Origin: Malacoraja senta | Lineage: Eukaryota | Assembly: GCA_038087875.1 (NCBI GenBank) | Contig: CM075988.1 | Coordinates: forward strand, 4,526,001 to 4,590,000 | DNA: 64,000 bases | Direction of reading: 5' to 3' | Shown: one piece after another, positions 1 to 64,000 of the stretch | How the letters are laid out: each line of letters starts with the position of its first letter | Position numbering within the stretch: position 1 is the stretch's first letter | Translations under genes and position numbers: made by a program | The notes under the pieces: model-generated | What the model was told of the DNA's origin: nothing | Databases searched by the model: none | The model's input: only the letters and a program-made list of their open reading frames with translations

Positions 1-354
1 AAAGAGACCTGTTAGGAGCATGATTAAGTTCAGCATTCAGTGTCTCGTCACCAGGATTTTGAGCATTTAATGGGAATTCACTTGTTTCCTGATATTCTTC
101 CAAACACCCGTTCGACAGCTCTTCCAACACACCCACATTGCCACATCCCTGTCACTTACAGCGATGTGTTCTCTTCACCTAGTTTGTCTCACTTTCACAC
201 TGAAACTGTCTCCCACATTCTTGCACATTCATTCCCTGATCAACTGTTGTTTTTACATGTTCTTGAAAACTCTAGTTTCTTCAATTAACTATCAGTGATC
301 CGCGTACAGTACAAGGCCACCTTCTAGGTCCTTCTAAATATTGTCATTTTCTGG

Positions 355-690
355 CTCAGTGGCACAGTGGTAAAGTTGCCTTACCGCACCAGAAACCTGG
401 ATTCGATCCTGACTACAGGTGTTGTCTGTATGGAGTTTGTATATTCTCCCCATGACCTCCGTGGATTTGGAAACAGGCCCTTTATCCCACCGAGTCTGGG
501 CCGACCAGCGATCCCCATACACAAATAGTATCCTACATACTCGGGACAATTTACAATTTTTACCGAAGCTAACTAACCTACAAATATGTATGTCTTTGGT
601 GTGTGGGAGGAAACCGGAGCACCTGGAGAAAACCCACGTGGTCACGGGGAGAACGTACAAGCTCCATACGCCATTGTGCCACCCACTGTA
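355..690. mobile_element. Two fused, oppositely oriented HE1-like V-SINE fragments
   Basis: tRNA-like head (gtggcacagtggtaaag...gattcgatcc) and V-domain start on + (355-468), then tail and V-domain on - (470-690). Confidence 0.8.
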
Positions 691-854
691 GATGGTGATC
701 AGCATGGATTCTGGTGGCACCTACAAATTACACCCATCCCACCCCAAATTGGCCTGTCCTTCCTGCAATCTGATCTCCATACATCAACCAAGCTGCATCC
801 CATGCCAATGTGTTGTCCACAATACTGTGTGCTCTAGCTGGGTCTCATGATCAG

Positions 855-1222
855 TCTGTGTCTGAAGAAGGGTCCCAGCCTGAAAAGTCACCTATCCATG
901 TTCTCCAGAGATGCTGCTGTCCCACTGAGTAACTCCACTGAGTAACTCCAGCAAATAACTATGGATGCTAACATTCTGATGCAGTGTCGCTGACCTGAGA
1001 TGTTAGTTTCTCCAGCATTTTTGTCGGCCTGAGATGTTAACTCTTTTATCCTCTGCACAATAACTGCAATGGGGTGGAGGTGAATCGGACATCAGTCTGA
1101 AGAAAGGTCTAGACCCGAAATGTCACCCATTTCTTCTATCCAGAGATGCTGCCTGTCCCGCTGATTTACTCCAGCATTTTATGTCTATCTTCGGTTGAAA
1201 CCAGCATCTGCAGTTCCTTCCT
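855..1222 (+). mobile_element. Two Penelope-like pseudo-LTR fragments with hammerhead-like core
   Basis: ctgaagaa...gaaa.gtcacc...ccagagatgctgc motif at 862 and 1097; same sequence follows the GIY-YIG ORF at 26650. Confidence 0.75.
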
Positions 1223-1647
1223 ACTCATGAATCGGACAGTACTCCAGCTTCTGGACAGACCATTCAGAAGCCTGATAACAGAGGGGAAGTAGCCGTTCTG
1301 GGTCCCTTTCATTTCAGAGAATGTTATTTTTATGTTTTTCCCAATATAATACAATTATCCTTGTTTTTCATTGACATTTACTGGTTTTATATTGAACCTA
1401 GCCTTGTGTTGTGATCATTGTTTCCAAATTATTCTGTTCTCACATCTGTCATCTTCTACATTTTATTCCCCAGATCAACTCGAGCCACATGTGTTTTATT
1501 GCTGTGTAACATCAGAACGTTATTAATGATTCTAATTCTCCAATTTTGTTCTGAATGGTTCGTGAGTTCACTTATGTCCTATCAGTTTGGGTCCCAATCT
1601 TTTCAAAACATAATATTTATGTTCCAACTGATGTGTCTCATCGTGTG

Positions 1648-1858
1648 CAGGAAGGAACTGCAGATGCTGGTTTTAACCGAAGATCGACACAAAATGCTGG
1701 AGTAACTCAACGGGACAGGCAGCATCTCTGGAGAGAAGGGACGGGTGGTGTTTCAGGTCGATGTCTGAAGAAGGGTTTCAACCCGAAACGTCACCAGTTC
1801 CTTCTCGCCAGAGATGCTGCCTGTCCCGCTGAGTTACTCCAGCGTTTTGGGTCTATCT
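1648..1858. mobile_element. Palindromic (inverted-arm) element made of PLE pseudo-LTR
   Basis: ctggagtaactca.cgggacaggcagcatctctgg on left is the reverse complement of ccagagatgctgcctgtcccgctgagttactccag on right. Confidence 0.85.
1765..1792 (+). ncRNA. Minimal type I hammerhead ribozyme-like core
   Basis: CUGAAGA-A-GGGU(UUCA)ACCC-GAAA-CGUC. Confidence 0.6.
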
Positions 1859-2134
1859 GATGTGGCTCATCAAACGGATGAGTAAGAAAGAGAGTGGAAT
1901 AGCAGACACCGGAAATGCATGGCATGAGGAGAAACTAATGACAACCATTACTGTGTATGATCATGAGGAGATTTTTCACACAGAGGTTGGTGAGTGTATG
2001 AAATGGGTTGCAAAAGGAGGTAGTTGAGGCAGGTACTATCACAAAATTTATAAGGCATTTGAATAGGTACATGGATAGGAAAGATTAGAGAGATATGGGT
2101 CAAACGCAGGCAGGTGGGAACAGTGTACTTGGGG

Positions 2135-3070
2135 TATGGACATAGAGAGCTGGAGCAACTCAACGGGTCAGATCGCATCTCTGGTGAAAAGAAATAGGTG
2201 ATGTTTTGGGTCAAGATCCTTCTTCAGACTGAGAGTCAGGAGAAAGGGAAACTATAGATATAGATGGTGATATAGTGAGATATTGAGCAAATGAATGAAA
2301 GATATGCAGAGAAGTAATACTGATAAAGGGAACAGGGCATTGTTAGGTGTGGGCTAGGTGAAAACGAATAATAGACAATGAGACTCAACAAGGCGGCTTT
2401 GAAGCTGGTATAAGGACTTGGGTGGGAGAGGAACGGATAGAGAGGAAACACAAGGGTTACTTGAAGTTAGAGAAATCCATACCGCTGGGTTGCAGAGTGA
2501 AGTCTGACTATTGATGTGTGATAGATACAGAAAGCTGGAGTAACTCAGTGGGTCAGGCAGCATCTCTGGTGAAAAGGAATAGGTGACGTTTCGGGTCGAG
2601 ACCCTTCTTCAGACCGAGGGAAAGATGAGATTAAGAAGGTACATTGGACAAATGAATGAACGATACGCAAAAAGCAACGAAGATCAAGGGAATGTGGAGC
2701 CCACAATGGTCCATTGTTGGCTGTGGGGAAGGTGATAATGAGTGATACAAACAGAGTAACGCAGCAGGACAACAGTGACACTAGAATGATGGCTGCAGTG
2801 GGTGAGGGACGAAGAGAGAGGGGATGCCAGGGCTACTTGAAGTTAGAGAAAATGTTCATTGCACTGGGGTGTATGCAGCCCAAGTGAAATATGAGCTGCT
2901 GTTCCTACAATTTGCGTTGGGCCTCACTCTGGCCTTGGAGGAGGCCCAAGACAGAAAGGTCAGTATGGGAATGGGAGGGGGAGTTAAAGTTTGGCAACTG
3001 GGAGATCGCGTAGGCCAAGGCGGACTGAGCGAAGGTGTTCAGGTAAAATGATCACCCAGCCTGCGCTTTT
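2135..3070 (-). mobile_element. Penelope-like element 3' region with tandem pseudo-LTRs
   Basis: Reverse strand of GIY-YIG C-terminus (DLSVLGLL..SEA..KL.EQ.LIF) at 2840-3070 and two pLTR copies (2135-2490, 2520-2850). Confidence 0.8.
2585..2612 (-). ncRNA. Minimal type I hammerhead ribozyme-like core (best copy)
   Basis: Reverse complement reads ggu-CUGAAGA-A-GGGU(CUCG)ACCC-GAAA-CGUC-acc; 3-bp helix I, 4-bp helix II, palindromic ACGU helix III. Confidence 0.65.
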
Positions 3071-3307
3071 CCATGAAGCTGTGTCTGTAACTGAGTCAGT
3101 TTGCATTTTACTCCATCTCAGTTGAAGAGATTATAAATTAATGCAAATCTGTGCAGGCCAACCAAAGGAAAAAAAATAATAATAAATGGCAATGCCCATT
3201 GCATTCAGTGTCTAAATGGTGCAGTCACATCTTGTTAAGACATTGACAGCCATGACTGAGCTCATGCCATTTGATGTCTATTCACCATCACTCCGCGATT
3301 TTATCCC

Positions 3308-3900
3308 TTTGGGAGACATGGTTTTGCAAGTTTGAAGAGACAATGACGGGGTTCGGAATCACAGATAACACGTAAGAGAAAGCACTCCCTTACATTATGG
3401 AGGTGATGAGCCACAGGGTATTCTTGAAACATTGTCACCTGCAGCACAGGAGCTGAAGCAACGGTACACTCACTCCCCAGCAGACTGCAAGATATGAGGC
3501 TACGTGTAAAGTTGCACTGGGCAAAGGGCACGAGGAAAACATTGACATACACGGCACACATCTGTGATGACACTGCGAGATCTGACTTCCCTGAACTTGA
3601 GCAAGAACTGAAACTGCGGTTCATTGAAGAAATCATGTCAAAACAATCCCAGCAGAAAGCCCTTGAAAAGATTATCAAACTGTGCCAGCTGCTCACGTTG
3701 GAGAGATCATTGTCATTTTCAAAGAGGAGCGCAGTTGAGGTAGAAAGACCGCAAGACACTGCTGTGAAGAGGATCAGAGGAGAAATTAAACACAGGAGGT
3801 GTTGACTGTGAACAATTGTCAGCATCACCTGTAGAACAGGCTGATCCCTGCTTTGAGCTCCATTGCCAGCTGCAATCAAATCAAAAAATCAACAGCAGAG
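3308..3900 (+). pseudogene. Decayed Ty3/Gypsy-type gag fragment
   Basis: WETWFCKFEETMTGFGITDNT*EKAL/LHYGGDEPQGILETL then DFPELEQELKLRFIE...KALEK...LTLE, matching Gypsy gag N-terminal pattern; stop and frameshifts. Confidence 0.6.
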
Positions 3901-4014
3901 GAAAAGACTGGAAGTCACCGATCTGCAGTTCACCTGGTGGTGGATCTAACGGGCTGTGGAGACCGAGTCCCCGAGTGTATTCAACACAGGGATTGATACT
4001 GAAGAGCTTCTGAC

Positions 4015-4170
4015 TTCTTTAGTCAGAGGGTGGTGAATCTGCAGAATTGTTTACCACAGAAGGGATGGAGGCCAAGTCAATGGGTATTTTTAAGGCAGAG
4101 ATACTGAAGTTAGATTCTTGATTAGTACAGGGGTCAGAGGTTATGGGGCAAAGGCAGGAGACTGGGGTTC
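4015..4170 (+). mobile_element. CR1 LINE 3' fragment
   Basis: ttctttagtcagagggtggtgaatctg (FFSQRVVNL) and downstream CR1 3' sequence. Confidence 0.75.
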
Positions 4171-4174
4171 AATG

Positions 4175-4400
4175 TTTAGTTTAGTTTAGTTTAGTGCAGG
4201 TTAGAGATACAGCGTGGAATCAGGCCCCTTGGCCCACCGGGTCTGTGCCGACCAGCAATCCCCGCATATTAACACTATTCTACACACATTAGCAAGGTTT
4301 TTTTACATTTACCTAGCCAATTAACCTACAAACCTGTACGTCTTTGAAGTGTGGGAAGGAACGGAAGATCTCAGAAAAAATCCACGTGGTCACGGCGCGA
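4175..4400 (-). mobile_element. HE1-like V-SINE (partial)
   Basis: (TTTAG)n tail then agagatacagcgtggaa..ggccc..., V-domain. Confidence 0.8.
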
Positions 4401-5701
4401 ACGGCCAAACGTTTTAAGACCTCCAGCGTATTTACTTCTGTGACATGGGCTCTGTCAAAGAGATCACCATTAGCTTCTGAGAGTTAACTGCCTGAGTGAT
4501 CAATCCAAAGTGAATAAATCCTCACATCTGGAACAGGTGGGCTCTGTGTAGGAGTTTACAGTAAAAGATGCATGAACAAGTGAATTAAGCTTGTCTGTCT
4601 CTGTATGGAGTTGTTAATGGCAAGGCTGTTAGAGGGATCGAACCCGGGTCTCTGGCGCTGCAAGCGCTGTAAGGCAGCAACTATATTGCTGCGCCACCGT
4701 GCCGCCCACTAATTTGGCTGAGGGGTGGCAATACTTTTCTGATTTGTATGCAAAAAAAAACCATTTCACTGTATGTCTGTGGATGCGATCATTAATAATC
4801 ATTGAACCATTGAATTTTAGCATTGACAAACTTCATTCCTCCTGGTACAATACGTTTCAGTGTTTCTGGCCTTTGGCACCTGCCAGGCTTTTCACCTAAT
4901 AAAGTTTGAGGGAACTTCTGATCAGACAAGAAGAGAGTACTCCTTGCCATTTCTCTGCTCGACCCATCAATCACGGTGACGGACTTGTGGAAGTACCATC
5001 AAAAGTGCTCATAGCGATGTTCGATGTGACCCGAAAATAACGCTTGCTGCCAATATCTAGGATGCTTTGCATTTTATAAAACATAGGCCTAGTCACTGTT
5101 TGCTCTTGTGAGTGAATCCTGAGAATAATGTTTCATCCTCCTGAATCATCTTCTGTCTGCAGGGGATACCCAATACCTATCAAAAATGTTTTAAAAATCT
5201 GTGGCTGCTGGAAACACTAGAAATAAGCAGCTGGTCAGGTCACGTGCATGGAGTGAAAGTTCATAAGTTTATATTCATAAGTGATAGGAGCAGAATTAGG
5301 CCATTCAACCCATCACGTCTACTCTGCTATTCAATCATGGCTGATCTACCTCTCCCTCCTAACCCCATTCTCCTGCCTTCCCCCTATAACCCCCTGACAC
5401 CCCTACTAATTAAAGGGCCTGTCCCACTTTCACGACCTAATTCACTACTTTTTTACTCGTGGACATTTTTCATCAGGTTAGGAAAACGCCCCGACCTACT
5501 TGATGCCACGAGTACCTACGACTAGCATCACGACCTACCTACATAGAAACATAGAAACATAGAAAATAGGTGCAGGAGTAGGCCATTCGGCCCTTCGAGC
5601 CTGCACCGCCATTCAATATGATCATGGCTGATCATGGCTACGACCTCCAACGACCTCCTACGACCTCGTGATGACCATGCTGCGAGTAAGAGTCAAGGGC
5701 A

Positions 5702-8081
5702 ATAGACAATAGAAAATAGACAATAGACAATAGACAATAGACAATAGACAATAGACAATAGGTGCAGGAGCAGGCCATTTGGCCCTTCGAGCCAGCACCG
5801 CCATTCAATGTGATCATGGCTGATCATCCCCAATCAGTACCCCTTTCCTGCCTTCTCCCCATATCCCCTGACTCTGCTATTTTCAAGAGCCCTATCTAGG
5901 TCTCTCTTGAAAGCATCCAGAGAACCTGCCTCCACCGTCCTCTGAGGCAGAGAATTCCACAGACTCACCACTCTCTGTGAGAAAACGTGTTTCCTCGTAT
6001 CCGTTCTAAATGGCTTACTCCTTATTCTTAAACTGTGTCCCCTGGTTCTGGATTCCCCAACATCGGGAACATTTTTCCTGCATCTAGCTTCTCCAGTCCT
6101 TTTATAATTTTATATGTTTCTATAAGATCCCCCCTCATCCATCTAAACTCCAGTGAATACAAACCTAGTCTTTCCTCATATGACAGTCCCGCCATCCCAG
6201 GAATCAATCTCGTGAACCTACGCTGCACTGCCTCAATCAGAAGGATGTCCTTCCTCAAATTAGGAGACCAAAACTGTACACAATACTCCAGATGTGGTCT
6301 CACCAGAGCCCTATACAACTGCAGAAGAACCTCTTTACTCCTCTACTGAAATCCTCTTGCTATGAAGGCCAACATTCCATTAGCTTTCTTCACTGCCTGC
6401 TGTACCTGCACGCCAACTTTCAGTGACTTACTACAAGCCAACTACAAGGACGCCCAGGTCTTGCTGTACCTCCCCCTTGCCTAACCTAACCCCATTGAGA
6501 TAATAATCTGCCCCCTTGTTTTTGCGGCCAAAGTGGATAACCTCACATTTATCTATATAATCCTGCATCTGCCACGCATCTGTCCACTCACTCAACCTGT
6601 CCAGGTCACCCTGCAACCTCCCAACATCCTCTTCGCAGTTCACACTGCCACCCAGCTTTGTGTCATCCGCAAACTTGCTAGTGTTGCTCCTAATTCCCTC
6701 CTCCAAATCATTAATATATATGGTAAACAGTTGCGGCCCCAACACCGAGCCTTGCGGCACTCCACTCGCCACTGCCTGCCATTCTGAAAAGGACCCGTTC
6801 ACTCCTATTCTTTGCTTCCGGTCTGCCAACCAATTTTCTATCCATGTCAACACCCTACCCCCAATACCATGTGCTCTAATTTTAGTCACCAGTCTCCCAT
6901 CCGGGACCTCATCAAAGGCTTTCTGAACGTCTAGATACGCTACATCCACTGACACCCCGTCATCCATTTTATTTGTCACATCCTCAAAAAATTCCAGAAG
7001 ATTAGTCAAGCATGATTTCCCTTTCATAAATCCATGTTGACTTGGACTAATCCTTTTACTGCTATCCAAATGCCCCATTATTACCTCTTTAATAATTGAC
7101 TCCAGCATCTTTCCCACCACCAAAGTCAGGCTAACTGGTCTGTAATTCCCCGTTTTCTCTCTCACTCCTTTCTTGAAAAGTGGGATAACATTAGCTATCC
7201 TCCAATCCACAGGAACTGATCATGAACTTATTGAACATAGGAAAATGATCACCAATGCGTCCACTATTTCTAGAGCCACCTCCCTGAGGACCCTGGGATG
7301 CAAACCATCAGGCCCAGGGGATTTATCATCCTTCAGTCCCATTAGCCTACCCAATACTATTTCTCGCCTAATGAAAATTTATTTCAGTTCCTCTACCCCC
7401 TTAGATCTTCTGTCCTCCAGTACATCTGGGAGATTGTTTGTGTCTTCCTTAGTGAAGACAGATCCGAAGTACCTATTCGACTCTTCTGCCATTTCCTAGT
7501 TGCCCATAATAATTTCACCCGTGTCTGCATTCAAGAGACCCACATTTGACTTTGATATTCTTTTTCCCTTAACATATCTATAGAAGCTTTTACTGTCCTT
7601 CTTTATATTCATGGCCAGCTTCCCCTCGTACTTCCCGTATTGCTCGTTTTGTTTCCTTCTGTTGTCCTATGAAAGTTTTCCAATCCTCTGGTTTCCGGCT
7701 ACTCTTTGCTGTGTTATACATCTTTTCTTTTAGTTTTATTCTATCCCTAACTTCTCTTGTCAGCCACGGTTGCCTCCTACTCCCCTTAAAATCTTTCTTC
7801 CTTTTTGGAATGAAATGATCCTGCATCTTCCACATTATTCCCAGAAATTCCTGCCATTGCCGTTCCACCGCCATTCCTGCTAGGATCCCTTTCCAGTCTA
7901 CCTTGGCCAGCTCCCCTCTCATGCCTTCATAGTTCCCTTTGTTCAACTGCATCACTGACACTTCCGATTTAACCTTCTCCTTCTCAAATTTCAGATTAAA
8001 ACTAATCATATTATGATCACTACCTCCAAGCGGTTCCTTTACCTCGAGTTCTCTTATCATATCTGGTTCATTGGACAACAC
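5702..8081 (-). mobile_element. CR1 (HER1-like) LINE, 5'-truncated: end of EN, RT, 3' UTR, (CTATTGT)n tail
   Basis: ORFs with NYRPVSLT, QHGF, GVPQGSVLGP, KFADDTKLGG, YRALVRPHLEYCVQFWSP; tandem gacaata tail 5702-5761. Confidence 0.95.
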
Positions 8082-8740
8082 TAAATAGCACTAAATCCCT
8101 CAATAGCAAGAATGTCCTTCCTCAAATTAGGGGACCAAAACTGCACACAAAACTCCAGGTGTGGTCTCACTAGGGATCTGTACAACTGCAGAAGTACCTC
8201 TTTGCTCCTATATTCGATTCCTCTTGATATAAAGTCCAACATGCCATTCGCTTTCTTCACTGCCTGCTGTACCTGCATGCTTACGTTCATAGACTGATGA
8301 ACAAGGACCCCCAGATCCCATTGTACTTCTCCTTTCCCAACTTGACGCCATTTAGATAGTAATCTGCCTTCCTGTTTTTGCTACCAAAGTGGATAACCTC
8401 ACATTTATCCGCATTAAACTTCATCTCCCATGCATCTGCCCACTCCCCCAACCTGTCCAAGTCACCCTGCATTCTCATAGCATCCTCCTCACAGTTCACA
8501 CTGCCACCCAGCTTTGTGTCATCTGTAAATTTGCTAATGTTACTTTGAATCCCTTCATCCAAATCATTGATGTATATTGTAAATAGCTGCGGTCCCAGCA
8601 TCGAGCCTTGCGGTACCCCACGTCATTGCCTGCCATTCTGAAAGGGACCCGTTAATCCCTACTCTTTGTTTCCTGTCTGCCAACCACTTCTCTATCCATG
8701 GCAGCACTCTACACCAATACCATGTGCCCTAATTTTGCCA
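8082..8740 (-). mobile_element. Second CR1 RT fragment without 3' tail
   Basis: LGPQLFTIYINDLD...KFTDDTKLGG...RPHLEFCVQFWSP. Confidence 0.9.
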
Positions 8741-9346
8741 ACTCGGCAGAGTTCGTAAATTAGGTCGTGAAAGTGGGACAGGCCCTTAAGAATCTATCTC
8801 CATCTGATGTCCTTCACACCCATCTGTGGCAATGAATTCCACAGATTCACCGCCCACAGATTGAGCTAATTTCTCAGGGTTAAGACCCAAAATAGAAATA
8901 TTCTGACTCCATTGCACAATAATCCTCATTTTAACATGATGTTGATTCTTTCTTCAGACAGGTTATTGTCTTGATTCTAAAATGTTGACTCAAATGTGTT
9001 TTCATACATAACCACCCCAATATAACACGGTTACATGAGTCAGAGAGAGCATTAATAGAATCTTGGATGAATTTTCAAATCTATCAGTGAGGCCGAAATA
9101 GATTTTAGCTGTAATGTGATTTATTAGCTTTGGTATTATATTTGTAGTTTAGGAGGCAGTAAAATATTACAGTTGATGTTAGGAATATACAAAGAGGTAA
9201 GAATCATTTCTTCAATATGAGCAGTTCTATATAATGCTTTAACTTTTCCAGTATTCTTCCTTGAATTCTGAATTGAATCTTTAAATTTCTGAGAAAATCA
9301 ATGTAGCTTATTTGCAGAAGGAACATGAGGTTAAAGGGAATGACTG

Positions 9347-9612
9347 TTTCTTCCCAGCTGTTATTAGGCAACTGACCCATTCTATCACCAACTATTGAGC
9401 AATCATGAGCTACCATCTACCTGAATGGAGACACTCAGACTATCTTTAAACGGATGTTACTGGACTTTATTTTGCACTAAACTTTATCCTGTATCTGTAC
9501 ACACTGGTTGGCCTTATTGTCATTATGTACAGTCTGTTCAAAGACTGGATAGTATGCAACAAAAAGGTTTTTTCACTGTACATGTGTCAATAAACTAAAC
9601 TAAACAAAACGA
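9347..9612 (+). mobile_element. Rex1/Babar-like LINE 3' end
   Basis: ttcttcccagctgttattaggcaactga (FFPAVIRQL) plus UTR; related copies at 15420-15670 (-) and 31460-31762 (+). Confidence 0.6.
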
Positions 9613-9647
9613 AACAACATGCAATTAATTAATCCCTTTGAATTTTG

Positions 9648-9945
9648 CGGCACAGTGGCACAGCGGTGGAGTTGCTGACAGTGCCAGAGACCTGTTTCAG
9701 TCCTGATTACGGGTGCTATCTGTACAGAGGATGCACGGTCTCCCTGAGACCACGTGGGTTTTCTCCAGGTGCTCCAGTTTCCTCCCACATTGCAGGTTTG
9801 TAGGTTAATTGACTCCCGTAAATTGTCCCGTGTGTGGGAAGTTACTGGTGCATGGTGATTGCTGGTCAGTGAGGACTCTGTGGGCTGAGGGCTTGTTTCC
9901 ATGCTGCATCTCTAAACTAAACTAAACTAAACTAAACTAAACTAA
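9648..9945 (+). mobile_element. HE1-like V-SINE, full length
   Basis: tRNA-like head, V-domain, CR1-like tail gggcttgtttccatgctg, (CTAAA)n. Confidence 0.9.
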
Positions 9946-9983
9946 CCATGCCTTATACTGTCTGTTATTGTTTGTAGTCTTTA

Positions 9984-10674
9984 AGGGCCTGTCCCACTTA
10001 CACGTCCTTGGCTCGCAAATTACGCGACTTCGTGGTCGCTTGAGGCGTACGGGCACCGTATGGCCGCGCGAGGCCGGTCCCACTTAGAAGCGTGGAGGGG
10101 TATGGAGTTGTGCGCGGCTGGTCCCGACATCGCGCGGGGTTCCAAATTTCTTGCAGTGAACAAAATCTTTGCACGCCAACGGCCTGTCACGGAACTGACG
10201 GCCAAAGTGGGACAGGCCCAAGACCCTGGCGCGACGCAATGTCTCACCTCCAACAGCAGCAGAAGCAGGCAAACGATCGCCGAACTCGGCCTGGGGCTCA
10301 CGGCCGTTGTGGTCCGGATCCGCTTCCACTTCTACTCCCAGAGCGGGGCCAAGAAAATTGAAGATAGACACAAAATGCTGGAGTAACTCAGCGGGACCGG
10401 CAGCATCTCTGGAGAGAAGCAATGGGTGACGTTTCGGGTCGAGACCCTTCTTTTCAGACTGAAGAAGTCTCGACACGAAACATCACCCATTCCTTCTCTC
10501 CAGAGATGCTGCCAGTCCCGCTGAGTTACTCCAGCTTTGTGTCCATCTTCAAATGACATCACGCGCTCCAGACAGCTGTGCGTATGCATGTAATCGCGCT
10601 CGACCGTCTCGGCTCAACGCGACCACGAGGTCGCGTAATTTGCGTGCCAAGGACACGTAAGTGGGACAGGCCCT
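9984..10674. mobile_element. PIF/Harbinger-type MITE with nested palindromic PLE element (10357-10552)
   Basis: TIR agggcctgtcccacttac / gtaagtgggacaggccct with long imperfect subterminal IR; TTA TSD. Confidence 0.85.
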
Positions 10675-11156
10675 TTAACTCTTGCATAAATGTATGAGGT
10701 GAAAAAATCAGGCATTTGCTACATGGTGAAGAAGGGAACAAATCTTGTGGATATTGTGGAACAAACTAGATGATGCTGAGCTGCATCAGAAAATAACTGA
10801 AGAAGATGAATTCAACATCTCTGTGATACTTGGCCAAGGCAGCCCAGCAGGGAGGAGTGGAATACATTTAAGATGAAGGGAGGCAGAGGCAAGAATCTCT
10901 TCCATAAAGCGAACTCTGCTCCTGGCTGAGTACATCACCATCTCGACAGATGATTGTCCAGTTGACATATTCCTGTTTACTAATGGCTTCAGTGACTTTT
11001 CAGGTAAAAGAATTTGCACAATCTCTCGAATCACTTTTTTTTGCATTTGTTTAACTTGATTTGTTTAAACCGGTGCTCCTCGAGCCCGTCGGTCTTCACT
11101 GCAAAGAAGGGCTCATCACCGATAAACATTTAGTTTAGTTCGGTTTAGTTTAGATC

Positions 11157-12455
11157 ACTTTTGTCAAAGCTGGAGAGAAGCCTCGAGCACAACCAAAAAC
11201 AAGGACAGGCCTCCTCTACACAGCCACTTACTGGCAGCTGCACGTCGATCTGGGCAAACAGCTGAAATGTCCACAGCACATCACAGCAACATCACTCCGG
11301 CCAGACATGATCATCACCTCCAAAGTAACAAAACAGCTGGCAGTGCCCTGGGAAGAGCGTATTGAAGAGGCTAACAAGAGGATGCGCAAAGAAAGACTAT
11401 TTCTCCGAGTCGCGTCCTCGTCCCCCTCCTCGCAGCCTACCACCTGGATCGGAGCGGCCTTTCCTGCCGGGGTCCGGGAATCGGACCAGAGCTTCAACAG
11501 CGGCGGCGCAGCGCCGCTGGATTCACCGCGGAGCGGGCGATGCCAACCTGGGTCCCCGTTTGGTGCTCCGGAGCGTTGGGCCGCTGCTCCAACATCGCCT
11601 AGCTGTGGGCTGGGAGAGATTCCAATGCGGGCAGCGCTGAACAACATCGTGGAGTCCTGGGGCCCTTTGCCAACGGCCGCCAGCGTTGCATCTCCGCCCA
11701 GCGCGGCCAGCGGACTTTGGGAGCCGTGGACTCCGGTAGGAGGTGGCCGACTCGGATGTCCAGGCCGCTGAGGAGGTCCCCCAGTCCCGACGTCGGACTT
11801 ACATCACCCCGGCGAGCGGGCCTGAACATCGGGCCGCCCGTAGCGGCAAATGCGGAGGGCTCGGGGAGGCCCCGATGACGGGTGAACAGTGGGGAACATT
11901 AGAGGAAGAGGACGGACTTTGGTGCCTTCCCTCACAGTGGGAAACTTTGATTCTGCTGTGTGGGGATGTTTTATGTTGAATTCTATCAACTCTTGTTGTG
12001 TTCTTTATTTTGACTGTATGGCTGTATGGTGATTACATTTCACTGTGCCAACTGGCACATGTGACAAATAAATGTATCTTGTATCTTGTAAGTACCAGGA
12101 TAAGGTGGAGATGTGCCAGGACAGCGGCTGGAACACATACTATGAGCCCATAGAGGTGGGCTGTAGAGGCTTTGCAGGACACTCACTCTGCAAAGTCCTC
12201 AACCAGTTGGGCATTACGGGGCTGGCAAAGAAGAGGGCCATTCAATCCGCAAGCGAAGCCACAGAGAAAGCCACTAGGTGGCTTTGGATTAAGAGGGCTG
12301 ATCCGTGGGCGGTTGCTGCTGGGACGTAAGTCGGGGCCTGATCAACCCCGGCTGGGTCGACTGGGCGAGGGTGTCTGATGTTGTGAGGCCCGAAACACCC
12401 GATGATCCCGGGTCACATCAATGAGGATGCGTCCCAGCGCATCTAGAAGATGTAT
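11157..12455 (+). mobile_element. HERO-clade (restriction-like endonuclease) non-LTR retrotransposon 3' end, interrupted
   Basis: FVKAGEKP...LRPDMII...VPWEERIEEAN then KYQD...EPIEVGCRGFAG...ATRWLWIKR; structured 3' UTR gggtgtctgatg...gaaacaccc. Confidence 0.85.
11392..12089 (+). mobile_element. GC-rich non-autonomous retroposon inserted in HERO
   Basis: Interrupts HERO ORF; 3' stem-loop tgtgcca..tggcaca, AATAAA and (GTATCTT)n tail. Confidence 0.7.
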
Positions 12456-12464
12456 CTTTCACAC

Positions 12465-12735
12465 ACAGAGATACAGCGTGGAAATTGCCCTTCGTCCCAC
12501 CGAGTCCACACCGACCAGCGATCCCCGCACATTAACACACGAGGGACAATTTTACAATTTCATCAAATAACCTACAAACCTGTACGTGTGGGAGGGAACT
12601 GGAGCACCCGGAGAAAACAAATGCAGGTCATGGGGAGAGCGTACAAAGTCCGTACAGACAGCACCCGTAGTCAGGATCGAACCTGGGTCTCTGGCGTTGT
12701 AAGGCAGCAACTCTACCGCTGCGCCACCGTGCCGC
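12465..12735 (-). mobile_element. HE1-like V-SINE
   Basis: Reverse complement of SINE head, V-domain and tail. Confidence 0.9.
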
Positions 12736-13055
12736 TCCACGCCCAAAGTGTTACTAAATCCTCCTGTAATCTTGAAAGACTCGACTGAATTGTGTTAAAG
12801 AATTCTCTCTTCAATTTTTGATGTCCATGGCCTTTGTTAAATTATGTAAACACCTGGAATAAGACAAGGGGTCAGAAAGTAGGGAGGTTAATGGGATAAT
12901 TTAGAATTCAGATACAACAAGCTAAGCACAATGATCTTTCAAACTGAAAATGAACATAGCCAACCAATTAAGCAGCCAGCACTGGTAGTTACTGCCTACT
13001 CAGCAAGTCAGGATCCAGGGCAATGTTTTATTTCAATGCACAGACCTTAAGTAAA

Positions 13056-13193
13056 TTAAAATAGCTGACTGGAATCAAAGGTAGCGTTGATGTTGTTGAA
13101 CATTTCTCTGGTCGACGAAGTGTTCAAAAGACTTTTGTCAAGAGCTTTAGGTTTTTTGAGGCTGGATGGTTTGTCTATCTCACAGAGCTTTGC
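13056..13193 (-). CDS. Possible terminal coding exon of an unidentified gene
   Basis: Non-repetitive; ctctttcag acceptor-like site, 45 codons to TAA, AATAAA ~25 nt downstream; protein not recognised. Confidence 0.2.
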   Translation of the reverse strand, partial: AKLCEIDKPSSLKKPKALDKSLLNTSSTREMFNNINATFDSSQLF

Positions 13194-13507
13194 CTGAAAG
13201 AGCTGCTTCACGCCACAAAGAAATAATCTGTGAGATACTTTTTTTGCAAAGTGCTTATTAAAAATGTATGCCACCTTTTACCAGTCCATAATTAGATGAG
13301 GGAAAGCGTAGTGAGGCACAAGTGCCCAGCCATGCTTGCATCATTTAATTTTTCTACGGCAACTCTCAGCCCTGTCACTAAATAAACTCGGTAATAACTG
13401 TGAGGGGAAAGTGCCTGCAGCAATACGATGTGTCAGCCAAGGGCAGTGAAGTTCCTCAACTCTCATTGATCAGCAGAGATTGAGAGTGACGCTTGGGAGC
13501 TTGGGCC

Positions 13508-13708
13508 TTGTGGTAGAGTTGCTGCCTTGCAGCGCCTGAGACCTGGGTTCGATCCTCACTACGGGTGCTGTCTGTACAGAGTTTGTACGCTCTCCCTGTG
13601 ACTGCATGGATGTTCTCCCAGTGTTTCAGTTTCCTCCAACACTCCAAAGACGTACAGGTTTGTAGGTTGATTGACTTGAGTAAAATTGTAAAACTGGCCC
13701 TAGTGTGT
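13508..13708 (+). mobile_element. HE1-like V-SINE (partial)
   Basis: Head and V-domain. Confidence 0.85.
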
Positions 13709-13760
13709 TGCATAGGCGGAAACACATGGGGAGGGACACAATCAGGCCTAAGATCTTGGA

Positions 13761-14000
13761 AAGGGGTCGACAACCTACGGCCCGCAGGCCGGATTCTGCC
13801 CGTAACCCGAAATCATCCGGCCCGCAGTCGGATTTTTTTGCAATTCGTTTTCGCGACCTGGGAACTGCAACCAGTCCCGGGGCACACAGGCGACTTGGGC
13901 GCTACAGGCAGACCTGGCGCAAGCGAGCCGTCCTGGGCACTACAGCCAGACCTGGGGCAAGTGAGCCGACCTGGGACTGGCTGTAGTGTCCAGGTCACCA
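13761..14000 (+). mobile_element. hAT/Charlie-like DNA transposon left end
   Basis: aggggtcgacaacctacggcccgcaggccgg resembles Charlie/MER58-type terminus with ggcccg subterminal repeats. Confidence 0.65.
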
Positions 14001-14093
14001 AGCATGTTACCAAGAAAATTCAGGGAATAACCATTTTAGGCATCCTTTGGATAAGGCTGCTGTGTAGGACTAGAGGTGCAGCAGAGACATACT

Positions 14094-14403
14094 AGTTTAG
14101 TTTATTTTAGAGATACAGCGTGGAAACAGGCACCTCGGCCCACCGAGTACGCGCTGACCAGTGATCCCAGCACACTAACACTATCCTACACACTAGGGAC
14201 AATCTACAATTATACCAAGCCAATAAACCTGCATACCTGGATGGCTTTGGAGTGAGGGAGGAAACTGGAGCACTCGGAGAAAACCCATGCAGGTCACAGG
14301 GAGAACATACAAATTCCATACAGACAGCACTCGTAGTCAGGATCGAACACTGATCTCTGGCGTTGTAAGGCAGCAACTCCACCGCTGTGCCTCTGTGCCG
14401 CCC
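14094..14403 (-). mobile_element. HE1-like V-SINE
   Basis: Full head-to-tail match on - strand. Confidence 0.9.
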
Positions 14404-14687
14404 ACTAGAAACCGAAGAAGCTGGAATATTGTGAAGAACACTATGTGTGGCATAGTGGCGCATCGGGTAAAGCTGCTGCCCCAGAGAGTGAGAGACCCTG
14501 GTTCAATCCTGACCTCAGTTGCTGACTGTGATCGTGTGAATTTCCTCCGTGTGCTCCGGTAACATTTCGAGCTGACTTGCATGCGTCGCCTATTCATGCT
14601 CTCAATCGATGCTGACTTACTCCAGTACTTTGTGTTCTGTGACAGAGAGGCTGGTTGAACAAAAACACATTTGAGCCCATAAATATG

Positions 14688-14995
14688 GAGTCATACAGTC
14701 ATAGAGTGATACAGCACGGAAACAAGCCCTTCGGCCCTATCTGCCCATACTGACCAACGTGTCCCAGCTGCCCGAGTTCAGTCCACATCCCTCCAAACCT
14801 GTCCTATCCATGTACTGTTTCTTAAAAGTTGGGATAGTCCCAGCCTCAACTACCTCATCCGGCAGCTTGTTCCATACACCCTTTGTGTGAAAAGGTTACC
14901 CCTCAGATTCCTATTAAACCTTTCCCCCTTCACCTTAAACCTATGTCCTCTGGTCCTCGATTCACTCTGTGCATCTACCCGATCTATTCCTGTCA
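14688..14995 (-). mobile_element. CR1 3' fragment
   Basis: ESRTRGHRFKVKGERFNRNLRGNLFTQRV; (CTATGACT)-type tail. Confidence 0.85.
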
Positions 14996-15221
14996 TGGAA
15001 GTGAAACAAAACGGAGTGAACACAGCAACTAAATCTAATGGATACAAACGTTGTGGCAATTGCATAGTTTAGGAGGTTAGGCTGCAGACTAACTGTTTTT
15101 AACTCATATGTCAGTAATGAGCTCAGGGCTACCTGGGGCCTGATCGCTCAGGCATGCTGACTTCACACACTCCAGCCATGCTGTGGAGAAAAAGCAGGAC
15201 TGGAGCCTGCCCGACACTAAG

Positions 15222-15380
15222 GAGGAAGGAATTGCAGATTCTGGTTTACACCGAAGATAGACACAAAAAGCTGGAGTAACTCAGCAGGTCAGGCAGCATT
15301 ACTGGCGAAAAGGAATGGGTGATGTTTCTATAGAGAGGCTGCCTGTCCCGCTGTGCTGCTCCAGCTTTTTATGTCTATCT
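15222..15380. mobile_element. Palindromic PLE pseudo-LTR element
   Basis: atagacacaaaaagctggag ... ctccagctttttatgtctat inverted arms. Confidence 0.75.
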
Positions 15381-15950
15381 ACAGGCTGGAAACGTTGTTC
15401 TGAAAGCTAGTGCGACATTTTTGAGGTTGAGTTTAGTTTATTGTCACGTGTGCCGAGGTAGAGTGAAAATCCTTTGCTGCGTGCTAACCAGACAGCAAAA
15501 AGAAAATACATGATTACAATCGAGCCATGATAAATAGAATAACATGAATAACGCATTGTGCAAGATAAAGTCCAGTAAAATCTGATCAAAGATAGTCCGA
15601 GGGTCTCCAATGAGGTGGATAGTTGATGGTTCCATTGCCTGATAACAGCTGGGAAGAAACTGTCCCTGAATCTGGAATCTGGATTTTCACCAGTTGGAAA
15701 AGTGAATCTAAGTTTTAATTTGGCACTCTAAACTCAATTATTCCAACATTCTGCTTGCTACACAATGCTTAATACAGTCTCTCACATTGCAAGTGAGTGC
15801 AGTTCACAAGTACAATGCAGGCTACAAAGCATTTGTAAATGTTCTGAGATTGTGGAATCTTCTGTGGTAAAAATGCAGCACGGTGACGCAGCGGTAGAGT
15901 TGCTGCCTTACAGAGCCAGAGTCCCGGGTTCGATCCTATGGGTGCTTGTC

Positions 15951-15979
15951 TGCGGGCCGGATCTGGCTTGCCGACCCCG
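15951..15979 (+). mobile_element. hAT/Charlie-like right-end remnant
   Basis: gcgggccggatctggc-ttgccgacccc is the reverse complement of the terminus type at 13761. Confidence 0.45.
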
Positions 15980-16011
15980 CCTTAGATTGTACGTTGACAA
16001 ATACTCTCTTA

Positions 16012-16436
16012 TGGGCCTGTCCCACTTAGGCAATTTTTTTAGGCGACTATAGGCGACTAGGCTGTCGCCACATGGTTGCCGGGGAGTCGCCTGTACGGTG
16101 ATGAGTAGTCTCCTCAGTCGCCCAAAGAGTCGTTGCGTCTTTCTGGTCGCCGCTGGATTTTCAACAATTGAAACATTTTTGGAGACAGTCGGCGACAGTG
16201 GGTTTGACGCCAATGAGCGTAGCTTGACTTCTCCTGACGTAGGAGCTGTCGTAGTTGTCGCCTGGTGACGTAGGTTGTCGCCGGTGCTGACTTCAGTTTT
16301 TTGTTGTTGTGTAAGTAATGATTCTATTTCAAATTTTATGTGGAAGCGGGGTCCAGTCGCCGGTTTTTCGGCGACCTGCTATGACTATGACGGTCGTCGG
16401 CAGTCGCCTAAAAATAGCCTAAGTGGGACAGGCCCT
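16012..16436. mobile_element. PIF/Harbinger-type MITE
   Basis: gggcctgtcccacttaggc / gcctaagtgggacaggccc; TTA TSD. Confidence 0.9.
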
Positions 16437-16860
16437 TTAAGCTCCTACAGGTGTACAGTAGAGAGCATAATGATTGGTTGCATCACGTCCTGGTTCAGCA
16501 ACTCCAAGGCCCAGGAACGATGGAAATTGCAAAAAGTGGTGAACACTGCCTGGTTCATCACGGGTTCTGATCTCCCCACCATTGAAGAGATCTATAAGAG
16601 GTGCTGTCTTCAAAAGGCAGCTGACATCACCAAGAACCCACACATCACTGACACTACCCTTTTATTTCACTCCTACCATTGGGAAGAAGGTACAGGAATC
16701 TGAAAACCATGACCAGGTTCAGGAGCAGCTTCTCCCCAACAACCATCAGGCTCTTGAATACCACAAACTCCTATGAACTAAACCTCCATCTATGAGCTGC
16801 CTGGGTTGCATTAGAGACTTTGGGCTTTGTTTTTCTTTTGCGCTATTCTCTGTATTTATA
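16437..16860 (+). mobile_element. Rex1/Babar LINE 3' fragment
   Basis: YRCTVESIMIGCITSWF...LQKVVNTA..ITG..LP. Confidence 0.85.
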
Positions 16861-16865
16861 CCACA

Positions 16866-17158
16866 GCCTTACAGCGCTTGCAGTGCCAGAGTCCCGGGTT
16901 CGATCAGGCCTATGGGTGCTTGTCTGTACCGAGTTTGTACGTTCTCCCCGTGACCACATGGGTTTTCTCTGAGATCTTCGGTTTCCTTCCACACTCCAAA
17001 GACGTACAGGTTTGTGGGTTACTTGGCTTGGTACAAGTGTAAATTGTCGCTGGTTTTGTAGGATATTGTTAGTGTACGAGGACCGCTGGTCAGTGCGGAC
17101 TCTGTGGGCCGAAGGGCCTGTTTCCATGCTGTATCTCTAAATTAAAACTAAACTAAAA
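16866..17158 (+). mobile_element. HE1-like V-SINE
   Basis: B-box gggttcgatc, V-domain, tail. Confidence 0.9.
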
Positions 17159-17479
17159 CACTGCTCAAGGCTAGCACTGAAGTTTACTGGGCTGATAAAG
17201 GGCGAGCATTGAGCGCACCAATTCCTGATTAACTAGACTATCGATTGCCAGGTAAACAAACTTTGCAGATGAGGCCACTCACTGACTATTCTTGTCCTCA
17301 TGCAGCTATCCCAGTGCCCTGATCCCAATTTCATTTGCATTCACGAACTGTCAGAGGAGGTAGTTGAAGCAAGTGCTATAACAGCATTTAAAATGCATGG
17401 ATATTAAGGTTTGGAGGGATATGGGTCAAGCAGCTTAGGGTTTACCTGGGTCGGGAGTCCCTCCAGTACATCACCATCT

Positions 17480-17830
17480 ACATCTCTCATTTTCCATTCC
17501 CCCTGACTAGTCTGAAGAAAGGTCTCGACCCGAAACGTCACTCATTCCTTCTCTCCAGAGATGCTGCCTGTTCGATCCAGACTATGGGTGCTGTCTCTAC
17601 AGAGTTTATACGTTCTCCCCGTGACCTGCGTGGGTTTTTATCCGGGTTCTCCGGTTTCCTCCCACACTCCAAAGATGTGCAGGTTTGTCGGTCTATTGGC
17701 TTTGATAAAAACATTGTAAGTTGCCCCTGGAGTGTAGGATAGTGCTGGTGTATGGGGTGATTGCTGGTCGGCACGGACTCAATGGGCTGAAGGGCCTGTT
17801 TCCGCACAGTACCTCTAAAGTCTAAAGTCT
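17480..17830 (+). mobile_element. PLE pseudo-LTR (hammerhead core 17512-17539) fused to V-SINE
   Basis: ctgaagaaaggtctcgacccgaaacgtc then junction gctgcctg|ttcgatcc into SINE. Confidence 0.8.
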
Positions 17831-17940
17831 TAAGCTGTCCTGTAATAAGCCCTGAGTTCTACATTAAAAGCGCTGCAGGGATGCCAGAGACACAGAGCAG
17901 AAACAAGCCCACCGAGTCCACGCCGACCCCCGCACACTTA

Positions 17941-18306
17941 AGCCACTTAGGAGACCTAAACAGCAACCTCTGGTGACCTTGCCCGCCACCCAAAAAAATC
18001 AAGGTCGAGGTGACCTGCAACCACACATATGTTGAAAACCTTCCTCGACTATGAAGAAAACCGGCTTCGACTAGACCTGCGACTAAAAAATTATCAAATT
18101 TTAAAACGGCGACCTATTTTTAGTCGAGGCCGGTTTTAATCATAATGAAAAAATAGCAGCAACCTAGATGAAGCCTCGACCACGTGGAAACCACTTTCGA
18201 CCATTAGGGAGAGTGACCAAAACCTCCGGTGACCTCATGGAAACCTTGGGTGGCGGGCAAGGTCACCAGAGGTTGCTGTTTAGGTCTCCTAAGTGGGACA
18301 GGGGCT
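17941..18306. mobile_element. PIF/Harbinger-type MITE inside a V-SINE (17886-18500, -)
   Basis: ~55-bp near-perfect IR cacttaggagacctaaacagcaacctctggtgaccttgcccgccacccaa; TTA TSD; left TIR partly deleted. Confidence 0.85.
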
Positions 18307-19004
18307 TTACACTATCATACACACACTCGGGACAATTTTACAATTTTACTAAGCTAATTAGAGCAGAGCATCTGGAGAAAGCCCATGCAGTCACGGGGAG
18401 AATGTACAAACTCCGTACGGACAGCACCCGTAGTCAGGATCGAATCCGATTCTCTGGCGCAGTAAGGCAGCACTCTACTGCTGTGCCACCCTGCCGCCCA
18501 CATATGAACAAATTAAGACATGTCTTATCTCTACTACAATCTCGGGGAAACACATTCCGAGAGGTTACTGTCAGAAAGTCAGCATTATGCAGTGCACAGT
18601 GAAAGGAACTCATTTCTCAAATGAATGTCATATAAATAAATATAGGCAGCTGGCATGAGTAAACAGCAGTGTTATACCCTGACAGTCGCAACAGCGGCCC
18701 ACTGACGATGCAGCTAAACCTCTAGCCAGTTATGAAGGTGGCAAAGGGAGTGATCTTCAACTCATGCAGGGAGCAGCCACACACACATCAGTGGTGAAGC
18801 CTGACTTCCAGGGAGTGGGAGATCTCAGTCGTATTGACAATGGGAGTTTGATGGGAGGCGGCTGTATGTGCCTGTGCTGCAAATAAATGCCATCTCCAAA
18901 ACATACAAAAACTGAATCAAGAAACTTTGAGTAACCTTAACAAAGTGTCAGAATTTATGAATGTAATCGTACGAGGGCCAACTTTCTGGAAATTATTTAG
19001 TTTG

Positions 19005-19255
19005 CAGTTTAGTTTAGAGTTTAAAGGTGTAGCATGAAAACAGGCCCTTCAGCCCACCAAGTCAATGCTGACCATCGATCATCCGTTTGCAATACTGTGG
19101 AGCAATTTTACAGAGGCCATTTAACTTACAAACCCGCACGTCTTAGGGTGGTGGGAGGAAACTGGAGCACCCGGAGGAAACCCATGTGGTCACAGAGTGA
19201 ACAAGGAAACTCCACTCAGACAGTGCTCAAAGTCAGGATCGAACCTGGGTCATTG
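19005..19255 (-). mobile_element. HE1-like V-SINE
   Basis: Tail, V-domain, B-box on - strand. Confidence 0.8.
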
Positions 19256-19879
19256 TAAAATTGCCCCTAGTGTGTGTAGGGAGTGGTTGCAAAAGTGGGA
19301 TAGTATAGAAATAGCACCACCGCTGGGCCATTGTGCCACTCTAACTCTGTGCTACCTACTGAGTTTTATACTGTTTATTAAAAAAAGACATAATCATATT
19401 TGAAATCTTCTCATGTGTGACTGCCAGTGTGGGATAAAGAGCGATTGCCTTGTGCACTGGAGCAAATGGAACAACAGACAACCATAACTCAACCCTCAGA
19501 CTACACAATTGACTGCATCTCCCAGGACACTTAAAATGATTCATAGAAAGGAGGTCACATGCTGGAAAGGATAACTCCTGTCTGCTTCTCCTCCTAGAAA
19601 AATTACTAGGTCACTTCCATCTGAGTGAGATTGTTGCTGTGTTCCTGTTAGCTGGTTTTTCATGCAGAAGCTCCCTCTCAATTCTGACACAAGGACATGC
19701 AGATGCTGGAGTCTTGCCTAGAACACAACGTGCCGGAGTAACATACTGGGTCAGGCAGCATCTCTGGAGAACATGGATGAACCATAAGATATAGGAGCAG
19801 AATTAGGCCATTCAGCCCAACGAGTCTACTCCACCATTGGATCATGGCTAATTATTTTTTCCCTCCCAACCCCATTTTC

Positions 19880-20036
19880 AGAGTCCAATGACGTACAGGT
19901 TTGCAGGCTATTTGTCTTGGTATAAATGTAAATTGTCTCTAGTGTGTGTAAGATAGTGCTAGTGTGCGGGGATCGCTGGTTGGCGCTGACTCGGTGGACC
20001 GAAGGGCCTGTTTCCATGCTGTATCTCTAAACTAAA
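19880..20036 (+). mobile_element. HE1-like V-SINE 3' half
   Basis: tccaatgacgtacaggtttg...gggcctgtttccatgctgtatctctaaactaaa. Confidence 0.85.
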
Positions 20037-20038
20037 GT

Positions 20039-21025
20039 AACATTAGCAAATTTGCGGATGACAAAGCTGGGTGGCAGTGTTAAGCTAAGAGTTACTGGGT
20101 TAAGCTAAATGGCTACTACAGTGTGAACTGCGAGGAGGATGCTATGAGGATGCAGGGTGACTTGGACAGGTTGGGTGAGTGGGAAGATGCATGGCAGATG
20201 CAGTTTAATGTGGATAAATGTGAGGTTATCCATTTTGGTGGCAAAAACAGGAAGGCAGATTATTATCTAAATGGTGTCAAGTTGGGAAAAGGGGAAGTGC
20301 AACGGGATCTGGGGGTCCTTGTTCATCAGTCACTGAAAGTAAGCATGCAGGTACAGCAGGCAGTGAAGAAAGTGAATGGCATGTTGGCCTTCATAACAAG
20401 AGGAGTTGAATATATGAGCAAAGAGGTCCTTCTGCAGTTGTACAGGGCCCTAGTGAGCCCACACCTGGAGTATTGTGCACAGTTTTGGTCTCCAAATTTG
20501 AGAAAGGACATTCTTGCTATTGAGGGAATGCAGCGAAGGTTCACAAGGTTAATTCCCAGGATGGCGGGACTGTCATATGTTGATAGAATGGAGCGGCTGG
20601 GCTTGTATACTCTGGAATTTAGGATGAGAGGGTATCTTATTGAAACATATAAGATTATTAAGGGTTTGGACATGCTAGAAGCAGGAAACATGTTCCGGAT
20701 GTTGGGGGAGTCCAGAACCAGGGGCCACAGTTTAAGAATAATGGATAAGACAATTAGAACGGAGATGAGGAAACATTTTTTCACACAGAGAGTTGTGAGT
20801 CTGTGGAATTCTCTGTCTCAGAGGGCGGTGGAGGCCGATCTCTAGATGCTTTCAAGAGAGAGTTATATAGAGCTCTTAAAGTTAGCGGAGTCAGGGAATA
20901 TGGGGAGAAGGCAGGAATGGGGTCCTGACTGTGGATGATCAGCCATGATCACATTGAATGGCGGTGCTGACTCAAAGGGCCGAATGGCCTCCTCCTGCAC
21001 CTATTGTCTATTGTCTACTGTCTAA
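20039..21025 (+). mobile_element. CR1 LINE, 5'-truncated (RT C-terminus to tail)
   Basis: ORF 20123-20845 (MQFNVDKCEVIHFG, PHLEYCAQFWSP, FFTQRVVSLWNSL); ctattgt tail. Confidence 0.95.
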
Positions 21026-21450
21026 ACTAAACTAACATTCACCGCTCTCTGACGAAGGTGACATATGGATGGGTGACGCTTCAGGTCAGGACCCTCCTTC
21101 AGATTGATTGTAGGGGCAGGGAGAAAGCTGGAAGCGAGTTGGGGGTAGGACATGGCCTGGCAAGCAATAGATGAATGCAGATAAGGGTGCGTTTGATTGT
21201 CAGATGGTCAGGCAAAGGGGAAAGATGAAAAGCCAAATGTTAGTTACTCAGCTCCCTTATCGAGGAATGCCTTTTGCACCACTTCCCATTTTCATTTTCT
21301 TTCCCATTTCCATTTCAAAAATACAACATAAATGATTGGTAAATGGAGCTGTCATGAAGCTATGTGGGGGAGAGCTCTGATGCTGGAGACAGGGAGACCT
21401 TTGTTGAAGGCAGTTTTTACACATATTTGCTTTGAAATTCAATCCCAATC

Positions 21451-21775
21451 TTAGTTTAGTTTAGTTTAGTTTAGAGATACAGCGCGGAAATAGGCCCAAA
21501 CAGGCCCACCGAGTCCGCACCGACCAGCGATCCCCGCACACTAACACTATCACTACCCTACACACACTAGGGACAATTTTCCATTAATACCAAGCCAATT
21601 AACCTACAAACCTGTATGTCTGTGGGACGGAACCCCAGTATCTCGGCGAAAACTCACACAGGTCACGGGGAAAAACATACAAAATCCATACAGATCAGCA
21701 CCGCTGGTCAGGATTGAACATGGGTCCCTGGCACTGTAAGGTAGTGGCACAACCGCTACGCCGTCGTGCCACCCT
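21451..21775 (-). mobile_element. HE1-like V-SINE
   Basis: (TTTAG)n tail to head on - strand. Confidence 0.9.
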
Positions 21776-22751
21776 AATCTGTTTTCCTTTTCTGATCTAC
21801 ATGTTCAGAAAGCATTGTTTTCCAGGGTGAAACGTAACGTTGAAATTCTTCAGTCCACACAGTACTACTGTGAGATATATTCTAGGCACTTCATGCTACA
21901 GTCTTGGACTGTTTTTCTATGTAGGATGTGTATTTATTAAAACATAGAACAAAGAGCTCCCTACATCCCAGGGACAAGCCCTTGGGCTCACAATGTCTTT
22001 GCCCAACATGAAGCCAACCTAAAGCAATCCCTTCTACACTGCACATGCTGCAAATCACTCCATCAATCTGAAGAAGGGTCTTGACCCAAAATGTTATCTA
22101 TCCATTTTCTCCAGAGATGCCGCCTGACCCGTTGAATTACCCCAGCATTTTATGCCTATCAATTTGTTTGATTCCTGGGATGGTAGGTTGGTCATATGTA
22201 GAGAGATGAAGCAGACTCTGTCTTGAGAGAAGAGTTAGGGGTGATTTCATTTAACCGTGAAAAAATCTTGTGGTGCTGTACTGGATGTTCTCAGTTTGAT
22301 GTTTCCGCTGGATGCGATGTCCCGGCACGATGGTGCCATGATAAGGGTCAGCCATCCAGAAACGAGATGAGAAACAACTCCTAAACATGGAGTGGTAAAC
22401 CTTCAGACTGTTCTCTCCAGGAATACATGCATAATTAAGACAGAGCTGGAGAGATATTCAGATGCAATAGGAATCAAGGCACGTGGAGATACTATTGAAA
22501 GATGGCACTGAGGTTAAACAAGACATCGTTGCAGGAACATGGACATTCTGGTTGTTTCAATTAATTATTTTATGTCTTTGGCATCTCCCTTTTATTCCAA
22601 CATTGCCCTTATCCTTCCTCTCTTCCTTTGAATGGTTTGTTGTTTGAAGCATCAGCTCCTTGAAGTAAAGGGCTGCATTTAACCAGTAATTGAATACTCA
22701 TTGCAGTACCATAGTGTCACAGTTGCCTTGGCTGTTGTGTATTCACCCACA

Positions 22752-22960
22752 GACCCGGGTTCGATCCTCACTATGGGTGCTTGTCTGTACGGAGTTTGTA
22801 CATTCTTCCCGTGACCCCGTGGGTTTTCTCCGGGTGCTCCAGTTTCCTCCCACACTCCAAAGACGCACAGGTTTGTAGGTTAGTTGGCTTCAGTAAAAAA
22901 TTGTCAATTGTCCATAGTGCGTAGGATAATGCTAGTGTGTGGAGGTTGCGTGGACTCAGT
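22752..22960 (+). mobile_element. HE1-like V-SINE (partial)
   Basis: gacccgggttcgatcc B-box and V-domain. Confidence 0.85.
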
Positions 22961-23123
22961 TTGCCAAATAGAGCTAAAAGAGTCATAGAGTCATACAGCA
23001 TGGAAACAGGCCCTTCGGCCCAACTTGCCCACACTGACCAACATGTCCCATCTACACTAGTCCCACCTGCCTGCGTTTGGCCCATATCCCTCCAAACCTG
23101 TCCTATACAAGTACTTGTCTTAA

Positions 23124-23546
23124 AGCCCTGTTCCATGGTACGAGTTCATTTCAAGAGCTCTCCCGAGTTAAAAAAAAATCAAACTCATGGTAAGCACGGA
23201 GAAGCACGTGGTAAGCACTGCATTTCGTTGTCTCTGTACTGTACACTGCACAATGACAATAAAGTTGAATCTGAATCTGAATCTGAATCTGAATGAACGT
23301 AGCGGGTACGTCGGAGCTCGGGGACGTCTCTTAGCGGCCCGTGACGCTAACGGCAGGTACTCAGGAAGACTCGCTAACGGCAGGGAAGCACGGGAAGACT
23401 CGTGAAGATTTTTCAACACACTAGCATGAAAAATGTCCACGAGAGCCCCGAGTACCGACGAGCGGCCATTACCGTAAATCTACGAGTTCGAATCAGGGCA
23501 AACTCAGGAGAGCTCTTGGTATGAACTCGTACCGTGGGACAGGGCT
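23124..23546. mobile_element. PIF/Harbinger-type MITE within a CR1 3' end (22980-23635, -)
   Basis: agccctgttccatggtacgagttcat / atgaactcgtaccgtgggacagggct; TWA flanks; holds a LINE tail with (ATCTGA)n at 23215-23293. Confidence 0.85.
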
Positions 23547-23897
23547 TTAACTGTTTCTTAGACGTTGCAATAGTCCCTGCCTCAACTACCTCCTCTGGCA
23601 GTTCATTCTGTACACCCATCTCGTTCTGTGTGAGGGTTTCTATTGAACCCACTTCAGCGGTCACCACTTGGGTAAGCAATTGACCCAAACCTGAGTTGGT
23701 TCTTTACTCAGGTATCCCAGTGACAACAACCAGCAACAGCAGTAAAAGCATCCCAGCATCTCAGCTTCTTCCACTTTATTGAAAGCCATGGATTGACCAC
23801 CAGCAAAGAGTTCCTTCGTCAGCCCAAAGTTCATCTATTTCCCTGAAGATGCTGCGTGACACAGCCCAGACCATCACACCAACCAAGGGCCCTTCTA

Positions 23898-24470
23898 TTG
23901 AAGATAGACACAAAATGCTGGAGTCACTCAGCGGGACAGGCAGCATCTCTGGAGAGAAGGAATGGGTGATGTTATGGGTCGAGACCCTTATTCCCGAAAC
24001 ATCACCTGTTCCTTCTATCCAGAGATGCTGCCTGTCCCACTGTGTTACTCCAGCATTTTTTGTCTATCTTCAATATAAGCTAGCATCTGCAGTTCTTTCC
24101 TACACTCAATGTTCTTAACACTGGGGTGTAAGCTGCCCAAGCAAAATATGAGGTGCTGTTCCTTGAAATTTGCACGTGGCCTCACTCTGGCAATGGAGGA
24201 GGCCTAGGACAGAAAGATCAGTGGGAATGGGAAGGGGAGTTAAAATGGTTGGCAAGCAGGATATGCAGTCGTTCTTGGTAGACCGAATACAGGTGCTCAG
24301 CGAAATGGTGCATGTGAACCACTGTCTCACCTGGATGGATAGCCAGGGTCCCTGGATGGAGAAGAGGGAGGAGGTAAAAGGACAGGTGTTGCATCTCCTG
24401 CGGTTGCAGGGGAAATACCTGGGGAGGGGCTGGTTTGGGTGGGAAGGGATGAGTGAATCAAGAAGTTGCA
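23898..24470 (-). mobile_element. Palindromic pLTR element (23898-24105) and PLE GIY-YIG fragment
   Basis: Inverted arms; - strand FPCNRRRCNTCPF...FTCT...TDLSVLGLLHCQSEA. Confidence 0.8.
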
Positions 24471-24656
24471 GCAGATTTTTAGATATTATCCACCCAGCAG
24501 ATTTGAGAATAGGTGTATAACCTATGCAAGATATCAACATTTAACTCCATCCAATTAAAACTTCATTAATTGTCTTGGCATTTAGTCTGCACTTTGAAAG
24601 TACTTGGTCTGCACTTATTCTCATGTCCTTTACAAAGTTTTCCGTCCTTAATTTTA

Positions 24657-25450
24657 TGGGCCTGTCCCACTTAGGCAACTTTTTAGGCGACTACAGGAGA
24701 CTATGCGGTCGCCACATGGTCGCCACATGTTCGCGGGTGGTTGCCGGGGAGTCGCCTTCATGGTCGTGAGGAGTTCCCGGATTCTCGGAATTAGTCGCGG
24801 CTTCATTCTGGTCGCCGTGAATTTTTCAACATGTTGCCATGGAATGTAGAGAGAATTCTCGTGCCGTTGGTGCAGTGGTAGTGGGTTGCCAGGAGGTTGT
24901 AGGTTGTCATAGGTTCTCGTAGATTGTTGCCGGTGCTGACCGGTGAATTTCATTGGCTCATTGGGAAAAAAAACGTAAACAGTAGTTTTCAGAACCAAGG
25001 ATAACCCAATATTAATGTCCGCCGAGCTTCACAACCGTGTATCTCTGGCTTCTTAAAAGTTGTCTCCACTCCTTCTCCCCCCTCTCCCCCCTCTCCCCCC
25101 TCTCCGGCCCCCTCTCCGGCCCCCTCTCCGGCCCCCTCTCCCCGCTCTTTTAAAGTACTTAAGTGACCCTTCCCATACACTGTGCTTTCACCGTCTTACT
25201 TACAGCGCCAACCTTCCTGTTCATCGTGGTGTGTGTCTGTATCACATTGGCTTTGCACCGTGTGAATTTAATTCAGACAGTGTTCCCCCCGCTTGCCCTG
25301 TCCCCCACCTGCATAACGGGCTGGTGAAGGAAGCGATGTGTGTGTTCCACTCTGACAGTCGCCGTTCCAGTCGCCGGTTATTCAGCGACCTGCTACGACT
25401 TGACAGTCGCCGGCAGTGGCCTGAGAAATCGGCAAAGTGGGACAGGTCCA
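24657..25450. mobile_element. PIF/Harbinger-type MITE (long variant)
   Basis: tgggcctgtcccactt / aagtgggacaggtcca; internal similarity to 16012-16436; C-rich tandem repeat 25070-25145. Confidence 0.85.
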
Positions 25451-25619
25451 TAATTCTACATTTGTCACAATTATGACATATTTTTAAACTACTTTGAATG
25501 CTTTATGCACCTGTATTTGATTGCATTCATCATTTGTCAATATCAATTGGAATCTGCTGCTGACTATTTAGTAATATGCTTTGATATGGTCATGAACACG
25601 TCGGAAGCAGATTCTCGGT

Positions 25620-25785
25620 TCTCCATATCTCTCGTTTCCCTCTCCCCTGACTCTCAGACTGAAGACCGGTCTCGACCTGAAACATCACCCATTCCTTACC
25701 TCCAGAGATGCTGCCTGTCCCGCTGAATTACTCCAGCATTTTGTGTCTATCTTCGATTTAAACCAGCATCTGCAGTTCCTTCGTA
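25620..25785 (+). mobile_element. PLE pseudo-LTR
   Basis: ctgaagaccggtctcgacctgaaacatcaccc...ccagcatctgcagttcc. Confidence 0.75.
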
Positions 25786-25889
25786 CTCCCTCCCATTGTG
25801 TCCATTTATACCTCACGCTACCTCGGCAAGGCCAGCAGTATAATCAAGGATGAGTCACAACCTGGCCACTCCTCTTCTCCCCTCTTCCA

Positions 25890-26704
25890 TCGGACAGAGA
25901 AAGAGCCCCCCTAGTCCTTACCTTCCATCCCATCAGCCATCGCATACAACACATAATCTGAAATTTCCGTCACCTTCAACGGGCCCCCAACTAGCCACAT
26001 TTTCCCATCTCCACCCCTTTCCGCATTCCGTAGAGACCCCCTCCCCAGGTACCTTCCACTTCAACCGCAGAAGATGCAACACCTGTCCCTATACCTCCTC
26101 CCTTGATTTGGTAAAGGATCCCGACAGTCCTTTCACGTTAAGCAGAGGTTCACTTGCACCTCCTCCAACCTCATCTACTGTATCCGTTGTTCAAGGTGTG
26201 GACTCTTGTACATCGGCGAGACCAAACTCAGAGTGGGCGATCATTTCGCATAACACCTTCACTCAGCCCGCGTGAACCAACCTGATCTCCCGGTTGCCGG
26301 ACACTTTAATTCTCCTTCCAATTCCTGCACAGACCTTTCTGTCCTCGGTCTCCTCCATTGTCAGAGTGAAGCTAAACACAAATTGGAGGAACAGCATCTC
26401 ATTTTTCGCTTGGGCAGCTTACAGCCCAGTGGTATGAATATTGATTTCTCTCACTTCAGGTAGCCCCGGCATTCCCTCTCTCTCTATCCCTCCACCATCC
26501 AAGTCGCACTAGCTTCTCATTTTCACCCGACGAACAGCTTATAATGGCCTGATTCCTTTATCATCGTTACTTTTTTGCAGATCTTTCATTCATTGTTCTT
26601 TAGCTCTCCACATCACCTTCCATATCTCTCGTTTCCCTTATGCCTAACCAGTCTGAAGAAGGGTCTCGACCCGAAATATCACCCATTCCTTCGCTCCAGA
26701 GATG
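25890..26704 (+). mobile_element. Penelope-like element: GIY-YIG endonuclease region and pseudo-LTR (resumes at ~31409-31455)
   Basis: FTCTSSNLIYCIRCSRCGLLYIGETK...DLPVAGHFNSPS...LEEQHLIFRLGSLQPSGMNIDF. Confidence 0.9.
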
Positions 26705-26862
26705 TCAAGAGTCAAGATTGTTTTATTGCCACATGTCCCAGGTAGAACAATGACATTCTTACTTGTTGCAGCACAACTGAATATGTAAGCATAGTACATA
26801 ATGGGAGAAAAAAAAATCAGTGTGTATATATACACATACACACATACTCAAAAAACAGACAA

Positions 26863-26924
26863 TTTTACTTCGGAGTCACGTGAGTGACTACGTGAAGAAC
26901 CCGCTCAGTGCGCAGGCGCGGCAT
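26863..26924 (+). repeat. DIRS left terminal repeat
   Basis: First 35 nt complementary to ICR 31008-31042; following part complementary to 31238-31273. Confidence 0.9.
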
Positions 26925-27263
26925 TACGCCAGCAGTGCAACAGCGGCGGCAGCTGGAGGAAGGCGCTCCGGCTGCATTTTGAAAAAACGGAACCGTTGGG
27001 TGAGTATATTCAACTAGTCTAACGGAGAAAGAGAGTGTGGGTGTTCTTAGCAAATAAGTACACTCAAGAGAAGACTCTCCACAAGAACTGCCCCAGCTCA
27101 ACTCCACCAGAGGAGCGTTTAATCTCAGGGGGGCAGCAACAGGCGGCAGGAACGCACATAGAGCGCTCCGCTATCCCCGACACCGAGCCGAGCCCAGTCC
27201 CGCTAATGCCTGCACAGCAGACAGGGAGGAAAGCCATGAGAGCAACCGGCCGGTAATGTCTGA

Positions 27264-28298
27264 TTGTCGGATGGGGACATGTCTCCACCTACACGGAGGA
27301 GAGACAGCCGCCAGAGCTTACAACAGCTCTTGGAGCAGATGCTCCAGCGGGATACGCAGAAGGAGCGTTCTCGCGGAGGAAGGTCAGGCACCTCCTCCAC
27401 AGTGTCTTGTGCACTGCCCTCTGCTCCCTCATTACTGGAGGCTAGCATTGGTGACCAGGGTTGGGCTGGTCTGGAAGAGGGGCTGGCGGAAGAATTCGGC
27501 AGTATGCAAGGGGTGCAGGAGCAGGAAGAGCTGCTGGGTGTGGTGGACCGCTATGTAGCAACCCCACGTGCTGGAAGACCGCTGGAACCAAAAATGGCGG
27601 CCAGCATCAATCATCTGTCAAATAAGCCCTTGCAGGAGAAGGTACTTCTTGAGGCGTTTGAATTTTACACAGCACCAGAGAACAGTGAGGCCCTCAGAGT
27701 GAAGACTGTGAACAGCCAGATCTGGGGGCACGTGGGGTCAAACATGCGTAACCATGAAATCAAGCTACAGCGGATCCTAAGGCTCCTGACGTCGGCCATT
27801 ACAGCCTTTGCTCGTTCTGTGCAAAGTACGGAGATGGATACGTGCCAGCAGGATGTGCTGGCACTGATGTGCAACACACAATTTGAGATAAACAATCTCC
27901 GGCGGGGAAACATAAGACCTGCCCTCAATCCCAAATTTGCTGGGTTGTGCAGAGCCCCAGCTGCAGAGACGGACGCTCTGTTATTTGGGAAAGACCTCAA
28001 CAAAAAACTGAGGGACATGGAGGAAGCAGCGAAATCTTTCGGCCTCATGAGGGCAGGCCCTGGGACGAGCAAACCAAGAGCTACAATACCCAAGCGGCAG
28101 CACCCCATGGCATCCACCAGTCGACGTCCTCAATATGGGACTGGTGAAAGCTCGGGGTCCGCATTTTATCCGCAAAGATCTTTTTTAGATCAGGGCCCAC
28201 AGCGGACCCCATGGAAAATGCGCCACCCCCCAACATCGCCAGCACGTCAGACAAGCAAAACCTACAAAAACATCACGAAACAAAAGAAACACCAATGA
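27264..28298 (+). CDS. DIRS gag-like ORF1 (344 aa, uninterrupted)
   Basis: Position upstream of RT; VN..IW, LQ..L, LRRGNIRPALNPKFAGLC, LLFGKDL pattern typical of DIRS ORF1. Confidence 0.75.
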   Translation: MSDGDMSPPTRRRDSRQSLQQLLEQMLQRDTQKERSRGGRSGTSSTVSCALPSAPSLLEASIGDQGWAGLEEGLAEEFGSMQGVQEQEELLGVVDRYVATPRAGRPLEPKMAASINHLSNKPLQEKVLLEAFEFYTAPENSEALRVKTVNSQIWGHVGSNMRNHEIKLQRILRLLTSAITAFARSVQSTEMDTCQQDVLALMCNTQFEINNLRRGNIRPALNPKFAGLCRAPAAETDALLFGKDLNKKLRDMEEAAKSFGLMRAGPGTSKPRATIPKRQHPMASTSRRPQYGTGESSGSAFYPQRSFLDQGPQRTPWKMRHPPTSPARQTSKTYKNITKQKKHQ

Positions 28299-29870
28299 AC
28301 ATGGAGGTAGGTGGGTCTGGTTCCAGCCAGCATATAGAGAATAAGGGTGCTTTACTAACAGAGGGGAGATTACACTGGTTTAAAGAAGCATGGGATACTG
28401 TCACGTGTGACAAGTATATACTCAACAGCATTAGTGGAGAGGTCATCCAAAAGACCAAACATGAACCTTTGGAATTTGTATCAAATAAAACCAAAAAAGA
28501 TGGTGGATGTCGCATCATCATTGACTTAACATCACTAAATAAGTTTGTTGAGTATATACATTTCAAAATGGAGACATTTGTTACTGCCAAACAACTGATT
28601 TCCAAAGGATACTTCATGGCAAGCATTGATCTTAAAGATGCTTACTATCTAATACCCATACACAAGGATCATTGCAGATACCTAAAATTTATCTGGTTGG
28701 GGCAGCTGAGGCAGTACAAAGCATTGCCCAATGGGCTAACTTCAGCCCCAAGATTATTCATCAAAATATTGAAAATAGCCATGGCAAGACTAAGAAACAA
28801 AAACATATTGTCATGGCATACCTGGATGATATTCAGATAGTAGGGAAAACGATGGAATTGGCTGTGGCAGCAGTATCAGCTACAAAACAGCTGATCGAAA
28901 CTCTGGGGTTCGTCCTACATCCAGATAAATCTAAGTTGAAGCCATCCACTATTATGGACTACCTGGGCTTCACAATTAACTCAGTCCATATGACTGTTAC
29001 TGTTATCAGCTACAGTGGTGGGCAGAAAATGTTTGGCATAGTTTCAGCTCTATCATCATCACTAACCCTACTTTAGTTCTTCAAACAGATGCCAGTGCTC
29101 AAGGCTGGGGAACAACTAACTCCATATCCAGCACAGGTGGTAGATGGACTAACCTAGAGTCATCATTACTACTGACACTGGGCATTAACTATCTAGAGAT
29201 GTTGGGCGCCTTTTATGGGTTAAAAGCATATGTATCGAATATGCAGCACGTGCATGTTCGGTTACAGATTGATAATACTATGGTGGTGGCTTATATTAAC
29301 CATATGGGCGGCATAAAATCATTATCATGCGACAAATTGGTCAACGTGATTTGGCTATGGTGTGTCGAAAGACATATTTGGCTATCAGCTACTTATCTAC
29401 CAGGTAAGCTAAACACAGTGGCAGACACCAGGTCATGCAAATTCAATGATAACATCGAATGGATGTTAAACCCTAAAGTATTTGCTAAAGTTGTTAAGCA
29501 GTATGGAACGCCAGATATCGATGTATTTGCATCAAGACGAAATCACCAGTTACCTATATATGTCGCTTGGGAACCAGACCCAGAGGCAGCAGCGATAGAT
29601 GCCTTCACGCTGGATTGGGGAAATGTCTTCTTCTATGCTTTCCCTCCCTTCTGCCTCATCAGTCGGGTACTTCGCAAAATACAGATGGACTCTGCTTCTG
29701 GAATTTTGATGGTGGACTGGCCTACACAGCCATGGTTCCCGGTTCTACATGACATGGTGGTTGAGTCACCAATGGTCTTTCCCAGTGATCCAGGATTATT
29801 AACTCACCCAGTATCAGGCATAAGCCACCCATGCCATGAGAAAATTAAACTCCTGGGTTGCAGGTTTTGA
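28295..29870 (+). pseudogene. DIRS RT / RNase H / adenine-methyltransferase-like ORF (frameshifted, internal deletions)
   Basis: KKDGGCRIIIDL, HFKMET, SIDLKDAYY, LPNGLTSAPRLF, YLDD; LQIDN..VAYINHMGG; IDVFASRRN...DAFTLDW...YAFPPF. Confidence 0.9.
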
Positions 29871-30839
29871 ATAGACCTTACCTGGAACTGGGATTGTCCG
29901 AACGAACCATCACCACCATGTCGGCATCCCTTTGAACATCCACCAAGAGGCAGTACTGAATCAGCATAAGAAAATGGGAGAAGTACTGCCAGGAAACAGG
30001 GACAACGTATGCAACAGCCACAGCCACCAACGTACTGGAATTCCTGGCCCATCTACACCATGGTGAAGGGATCAGTTACAGTGCCATCAACACAGCGCGA
30101 AGTGCTCTTTCTGCTTATCTCAAACCAGCAGGACAACAGGCAATGGGATCCCATCCACTGGTGGTAAAACTGATGAAGGGCATTTATGATATCAAGCCCC
30201 TAAACCCAGGTATACCCATATTTGGGATATCAGTGTGGTCCTGACATACCTCAGGGAATGGCCACCAGCCAGATCCCTCAGCCTCGAGCAATCTACACTA
30301 AAGACGCTCATGTTGATGGCACTCGTATCCGCTCAGAGGGTCCAGTCACTACACAAGTTAAGGCTGGACAACATGGTGACCACCGCAGATCAGATCACAT
30401 TCATCATACAGGGTCTGGTGAAGCAAAGCAGGCCAGGAACAGCTAATCCACTGGTGGTATTCCAGGCCTACCCACAAGAGCCACGGTTGTGTGTCGTGAC
30501 CCATCTACAACATTATATAGACACAACCCACAATATCAGAGGGAGTGAAAAAGCCTTATGGGTCAGCCACAAGTAACCTCATGGCCGGGTAACGAGCCAA
30601 ACCATTTCAAGATGGCTCAAACAGGTACTGAAGGCTGCCGGAATAGATACTAATACATTTAAATCTCATTCCACTAGGGCAGCATCTACATCAACGGCCG
30701 ACAGAATGGACGTACCGGTTGACCATATTCTGAATACAGCAGGATGGTCGAGGGAAACGACATTCAGAACTTTTATAATAAGCCATTGATGAAACCTGAT
30801 TTATTTGCAGAGAAAATATTACAAGCTGCAAATATTTAA
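29871..30839 (+). pseudogene. DIRS tyrosine recombinase (stops and frameshifts)
   Basis: AINTARSALS, SAQRVQSL, FKSHSTRAAST, AGWSRETTFRTF(Y). Confidence 0.9.
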
Positions 30840-31007
30840 TTTAAGCCCGGGGGAGCACTTTAATTTTGTTATTGTTAATAAATACCTTTTTTGTTTCTTG
30901 AGAAACAGATTCATTGGTTGATTACGATAACACTTCCTCCCTCAAGATCTTTCGGCAGTGAGTGAAATAAAACTGTTACACGGTTTGAAATCACAGAGCT
31001 TTGAAAT

Positions 31008-31119
31008 CTTCACGTAGTCACTCACGTGACTCCGAAGTAAAATAGTAAGATTAAACGAGATCTTACCAGTTTGAAGTTTGATCTGTATTTTATGAGGAGT
31101 TACGATGAGGGATTACGTG
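31008..31119 (+). repeat. DIRS internal complementary region (ICR)
   Basis: Complementary to element start (26863-26897) and to right extension (31268-31346). Confidence 0.92.
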
Positions 31120-31237
31120 CCCTCCGCTCCCACCCTCATTATATGGATCAAACTAATAAATTGATGTCTCCTTTTCTTTACTATGTTTACTTCAAATACT
31201 TGTGTCTATCTGTGATTCCACACCGCTGCTTGGAAGT

Positions 31238-31346
31238 ATGCCGCGCCTGCGCACTGAGCGGGTTCTTCACGTAATCCCTCATCGTAACTCCTCATAAAAT
31301 ACAGATCAAACTTCAAACTGGTAAGTTCTCGTTTAATCTTACTATT
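31238..31346 (+). repeat. DIRS right terminal repeat plus right extension
   Basis: atgccgcgcctgcgcactgagcgggttcttcacgta inverts the left repeat; remainder inverts the ICR. Confidence 0.92.
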
Positions 31347-32157
31347 ATAGTGCAGTAATAATAATACTATTGTAGTTCAGAGCTTATTTGTTGTCATGTT
31401 TAATAGCCTGCTGCCTGTCCTGCTGCGTTACTCCAGCTTTTTGTGTCTATCTTCGACAAAAGGTATAGAAGTGTGAAAACGTACACCAACAGTTTCAAGG
31501 ACAGTTTCTTCTCAGTTGTTACCAGGCAACTGAACCATCCTACCACAAGTAGAGAGCAGTGTTAAACTGCCATCTACCTCATTGGTGACCCTTGGACTTT
31601 GCCGGGTTTAACCTTACACTAAACATGAATCCCCTACCATGTATCTATACACTGTAAATGGATCGATTGTAATCATATATTGTCTTTCTGCTGACTGGTT
31701 AGCACGCAACAAAATCTTTTCACTGTACCTCAGTACACGTGACAATAAACTAAACTGAAACTGAATCACCAGTGCTACCAGGAGTACTCAGTTGGCACGA
31801 AGGTCAAGGGGAATCTTACTAATGCCTCAGTTTGACACAAATTAACAAAATACTTTGTTGTGTTGCTTGTCCACTAGTGGTACTGAGATTCACAGAAAAC
31901 AACGTGGGCTATCACCACGGCTAACTCTGCCTTTTCTCAATCCTTTCACCGATTACAAATTGGATTAACTTTTTACTGATTTAATCTGAATTATTTTTCA
32001 AATTTTTAAGATTTGAATTTGTCATAGAGTCATAGTCACATGCAGTCTGGAGACAGACCCAACTTGCCCACACCAACCAACATGAACCATCTCCACTAGT
32101 CCCACCTGCCTGCATTTGGCCCATATCGCTCTAAACCTAACCTATCCATGTACCTGT

Positions 32158-32361
32158 TTGGCGGATGAGACGAGAGTCGATTTTCCAAACGAGTTTTAAT
32201 AGCGAAACGATTAAATCAACGAAGTGACTCAACACAGCCAATACACAGATCCAGCCACAACGGTGATCCAGAACGACTGAAGGGGCATCGCTCAGAAAGC
32301 GCGCAAAACACAACCCCTCCCCTGAGTCGTCCGAGGCACCCGACCGCAGGGTTCGATTACA
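32158..32361 (-). mobile_element. Probable short solo LTR inside a CR1 3' end (32022-32670, -)
   Basis: cctgt direct repeats either side; - strand starts TGTAA and has ATTAAA near its end. Confidence 0.6.
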
Positions 32362-33109
32362 CCTGTATAAATATTTCCTAAACCTAGTGAAAGTACCTGC
32401 CTCAATTACCTCCTCCAGCAGCTCATTAAATACACCTACCACACACTGTGTAAAATATTTGCCCCTCTGGTTCCTACCACATCTTTTCTCCCTCACCTCA
32501 AATCTATAATAATAATAATAATAGATTTTATTTATATAGCGCTTTTCAGGACTCAAATTCGCTTAATATGTCCTCTGATTCTTGATTCCCCTACTCTGGG
32601 CAAAAGACTCTGGGCATTAACCCTATCTATTCCGCTCATGAGCTTGTACATCTCTGTAAGAACACCTCTTGAGCGCTTTCTCCTAGTTTTCTCCCAGTTT
32701 CAATGTAAAAATCTCACCCAAGTTTTGTATTGAGCAATAAGAGCTTCCAGAAACTTTGTATAGGGTTCAGCCAAGGTTCACAGTTGGAGAGTGTGGTGCT
32801 TTCATGGAAGATACCCTACATATTCAACTCCAATTCCCCTTCTTGCTCACCATTCACTCCCATCCCTCTGACCATTCACCCCCACCCTGGATCGTTGCTA
32901 CTCACTCCTGTGGATATCTCCATTCAAACCTCATCAGTAGTAGGCCAAGGCCACACCTACAAGTCCCCTTGCCCATTCTGACCATTGGTTTTGCCTTGTC
33001 CCAACTGAGTCTAATTGTCTGGAATCCTCCCTTATACCAAACATCTCACCACTGATTTCTTCTTCCCATCAATTCCAGATCCAAAGCTCCCTCCCTACAT
33101 CTCAGGCGG

Positions 33110-33392
33110 CTGACATAGTGGCACAGCGGTAGAGTTGTTGCCTTACAGCGCTTACAGTGCCAGAGACCCGGGTTCGATCCTGGCTCCGGGTGCTGTCTGT
33201 ACAGTTTGGTTTTCTCCGAACTTCGGTTTCCCCCCACACTCCAAAGATGTACAGGTTTGTAGGCTTATTGACGGTATAACTGTGAAAAATTGTCCTTAGT
33301 GTATGTAGGATAGTGTTAATGTGCGGGGATCGTTGGTCGGTGTGGACCCAGTGGGCCGAAGGGCATGTTTCCTGCTGTATCTCCAAACTAAA
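33110..33392 (+). mobile_element. HE1-like V-SINE
   Basis: Head, internally deleted V-domain, tail. Confidence 0.9.
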
Positions 33393-33589
33393 CAAAATTA
33401 ATCTCCCTACTGCTGTCTTTCTCTTCTCTCCTTCTTCAAACAGATCTTTGGCCAACAATCTCAACTTTCTTTGGATCACTGTTGGGTTTCTTTGTTCCTT
33501 TGGTGAGACATTCTTTAGTTGCCTGACAAACCTAGCGGAATATCCAAGTGTAATCGGCAACAAATTTCAGTAATGAAACCCACCCCAGG

Positions 33590-33865
33590 ACGTTCTTTTA
33601 TTAAGGAGATGAGGAGAAATTTCTTTAGTCAGAGGGTGGTGAATCTGTGGAATTATTTTCCACTGATGGCTGTAGAGGCCAAGTTAGTAGATATTTTTAA
33701 GGCAGAGATAGATAGATTCTTGATTAGTACAGGTATCAGAGGTTATGGGGAGAAGACAGGGGAATGTGATTTGGAGGGTGAGATAGATCAGCCATGATTG
33801 AATGGCAGAGTAGACTTGATGAGCTGAATGGCCTAATTCTAATCCTACTCCTTATGGCTTATGGC
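33590..33865 (+). mobile_element. CR1 3' end
   Basis: EMRRNFFSQRVVNLWN...IFKAEIDRFL. Confidence 0.9.
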
Positions 33866-33989
33866 CCATGAATTCCCCACCAAAGAAGCGCAACATCACA
33901 TCACAAATATTGGTTGAAATTGGGAGTTGAAACTTGGAAAAGCCAGGATGTAGATGGAGGGTCACATCATCTTGGCCATGCTCTCTTTT

Positions 33990-34285
33990 CTAGTCCAGCC
34001 CTGAGGGAGAAGGTACAGGAGTCTGAAAACCATTAAAGCCCGGTTCAAGAAAACATTCTTTCCAACAACCATTCGGATTTTGAACACTACACAAAACTAA
34101 TCTCAACCATGTGCTGCCTCTGTTGCACAAGGACTTTGGGTATTTTTGTACTGGTACTGTGGTTATTAATCTGTTGATCAAAAAAACATGTATTAACTAT
34201 ATTTGTCGGGTTTATAGGCCTGTGTACGTTGCAGCAAGTAAGAATTTAATTGTTCAGTTGTTGGTTCATATGACAATTAAACACT
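33990..34285 (+). mobile_element. Rex1/Babar-like 3' end
   Basis: GRRYRSLKT...RFKKTFFPTTIRILN plus UTR. Confidence 0.7.
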
Positions 34286-34304
34286 AGATACAATGCTAGA
34301 TAAA

Positions 34305-34920
34305 CACTCCATTGTCCGATTGAGGCCAAATGCAAATTTAACGGAACAGCACTTTATATTTTGCTTGGGCAGCTTACACCCCAGTCCCTAACTTCAAGTA
34401 ACCCTTGCTTTCCCCCTCTCTCCCTCCCTCCCTCATCCTAGTTCCAGATTACATTTTATCTTTGTATGCTTCGTTGTCAACTTCCCATAGCTAACAACAA
34501 TCTATTCTGCTTTTTCCTTGACCATCGTCCACTTTGATGTCTCGTTTTCACACCTTATCCATCCATATCTCCGTGTCTCCCTCTCCCCTGAGTCTGAAGA
34601 AGGGGGTCGGCCCAAAACATCCTTCTAAGCAGAGATGCCGCCTGTCCTGCTGAGTTACTCCAACATTGTGTGTCTATCTACTGCATAAAAGGTGCCGGTT
34701 TACAAGAAGTGGGACAAAGTGCTTGAGCAACTCAGCAAGTCAGGCAGCATCTCTGAAGAACATGGATAGGTAACGTTTTAGATTGGGGTACTTCTTCAGA
34801 CTGGTCAACAGTTTGAAGAAGAGTCTTGACCCAAAACATCAGCTAGCTGCCTATCCACATTCTCCAGAAATGTTGCCTGACCTGCTGAATTACTCCCATA
34901 CTTAGTGTCATTTTTTTGTA
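34305..34920. mobile_element. PLE 3' end with pseudo-LTR (34305-34680, +) and palindromic pLTR element (34710-34920)
   Basis: EQHFIFCLGSLHPS; ctgaagaaggggg..; inverted arms. Confidence 0.75.
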
Positions 34921-34944
34921 AATTAACTACTCTTGAATCTTAGC

Positions 34945-35215
34945 TTAGTTTAGTTTAGAGATACAGCTCATAAACAGGCCCTTCGGCGCACCGAGTCCAT
35001 ACCGACCAGGATCCCCGCACAGTAACACCACCTAACACCAATTTACCTTCATATCAGTACGTCTTTGGAGTGTGGGAGGAAACCGAAGATCTCGGAGATC
35101 ATGGAGAACGTACAAACACCATACAGGCAGCACCAGTAGTCGGGATCACACCCTGGTCTCCGGCACTGCAAGCATTGTAAGGCAACAACTCTAACACTGC
35201 GCCACCGTGCCGCCC
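34945..35215 (-). mobile_element. HE1-like V-SINE
   Basis: Tail to head on - strand. Confidence 0.85.
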
Positions 35216-36299
35216 AATTCTTAATTCTTGAGTGATCCAGCGACATAAAATGAAACGATCTCAAAGGTTCGGTCGGGAGTTTTGAGAATATTCCACTGCC
35301 TCCAAAGAGATACCAGCCATGTACAGTCTCTTGTTACACATCTTGCCTGATCACCAGCACAGCAAATATTTGATTCAGGACCCAAAGAAATACTCTTGAT
35401 GACTGGAACTAGAAAGGAATAAAATTCTTCATGATAAAAAACAGACACGAATGTGCATACAGATTGGAGGCTATGATCCTTATATTGAAATTCTAGCCAC
35501 ATGCCCGCTCGCTGTTAATTCCCACACCATTTGAGTTCATTGCAAATGTATCAAGATTAAGACCAGGTTTTTAATATTGCATAAGTGCTACCTCAGCGAA
35601 CAGGGATGTTGCATGTAAGTTCATCGAAGGTCGGCCTCACAGTCTGACAAAGATGACTGGAACCAAGAGGAATGCAGTGAATCTAAACCGTCAGCTTTGA
35701 CTCCAAAACCCTCTGCGGATAATGTAACATAAATTAATGCCCACCTCCGCGGTCATTGGGTTTACGTGGGAAATGCAGCAAAATGGGAAGGTGATAAAAA
35801 TGTCCACTGTTATGTAACCCGAGGGAGGCAGATCCTGACCGGAGAAAGGACAATGTATCTAGCAGGAGGAACTCCCTTTGGTAATGTCACTGGAACACAT
35901 TGACATGCCGAGGATAGAATGTCATTGTGGGAAGAACAAAGGATCACCATGTCATTCTGCCCTGTGGCACAAACGTGCTCTGAATTCAGGGACAATGGTG
36001 AGTGTTCTCTTACTGAAATAAACTCATGCTCCATTACGGATAGACATTACATTCTCAGCTATTATCATCACATGTGGTGCAATGTATATTGCGGTAATAT
36101 ACATTTGAGTGCATCATACCATGTGTAAATGTCCTTGGGTCACATTCAGTTGCTGTTTCGAAAGTTCAATGCAATCATTTTGGATGGATAGTCAGAAGTT
36201 TTTATTGTGATAGTCCTTTCAGTTTATGCAGAAAGCACCAGCAGTGAATCAAATCTCTTGTTCATTCATCTTCACTACAGGTCTTTCTCCGTCATTGTC

Positions 36300-39200
36300 C
36301 TCAGGGCAACAGTGCAGATGGAGCAGCTCATCACACAGAGCCTGACCCGACAGAAATATGTGGCAACTGGAGGGATGTGAAGACATTCATGTGGGGGACG
36401 AGGTGCTGGAGCTGGCCGATACATCCTGGTATAGGGCCATTGGGGGCCGTATCAGCGCAGGTATCCCAGGGGCCTGCAGCAGCACCTGTTTAGGGCTGCC
36501 TACGAATCGCCCTCTCTAAGGAGGGGAGCGCGAAAGGTCAGATGTAACTGACTTCAGATTCTAAAGATGTCCGTGGAACATACTGGAGCACATGTGTGCC
36601 GGCAGTGAACAGCGCTATCAGGGGGATATGAGAGACAGCCGCCGAATCTTCTATACAGGTAAGGTCTATTCAACAGTAAAAATCTGGGACGAAGCAAAAG
36701 CTGTCGGACCAATCAAGACCAAAGGTGGGCAAAGATTCATCGGTTCAGAACGCATCCCATGCCTTCATCGGCAGTCAGCGGTTCACTGAAGCTGGTGGCA
36801 GCATGACAGCTGGGCAGAGGTTCCACGCACCCTACCAGTCCTACTCAACAAGGTGGGTCTGGCACTTCCGAAACATGGGTAAATGGACTACTCACAAGTT
36901 GGTAATAGTTACACTTGTTTGTACAGCACACAAAGGATAAAGGCATTGTCATCTGCTTAGAGGCATCTAACCATGTAAAACTGCACAATACTAGCATGCC
37001 AAGCAAGTTTGGAATTAGGGCCAGAATTGTCGTTTTCAAGACAAGCTCAGAAATTGGGCCAGAGTTATCGTGCGAAGCACCCAGGGAATGATGGCAGGAG
37101 TGGCCTGTTCATTATGAAAAATTGAGAAAGTCGTTTAACTCGCATATGAACTTTCCAAATAGGAAACTTCTTTACTGACTAACAACGGATTCATAAGGGT
37201 CTCAAAGATCCATTCTATGCAGTTCCCATTACAGGGATCATCGGAGACATTGGAAATTATCAAAAGGCAATGATAACTGTACTAATAACAGTAAAACACT
37301 GCAAATTGGGATAAACTATTTCCCCAGGTTATTTAACTAATTAGTTAAATCGGTGTTTGGACTCAGAGTTCGAAAACACTTGTTATGTCTTGACTGGATG
37401 ATATTCTAACGCTATATTTTGTTAAAATCACCTGTTTCAGCCTCAAACTGTATTTGAGATATTGGCATCCATCCAGTTAACTTTAAGTTGTTACCAAATA
37501 GACTTGTTGGTCATTGGGATTTACCTTTAACTATTAATTGGCCGATGACTCCACCTTGTGGCACAAAATTGGAGTTAATAGAAACCTGTTATTAAGCTGA
37601 ATTCTATTCATCAAGAGTAATTGCCAATATGGTAGCTGTGATTCAGTAACAACCTCTCATATGACATGTAGGTCATTGTTAACAGGCTTATGCTATGACT
37701 AGCTGAAGCTACCTGAGTCACAGTGATGAACAAACAGTATTCAACATTGCTCCAGTAGTTTGGTCAGTCGAATTTCAGGTATTTTACAAACTGATGCTAA
37801 GGGCTCTAAGGTGGAAAGCTGCGAATGTCATGTCTAGTTTGGAGGTGGAGGAGATTTGCATGAGTTGCCAATTCTTCAGTTATTGGTATCAAATAGCTAT
37901 AGACACTAGATGCATCCCATAGGTAAAGGGCTATTGAGCGAATATACATAATCTACATGCTCAACTTCAAGTTGAGACAGTACGGTGGTGGCAGATGTTA
38001 GTCACATGGCAATCAAGTTAAAGTATCCTGTAATAATTTACCTAATCTCCTTTGCCACTGGTGTATTATCAAGTTCAGATCGATGACAACACAGAATTGG
38101 TGTTGGATCACAAAGTATTTATGAAAGTATGGTTCAATGAAACACCAAATATCGACATGTTGGTTTCATGCTTCTTCACTGATTACAAAAATATGTGGCA
38201 TAACAGTGTTGAGAGATACATTCTCGCTACAAGAAAGTGGAATGTTCTTTTATGTCTTCCTCCATTTTGCCTCATCAGTCGGGTCTTGAAATAAAGCCAG
38301 CAAGATCTCGCTTTAGTTTTTGTACTGTCTGACTGGCTATGCAGCCATGATTCTCGCTTCCATCAGGCATAATAATACACACATATACGGTTATTCTAAA
38401 AAACTAAAACTTTGCTGGTTCAAACTGTGGTTCAGGAAACCAGCCTCTGCATGATAAAATCAATTTGTTAACTTGCAGATTCTGAATAGACTGCCCTACG
38501 GCTCAGGTTGTCACATCAATCCAGGTATGTGCTCAATGCAGAGTGCAGCTATAGCACCAAAAAAGCAGTACTTTTCCTATTCAGGAGATGGGAAGCGGTT
38601 TTGTTTAATGTTAATGTTACATTTAATACGGTACAGATTACTGACGTTTTCCAGTTCATTCTTAAATGGTCTTCTGAGAATAATTGAGTTTAGGGCCATT
38701 AACTGTGCCAAACGTGTCTTCCCATCATATTAGCTGCAGCACACAGGACCCACTCTGTCGGGTTTCAACCCTGGATATCGAGTTTGTAAACGATATCTTT
38801 AACACAAGTTCTCCCAGTACAAGTATACGCAGTATGGGATATTGACATTGTGTTAATAATACTTCACCAGGGGCCAGCTACTTCCTTAGTCATGACACCA
38901 GTATCAGCACAACGAGTGCAGACATTGCAAAAGTTGCAGCTAGATAGGATGGAAGTGGCTGCAGATGCCATTACGTGTTACATTTCTGGTCTACACAAGC
39001 AGAGCAGACCAGGGGTGACAGGGTTTAAGATCATATTTCCAGCATACCCCACGGACTCACGTCTATGTGTGAGGGCACGTTTGCTATATTATATCAAGGC
39101 CACCAGAACCCTAAGAGGTGTGTACTCAGCATTGTTTATTAGCCAGGAACAACCACACAAGAAAAAGTCGGTTCAGACTATTTCAAGGTGGCTGAAGCTG

Positions 39201-39920
39201 ATTCTGGTTTATGCAGGTATTAACACTGACAATTTTACATTTCATTCCACCAGGGCGGCATCAACGTCAGCAGCCAGGGCAATGGACGTTCCCATCGGCC
39301 ATATCCTCGCGGCGATAGGATGGTCAAGTGAATTGATTTTCAAAACATTTTTTTACTATAGGCCGATTGCCCACCCGGGGCTATTTGCCCATCCTGTTTT
39401 GCGTCCACTTTAGCCTCCCCTGAGATAGAGGGGTTGCTATTGATTTTCTTTATTAACGTAAACCATTAATACGTTTAAATCAATGTCATGTGTAATGCAT
39501 TGTTGATTATTCACTCATCCTGAGTCAATCGATGCAGTGAGACACCGGGATTTGAATCTACGGCATGAAATCACAGAGCTTTGAACTCTTCACAGAATCA
39601 CTCACGTGACTCCAAAGTAAAATAGTAAGATTAAATGAGAACTTACCAGTTTCAAGTTTGATCTTTATTTTATGAGGAGTTACGATGAGGGATTACGTGC
39701 CCCCCGCTCCCAACCCTCATAAAAGTCATCTGGTAGTTCTAGTCTTCTCTAAGTCTTACCATGTTACTTCGACTGCTATTATCTGTGATTTCACACCGCT
39801 GCTTTGAAGATTGACACGCATGCGCGCTGGCGGGGCTTCTTCACGTAATCCCTCATCGTAACTCCTCATAAAATAAAGATCAAACTTCAAACTGGTAAGT
39901 TCTCGTTTAATCTTACTATT
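36300..39920 (+). mobile_element. Second DIRS1-like element, heavily decayed; left end not found
   Basis: Remnant RT (~37100-37540), MT (LPPFCLISRVL), YR ORF 38850-39413 (SAQRVQTL, HSTRAAST, GWS); ICR 39588-39699 and right extension 39842-39920. Confidence 0.85.
38850..39413 (+). pseudogene. DIRS tyrosine recombinase C-terminal part
   Basis: VSAQRVQTLQKL...KQSRPG...TISRWLK...FHSTRAASTSAA...GWSSELIFKTFFY. Confidence 0.85.
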
Positions 39921-40250
39921 ATATCTGATTCCACCACCTCATCTGGCAGTAGTTTCTAGGTATCAACAACTCTCTGTGTAAAAAGTTACCCTTAAATCCC
40001 TTTTAAAACCCCTTTCTCTCACGTTAAACCAATGCAGTCCTGTTTATAATACCTCTGTCAGGGAAGAAAGATTTTGACTAGCTATCCTATCAATACTTCT
40101 CGCAATCTTATATACTTCTATTAGCCCCTCAGTCTCCTTCTCTGCAGGGAAAACATGTCCAGCTTTCCAATCTCTGCCCATAACAACAACTCTTTAATTC
40201 AGGCACCACCCTGGTGAATCTCTTCTGCATTCTCTCTAACGTAACCACAT
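39921..40250 (-). mobile_element. Old CR1 3' fragment
   Basis: ccaccacctcatctggcag...ctctgtgtaaaaagttaccc matches CR1 3' region on - strand. Confidence 0.65.
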
Positions 40251-40313
40251 CTTTGAATTGCTGAGATGGTGGGGATTTCACTAAAGAGGTCCATTTTAAA
40301 GATATATTGTCCT

Positions 40314-40626
40314 TTAGTTTAGTTTAGTTTAGTTTAGAGATACAACGTGGAAACAGACCCTTCGGCCCATCGAGTCTGTGCCAACCAGCGGTCCCTGCAA
40401 TCTTACACAAACTTGGGACAATTTATAATTATACTATGCCTATTGCCCTACAAACCAGTAGGTACAATATTTTGAGTATGGGAGGAATCCGGGGAACCCT
40501 GGGAAAACACATGCAGTTCATGTGGAGAAAGTACAAACTCCGTGCAGCCAAGCACCAGTAGTCAGGATCAAACCTGAGTCTCTGGCGCTGTGAGGCAGCA
40601 ACACTACCGCTGCACCACTGTGCCGC
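40314..40626 (-). mobile_element. HE1-like V-SINE
   Basis: (TTTAG)n tail to head. Confidence 0.88.
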
Positions 40627-41489
40627 TTGGACTGTAGATGTTTGCAGGCTGGGTCCGATCAGCATTGCGAATGGCTTAGCACAGTAGTGCAGCTAGCAGA
40701 GCTGTTGGTGCGGAGTTTGCATGTTCTCTCTGTGATCCTACGGCTTTTCTGTGTGTTGCAACCTATAGACAAGTGGGTTCGTCGTTTAATTTGTCATTCT
40801 AAAATAGCCCAGATGATAACAATGTGAGAAGAATAGGAAATTAGTGGGGGAACAGAATGATAATGTCAGCCAGCATAGACTTAATGGGCCAAGATGGTCT
40901 CCTAGTCATAAAGAAATATGGCGCTTCAGAGAACTGTAATAGGAAAAGATGATTGATGTTATACTGTAAATATTATAATCATATATCACTGTTAGACAAT
41001 TCACTTATTCACATACATTGTTTAACAATTCTCAGAATGTTAACTAAAGCAATATCTTATGCAGCAGTTTACTGCTTTCAAAAAGTGGGAACATTGTAAT
41101 CATTTGAAACTTAAGCTATACAATAAAAGTCTAGAGATTCATTGGTGCATAACAAGACTTCTGAGCATTGTGCAAATCTATTTATTTTAAAACCTGATCT
41201 TTTGATTTCTCTGAGTGTCACACAGTTGACTAAATCTTTCTTGACACTCTGTGCACAGGCATTTCATGCACAGGGGCTGCTGAATAAGTGAATTGGCAGC
41301 AGGCGCATGTAATGCATGTTTTCACGTCTCCTGCGCAAACCAATGAGCATCATTGTGACCCCTGAGCCATGTCACTCATGCAGAGCAGGTAGCGACAACC
41401 CTGTGCAAGCTGCTCCTGCACTAATTTACAGAGACAGCCTTACCCGGCCCATGGTTCTTCAGTCCAAAGTAATAATTTTATTATGGAGT

Positions 41490-41770
41490 TTAGTTTAGTT
41501 TAAGTTAGTTTAGAGATGCACCGCGGAAACAGGCCCTTCGGCCCCAAATTCCTCGCCGACCAGCGATTCCCGTACATTAACACTATTCTACACACACTAG
41601 GGACAATTTACAATTATATCATGCCAATTAGCCTACAAACCTGTACGTCTTTGGACTGTTGTAGGAAACTGGAGCCCTTGGAGAAAACCAACGCAGGTCA
41701 CGGGAGAACGTACAAACTTCATAGACAGCACCCATAGTCGGGATCGATCCCGGGTCTCTGGCACTGTAAG
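41490..41770 (-). mobile_element. HE1-like V-SINE
   Basis: Tail, V-domain, B-box. Confidence 0.88.
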
Positions 41771-41939
41771 TATCTCTACTCTACTCTGAAGCAGCTGTGT
41801 TGCTGTGCCGCTACTGTAACATGGTCTCTCTCCATGACAACTGTATGCTTCATCAGGTAGAAAGGTCAGACCAGCTCACACTATTCCAGCTGTGTTCTAA
41901 CCAGAACCTGGTTCCTGCACACGTCCAGATGTTTAAGCA

Positions 41940-43945
41940 GGTCGAAAAAGTCCAAAGTCACCAACCTGAACGACTACCGCCCGGTTGCCCTAACTCCAAT
42001 CCCAATGAAGTGCTTCGAAAGGCTGGTCCTCTCCCATATCAAATCCAGCATCCCTGCCTCACTGGACTCCCATCAATTTGCATACAGGGCAAATAGATCA
42101 ACAGAGGATGCCATCTCTCTGGTTCTTCACACTGTCCTGACTCACCTGGACAGACAGGGCACGTATCTTCATTGACTATAGCTCTGCATTCAATACGGTC
42201 ATCCCCACCAAGCTCACCACCAAACTCCACCAGCTAGGCCTCAGCTCGCCGATATGCGATTGGATCCTGAACTTTCTGACGGAGCGACCGCAGGCAGTGA
42301 CACTGGGCCCGCACCTGTCCTCCACTATCACCCTGAGCACCGGCACACCACAGGGCTGTGTACTAAGCCCCATGCTCTACTCCCTCTTCACTCACGACTG
42401 TGTCCCTGCATTCGACACCAACATCATCGTGAAGTTTGCAGACGACACAACAGTGATTGGGCTGATCACCAACGGTGATGAAACAAAATACAGAGCGGAG
42501 GTGCAGAACCTGGCGGACTGGTGCGCTCATAACAACTTGTCACTAAACACCTCCAAGACCAAGGAGCTGATTATTGACTTCAGGAGGTCCCAATATGGAG
42601 AATACGCCCCAATCTCCATTTACGGGGAAAGTGTGGAGAGAGTGTCCATCTTTAAGTTTCTGGGCACTCACATTTCAGAGGACCTCACATGGTCCACCAA
42701 CACCGCTGCGCTGGTCAAGAAGGCACAGCAACGACTGTTCTTCCTGAGGACATTAAAAAAGACTGGTCTGCCCCAACAGCTGCTGACACCATTCTACCGC
42801 TGCACCGTTGTCGTTGGGGCCTAGCTCCGTGGAGCGGCCTCCGACCGGGACGACCTGGGGGCTCCAGTCGCGGAGCCTGTGGAGCTGCGGACTTACCATC
42901 GTGGGGCTGGCTGGCCTCGGAGCGTGAGGAGCGGTGGTGGCTCGCTGCTGCGGCCCGACTCCGGAGCTCCAGCTGCAGACCTGTGGACTATGATATCGGG
43001 AGCTCGCGGGTCCAGGTGAGAGACCGCTTTCTGGAGCTCCCGCAACGCAACTTCTCCCGCCCGTGTCACTGGGTTGGAACGACCCGGAGCGGGGCCGTAA
43101 ATCGCCCGGCGCGGCTTTAATGGCCGCGGGACATTCCAGCGCCCGCCGGAGGCTCCAACTTGGTGGCTTTTGGGCCGGAGCGAGGCCATACACCGCCCGG
43201 CGCGCCCTCAACGGCCATGGGACTTAACTTTGCCCGCCTGGGGCTTCAACATCGGGAGGAGAATGGGGAGTGCAGGGGAGAGAAAAGACTTTGCCTTCCA
43301 TCACAGTGAGGAGGAGATTCACTGTGATGGATGTTTTTCTGTGGATTGAATTGTTTGTGTGTCGTGTGGGAATTGTTTTGTTTGTATGGCTGTGGAAATG
43401 GAATTTTGTTTGAGCCTCTTTGAGGTTCAAATGGCAATAAATTCTAATCAATCAATCAATCAATCAATCAATATTAACGTATGGCATCTCTGTGTGGTAT
43501 CTCAGCTGCACGGAGGCGGAGAGGAGAGCTCTTCAGCGCGTCGTCCACAGAGCGCAGAGGATCATTGGGACAGAGCTACCAGCCTTGGAGGGCATCTCCC
43601 ACACACGGTGCCTCAGGAAGGCCGTCAGCATCCATAAGGACTCATCACACCCTTGTAACGGACTGTTTGAACTACTTCCCTCCGGCAGACGTTACAAGGT
43701 CTTCTACGCCTGAACCTCCAGACTCAGAAACAGCTTTATTCCAAGAGCTATAGTGGCTCTGAACCGGCCCTGCTGAGTGCCCCCCCACCAACCCCCCGGA
43801 CAGTCTCCCTCGGATGGTCACGTCACTCAGCTTGCTTATTTATTTATCTTACTTTTCTTGTACATCGCTGGAGCTGCATACTAAATCTCGTTGCATTGAC
43901 GTGCAATGACAATAAAAGATATTATTATTATTATATTATTATATT
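41940..43945 (+). mobile_element. Rex1/Babar LINE (RT to tail), interrupted at 42807-43470
   Basis: [72 protein letters not shown]; (ATT)n tail. Confidence 0.93.
42807..43470 (+). mobile_element. GC-rich non-autonomous retroposon inserted in Rex1/Babar
   Basis: Interrupts Rex ORF; 13-bp hairpin, AATAAA and (AATC)n tail. Confidence 0.7.
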
Positions 43946-43956
43946 ACTGCTTCTTT

Positions 43957-44640
43957 AGACTTTAGAATTTAGAGATACAGCATGGAAACAGGCCCTTCGG
44001 CCCTCCGGGTCTGCGCCGACCAGTGATCCCCATACGCTAGCACTATCCTACACACTAACAACAATTTACAATTTTATAGAAGCCAATTAACCTGCAAACC
44101 TTCATGTCTTCAGAGTGTGGTTGGAAACTGGAGCACCCAGAAACAACTCACGTGATCAAGGGGAGAACGTACAAACACCATACACTCAGCACCCGTAGTC
44201 AGTTTCAGTTTAGTTTATTGTCACGTGTACCAAGGTACAGTGAGGTATGATGAAAAGCTTTCACAGGATCAAACTCGGGTCTGTGGCGCTGTAAGGCGGC
44301 AACTCTACCGCTGTGTCACTGTTCCCAAGGAGAATGTGGCCAAAGCTGCAGCATAAACAGGAGCAGTGGTAGAGGTATTGCCATGCAGCGCCACAGACCC
44401 AGGTTCGATCCTGACTATGGGTGCTGCCTTTATGGATTGGTTTTCTCCAAGATCATAATTTTCCTTGCATACTGCAAAGACATACAGGTTTGTAGGCTAA
44501 TTGGGTTGGTATAAATGTATTAATGTGAAATTGGCCCTAGTGTGTGTAGGGTAGTGTTCATGTGCGGGGATCGCTGGTCGGTGCGGACTCGGTGGGCCAT
44601 AGGGACTGTTTCTGTGCTGCACCTCTAAACTAAACTAAAT
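43957..44640. mobile_element. Divergent pair of HE1-like V-SINEs (43957-44325 -, 44362-44640 +)
   Basis: Both show head, V-domain and tail. Confidence 0.88.
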
Positions 44641-44702
44641 GCGTTTAACAAAACCCAAATTAAAAAGATCAGTGCCTGTATTGTAAAAACAATGAGACAA
44701 AG

Positions 44703-46272
44703 ACAAATTCAAATAGAATTCAAAGAAAACACCTGTGTAAACCCAAAGAATTCGGCGAACTAACACTCCCCAATATCTTGTACTACTATTGGGCAGTGAA
44801 TATTAAAAATGTAATTCATTGGTTGGACAACTCTGCTCAACAAGTAGACTGGATAATAATGGAGAAAGAGGATTGTTCTCCTTTTAACATAGGAGCGATC
44901 CTTTTCTCCCCGATAAAACTGAACAATACAATATATAAGAAGAATCCAATAGTTCATAGTACAATACGAATTTGGAAGCAAATATAATTAACTCTCAAAT
45001 TAAGAAATCTATCGCTCCTCTCTCCAATAGTTAATAATCCGTCATTTAAACCATCTATTATTGATAAAACGTTTACCCATTGGGAAAGAATAGGAATCAA
45101 AACGCTTGGAGATATGTACGAAATGGGAAACCTTTTATCATTTCAACAACTACAATTAAAATACAACCTGAAAAGTAATCAATATTTCAGATACCTTCAA
45201 ATCCGAGATTACCAGAAACAACACACACAAGAATATCAAACCTTAACCTCATGAACAGAAGATAACCCACACAGTCACAGGGATGAAGGAATGAACAGAA
45301 ATGCAGAATCAAGTAATTTAATATCATATCATCATTTTAAACACAGAAATACCATCGACAGAAGCAATTAGAAGGGACTGGGAACAAGAATTATCTATAA
45401 AAATTCCGAAAGACAAATGGGAAAAATACTTGCTCGATTAATGTAAGACACAACTTAATTCAATTTAAAATTTTATATAGATTATATTACTCGAAAACCA
45501 AACTGAATACAATTTTTCTAAATGTCTCTCCCATCTGTGATAAATGCCTATCTCAAAACGTTACTATAGTACACTCTTTTGTCTCTTGCATAAAACTTCA
45601 AAAATTCTGCAATACATTTTTTGGAATTTTTACAAAACTATTTAAAATAAAATTGAAGCCCAATACAGAACTGATTATCTTCGGATCAATGGAAGACGGA
45701 TGTTAGCTGACTTCCTTTCAAAATGTCTACTTAATCATGGCTTAATAATGGCAAAAAAACCTTATACTTAAATTCTGGAAAAATGCACCCACACCGACGC
45801 TCAAAATGTGGATTTCAAACATGTCGGAAATGTTACACCTTGAAGATATGAGATTCCTCCTATCAGGCAAATCAGACCAATCTTAAAGATTTGGTCTCCA
45901 TTTATCGACTTATTACAAGCATGTGGTGCAACACAACCTTAGAAATTAATTGTGTCATAACCGGGTGAAGGGTGGGTAAAGATACAAAGGAGGCATATCC
46001 CATTCAATTGCTCTCTTTTTTTCCTTTTTCTCTTTCTCTCTGCTCTATTCTTTCTCTTTCTGTTTATTTCACATCACCTTCTTCTTTCCTTTTTCGAGCT
46101 ATATAATATTCTCTATCTATATATTTCTTGCTTTTCTTACACTTTTTTGTTTCTACTATTAAATTTAAAATAAGAAGTTGTACATGAAATATGTAATATG
46201 TTATTTATGTCTTATATTATTGTACATCACTTCTAATAAAAATATTTAAAAAATTAAAAAAAAAAAAAAAAA
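44703..46272 (+). mobile_element. L1-clade LINE, 5'-truncated
   Basis: YYWAVNIKN..HWLD...STIRIWKQI; pyrimidine-rich 3' UTR, AATAAA, poly(A) 46247-46272; ~30-bp imperfect TSD (ttaaaa.gatcagtgcc...aatgagacaaag). Confidence 0.9.
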
Positions 46273-46294
46273 GTTAAAAGGATCAGTGCCAATG

Positions 46295-46440
46295 AGACAA
46301 AGTGCTGGATTAACTCAGCGGGTCAGATAGCATCTCTGCATCACAAAGTGGTGGCTGAAGAGTGCCGATCCAATACATCGCATATCCATCTCCTCCAGGG
46401 ATGCTGCCTGACCCGATGAGTTACTCCAGCACTTTGAGCT
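46295..46440. mobile_element. Palindromic PLE pseudo-LTR element
   Basis: caaagtgctgga.taactca.cgggtcag ... ctgacccgatgagttactccagcactttg. Confidence 0.75.
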
Positions 46441-46754
46441 TTTTTCTATATGGTTATATCAGTCAGTTGCCGTTACACATGTAAACGGATCATCTTAAAT
46501 TTCCCAGAATGCTGTGAGGATCCAAATGATCAGTAATGATCAACAGATGGTGTGCTGAGGGCAATGTGGGAGGAGATATTAATGTTGGCACAAACACGGG
46601 GACGTTGGGATTTAACTGCAAAATACACAGTGCTGGAGGAACTCAATGGATAAAGCAACAACTGCAGAGGGAATCGACAGGCAATATTTCAGATGGAGAC
46701 CGCCTTCAGATTGATTGGAGTAGGGAGGATAAAAATGGAAATATGATGGAAATT

Positions 46755-47852
46755 TAAACTTTAGAGATGCAGAAACAGGGACTTCAGCCCACCGAGTCCG
46801 CGCTGAATAGCGATCACCCCGTACACTAGCACTATTCTACACACTGGGGACAATTTCCAATTTTACAGAAGGCAATTATCCTAAAACCGTACGTCTTTGG
46901 AGTGTGCGATGATGCCGGAGCACCCGGAGATAACCCACACGGTCACAGGGAGAACATACAGGTTCCACACAGGTAGCACCCGTAGTCAGGATCAAACCCG
47001 GGTCTCTGGCGCTGTAAGTCAGTAATTCTACCGCCACGCCACCGGGCCACCGTGCCGCCCTCTCAATGTCAGAGAATGATGTGTTGGATGCCGAGGCTCC
47101 AGGGGTGCAAGGTGAGTTCTAGGGGAACCCTATCCTGGTTCCATCTGAGGCGAGAAGGAATGAGTGCAGAACTACGGGATACAGAGGAGGCCCACGTGAG
47201 GGTTCCATCCACAACGGTGGGGTGGAAACCATCTTTACCAAAGATAATGGACATCTCGGATATCCTATAGTGGAAAGCCTCATTTTGGGAGCAGATTAGT
47301 TTAGTTTAGTTCACTTTAGAGTTACAGCGTGACAACCCACCAAATCCACACCGACCAGTGATCAGCCAGTACGCGAGCACTGTACTACACACAAGGAACA
47401 ATTTACAGAAGCCAATTAACCTACAAACCCGCATATCTTCATAATGTGGGAGGAAATCAGAGACCCTGGAGAAAACCTATATGGTCACAGGGAGAATGCA
47501 CAAACTCTGCACAGACAGCACATGTAGTCAGGATCAAACCCAGGTTTAAGTTCAGTTTAGAGATATAGCACGGAAATAGACCCTTTGGCCCACCGAGTCT
47601 GCACTGACCAGTGACCCTGCACACTTACAGTATCCTACACACACTAGGGACAGTTTACAACTATACCATGCCAATTAACCTGCAAACCTGTACGTCCTTG
47701 GAGTGTGGGAGGAAACTGAAGATTCTGGAGAAAACCCACACGGTCATTGCGAGAATGCACTAACTCCCTACCGACAGCTCGCGTAGTCAGGATTGGATCC
47801 AGATCTCTGGCGCTGTAAGGCAGAAACTCTACTGCTGCACCACTATACCGCC
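46755..47852 (-). mobile_element. Three HE1-like V-SINEs (46755-47060, 47297-47545, 47546-47852) around a PLE fragment (47061-47296)
   Basis: SINE motifs on - strand; PLE peptide NQDRVPLELTLHPWSLGIQHIIL. Confidence 0.85.
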
Positions 47853-48021
47853 CTTAATGGCGAAGAAGGATGTGTTGGATGCAGAGGCTCCATGGGTGCA
47901 AGGTGATTTCTAGGGGAACCCTTTCCTCGTTCCATCAGAGGGGAAGAGGAATGAGCACGGAAATGTGGGATACAGAGGAGGCCAAGGTGAGCACTCCATC
48001 CACAACAGTGGGGGAGATACC

Positions 48022-48275
48022 ATCTCCTAGACTGTGGAACAGCATCCCCCTTCCCATCAAAACTGCCCCCTCTATCGACTCCTTTAAGTCAAGACTAAAA
48101 ACGTATCTATACTCCCAAGCCTTTCTTGACGTCCTTTGAGCGAGGGCTATATGTATACATGTATGTAGTTTGTTTGTTTATACTATTCTTATAACAAATG
48201 TAAAGCACTTTGGTCAACGAGAGTTGTTTTTTAAATGTGGTATATAAATAAATGTGACGACTTGACTTGACTTGA
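48022..48275 (+). mobile_element. L2-clade LINE 3' end
   Basis: PRLWNSIP..IKTAPSIDSFKSRLKTYLYSQAF; gtaaagcactttgg...aaatgtg.tatataaataaa; (GACTT)n tail. Confidence 0.85.
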
Positions 48276-48600
48276 TCTACAACAAAGGTAATTAACATCT
48301 CGGATGTCCTAGAGTGGAAACTTTCATCTTAGGAGCAGATGATCCGCACTGAACAGGATCGAACCTGGGTCTCTGGCGCTGTAAGGCAACTCTACCATTG
48401 CATCACCGTGCCACCCTTGGCACCAATAGTTAGGATCGAACCCTGGACTCTGACATTGTAAGGCTACTGTGCCACTGTGCTGCCTTAGTGTGGCAGATGT
48501 GTGGGAGATGGAACAACTGAAAGTAAGAGAAGGCATTCCAGCAAGAGGGGAGGTGGGAGGAGGTGTAGTGAAGGTAATTGTGGGAATAAGTGGGTTTTAG

Positions 48601-49184
48601 AGGAGTCGTCATTAAATAGTCTGTTCCCGGTGATGGAGACAGAGAGATCAAGAAAGGGGAAAGAGGTGTCAGAGATTGTGTCTTTGTTCCCTCAACTAAC
48701 AGACTCCCACACCCAGTGGAACCTCTCCTTACCCTCAACAACTTCGCTTTTGACACCGCTCTTTCTTCATGTCAAAGATGTAGCCATGGACATTCACATG
48801 GGCCCTTGCTATGCCTGTCTTTTGGTTGCTTACATTGAACACTCATGGTTCCAAGAGTATTCCGGTCCAACTGCCCAACTCATTTCCCACCAAAAATAGA
48901 CACAAAATGCTGATGTAACTCAGCAGGACAGGTAGCATCTCTGGATAGAAGAAATGGGCGATGTTTTGGAGTGAGACCCTTCTTCAGAGTACACATTCTC
49001 CACCATATTGCTGACTGCCTCGGGACTGTCTTCAGAACTCATTGGTTTCATTTAATGCCCTGTCCCACTTGGCGATTTTTTCGGCGACTACCGGCATCAT
49101 TGATTGATGTATCAGGTCACTGAAACATCGCAGCGTGATGCGGCGGTGACGCACCATGTTGACGTATGACGCGCGATGTTTTTT
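48601..49184 (+). repeat. Left copy of ~580-bp direct duplication flanking L1
   Basis: Near-identical to 51384-51955. Confidence 0.95.
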
Positions 49185-51383
49185 TTGTTGTTCTTGTTGT
49201 TTTTTTGTATTTTTTATTTTATTATAAGTATTGTACATTATAATAATCTGCAATAACGTAAGTTTATACTTTTCTTGTACCACTTCTTATTTTTAAACTT
49301 TAATAAGAAAAAAGGATAGAAAGAGTTAGTAAAGATAGTAAGTGAGTGATTGAAAGAGTGGTCCAGGAACACCCATATGGACCTAAACCACAAGAAATAG
49401 TTAGAGAAAAAAAAAAAGAAAGAAAAAGAGAAAAACCAAAAGGAGGAAAAAGAAAAAATAAAGCATAAGATAAGGTAGGACAATATGAAAGGGATGTGCC
49501 TACTTCATATCTGTACTCACCCCTCGCCAGGTCCTGAAACCATTTATTATCAACATTTTGTTGCACCCTATGTTTGTAATAAGTCAATAAATGGAGACCA
49601 AATCTTTTGGAATTGGTCTTGTTTACCTGCTAAGAGGAATCTCATATCTTCTAGATGTAACAATTCTGACATATTAGAAGTCCACATTTTTGTCGTTGCC
49701 GTGGGAGCATTTTCCCAAAATTTCAGTATACGTTTTTTTGCCGTTATTAAGCCAAAATTAAGGAAACTCCTTTGAAACGAAGTCAGCTCCAAACTGGCTT
49801 CGATTGTTCCAAAAATAATCAGTTCTGCATTCGGTTTCAGTTTTATTTTAAATAATTTACTGAAAATTTCAAAAATTTCATTCCAACATTTTTGGATTTT
49901 TATACAAAAAACAAAAGAATGTGCTATAGTTGCTTCTTGGGTTAGGCATTTATCACAGATAGAAGAGGTATTTGGGTAAAATTTACTTAATTTAACTTTC
50001 GAATAGTATAATCTATGTAAAATGTTAAATTGAATTTGAGTATGTGTTACGTTAATCGAGCATTTATGCACATATAACAGGTGTTTATCCCAACTCTCTT
50101 TCGAGATTTTTATAGCTAGTTCCTGTTCCCATTCACTTCTAATCCCATCAGATGATGGAATATCTATGTTTAAAATGGAATTATACAGGTATGATATTAA
50201 ATTAGCTGATTCCGCTTTTATATTTATTATCTCATCTAATAGGTCTGGAGACATATTTTGATATTCTCGTGTATAATTTTTCAAATAGTCACGTATTTGA
50301 AAGTATTTAAAATATTGATTACTACTCAAGTTGTATTTAAGTTGTAGTTGGTGAAATGTTAAAAAACTTCCATTATCATACATATCTCCAAATGTTTTAA
50401 TTCCTACTCTATCCCAATTTATAAAAGATTTATCTATCATAGAAGGTTTAAACGAAGGGTTGTTCATTATAGGTGAGAGAAGCGATAGATTTCTTAATTT
50501 TAAAGTTAATTTTATTTGTTTCCAAATTCTAATTTACAATAAATAATTGGATTTTTACTGTATATTGTATTCTTCATTTTTGTTGGTGAGAGAAGGATCG
50601 CTCCTATGTTAAAAGGGGAACAATCCTCTCTCGCCATTACTATCCAATCCACCTGCTGGGCCGAATTGTCCAACAGGTGAATCATATTTTTGACATTTGT
50701 GGCCCAGTAATAATATAAAAAATTAGGGAGTGATAATCTGCCAGATTCTTTAGGTTTACACAAATGTTTTCTTTGGATTCTGTGGGATTTATAGTCCCAT
50801 ATAAAGTTTGTAATATCAGCATCCAATTAAAAAAAAAAAAAATTTGGTAAATATATTGGTATTGACTGGAATAGATATAAAATTTGTGGTAAAAAGATCA
50901 TTTTTATAGCATTTATTCGGCCTATAAGAGACATCGGAAGAGTTTTCCAGAATTTAATCAGTATGTTTAATTTATTGAGTAAGGGCATATAGTTTGCATT
51001 AAATAAAGATTTATATTTTCTAATAATTTCAATTCCCAAATATTTAAATTTTTCTGAAGCGATTTTAAAAGGGAATTTTAACAGGTGTGTTGGGTCTTGA
51101 GGTTTAATCGTTATAATTTCACTTTTATTCCAATTTATTCTATATCCTGAAAAGGATCCAAATTCCTCTATTAAATTTAATATATTTGGTATACTGATTT
51201 GTGATTTTGTGATATATAGTAGTACATCATCTGCGTATAATGATATCTTATTATTTGAGTATTTTGTATTATACCCATGGATATTCTGATGTGTTCTAAT
51301 ACTTTCCGCTAACGGTTCTATTACACGAGCAAATAGAGGTGATAATGAACATCCCTGTCTATTTCCCCTTGATAATTGAATAA
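49185..51383 (-). mobile_element. L1-clade LINE, 5'-truncated within RT
   Basis: RQGCSLSP, LYADDV, SLIGRINAIKMIFLPQILYLF, C-terminal CDKC...HSFVFC zinc knuckle; A-rich tail at 49185-49225. Confidence 0.95.
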
Positions 51384-51955
51384 AGGAGTCGTCATTAAAT
51401 AGTCTGTTCCCGGTGATGGAGACAGAGAGATCAAGAAAGGGGAAAGAGGTGTCAGAGATTGTGTCTTTGTTCCCACAACTAACAGACTCCTACACCCAGT
51501 GGAACCTCTCCTTACCTTCAACAACTTCGCTCTTTCTTCATGTCAAAGATGTAGCCATGGACATTCACATGGGCCCTTGCTATGCCTGTCTTTTGGTTGC
51601 TTACATTGAACACTCATGGTTCCAAGAGTATTCCGGTCCAACTGCCCAACTCATTTTCCACCAAAAATAGACACAAAATGCTGATGTAACTCAGCGGGAC
51701 AGGTAGCATCTCTGGATAGAAGAAATGGGCGATGTTTTGGAGTGAGACCCTTCTTCAGAGTGCACATTCTCCGCCATATTGCTGACTGCCTCAGAACTGT
51801 CTTCAGAACTCATTGATTTCATTTAATGCCCTGTCCCACTTGGCGATTTTTTCGGCGACTGCCGGCATCATTGATTGACGTATCAGGTCACCGAAACATC
51901 GCAGCGTGATGCGGCGGTGACGCACCGTGTTGATGTATGACGCGCAATGTTTTTT
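51384..51955 (+). repeat. Right copy of ~580-bp direct duplication flanking L1
   Basis: Near-identical to 48601-49184, 12 bp shorter. Confidence 0.95.
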
Positions 51956-52060
51956 CGAGTGTCGCAACGTTTTTTTGTCGCCGCTGGATTTTGAAATGTT
52001 CAAAATCTTTTGGCGACACTGATATGACGCCGATAAAAATCGCCAAGTAGGACAGGCCCT
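51826..52060. mobile_element. PIF/Harbinger-type MITE (left part duplicated at ~49055-49184)
   Basis: gccctgtcccacttggcgatttt / aaaatcgccaagtaggacaggccct. Confidence 0.85.
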
Positions 52061-52320
52061 TTACTTTATCACTAACTTCCACCCTGCTCTCAAATTCACC
52101 TGGACTATCCCTGACAACATTCTCTCTTGATCTCTCTGTCACCATCATAGGGAACACACTATCGAAAGACATGTACTAAAAACCCACTGACTCCCCACTA
52201 ACCCTTCCAGCTGAGACAGAGGTTCACATGCATCTTTTCAAACCTCATCTACTGCATTCATTGCTCCCAATCCAGCCTTCTTTACATTAGTGAGATCAAA
52301 CGAACAATTTACCACTATTT

Positions 52321-53080
52321 TGTTAATCCTGGCCAAATTGGAGAGGCTAGGACTTTAAAATGGGGTAAAAGCTTCAGGGCTGCTGGAAGATTTGGTCAAT
52401 TTGGAATCGCTCTCTGCAGAGCTGGGTCAAGCTGCAGAGAGGTGCCAGTGTGTCTAGAGCCTAGATACAAGTTGCAAGAAAAGAATAAGAACATCTGCAG
52501 ACACTATCAATTAGGTGCAAAATGCATAGAATGGATTGGATGGCTGCAAACCAGACATACACCTTGTAAATAATGTTGCCGAGTTCTACTTTGCCGAGTG
52601 TTGATTGGATGAGGTATTGAGCCTTGTCTGGGTTTCTTGCTGATCAGGGTAAATGTTTCTAAGTTGGCTTCCTTGCGCAATCCGTTTTGAATACAATGTA
52701 TTGTGCTGTTGTATTATTGGGTTAGGGAAATGTCTGTTATTATGAGGTTAATCGATATCTGTAATTGGGTTATTAAGAGACCACCCCTATTTGGTTCGGC
52801 CCCTCGAGGTCCCGGGACATATGAAAGTCCGCTACCATGAGGTCCAACGTCGATCTTCTGGGAGAGCGCTTGGGACTGCGTGACCTTCTGGAGTGTCTCT
52901 GTCTGAGCGAGGCCTAGAGGGGTTGAACAGGCTGACACGAGGATTGAACCCGCGGTGGGATAGGTACAGTAGTTGAACTGTAACGCGCTTTGTTAAAATA
53001 AAGATTAGTTGTTTCAAGTGCTTGATTCAGTGTTTTGACTGAAACTAGACTGGGGGGAAGTTTAGTATGAGCAATTATCA
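52321..53080 (+). mobile_element. Solo LTR (760 bp) inserted in a PLE fragment
   Basis: TG...CA ends, 4-bp flanks attt/atct, AATAAA at ~52997; PLE GIY-YIG sequence continues on both sides. Confidence 0.75.
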
Positions 53081-53174
53081 ATCTTGCTCAACACTTGTGC
53101 TCGGTCAGGCAAGGCCTGCTTTATCTCTTGGTTGCTAACCATTTTAGTTTGCCTTCCCATTCCCATACTGACCT

Positions 53175-54110
53175 TGTGTGTAGGAAGGAACTGCAGATGC
53201 TGGTTTAAACCGAAGATGGACACAAACAGTTAGAGTAACTCATCGGGTCAGGCAGCATCTCTGGAGAAAAGGAATAGGTGACATTTCGGGTCGAGACCCT
53301 TCTTCAGACTGAGAATCAGGGGAAAAGGAAATGAGAGGTGCAACACCAATCCCTATACCTCCTCCCTTGACTCTGTCCAGGGACCTAGACAGTCCTTTCA
53401 GGTTAGGCAGAAGTTCATTTGCACCATCTCGAACCTCATCTACTGTATCAGTTGTTCAAGACGTGGACTCTTATACATCGGCGAGACCAAACGCAGATTG
53501 GGCGATCGTTTCGCTGAACACCTTCACTCAGTCTGCCTCGGCCTACCAGATCTCTCGGTTACCAAACATTTTAATTCCCCTTCCCATTCCCACATTTTAC
53601 CTTTCTCTCCTGGGTCTCTTCCATTGTCAGAGTGAGGCCAAACACAAATTGGAGGATCAGCACTTCATATTTCGTTTGGGCAGCGGTATGAATATTGATT
53701 TCTCTAACTTCAAGTAACCCTCGCATTCTCTTTCTCTCCATCCCTCCCTCACCCAAAGTCGTCCTGTAGAGTCTCATTGTCTGTACTGCATTTTCACCTA
53801 GCCCACAGCTAACAATGGCCAGTTTCCTTTATCATTGTTGTTTTTTTGCATATCTTTCATTCATTTGTACTATATCACCGTCTGTATCTCCGTTTCCCTT
53901 TCCCCTGTCTCTCAGTCTGAAGAAGGTTGTCGACCCGAAATGACACCTATTCCTTTTCTCCAGAGATGCTGTCTCACCTGCTGAGATATTCCAGCTTTTT
54001 GGTTTATTCTACCCACACTGATCTGTCTGTCCTGGGCCTCCTCCATTGCCAGAGTGAGGCCACATGCAAACTGGAGGAACAGCACCTCATATACTGCTTG
54101 GGACACTTAC
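53175..54110 (+). mobile_element. Penelope-like element with inverted 5' pseudo-LTR (53175-53340), GIY-YIG region and direct pseudo-LTR
   Basis: NLIYCISCSRRGLLYIGETKRRLGDRFAEHL; hammerhead cores at 53280-53307 (-) and ~53917 (+). Confidence 0.88.
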
Positions 54111-54654
54111 AATCTCCCAATCCCGAGTCCCCATTTCCTTATTCTCCGCTCTCACCCTTCCCTCTGTCCTGTTCACCCATATCCCTCCCACTGGCTTTAC
54201 ATTTCACTCCTCCTCTTCTCTCCTTATCTGACACCCTTTGGTCACCTTTTCAACTCTAACCTTTGTCACTTACTTCATCCATCAGTCAGTCATTCCCCCT
54301 TCTCCTCTACCCACCCATCCTCCCATCCTACCACTCTTTACCAGCTTTCTCTCCCTTTGTAGAAGTAGGATCTCGACCCGGAACGTTGTCTGTCCCCGCC
54401 CTACATGGGTGCTGCCTATTCCAATACATTTCTCCAGCACTTTGTGTTTGTCTCAAGATTCTAAAATAAGCAGTTTCTTGTGTCTCCATGTTGGAACATA
54501 TCTGCCCGTTTCTGCTCGAGACTCCTGTCAGCAAGAATGATAGCCCCACACAGAGGCACTCAGTCTGGCTCTGTCCACAACAGCTTTTGTACATGTCCAC
54601 AACATGTTTTGTCCACAACATGTTCAACATGGAAGTTATCACCAGAATCACCAG

Positions 54655-54906
54655 CGGTTCCTAGACTGTGGAACAGCATCCCCCTTCCCATCAGAACTGC
54701 CCCCTCCATCGACTCCTTTAAGTCAAGACTAAAAACGTATCTATACTCCCAAGCCTTTCTTGACGTCCTCTGAGCGAGGGTTATATGTATATATGTATGT
54801 AGTTTGTTTGTATATACTATTCTTATAACAAATGTAAAGCACTTTGGCCAACGAGAGTTGTTTTTTAAATGTGCTATATAAATAAATGTGACTTGACTTG
54901 ACTTGA
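54655..54906 (+). mobile_element. L2-clade LINE 3' end
   Basis: Near-identical to 48022-48275. Confidence 0.85.
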
Positions 54907-55014
54907 CGAGAATAAAACAGATTCACTATCCTTAGAGGATGCTGTTAAACTGAGACCATTTCCCATCAAAACGTTATTGCTGTAATAATGGCAAGCTTCA
55001 AACGCATAATAACG

Positions 55015-55570
55015 GCGGCACTGTGGCGCAGCGGTAGAGTTGTTGCCTAAAGGACATGTCCCACTTTCACAACTTAATTCTTTCATCCCGAGCATTTTTT
55101 TACTCATGGACATTTTTTATTGGGCTGGAAAAACGTCCCGACTTACCTGATGCCACGAGTACCTACGGCTAGCATAACGAGCCGCTACGATATATCTACG
55201 AACTCCTACGGACTCGTTACGAACATTCTGCGAGTTTGAATCGGGGAAACTTGGGAGAATTTGTGAATTACCTAGTGAAAGTGGGACAGGCCCTTTACAG
55301 TGCCCGATATCCGGGTTCGATCCTGAAAACGGGTGCTGTCTGTACGGAGTTTGTACGTTCTCCCTGTGACCTGTGTGGGTTTTCTCCGAGATGTTCGGTT
55401 CCCTCCCGCATTCCAAAGACGTACAGGTTTGTGGGTTAATTCACTTGGTGTATGTGTAAATTGTCCCTAGTGTGTGTGTAGGATAGTGTTAATGTGCAGG
55501 GATCACTGGTCGGCACGGACTCAGTGGGTGCAGGGCCTGTTTCCGCGCTATATCTCTCAACTAAACTAAA
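55015..55570 (+). mobile_element. HE1-like V-SINE interrupted by MITE
   Basis: Head 55015-55050, body resumes at 55295. Confidence 0.88.
55051..55294. mobile_element. PIF/Harbinger-type MITE
   Basis: aggacatgtcccactttcac / gtgaaagtgggacaggccct; same subfamily as 5414-8786. Confidence 0.85.
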
Positions 55571-55809
55571 CGGACTGGTTCACTAAATCCACTGAAATGC
55601 ACAAAGACAAGCATGAGGGTGACAGAAGATGGAGAGAGATGGTGAAAATGGCACTTTCTGTCCAGTTCCCTCCGCAGATGCTGCCTGTTCCACTGAGTTC
55701 TCCAGTAGTCTGTTTTTCGCTCAGGATTTCAGCATTTACAGTCTCTTGTGTCTCCTCAAAGCTAAATAAGACATTTTGAACTAAATTCTTGAGTATTAGA
55801 TGAGATGAC

Positions 55810-56645
55810 CGATTGGGAATGTTGTTGAGCAGAGGGATCTAGGTCTTTAAAATTATGAGCGGGTTAGACAGAGTTGACGTGGATAAGCTTTTCCCATTGA
55901 GAGTAGGGAAGATTCAAACAAGGGGACATGACTTGAGAATTAAGGGACAGAAGTTTAGGGGTAACATTAGGGGGAACTTCTTTACTCAGAGAGTGGTAGC
56001 TGTGTGGAATGAGCTTCCAGTGGAAGTGGTGGAGGCTGGTTCGATTTTATCCTTTAAAAATAGATTGGATGGGTATATGGACGGGAAAGGAATGGAGGGT
56101 TATGGTCTGAGTGCAGGTAGATGGGACTAGGGGGAAGTATTTATTTAAAAAAAAAAAAAAATTATAATAATAAAAATGTTCGGCACGGACTTGAAGGGCC
56201 GAGATGGCCTGTTTCCGTGCTGTAATGGTTATATGGTTATATGGTTATAGGAGTGCAGGTACATAGTTTCCTGAAAGTTGCATCATAGGTTGATAGGGTG
56301 ATGCAGAAGGCTTTTGGAACACTGGCCTGCATCAGTCAGGGAACCGAGGAAAGAAGTTGGGATGTTATGTTACAATTTTACAAGACATTGGTGAGGTCGG
56401 ATCTTGGAGAAGCATGCTCAGTTTTGGTCACCCTGCTGTGAAAGATGCCATTTAGCTGGTTAGTGTGCAGTGAAGATTTGCGATGAAGTTGGCAGGAATC
56501 AAGGGCCTGAGCTATAGGGAGAGGTTGGGTAGGCTAGGTCTTTATTCCTTGGAGCGCAGGGGGCTGAAGGGTGATCTTATACTGTAGATGTGTATAAAAT
56601 CATGAGAGGAAAAGATAGGGTGAATGTACAGACTCTCTTTCCCAA
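55810..56645 (+). mobile_element. Older CR1 fragment with a younger CR1 3' end nested at ~55843-56250
   Basis: RGNFFTQRVVAVWNELP; (GGTTATAT)n tail; flanks resume QRDLG|VQVH. Confidence 0.85.
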
Positions 56646-56669
56646 GATCGGTTTAATCATGAACTTTAG

Positions 56670-57312
56670 GGTGGCACGGTGGTCTAGTGGTAGAGCTACT
56701 GCCTTATGGGCCTGTCCCACTTACGCGACTTATTCGACGACTGTCAGCACCCGTCATAGGTCGTTGCAGGTCGCCGAAAAATTTCAACATGTTAAAAATC
56801 CAGCAGCGACCAGAAAGACGCTACGACTCTTTGGGCGACTGAGGAGTCTACTCACGACCATACAGGCAACACCCTGGCGACATGTCACGGGATGAAGCTT
56901 GTATGGTCGTGAGTAGTCGCCCAAAGAGTCGTACCTTCTTCTGGTCGCCGCTGGATTTTCAACATGTTGAACATTTTCGGCGACCTGCAACGACCTATGA
57001 CGGGTGCTGGCAGTCGCCGAAAAAATTGCATAAGTGGGACAGGCCCATTACAACGCAGAGACCTGGTTTTGATCTCGACTACGGGAGCTGTCTGTAATGA
57101 CCTGCATGTGTTGTCTCCAAGACCTTTGGTTTCTTCCCGTACTCCAAAGACGTACAGGTTTGTATTGGCTTGGTATGAATGTAAAAAAAGTTTTAGAAAT
57201 TATCCCTAGTGTGTGTAGGGAAGTGTGTCAATGTGCGCAGGTCACTGGTCAGTGTAGACTCGGTGGGCCAAAGGGCCTGATTCCGTGCTGTATCTCCAAA
57301 CTAAACTAAACT
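56670..57312 (+). mobile_element. HE1-like V-SINE interrupted by MITE
   Basis: Head 56670-56706, body resumes at 57048. Confidence 0.85.
56707..57047. mobile_element. PIF/Harbinger-type MITE, palindromic along its length
   Basis: tgggcctgtcccactta / taagtgggacaggccca; TTA TSD. Confidence 0.92.
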
Positions 57313-58777
57313 AGAGGTTGAGGGTTAAGGTGAAACCTTACAGAGTCCTGGGGCTGGGATAATCGACCTTCAACAACTACAACCTCCTGCTTCATGTATA
57401 AACCCAATCTCTGTAATGTTTCCCCCTCGATGTTCATTGATATTTGTTTTGTCAGTGCCTCTTGATACCACACTCAAGCAATTATTGCCTTGACATCAAA
57501 GGCAGTCTCTCTCACTTCACCTCTGGAATGTAACCCTTTGGTGATGGATGGAACCAACGTGGTGATCTAGTGATCAGCTGTTCTGGAAAATTCCCATTAG
57601 GGCATCAGTGATAGGTTATCAGCGGAAACCTCCATTAGATGTTACTATCAGACATTGGCTTCAACATTTATCTGCACTGCTTTCTGGCAATCTTGCTAAT
57701 CCTGTTTCATACAGTTCTAGAAAGAGTAAAACACATCAGTTTGAAAATCCTGATAAAGAATGCCCACTGTAAGTCTTTCTGTTCTGTGGACAGAGGAGGA
57801 TTGGAAATGACCACCTCCCCTTGCAACTCAAACTTCAACCAGTTGTCCTTTGAGCATCACACTACAATACAAACAGTATCTCTGCCACTCGTGGCACTCT
57901 GCCAGTTTCTGGCAACAAGCTCTCCCTGGATGCAAGGCTTTGCAGAACCTTATCAAATTGGTCCATATAAATAATGTCAATGGCCTTGTCTTCATCGACT
58001 TCTTCAAAAATGCAATCAAATTCATGAGACACAATCGCCCACACAAAAAAAACCATGTTGTATATCCTTAATCAGTCTCCAAATGCACATATATCTTATC
58101 CCTCAGAATCCTCTCCAGTAACCTATCTACCACAGATGTCAGGCTCACTGGTCTATAGTTCCCATGCTTTTCCTTGCAATCCTTCTTAAATAGAGGCACA
58201 ACATTAACCACCCTCCAGTCATCTCGCATCTCACCCATGTCTAATGATGATTCATAAATCTCCCGCAGAGCTCCTGCGGTTTCTTCGCTATCTTCCCACA
58301 GTGTCCTCAGATATACGTGATCAGCTCGGGAGATTTATCTCACTTCATATGCCTTAGGACGGCCGGCATCGCCTCGACCGTAATAGGGACTGTCATCAAG
58401 ACATCTCCATTAATAGTCCCAAGTTTCCCAGTCTTCATATCTTTCTCCATGGTAAAAACAGAGGATAAATACTCATTGAGAACCATGCTCATCTCCTGCA
58501 AATCCTGACCACTCTTTTTACTGAGGATTCCTACTCTCTTTCTAGAGAGTAGGAATCCTCGTTACCCTCTTTCTCTTAATGTACTTATAAAATTCCTTTG
58601 GATTCTCCTCAATCTCATCTGCCAGAATGATATCTTGCCCTCTTTTTGCCCTCCTGATTTCCTTCTTAAGTGTGCGCCTCAGTCCCCAAAACTCCTCCAG
58701 GGATTCCAGCTGCCGACACCTGGCCCATGCCTCCTTATTTCTCCTAACCAGAGTCCCAATTTCTCTCATCATGAACG

Positions 58778-59093
58778 ACTAATACTTTATTATCACATGT
58801 GATGTGTCACAGTGCAAGTCTTTGTTTTGCTACCGTAAGCGAGGTATGCAAAGAGTCACCACCTAAAGGGTGTAGACAAATTTAATGTGTTAGTGTTCAA
58901 TGTGGTTCCAATGGTCGCTCTTCATTCTCAGGACCCCTCCCCCCCCCCCCCCCCATGCCGGGTCCCATTTTGTTCTCTCGATGGTGCATCCTTGCCAACC
59001 TCCAGCAATCGCGCGGCTCATCTGAACTCCGGCACCCACTGTGGGCTCGTCCCACCTCCGTCATCCAGGCTTTCTTACTACCATCAGTAAGAA
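58778..59093 (-). mobile_element. Short non-autonomous retroposon fragment
   Basis: catgaacg direct repeats on both sides; - strand tail cactgtgacacatcacatgtgataataaa. Confidence 0.6.
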
Positions 59094-59527
59094 CATGAAC
59101 GCTTTGAACTTTCATCATCACACTCATAAAAGCAACGCGGACCTTCCTTTGCCCTCAAACAATTTACTCCAATCATCCTTCACAAGTTCCCATCCAATAC
59201 CATCCAAGTTGGCCTTGCCCCAATTGAGAACTTTAACTTGTGGACCAGCTATTTTAAAGTTAGAACAACAGTGATCGCTGGTCCCAAATGGCTCATCCAC
59301 AGACTCTTCTGTCACTTGCCCTTCCCAATTTCCTAAGAGTAGATCAAACTTTACCCTCTCCCTCTATATGTTGGCTAAGGAACATATTTGACAAATTCCA
59401 TCCCATCTAAGCACTTGATACTATGGCAGCCCCATCCTATATCGGGAAAGTTAAAATCCCCTACTATGACAACCCTATTTGTCTTGCAGTTGGCTGCAAT
59501 CTCCTGACATGTTTGCTCTTCTAATAA

Positions 59528-60417
59528 GCGAGTTCGGTATTCCAAAAAACTCAAGGAATCATGGGAAAAACTCAAGGAATCAAGGTCATTCGAGAATAAT
59601 AAAAGCGAACGGGGTGCCTGGTTGCGGGGAAGAGCGGGGTGTAACAGCGAGAGAGAGGGGGCAGATGTGAGTGGGAGACGGGGTGAGACTGGACCGGCGG
59701 AGAGATGGTGAGAGGTGGAGGAGAGAGAAGGGGGATGAAAGATGTGCGTGGGGAGACAATAGAGAGAGGTTTCAGTAAGACAGACAACCACTGGTAAAGC
59801 CATGGCTCGTTGCTTCTAGGAGAGTCGATAAAATGTCCTCAATCGAGAGAATGCAACTTCAGAACCCCCTCGTCTCGAATGGCGTACGGCGAGGACTTTA
59901 AGAACACTCAGTTCACTCAACGCAAACTCTAGGTCATTTGTTCCTTGCGCCCGCGGAAATCCCCGCTCCTATACATCCCAACCACGGCGCAAAAGTCTAA
60001 TGTGTAGGAACTCTGAATGAAGGTCTTCTATCCAGAGGTGCGCGGATGGGAGTGTCGGCCCAGGCCCGTAGCCAGCACGGAGGGGAGGCGCCGGCCCCAG
60101 CTCGACTCTGCCTGTCCCGCTGGTGGGACGGGCAGGGTTGAGCTGGAGTTGGTGCTTCTTTTCCACGCCGCCTGCGGGCTGGGCCACCGCTCTGGCGGGA
60201 CCGGCAGAGTCGAGCTGGAGCCGGCGCCCGTTCCTCCGCGCTCCCATCCGGCTCTCGCTGGCCCGGGGCCACCCGGACATCCCAGGTCACCCCCGGACCA
60301 GCGGCGGCTGCTATGGGACAAGACGCAGGTCTGCATCATGCCGCGGCATGGCTGCCGAGAGTGTTTATCCCGAGTGACCCATGACCTGTGCATGCGCAGT
60401 CGGAATACCGAACTCCC
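59528..60417. mobile_element. GC-rich non-autonomous DNA transposon (890 bp) inserted in CR1 EN
   Basis: TIR gcgagttcggtattcc / ggaataccgaactccc, taa/tta flanks; CR1 resumes on both sides. Confidence 0.8.
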
Positions 60418-61129
60418 TTATTCCTTTTGATTATTTGGGATTAGTATTTTCCCGACAAGACAATCATCTTTTTTTAGTTCTCAGCTCCACCCATTTAAGT
60501 TCACTGGATGAACCATGAAAAATGTCATCTTGAACGATTGTCGAGACGTTTTCCTTAATCAGTAAAGCAACTCCTCCTCCAGTTTTACCTCCACCTCTAT
60601 CTTGCCTGCAGCTCCTATTCCCTGGAACATTAAGCTGCCTGTCTTGTCCCTCTCTTAGCCAGGTTTCCATAACAGCTAGATCGTCCCAGTCGCAGGTACC
60701 TGACCAAGACCTGAGTTCATCTGCCCTACCTGTCAGGCCTGTCACATTGAAATAGATGCATAAATCCAATGACCCTCCCTCACTCCCTGCTGTGCACCTG
60801 CCTATTCTGTCCACAGAGCTTGCTTTCATCAACTTCCAGCCGCTGTCCTGCCTTGCTTTGTATCCTGCTCCCCTGAAAACCATCCAGAGGTTTACACTGT
60901 AGAGATACACTGTATCTCTAACCCATCCCTTGTAAACCTGCCTGCCCAGATATGGGTTCACCTCCAGTTCAGATGCAACCTGTCCCTCTTGTACAGGTCA
61001 TCTTTGCCCTAGATGAGGTCCCAATAGTCCAATAATCTGAATCCCTGCCCCTGTTCCAGCACCTCACCTGTCCTATCTTGTTCCTATACCTCACTAGCAT
61101 GTGATACCAGGAGCAAAGTTGGTAGTAGG

Positions 61130-61760
61130 AATAAAGATGTAGATGGGGAGAATATTCAGAAATAGGAGGTGCAAAAGGATTTGAGAGTGTGGGTGCAGGA
61201 TTCCCAAAAAGTTAATCTGCAAATCGTATCGGTAGTAAGGAAGGCCAACACAATGCCCGCAATTATTTCAAGAGGACATGTATACAAAAACAGGGATGTA
61301 ATGCTGGGACTCTACAGGGCACTGCTCAGGCCACATTTGGAGTATTGTGCGCAATCTTGGACGTCATCTCTGAGGAAGGATGTGCCGGGGATCAGAGGAG
61401 GTTTACGAGAATGATCCCAGGAATGAGTAGGTTAACCTATGATGAGCGCTTGTCAGCACTGGGCCTGTACTCACTGGAGTTTAGAAGGATGACAGGGGAC
61501 CTCATTGAAACCTACCGAATAGTGAAAGGCCAAGGTAAAGTAGATGTGGAGAGGATGATTCCAGTAGTGGGAGAGTCTAGGACGTTCCTTTAGGAAGAAG
61601 ATGAGGAATTTCTTTAGTCAGGGGCTGGTGAACCTGTGGAATTCATTGCCACAGAATGCTGTGGAGGCCAAGTCAATGGTTATTTTTAAGGCAGAGAGAG
61701 ATAGATTCTTGATTAATGTGGATGCCAGGGGTTACTGGGACAAGGTAGGTGAATGGGGTT
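61130..61760 (+). mobile_element. CR1 3' fragment
   Basis: LYRALLRPHLEYCAQ, LGLYSLEFRRM.GDLIETY, NFFSQGLVNLWNSLP. Confidence 0.9.
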
Positions 61761-62744
61761 GTGCTGTACTGTTCTATGTTCCCTCTTCTATGAGTCTAAC
61801 CACTTCCCCTTCTCCTTTTACTTGGTATCACCCATATTGATATCTCAGCATCAATGTGATGAAGATCACGCCCATGACTCAGTGACTAGAAACCTATCTG
61901 GACCATCTGTGGAGTAAAAATTGGCATAAGTGTGGGACAGACTTTGCCACCTGGTCTGAACAGTACAAGGACCACCATCGCACCCCACCCCACCCCACCC
62001 CACCACCACCTTTGACAAACTGCAATGGGCTTTCTCCGGCATTCACAACGGGGAAATATAACTCAAAACTAAACCAAACCTTGGCAGATTTTGTTCACGA
62101 TTATATCAGTAACTGTGCAATGTAGCTCATTGCATGCAAAATGCCCAGGGAAGTTTCTGGGAGAAGTGATATACTGCTGGATAAATACAAGTTATTTCTT
62201 TCATGCCCAAAATGAGTAAATAAGCAAAGAATGAAATAGGCCTTCTAGAAATCTGACATCCACATTTTCATTATTTTTCCAAGACACAATCTTATCACGT
62301 TTCACGAATTCATTCATTTGGCAATATTTCAAATTATTCTGGCAGACAAGAATATCTGTTTGTTATATTTGAAATCGAAATTTTCTCAAGTGTATTCAAT
62401 TTATTTTTGGTCATCAGTTGCATCTTTATAGTTCCTTGGATATGTAAACATGATCCCTCAGCGTTCAACAGGGAAATGGAATATGCAAAAGGAATATGCA
62501 AGAATTATTCCTTTAGAAATTGTTCAATGATTGAAATTGGTTGAAATGTGGGCTTTTACAGTAATGGGGAGAGCTGACTTTCCCTTTTTAAAGGGGCTAC
62601 CTGAAACTAAATTAGTAATGAGTGAAATTATTGTCAATAATCTAATGGTAACGGTAACAGATACTATAATGAGTAAATCCTGTGTTAGAAACTCAAAACT
62701 GGACGACTGCTGCTGGAAATCTAAGAGAAGGAACAATTTCTTTA

Positions 62745-62952
62745 GACCCAAAATAGCTGGAGGAACTCAGCAGGTCAGACAGCGTCTCTGGAGAAAAGGA
62801 ATAGGCGATGTTTAAGGTTGAGACCCTTCTTCAGCCAGATCCGAAACTTCACCTATTAATTTTCTCCAGAGACGCTGTCAGACCTGCTGAGTAACCCCAG
62901 CTTTTTGTGTCCATCTTTGATTTAAACCAGCATCTGAAGTTCCTTCCTGCAC
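62745..62952. mobile_element. Palindromic PLE pseudo-LTR element
   Basis: ctcagcaggtcagacagcgtctctggagaaaa / ttttctccagagacgctgtcagacctgctgag. Confidence 0.85.
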
Positions 62953-62980
62953 TGAACAATTTCTTTAGATAGATGAAACT

Positions 62981-63632
62981 TCAAGTCAAGTCAAGTCAAG
63001 TTTATTCGTCACATAGGCATACGAGATGTGCAATGAAATGAAAAGTGGCAATGCTTGCGGATTGTGCAAAAAAAACTACAAAACAGAATGGAACAGAATC
63101 AGTAATTACATATTTGTGGGAGAGAGAAAAAAAAAAGAAGAAACAGCAATTTTAAAAAGACACCACACAGCAGTAAATTGGTACAGTAAGTTAGTCCCTG
63201 GTGAGATAGGAGTTTACAGTCCTAATGGTCTCTGAGAAGAAACACCTTCTCATCCTCTCTGTTTTCACAGCATGGCAACGGAGGCGTTTGCCTGACCGTA
63301 GCAGCTGGAACAGTCTGTTGCTGGGGTGGAAGGGGTCCCCCATGATCTTGTTGGCTCTGGATTTGCACCTTCTGATGTATAGTTCCTGCAGGGTGGGTGA
63401 GTGTAGTTCCCATAGTGCGTTCGGCCGAATGCACTACTCTCTGCAGAGCCTTCTTGTCCTGGGCAGAGCAGTTCCCAAACCAAATTGTGATGTTTCCGGA
63501 CAAGATGCTTTCCACAGCCTCTGAGTAGAAGCACTGGAGGATCCTCAGAGACATTCTGAATTTCCTCAATTGCCTGAGGTGGTAAAAGCGCTGCCTTGCC
63601 TTACTCACCAGTGCGGCAGCGTGTGATGTCCA
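62981..63632 (-). mobile_element. Rex1/Babar LINE 3' fragment
   Basis: KARQRFYHLRQLRKF...AVESILSGNITIWFGNC...LQRVV; (CTTGA)n tail. Confidence 0.92.
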
Positions 63633-64000
63633 TGTCCTTGTCGATGAATCTCCTCTGTTTATTAAAGTTGAAGGAGGGAATCCACCAAATTATAGAATCG
63701 TTTGTACCAGGAAAAGTCTTAAATCTGAATCATTTCTTATATTTTCTATTCCGGGCCAATTGCTCGTTGACGAACTATCTGCTGGAGGAACTTCACTGCT
63801 CCCCCCCTATCAGCTGGATCCATGTCCATTGGCCTTCACCCCTCCTCTGGCCCCTCACCACTCCATGGTGTGAAGGGCCTGTTCCTGAGCTGTTCTTGTT
63901 CTATATTCTATAGGAGTAACATACAGTAGCAAATGAAAATAAGAAAACTAGAAAAATATATATTGAATGATTTTTCACACAGATTTGAAATTGAAGAAGA

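Follow-up and report, generated by a model that had tools for sequence, protein, structure and literature searches.

Minimal hammerhead ribozymes (min-HHRs) are known from metazoan Penelope-like elements (PLEs) and have been reported in the Neptune, Poseidon and Xena elements of fish (Cervera and de la Pena, 2014, PMC4209133); no cartilaginous fish is mentioned in the examined portions of that paper and of one of its two supplements. As described there, they are type I cores in pseudo-LTRs (pLTRs) with an extra nucleotide separating position 9 from 10.1, a G10.1-C11.1 pair and a palindromic 15.2-16.2, present mostly as dispersed single copies, with pairs on opposite strands. All these traits are shared by the family in the window, by which we mean the whole 64,000-nt stretch of Malacoraja senta DNA analysed. 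Helices II and I have 4 and 2 bp in the window versus 7-8 and 4-5 bp in the Schistosoma consensus, and the 2-bp helix I with a 2-nt palindrome recalls the variant of D. virilis, whose bulge in helix II is missing here (PMC4209133). The short-stem-III hammerheads of Lunse, Weinberg and Breaker, as summarised in part of PMC6765202, share the Penelope association, the palindromic, very short stem III and the dimer model; the likeness is one of description only, and the window family may or may not be among them. The motif is of an already known class of miniature self-cutting RNA, with a modest, testable twist.

In the examined portions of the work on the Anolis Poseidon element PAc (Frangieh, 2024, PMC11167929), two internal starts of reverse transcription produce a 30-40-nt tail, both DNA strands are cut and extended, uncleaved RNA is the main substrate and no RNA ends occur at the cleavage site, a pattern shared by the window in our reading. 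PAc differs in its clade and in a hammerhead overlapping the ORF start, and a fixed 5' end at the ribozyme's edge is not reported in those portions. Neptune-clade insertions, as covered in part of Craig et al. (2021, PMC8557442), share a C-terminal GIY-YIG domain with CCHH, a CX2-5CxxC linker, 5' truncation, an inverted 5' copy and a one-sided tail; in the window the truncation is focused at one point, and the insertions bounded by target-site duplications (TSDs) do not lie in microsatellites.

Two further systems are relevant, again from portions of the sources. The non-LTR retrozymes (Li, Clavereau and Pollet, 2026) are likewise non-coding pLTR-derived units with a type I hammerhead and many monomers, but head-to-tail arrays are their defining feature; the window has no such arrays, and head-to-head pairs prevail there instead. 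The Trypanosoma L1Tc Pr77/L1TcRz (PMC3383444) is a short 5' sequence acting as internal promoter and ribozyme, also on non-autonomous derivatives, and would be comparable if the promoter reading given below is true. Its HDV-like ribozyme cleaves at its own 5' edge and so remains part of the element, whereas the cut of a type I hammerhead lies past the core, and the RNA downstream would no longer carry the ribozyme.

A Neptune-type element in the window

Judged from its sequence context, the repeated motif is part of the 3' pLTR of a Neptune-type PLE. With a probability of about 0.75, the window copies are decayed insertions of the 3' end of this element, each with the family's minimal type I hammerhead and made by copying of uncleaved RNA. 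Pfam GIY-YIG matches 53342-53596 (E 1.4e-4), and a CX3CxxC linker and CCHH are visible in the translated GIY-YIG remnants; a CX2-5CxxC linker is diagnostic of Neptune/Nematis PLEs (PMC8557442, in part). Among named proteins the best matches come from stingray, skate and sharks (Hypanus, Leucoraja, Heptranchias and Rhincodon; 60-69% identity). A whale-shark protein with RT and GIY-YIG aligns to RT and EN remnants throughout the window, and a Penelope RT remnant lies at 48762-48884(+). Since no full-length element or ORF start was found in the window, the clade placement rests on the linker motif and not on an RT tree.

A profile search of the window found 33 segments of the element's 3' end; 32 were kept after removal of one inside a 587-bp duplicated block (95% identical), and 23 of these independent segments span the core. 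The features are as follows (strand in brackets, none for inverted structures).

860-937 (+): stub whose first base lies 2 nt ahead of C3; the core, at 862, has AAGT in place of ACGT in helix III, palindrome lost
1081-1091 (+): left copy of a perfect 11-bp TSD, right copy 1228-1238; the best of 150 random position pairs scored 9
1092-1227 (+): complete solo stub to the distal tail end; TCAGT start, putative +1 at A1094, core 1097-1124 (G10.1>A, ATGT)
1628-1642 / 1857-1871: 15-bp TSD, 1 mismatch, of the next pair
1643-1858: head-to-head pair; the arm 1643-1761(-) includes the tail, the arm 1763-1858(+) lacks it and has an intact hammerhead, 1765-1792
2136-2480 (-): ORF end, 3' UTR and dead hammerhead (C3 at 2227, G12>A); partial tandem with copy 2520-3058
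2520-3058 (-): GIY-YIG remnant (2791-3040), 3' UTR and best-preserved hammerhead
2585-2612 (-): minimal hammerhead in exact form; CUGAAGA followed by an extra A, helix II (GGGU/ACCC, 4-nt loop), GAAA, the ACGU palindrome and C17; cleavage predicted at the bond 2585/2584, helix I of 3 bp in this copy
10360-10550: head-to-head pair, arms sharing palindrome 10454-10462; one arm, 10430(-), with two additional A within the core, the other with a 2-nt deletion in helix II
15223-15380: head-to-head pair, truncated within and after the core
17464-17570 (+): copy that includes 50 nt of the UTR upstream; core 17512-17539, G10.1>A, ACGT retained
19691-19771 (-): tail-only fragment
21069-21138 (-): decayed copy with upstream pyrimidine tract
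22057-22160 (+): stub from the core's 5' edge, G12>A
23900-24105: head-to-head pair, arms starting at G5 and in helix II; abuts the end of an older GIY-YIG remnant, 24124-24465(-)
25622-25786 (+): copy in which pyrimidine tract, hammerhead (25659, mutated) and tail are all present
25881-26704 (+): longest ORF remnant, with CX3CxxC linker, GIY-YIG with CCHH, 3' UTR and hammerhead 26653-26680 (helix III AUAU, still palindromic); similarity ends sharply at 26704
31409-31455 (+): tail-only fragment
34307-34679 (+): ORF end, UTR and dead hammerhead (34594)
34690-34896: head-to-head pair, both arms starting at the CAG before the core, both dead
46294-46436: head-to-head pair, one arm from C3, dead
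46632-46725 (-): old, heavily decayed copy
48889-48988 (-): solo stub within the Penelope RT remnant; weak 15-bp TSD with 3 mismatches; duplicate at 51660-51762
53176-54007: inverted insertion inside an older GIY-YIG remnant; pLTR arm 53176-53337(-) fused with a GIY-YIG remnant, 53336-53714(+), its UTR and a hammerhead at 53917 that is dead (U16.1 and a pair of helix II lost)
53280-53307 (-): hammerhead of that pLTR arm; helix III AUGU, putative +1 at 53310
54362-54453 (+): old decayed copy, 5' boundary uncertain
55670-55705 (+): tail-only fragment, weak
62743-62952: head-to-head pair beyond the range of the earlier note; perfect 16-bp TSD (62731-62746 / 62954-62969)

Anatomy and decay of the hammerhead

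In its anatomy the motif agrees with the minimal type I hammerhead as published: an extra A precedes helix II, G10.1 pairs with C11.1, helix III is the palindrome ACGU and helix I has 2 bp. The pattern CTGANGA-N8-24-GAAA has 14 matches in the 64-kb window against 3.67 +/- 2.26 expected (14 reached in 0/100 shuffles); ten belong to the Penelope family and the remaining four are at about chance level. All nine motif sites listed in the earlier note were found again, at the same positions and on the same strands, but as a 28-nt motif only 2585-2612(-) is exact, the other sites departing from it, for instance by substitutions, an insertion or losses. Helix I, put there at 2-3 bp, is 2 bp in the family, as the third pair is unpaired in 19/23 copies. 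A density above one per 5 kb holds with decayed cores included (about 1 per 2.8 kb) and not for strict cores (1 per 6.4 kb). The motif was also said to lie downstream of the GIY-YIG ORF where that is present; this describes five of the 32 segments (C3 at 2227-, 2612-, 26653, 34594 and 53917), while 27 have no ORF sequence directly upstream.

An intact core, a 4-bp helix II and a self-complementary helix III occur together in 1765, 2612-, 26653 and 53307-, two of which retain ACGU, so that only 4/23 core-spanning copies still appear cleavable; a fifth, 10430(-), flagged by automated scoring, was excluded for its insertion. The catalytic G12, mutated in 9/26 window copies and changed in 14-16% of contig depth, decays as other CpGs do (11-25% for those of the tail), and the decay of most copies looks neutral. 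For the loop CG at +18/+19 the changed share is 3-8% of contig depth; in the window this CG is not better kept (6/24 and 6/25).

An Rfam search gave no hammerhead match, and folding z-scores are unremarkable (-1.55 to +1.02). Dimer cleavage of minimal hammerheads, as put forward in the earlier note, is a published model and not new (Cervera and de la Pena, 2014, PMC4209133, in part). For the best copy, a nearest-neighbour model gives the double-hammerhead dimer -13.5 kcal/mol versus -25.3 for an inactive helix-II duplex; the dimer is less stable than either two monomers or that duplex.

Conservation in a distant family

L001-L003 represent one distant Penelope family, 43-50% identical to the EN piece of the window. 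At the homologous place, nothing in their UTR or tail but the hammerhead is similar (28-29 nt, 82-83%). They retain the core, helix II and ACGU, loop II differs, and both helix I pairs are swapped in a compensatory manner (G-C>C-G, U-A>A-U). This covariation comprises two base pairs in two families, the six window copies compared being selected as the best preserved of 24. As the fold is kept and helix I compensated where no other UTR can be aligned, the hammerhead fold is probably under selection. Together with the GIY-YIG ORF remnants, this bears out the earlier assignment to a Penelope pLTR with a minimal type I hammerhead and ACGU palindrome. The earlier note proposed to look for extra conservation and covariation across copies. 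Within the window, non-CpG core positions are off consensus in 11/230 cells versus 106/1043 in the tail (p=0.011), a mild effect, and there is no covariation among the 23 copies (0.144 versus 0.176 shuffled).

Ends of the stubs and their copying

Most copies are stubs of 100-135 nt, often head-to-head, and three stub insertions have clear TSDs of 11-16 bp. This shape, a short unit from the ribozyme's 5' edge, was overlooked in the earlier note. The 5' ends cluster 0-5 nt before C3, just before CUGA, and of the 23 segments at risk 13 terminate within a 14-nt interval at the 5' edge of the core. Such clustering was reached in 0/20,000 simulations with uniform hazard and has P=0.0035 under a harsher null, the two arms of one pair not being independent. 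None of the 32 segments starts at the scissile bond, so the 5' ends expected after GUC are absent at the DNA level. The 3' ends cluster at profile positions 344-354 (15/32) and 378-387 (8/32), and these two ends, about 36 nt apart, correspond to the Penelope 'tail'.

The same 5' boundary is seen in contigs of related genomes. Loose 5' ends have their best support at 53309, 53310 and 53312 in runs X1, X6 and X18, those at 53312 being partly due to a subfamily with a different upstream tract, and 22/32 contig pieces among those listed stop at 53306-53314. X1 depth drops from 23.7 to 1.5 million across the boundary, a figure confounded by alignment edge effects and depth-weighting to young subfamilies. 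Short copies are spread over several sequence groups.

The stubs are most likely cDNAs of uncleaved RNA starting just before CUGA. By analogy with published Penelope biochemistry, the element's protein would nick both DNA strands, and reverse transcription of the uncleaved RNA would start at one of two internal sites. Head-to-head pairs may arise by priming from both DNA ends, some being joined via palindromes at the motif. Hammerhead cleavage would then not define the copied RNA. Cleavage after GUC would presumably need a second hammerhead and/or the element's protein, which the Poseidon hammerhead required (PMC11167929, in part). It might matter in source elements, either removing the 31-nt core-containing leader or cutting tandem read-through RNA.

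Origin of the fixed 5' end

The stub start resembles a Pol II initiator, and a Bridge/MTE-like motif follows at the spacing required. With the A at C3-3 as +1, and consensus motifs that come largely from Drosophila, TCAKTY matches at 6/6, CGANC at +18 at 5/5, MTE at 9/12 and DPE at 5/6, while Bridge part II fails (2/4). The match is post hoc; its summed score was equalled at 0/115,148 background positions and by 0.15% of random hammerheads built to this geometry. Tentatively, the fixed 5' end may be the RNA's own start at a TATA-less Pol II promoter overlapping the ribozyme; the promoter motifs are absent from L001-L003. If so, one sequence would be a dual promoter-ribozyme, and any pLTR copy could yield a non-autonomous retroposon of 100-135 nt.

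It is rather unlikely that the boundary reflects RT arrest or template switching on a long element RNA at the ribozyme's 5' edge, caused by TCAG-N-CTGA, an upstream CUGA/UCAG hairpin, helix II or bound protein. The pair 10360-10550 is joined exactly at its shared 9-nt palindrome, at least one arm starts at profile 245-258 in 6/8 inverted pairs, and four further arms begin inside helix II or GAAA (269-276), all of which speaks for arrest or switching. However, partnerless TSD-bounded solo stubs share the start (1092 and, more weakly, 48988), local hairpins are weak, a folded ribozyme should halt RT at its 3' edge, and the match to the initiator and CGANC would be left unexplained.

Could the boundary be a 3' splice site, the stubs copying spliced RNA with short or host exons? 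Long copies do have a long pyrimidine tract and CAG before helix I, in D. virilis the intron of Penelope runs up to helix I's 5' end (PMC4209133, in part; intron in PMC2377424), and exons ending in AG or G would also produce the loose ends at 53309-53310. We consider this improbable, as the TSD-bounded stub 1092 retains TCAG without exon sequence between TSD and motif, the loose-end consensus has no common 5' exon (agreement 0.31-0.39), and ACA rather than CAG precedes the core in the distant family.

A retrozyme-like cycle, in which dimeric hammerheads would cleave tandem short units that then form circles and insert again, is very improbable. The best-supported joint does lead from 53310 to 53177, a backward step of 134 nt seen in 68 contigs of X1 and 63 of X6, and non-LTR retrozymes derive from pLTRs and are present in the one chondrichthyan sampled (bioRxiv 10.64898/2026.07.22.740005, in part). 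Yet the letters between the 53310/53177 joints are undefined and adjacency is not implied, there is no head-to-tail short-unit array among the window's 33 segments, and none of the starts is at the scissile bond.

Least probable of all is a motif that is no ribozyme here and is kept as a promoter or protein-binding element of hammerhead likeness only: the G12 losses, the well-kept loop CG in contigs, the lack of an Rfam match and the unfavourable dimer energetics would fit it, but neutral decay is expected after insertion of any retroposed copy, the loop CpG is not better kept in the window, and the distant family retains the core, helix II, ACGU and a covarying helix I without the promoter motifs.

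A minimal hammerhead repeated across the window

The 28-nt motif that an earlier note had described as repeated occurs in its family form at all nine of the sites named there, but an exact match is confined to 2585-2612(-). In a scan of the window, the degenerate core was found 14 times against 3.67 expected, with 10 of the 14 occurrences in one repeat family. Using 11 window copies to construct a profile, we recovered 33 segments of the 3' end of the element; one of them, lying within a 95%-identical duplicated block, was dropped, and 23 of the remaining 32 span the core. Occurring in the window at about one per 2 kb, the stubs probably make up a repeat class of considerable size in skates and rays. 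Viral contigs and metagenome contigs were scanned for the exact motif, without a match in either; metagenome contigs supplied related loci in three of 139 candidate stretches, viral contigs in none of 40. No report of a skate or elasmobranch Penelope SINE was found in the literature searched.

The motif is a minimal type I hammerhead, as had been proposed: the CUGANGA ... GAAA ... UH core is present in type I order, and the elements follow one another as CUGAAGA, an extra A, a 4-bp helix II, GAAA, an ACGU palindrome and C17. The published hallmarks (Cervera and de la Pena, 2014, PMC4209133) are an extra nucleotide, a G10.1-C11.1 pair and a palindromic 15.2-16.2. In the window, the extra nucleotide between 9 and 10.1 is A in 20/23 copies and the 10.1-11.1 pair is G-C or G-U in 18/22; judged by sequence, every tested hallmark of a Penelope minimal hammerhead is present. 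Helix I, previously given as 2-3 bp, has 2 bp in the family, the third pair being unpaired in 19/23 copies. ACGU as helix III was found both here and in a distant family, although CpG change has removed it at 15.2-16.2 from most window copies. Loss is uneven (G16.2>A in 14/27 copies vs C15.2>T in 6/27), and a subfamily with fixed ACAU, which we considered, may contribute; CpG decay suffices, however, since the two arms of an inverted pair are frequently unlike at 16.2. In 4/23 copies the core is intact, helix II keeps all four pairs and helix III is still self-complementary; 10430(-), a fifth candidate, was removed for the two additional A in its core. Inspection by eye of type III and trans folds that would use the GUC at the 5' edge led to their rejection, as helix I or III pairing is lacking.

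In place of a genome-wide consensus, contigs of four runs from related genomes were aligned to one copy (53160-53345), giving 246,836 pieces from run X1 and 297,571 from run X6; X18, marked "probably DNA", and X24, with 34 pieces, say nothing on transcription. The earlier note had looked to covariation or extra conservation of the core. The former is missing among window copies, as would be expected if these decay after insertion, but variability at non-CpG core positions is about half that of the tail (11/230 vs 106/1043 differences, p=0.011), which points to selection in the source elements. G12, which lies in a CpG, is changed in 9/26 window copies and in 14-16% of contig depth, inside the range of tail CpGs. 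At the loop II CpG (53292-53293), 3-8% of contig depth shows a change vs 8-25% at the other tabulated CpGs, a pattern that could reflect source-copy selection, sequence context or alignment bias and is not seen among window copies (6/24 and 6/25 changed).

Several observations count against ready activity. Rfam covariance models returned 11 matches in the window at E<=5, with no hammerhead among them, and single-strand folding gave no significant z-score. For the best copy, the energy model puts the double-hammerhead dimer at -13.5 kcal/mol vs -25.3 for an inactive helix-II duplex. Minimal hammerheads are described as weakly active even as dimers (Cervera and de la Pena, 2014, PMC4209133), and that of the sole purified Penelope system is reported to cleave only with protein (Frangieh et al., 2024, PMC11167929).

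Comparison with a distant Penelope family

Three loci of one distant family (L001-L003) carry a hammerhead about 85 nt past the stop codon. The core and helix II are the same as in the window family, so helix II is uninformative for covariation; ACGU is retained in two of the three loci, and loop II has 5 nt of unlike sequence. In helix I both pairs are altered on both sides, and alignment of the UTR and tail at the homologous place found nothing alignable besides the hammerhead. This helix I covariation between families, comprising two base pairs in two families and scored on six window copies chosen as best preserved, is supportive rather than conclusive for a ribozyme. The architecture seen in the window recurs in L001, where an inverted 5'-truncated copy at 1755-2305 (-) lies upstream of the main ORF at 2501-3960 (+) and has a hammerhead of its own (C3 at 1843).

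The parent element

The motif had been placed downstream of a GIY-YIG ORF where one is present. Its pseudo-LTR (pLTR) position is borne out by the two longest copies, in which it lies about 190-200 nt past the stop, but the ORF precedes only 5/32 segments. Upstream of these five, a GIY-YIG endonuclease (EN) forms the C-terminal end of the ORF (Pfam, E 1.4e-4); its remnants have the CCHH residues, and a CX3CxxC linker separates the reverse transcriptase (RT) from the EN at ~26.07 kb(+) and 24.4 kb(-). A CX2-5CxxC linker is given as typical of both the Neptune and Nematis clades (Craig et al., 2021, PMC8557442). Seventeen of 45 candidate proteins are relatives, the best named ones coming from stingray, little skate and sharks, and one relative maps onto RT and endonuclease remnants throughout the window; a batoid is thus the probable host. 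The window holds no full-length copy or ORF start, and RT is present only as short remnants. Insertion traits of the Neptune/Nematis type are present, namely an optional 30-40-nt tail and inverted 5'-truncated copies. The element appears to be an EN+ Penelope-like element of Neptune/Nematis type; we prefer Neptune because Nematis is reported as absent from the vertebrates sampled in a 2026 preprint (bioRxiv 10.64898/2026.07.22.740005). The first ATG past the cleavage site (profile 304-358, e.g., 53256-53258 (-)) opens a frame of only 17 codons in the consensus.

Ends and arrangement of the short copies

Most segments are stubs of 100-135 nt that begin just before the ribozyme. Their 3' ends form two clusters about 36 nt apart (15/32 and 8/32 segments), which matches the Penelope tail, traced to two internal RT start sites (Frangieh et al., 2024, PMC11167929). 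Sixteen segments form eight head-to-head pairs. Searching 24 units for target-site duplications gave three clear cases, three weak ones and otherwise negative results. The clear duplications flank two pairs (15 and 16 bp) and one solo stub (11 bp) and exceed all 150 random position pairs; the weak ones belong to the stub duplicated at 48.9/51.7 kb and to the unit at 53.2-54.0 kb.

The 5' ends are likewise concentrated: 13 of the 23 segments at risk end within a 14-nt stretch bordering the core on its 5' side, while the scissile bond is the end of none of the 32. Such clustering arose in 0/20,000 simulations and has P=0.0035 under a harsher null, values that are optimistic because pair arms are non-independent and two boundaries doubtful. 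The contigs point the same way: among the loose ends listed, the best-supported 5' ones lie 2, 3 and 5 nt before C3 and have heterogeneous flanks, the peak at 5 nt being partly a subfamily with a different upstream tract; among the 32 pieces listed, 22 stop within 53306-53314. In a tree of 28 segments, with low support, the short copies are not one clade.

Three insertions, at 23900-24105, 48889-48988 and 53176-54007, fall within or abut Penelope ORF remnants of greater age, which suggests that the element prefers to insert into itself. A 587-bp block, present at 48598-49184 and 51381-51955 with 95% identity, contains rearranged Penelope RT remnants on both strands and one hammerhead stub; LINE-like RT fragments (49568-51489) lie between its two copies.

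A possible promoter at the fixed 5' end

Since cleavage of a type I hammerhead falls after the core, any copy beginning upstream of that core derives from RNA that was not cleaved, in agreement with Frangieh et al. (2024, PMC11167929). With +1 set at the A that lies 3 nt before C3, we scored Pol II core-promoter motifs, whose consensuses come largely from Drosophila. The initiator (Inr) TCAKTY is matched 6/6 in the working consensus and is also found in 4/8 copies scored; downstream, Bridge part I scores 5/5 at +18, MTE 9/12, DPE 5/6 and Bridge part II 2/4. The summed score of 20 compares with at most 14 at any other of the 30 offsets and is reached at 0/115,148 background positions and in 0.15% of random hammerheads with matched geometry. 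L001-L003 lack these motifs. The fixed 5' end may be a Pol II transcription start at a putative initiator, a reading that we hold to a probability of about 0.45 because the match is post hoc and missing in the distant family. In D. virilis, the internal TATA-less promoter of Penelope is reported to start transcription well upstream of the hammerhead (PMC2377424).

Arrest of RT or template switching at local palindromes could instead set the 5' end, which we consider less likely, and a splice acceptor at this boundary seems more doubtful still. A retrozyme cycle is the least probable source of the stubs: same-strand joints do occur in the contigs, with undefined spacer letters between them, but the window has no head-to-tail array with a hammerhead per unit, and the record of uncleaved starts argues against cleavage and circularisation as the source of these copies.

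Returning to a promoter start, we tentatively propose that in this lineage the hammerhead overlaps an internal Pol II promoter (+1 three bases before C3) and that, together with internal RT priming, this could yield a promoter-ribozyme-tail cassette of ~100-135 nt, which would spread as a non-autonomous retroposon to very high copy number (each genome run has some 250,000-300,000 contig pieces). In that case the ribozyme would be a protein- or dimer-gated decapping switch on RNA of the element rather than the processor of its transposition template. Pr77 of L1Tc, described in PMC3383444, is the closest precedent for such a dual role. No overlap of a Penelope hammerhead with a promoter was found in the literature searched.

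Proposed mechanism and significance

Pseudo-LTR RNA, probably begun at the initiator, would be bound by the protein of the element, which, by analogy with the enzymology of the Anolis element, would cut both target strands and start cDNA synthesis at one or other of two internal priming sites. A solo stub would result from a single primed end and a head-to-head pair from two, sometimes joined via the palindrome at the motif edge; both arrangements are observed in the DNA. The hammerhead would be copied uncleaved and decay after insertion. If source elements are cleaved after GUC, a step that we infer along with promoter use and that protein or a second copy would gate, the RNA would lose a 31-nt leader, or tandem read-through RNA would be cut.

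The role of Penelope hammerheads has been called "still unclear" (Craig, 2021, PMC8557442). The motif itself is already described, and the window family appears to be a new member of the Penelope minimal hammerheads, although other papers, supplements or repeat libraries may already list it. What it adds is a genomic record, in apparently very many insertions, of copied, uncleaved RNA begun just upstream of the core, a record in keeping with what was seen for the Anolis element in vitro. Were the start a promoter, the ribozyme would lie within the first 33 nt of the RNA.

Other sequences in the window

3428-3805 (+), 125-codon open frame without evident repeat character
6431-7219 (-), LINE-type RT fragment
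20084-20845 (+), LINE-type RT fragment
27264-30576 (+), run of ORFs with RT (Pfam RVT_1) and a weak Dam-methyltransferase match (E 0.041)
38790-39413, second recombinase-like remnant
42141-42824 (+), LINE-type RT fragment
63222-63689 (-), LINE-type RT fragment
12586-12736, 33203-33397 and 55303-55570, examples of another short repeat that is abundant and has tails of the (TAAAC)n type (families D6-D14 and D16-D20)

The run at 27264-30576 (+), whose final ORF we take to resemble a tyrosine recombinase, is probably a fairly intact DIRS-type retrotransposon, located just past the point at which a Penelope copy is cut off (26704). The (TAAAC)n-tailed repeat is presumably a cartilaginous-fish tRNA-derived SINE. 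The frame at 3428-3805 (+) is possibly a host exon. Pfam ALKBH8_N is matched as well by two of the four LINE-type fragments; the domain probably derives from a retroelement.

Follow-up and report, generated by a model that had tools for sequence, protein, structure and literature searches.

Penelope-like elements (PLEs) that contain an EN domain are known to insert in inverted form, with 5′-truncated pseudo-LTRs (pLTRs) lying head to head and a tail that is confined to one of the two ends (Arkhipova et al. 2013, PMC3846280; Craig et al. 2021, PMC8557442). These EN+ insertions exhibit palindromic inverted junctions and heavy 5′ truncation, may carry a tail of 30–40 bp and are flanked by target-site duplications (TSDs) of 8–10 bp. 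The origin of tandem and inverted PLE structures has been called undefined (PMC8557442), and self-priming has been proposed for the inverted junctions (PMC3846280). In the case of PAc, a Poseidon element of the green anole, two start sites of reverse transcription delimit the tail, both target strands are cut and extended, hammerhead cleavage is dispensable and insertion occurs into AT-rich DNA including the element's own pLTR (Frangieh et al. 2024, PMC11167929). The insertions described here appear to resemble those of PAc in these respects. PAc is in addition predicted to be a dimer (PMC11167929).

The palindromes in the 64-kb stretch analysed here (the window) share the head-to-head pLTRs, the one-ended tail, the palindromic junctions, the truncation and TSDs of a similar kind with the published inverted insertions. 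They differ in that only two truncated pLTRs remain, at a density of seven per 64 kb, and in TSDs of 11–16 bp. They are an extreme form of the already known inverted PLE structure and, as a kind of element, are not new, inverted pLTR, tail and TSD having been described before. A search of the open literature listed no paper on pLTR-only palindromes or on cartilaginous-fish PLEs; consensus entries for them may exist, for example in Repbase or Dfam. Based on seven short inverted copies and one long copy, all from this window, we lean towards reading each palindrome as a dead and minimal insertion in inverted form, which an abundant GIY-YIG PLE of a cartilaginous fish generated anew by priming from both target strands.

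Head-to-head pLTR ends in the window

A sequence-only reading had listed seven palindromes. Repeat search, BLAST and alignment confirmed all of them in place and refined their limits within about 20 nt (Table 1). Six are among the longest 25 of 37 inverted pairs retrieved by the repeat search, and BLAST and alignment verified palindrome 5, whose arms diverge by 27%. When the 33 arms of the family were placed at random, head-to-head pairs averaged 0.12 and never exceeded three; at least seven were reached in none of 20000 runs. In the alignments the two arms of a palindrome differ by 6–27%, which should rule out fold-back chimeras of the assembly, as these would have identical arms.

Each palindrome is a head-to-head pair of 5′-truncated pLTR ends of a PLE. 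The description as built solely from the pLTR overlooked that the arms include the PLE tail beyond the pLTR, which is present on one side only. Their interpretation as minimal PLE insertion products is supported by arms of the same sequence as the ends of ORF-bearing PLEs, as well as by long variable TSDs, the one-sided tail, unique junctions and the presence of a long inverted copy elsewhere in the window.

Table 1. Coordinates of the palindromes and of other PLE copies in the window. Positions with a sign are counted from the predicted hammerhead cut site; inner ends are given as left/right arm.
Feature	Position	Strand	Inner ends	Description
Palindrome 1	1643–1858		−15/−30	Left arm 1643–1761 minus, −15 to +104, full tail; 1-nt filler
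Palindrome 1, right arm	1763–1858	+		−30 to +66, no tail
Palindrome 1, hammerhead in right arm	1765–1792	+		Intact minimal motif, predicted cut after 1792
Palindrome 1, TSD	1628–1642 / 1857–1871	+		15 bp, 14/15 identical; right copy overlaps last 2 nt of short arm
Palindrome 2	10355–10550		−25/−33	Arms to +68–73 / +68, no tail, 6% apart; within MITE-like element 9980–10678
Palindrome 2, centre				TCAG-N-CTGA word just 5′ of hammerhead core
Palindrome 3	15223–15380		−8/+18	Left minus, −8 to +98, tail; 3-nt filler; right plus, +18 to +66
Palindrome 4	23900–24105		−26/−11	Left minus, −26 to +68, no tail; right plus, −11 to +102, tail; 1-nt overlap; tail end adjoins inverted PLE body piece 24106–24429
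Palindrome 5	34690–34914		−32/−32	Left minus, −32 to +85, partial tail; 5-nt spacer; right plus, −32 to +67; joined 3′-to-3′ to PLE end 34307–34680
Palindrome 6	46294–about 46440		+17/−23	Left minus, +17 to +61; 18-nt unaligned spacer; right plus from about −23; no tail
Palindrome 7	62743–62952		(−28 to −33)/−13	Left minus, to +63, no tail; right plus, −13 to +102, tail
Palindrome 7, TSD	62731–62746 / 62954–62969	+		16 bp, identical; last 4 nt of left copy overlap outer end of short arm
Long inverted form	53176–54011			Inverted pLTR and tail 53176–about 53340 minus; 5′-truncated body; tailless pLTR plus; about 14-bp TSD 53162–53175 / 54012–54025, 11/14
GIY-YIG endonuclease remnant	53342–53596	+		Pfam PF01541, E 1.4e-4, 22.6 bits, equal to cut-off
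Solo one-armed stub	1092–1227	+		−33 to +103, tail; 11-bp TSD 1081–1091 / 1228–1238
Solo pLTR with tail	25610–25790	+		−75 to +100
5′-truncated PLE body with 3′-clipped pLTR	25880–26704	+		GIY-YIG motif 26134–26250, Pfam E 0.013, below cut-off
Two tailless 5′-truncated PLE ends with body	2136–2492, 2520–3068	−
Tailless 5′-truncated PLE end with body	34307–34680	+		Directly upstream of palindrome 5

The body carrying the GIY-YIG remnant continues into the same pLTR that forms the palindrome arms. Over 82 aa this remnant shows 60% identity to a protein of Rhincodon typus in which RT is combined with a C-terminal GIY-YIG domain, and the GIY-YIG remnants of the window share 60–69% identity with cartilaginous-fish proteins. 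Relatives (P0007, P0010 and P0015) exhibit the order RT followed by GIY-YIG. The RT was recognised in relatives only, by Pfam RVT_1 at an E value of about 1e-4, below the cut-off, and otherwise as short motif-like pieces. A full-length PLE copy was not found in the window.

TSDs of 15, 16, about 14 and 11 bp flank four insertions; that of palindrome 1 scored 12, the 99th percentile of 297 random pairs being 7. No TSD above chance was detected at palindromes 2 to 6, the 4-bp AAAT repeat at palindrome 2 not being significant. The long form is inserted in an older PLE body, and it was the only one of ten elements for which an empty-site test within the window crossed the join. True MITE-like elements with fixed symmetric ends and TAA/TTA-type flanks also occur in the window.

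Centres, tails and outer ends

Mapping of all seven inversion points to the predicted cut site bore out the initial observation that centres differ between copies, as all seven centre junctions are distinct. The arms meet with an overlap of 0–2 nt or through 1–18 nt of filler. In five of the seven palindromes the two inner ends fall within the hammerhead region (core −28 to −1) or immediately upstream of it; in the remaining two, one arm lacks the core altogether.

The PLE tail of about 35 nt (+67 to +104) was found on one arm only. Four palindromes carry a full tail, one a partial tail and two none; two-tailed copies are absent, which is not significant at n = 7 (about 0.3, hand estimate). 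Outer ends fall into two zones, the tail end at +98 to +104 and the short end at +57 to +68. The same zones were recovered in public contigs of three organisms compared with the solo copy 25610–25790 as reference stretch. Of ten opposite-strand joints in these contigs (among the best 15 of 315 entries), nine connect a short end to a tail end; these nine are outer-to-outer by definition, a geometry unlike that of the palindromes, and where exactly they were placed depends in part on mismatches in the reference copy. Loose ends at 25700–25701 coincide with private mismatches of that copy and were disregarded, and contig depth was not suited to ranking parts. In all four fully tailed stubs the tailed arm halts at −8 to −15, and in three of them the tailless partner reaches −26 to −33. 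Tailed arms reached the PLE body in 0 of 11 cases and tailless arms in 4 of 17 (Fisher p 0.13, hand tally).

In palindromes 1, 4 and 7 and in the long form, each arm holds sequence that is missing from the other: the tail sits on one arm, and the central spacer or body belongs to the tailless one. Such products cannot be generated by simple fold-back copying. The suggestion that one arm was copied from the other by self-primed fold-back finds no support in this simple form, neither arm being contained in the other in three of the four fully tailed palindromes. The mostly non-nested arms also speak against the self-priming proposal of 2013 (PMC3846280).

Priming from both target strands, the reading we favour, could account for these structures as follows. 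The element endonuclease would nick both target strands about 10–16 nt apart, as suggested by the observed TSDs; both-strand cutting by PAc has been described in vitro (PMC11167929). Each freed 3′ end would then prime reverse transcription on element RNA, either at the tail end or at the short end. Because the arms share a subfamily, both would have been copied from a single RNA or from one master. Both cDNAs would mostly halt within about 100–130 nt, chiefly in the hammerhead region, where the stops are observed; if one of them continued into the body, the long form 53176–54011 would result. Finally, end joining of the cDNAs at the observed junctions and fill-in would produce the order TSD-arm-arm-TSD. 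Twin priming of L1 is similar in that two target strands prime, the inner junction is variable and TSDs flank the insertion. There, non-overlapping parts of one RNA are inverted and no inverted repeat arises, whereas the two arms of the present palindromes span the same pLTR. The near-symmetric palindromes 2 and 5 fit dual priming and fold-back alike.

A modified fold-back is the alternative that has to be weighed against priming from both strands. One strand would fold on self-complementary words of the hammerhead region and copy itself, and one outer end would subsequently be cut back, perhaps through the endonuclease acting at the tail boundary. Such words are present at −33 to −25, −20 to −9, −15 to −12 and −5 to −2, where the centres fall, but only in palindrome 2 is the centre placed on one of them; the other copies have 1–18 nt of filler or 1–2 nt of overlap. 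Moreover, loop or body lies on the untailed arm in three of the four palindromes with a full tail, as it does in the long form, so that extra trimming would be needed each time. Palindrome 3 is the sole tailed copy with the short arm nested in the long arm, as fold-back predicts, which is a point against dual priming.

Arm relationships and alternative origins

As anticipated, paired arms are more similar to each other than arms paired at random. Divergence was 0.154 within pairs and 0.197 in random pairs, a value as low being reached in 8 of 4320 permutations, and as many shared variants were obtained in 20 of 4320 (720 of 5040 permutations were dropped for an arm overlap below 35 columns). 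The arms of palindrome 2 are mutually nearest, with none of 23 others as close. These results are in favour of fold-back. However, the greater likeness of paired arms is mostly due to shared subfamily, which is expected under any same-template mechanism. Comparison of arm-to-arm with arm-to-consensus divergence does not discriminate between fold-back and a double priming on one master, near-identical arms being the starting point in either case. The arms of palindrome 3 disagree at one subfamily site.

The arms of palindrome 7 had been reported to share private variants. They do have five non-consensus bases in common, one of which (+23 T>C) is private within the window (0 of 30 other copies) and may likewise be counted for fold-back. 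The other four also occur elsewhere in the window (10/26, 3/28, 12/29 and 7/28 copies), and the shared variants at +4, +32 and +35 reach frequencies of 9–27% in public contigs of run X1. Even so, 12 of 64 columns distinguish the two arms. Shared variants are thus mostly subfamily markers. On balance, we regard fold-back with trimming as rather doubtful.

It is improbable that the palindromes are remnants of long inverted copies such as 53176–54011 that lost their body only once they had been inserted. Variable centres and the 1–2 nt overlaps of two copies are consistent with such deletions, the window does contain a long form, and microhomology deletions of PLE copies have been reported (PMC3846280). 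Seven tight palindromes nevertheless face a single long inverted form, with no intermediate spacer lengths, and the solo stub 1092–1227, which has its own TSD, starts in the same zone (−33), indicating that truncation there occurs at insertion. Inverted repeats of this kind are usually unstable, and deletion towards tighter palindromes would go the opposite way.

The sequence-only reading had also considered a separate non-autonomous family of hairpin retroposons, transcribed and re-mobilised as palindromes. The high density in the window would fit, mobilisation in trans needs no more than pLTRs (PMC3846280), and re-mobilised sub-lineages could exist outside the window. Among the window copies, in contrast, all seven junctions differ and the palindrome arms belong to three subfamilies, all of which also contain solo or body-bearing copies. 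Grouping of the palindrome arms in a single clade was rejected (AU p = 0.003; 12 palindrome arms against 15 other copies, 74 columns); the tree was built without 6 of the 33 arms, which were below 55 nt in length and included two palindrome arms, and its bootstrap had not settled. In addition, an intact ribozyme is found in one of 14 arms, and a long hairpin would be expected to block the ribozyme fold. We consider such a family very improbable. Differing centres, three subfamilies, the rejected clade and long variable TSDs argue both against a self-propagating hairpin family and against an ordinary DNA-transposon MITE. The latter, suggested by short, non-coding, high-copy elements with inverted ends, can practically be dismissed: fixed symmetric TIR ends and a constant short TSD are both absent, as outer ends are unequal and variable (+57 to +104) and TSDs are 15–16 bp or not found, and the arms represent the 3′ end of a retroelement, to which a GIY-YIG ORF is directly connected.

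The pLTR hammerhead and stub formation

The family consensus corresponds to the minimal type I hammerheads of metazoan PLEs (Cervera & de la Peña 2014, PMC4209133), with which it shares the core boxes, the extra base before stem II (between 9 and 10.1), the G10.1–C11.1 pair and a palindromic loop 3. By inspection, helix I comprises only 2 bp instead of 4–5 bp; a 2-bp helix I and a 2-nt palindromic loop are also found in D. virilis Penelope (PMC4209133). Differences from the published motifs are a helix II of 4–5 bp and the decay of most copies. Core boxes alone are retained in 9 of 33 family arms and the intact motif in three (palindrome 1 right, 2520 and 26619). The motif at 1765–1792 has core boxes, stem II, a palindromic 2-nt loop 3 and the 2-bp helix I. 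The designation of the palindromes as ribozyme-bearing is appropriate for the family consensus, but only one of 14 palindrome arms keeps an intact predicted hammerhead (core boxes, stem II and palindromic loop). No Rfam hammerhead was matched in the window, neither at the gathering score nor among 14 matches at E values up to 10. A weak match to a microRNA model of Rfam lies at 23929–24044, inside palindrome 4.

In Schistosoma, opposite-strand motif pairs occur 100–700 bp apart (PMC4209133). Non-LTR retrozymes, reported in the one chondrichthyan sampled, are likewise short, non-coding, hammerhead-bearing and PLE-derived (Li et al. 2026, 10.64898/2026.07.22.740005). An assignment of the stubs to them was rejected: a retrozyme is arranged head to tail and carries two or more complete ribozymes, and the stubs are head-to-head with at most one intact motif.

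All five tail-bearing palindrome arms and the tailed arm of the long form extend 5′ past the predicted cut site, indicating that their templates had not been cleaved at this position. On the reading favoured here, the hammerhead is therefore a passenger in stub formation. A more speculative and unlikely idea is that the pLTR hammerhead serves as a clamp, not as a cutter: RNAs paired through loop 3 would be copied simultaneously by an RT-endonuclease dimer, and the folded motif would stop both enzymes. The partners could be two element RNAs or two pLTRs of one RNA, one copied from the tail end and the other from the short end, off both target strands. If true, this would explain the stops at −8 to −15 on tailed and −26 to −33 on tailless arms, and PLE inverted repeats in general.

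The lopsided stub ends hint at the copying mode of PLEs. If the density extrapolated from this one window holds genome-wide, cartilaginous-fish genomes would be a very large record of single insertions, in which counts of arm nesting, tail side, TSD length and stops could test self-priming against both-strand priming without experiment. Stubs are prone to be mis-called as MITEs or microRNA hairpins. For positions 9000–12000 no RNA run containing the sequence was listed, a blank that speaks neither for nor against transcription, and run X18 is flagged as probably DNA. As predicted by the sequence-only reading, they would by construction form long dsRNA if transcribed (z −23 and −14), and intronic stubs could feed dsRNA sensing or editing.

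The palindromes and the identity of their arms

All seven palindromes proposed in the sequence-only reading were found, each with two head-to-head pseudo-LTR (pLTR) arms. A single repeat family contributes 33 arms to the window, and their random placement gave a mean of 0.12 head-to-head pairs, seven being reached in 0 of 20000 simulations. Within each palindrome the two arms are 6-27% divergent, which argues for old genomic insertions rather than assembly fold-backs. Two palindromes were predicted to fold into a single long hairpin (-152.1 kcal/mol, z -23, and -104.8 kcal/mol, z -14; 0/200 shuffles each), a necessary property of any palindrome.

Each palindrome arm derives from the 3' end of a Penelope-like element (PLE), and pieces of PLE body continue into arm sequence (Table). 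The reading frame 53342-53596 gave a GIY-YIG match in Pfam with a score at the cut-off and, as query, recovered 17 relatives out of 45 candidates, the top named ones being from Hypanus, Leucoraja, Heptranchias and Rhincodon (60-69% identity); in three relatives RT is followed by a C-terminal GIY-YIG domain. These relatives make a cartilaginous fish the most likely host. One copy of pLTR plus tail matched 154,827, 156,984 and 193,273 public contigs in three organisms, and the family is abundant. Distant pLTR relatives, three of which form their own branch in the tree, are probably older PLE subfamilies.

Table. Palindromes and other features of the window (inner ends of the two arms count from the predicted hammerhead cut site; TSD, target-site duplication)
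Feature	Position	Inner ends	TSD
Palindrome	1648	-15/-30	15 bp, 14 matching; score 12
Palindrome	10357	-25/-33	
Palindrome	15222	-8/+18	
Palindrome	23898	-26/-11	
Palindrome	34690	-32/-32	
Palindrome	46295	+17/-23	
Palindrome	62745	(-28 to -33)/-13	16 bp, identical; score 16
Solo one-armed stub	1092-1227		11 bp; score 11
PLE body into arm	2136-2492, 2520-3068, 25880-26704, 34307-34680, 53345-54011		
Distant pLTR relatives	19691-19779, 46625-46745, 54362-54479, 55662-55747		
Pyrimidine tract + CAG	25610-25658 (+), 53308-53340 (-), 53870-53916 (+), 2228-2264 (-)		
MITE-like (~15-bp shared terminal inverted repeat)	9980-10678, 17943-18296, 23120-23550, 24654-25453, 56706-57048		TAA/TTA-type flanks
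DIRS-like pieces	27264-29870, 31038-31349, 38790-39413, 39618-39923		
LINE remnants	6434-7219 (-), 20084-20845 (+), 42141-42824 (+), 49571-51489 (-)		

Outer ends, centres and target sites

Outer ends fell into two zones, about +57 to +68 and +98 to +104, and the ~35 nt separating them fit the PLE tail as characterized in the available text of PMC8557442, PMC3846280 and PMC11167929. Beyond both zones, public contigs showed loose, AT-rich, heterogeneous flanks, the exact places tracking mismatches of the reference copy. The tail is on a single arm in 1648, 15222, 23898 and 62745, partial in 34690 and absent in 10357 and 46295; two-tailed palindromes do not occur (0/7). As had been claimed, the centres vary: inner ends are distinct in all seven, and at the junctions the arms are separated by filler (1-18 nt) or overlap by 1-2 nt. 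In the fully tailed stubs the tailed arm ends at -8 to -15 (4/4, too few for a rule). The scores of the TSDs compare with a 99th percentile of 7 among 297 random pairs, and at the other five palindromes no TSD above chance was found.

The long inverted form 53176-54011 consists of an inverted pLTR with tail, a truncated body and a tailless pLTR, and sits within an older PLE body. Alignment of the join with two uninterrupted copies revealed 18-20 extra bases, which fit a TSD of ~14 bp (11/14 matching).

Formation of the inverted arms

The proposal of minimal PLE insertion products is supported by the arms being PLE 3' ends, the TSDs at 1648 and 62745, the one-sided tail, the distinct junctions and the long form 53176. 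That the palindromes are minimal inverted PLE insertions, each formed anew, is probable, and very probable when stubs that collapsed later from long forms are counted too. Rotifer, fly and fish PLEs, in the available text of PMC3846280 and PMC8557442, show head-to-head inverted pLTRs, a one-sided tail, a TSD and junction palindromes. A search confined to the main texts of open-access papers found no paper on pLTR-only palindromes or chondrichthyan PLEs. The palindromes are useful mainly as test material for how PLEs form inverted repeats.

The likeliest route, which we favour by a modest degree, starts from both target strands. Both strands would be nicked, consistent with the observed TSDs, and would prime two cDNAs at the observed outer ends; these would stop early near the hammerhead and be joined end to end at the observed junctions. 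Nicking, priming and joining are modelled on PAc, the Poseidon PLE of green anole, for which the available text of PMC11167929 describes cutting and extension of both strands, two start sites bounding the tail, and dispensable ribozyme cleavage. The tailed palindrome arms all reach 5' beyond the predicted cut, and their templates were therefore uncut there.

Self-primed copying of one arm from the other (fold-back) had been proposed from private variants shared by the arms of 62745; of these five, four are also present in other copies and the remaining one is indeed private (0/30). True arm pairs are closer than shuffled ones (divergence 0.154 versus 0.197, as low in 8/4320 permutations) and share more non-consensus bases (0.30 versus 0.16; 20/4320), 720 of 5040 permutations having been dropped for too short an overlap. 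The shared bases almost all mark subfamilies, the arms are mutually nearest only in 10357, and such closeness is expected from any one-master mechanism. A fold-back copy is contained in its template, hence the loop-bearing arm should have the longer outer end. Such nesting is seen in 15222; 10357 and 34690 are near-symmetric, and in 46295 the outer length of the spacer-bearing arm about equals that of the other. However, three palindromes, 1648, 23898 and 62745, break this pattern: their tailless arm has 14-15 bases of the spacer, oriented like that arm. So does 53176, whose tailless arm has about 600 nt of body. In all four the tail is on the other arm. Fold-back is therefore tenable only with an added trimming step, and in that form is unlikely. 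Origin of the stubs by later deletion within long forms is less probable still.

A self-propagating, non-autonomous hairpin family, also suggested earlier, is highly improbable: all seven junctions differ, and a constraint uniting 12 palindrome arms was rejected (AU p 0.003). In the tree, built from 27 of the 33 arms over 74 columns and with a rough bootstrap, palindrome arms fell into three groups, intermixed with solo and body-bearing copies. A MITE origin is scarcely credible, as the palindromes showed neither fixed ends nor a constant TSD, whereas MITE-like elements elsewhere in the window, which may be Harbinger-like, do show both. The terminal motif of these elements has 11 hits in the window, and palindrome 10357 is located inside one of them (9980-10678).

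Hammerhead motif, outer joints and neighbouring elements

The arm consensus contains a minimal type I hammerhead motif as outlined in the available text of PMC4209133, with the two core boxes, an additional base ahead of stem II, a closing pair of G and C, and a loop 3 of 2 nt that reads as a palindrome. Helix I comprises 2 bp only, as is likewise described there for D. virilis Penelope. The motif is intact in 3/33 family arms and 1/14 palindrome arms; an Rfam search of the window detected no hammerhead. Directly upstream lies a 3' splice site-like pyrimidine tract ending in CAG; the intron of D. virilis Penelope ends at the 5' end of helix I (PMC4209133, available text). Many arms start at -29 to -34, and this zone near the CAG tract may be an RNA boundary.

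Opposite-strand joints made up 10 of the 15 best-supported of 315 rows from public contigs, and 9 of these 10 connect short end to tail end, outer to outer; one such joint lies in the window at about 34680/34690. Possible sources are nested insertion into the +60 to +68 zone of the element itself, which is AT-rich, or an alternative resolution of the same intermediate. Self-targeting is suggested by three places (34660-34720, 24090-24130 and 53150-53200) where an inverted arm's tail end lies directly against a second copy of this PLE.

Pfam matches in the DIRS-like pieces were RT (RVT_1, E 2e-7), a weak Dam-like match (E 0.04) and tyrosine recombinase (E 1.4e-4), and after each region comes a ~310-bp segment whose inverted arms measure 82 bp. 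An open stretch of 125 aa at 3428-3802 (+) resembles decayed coding sequence; its Pfam search gave no family above cut-off. RVT_1 was confirmed in LINE remnants 6434, 42141 and 50830. A local duplication (about 48430-49080 / 51440-51850; flanks 95-99% identical) carries the same tailless pLTR stub and a PLE-RT-like motif piece in in-frame fusion with the L1-type RT remnant 50830-51489.
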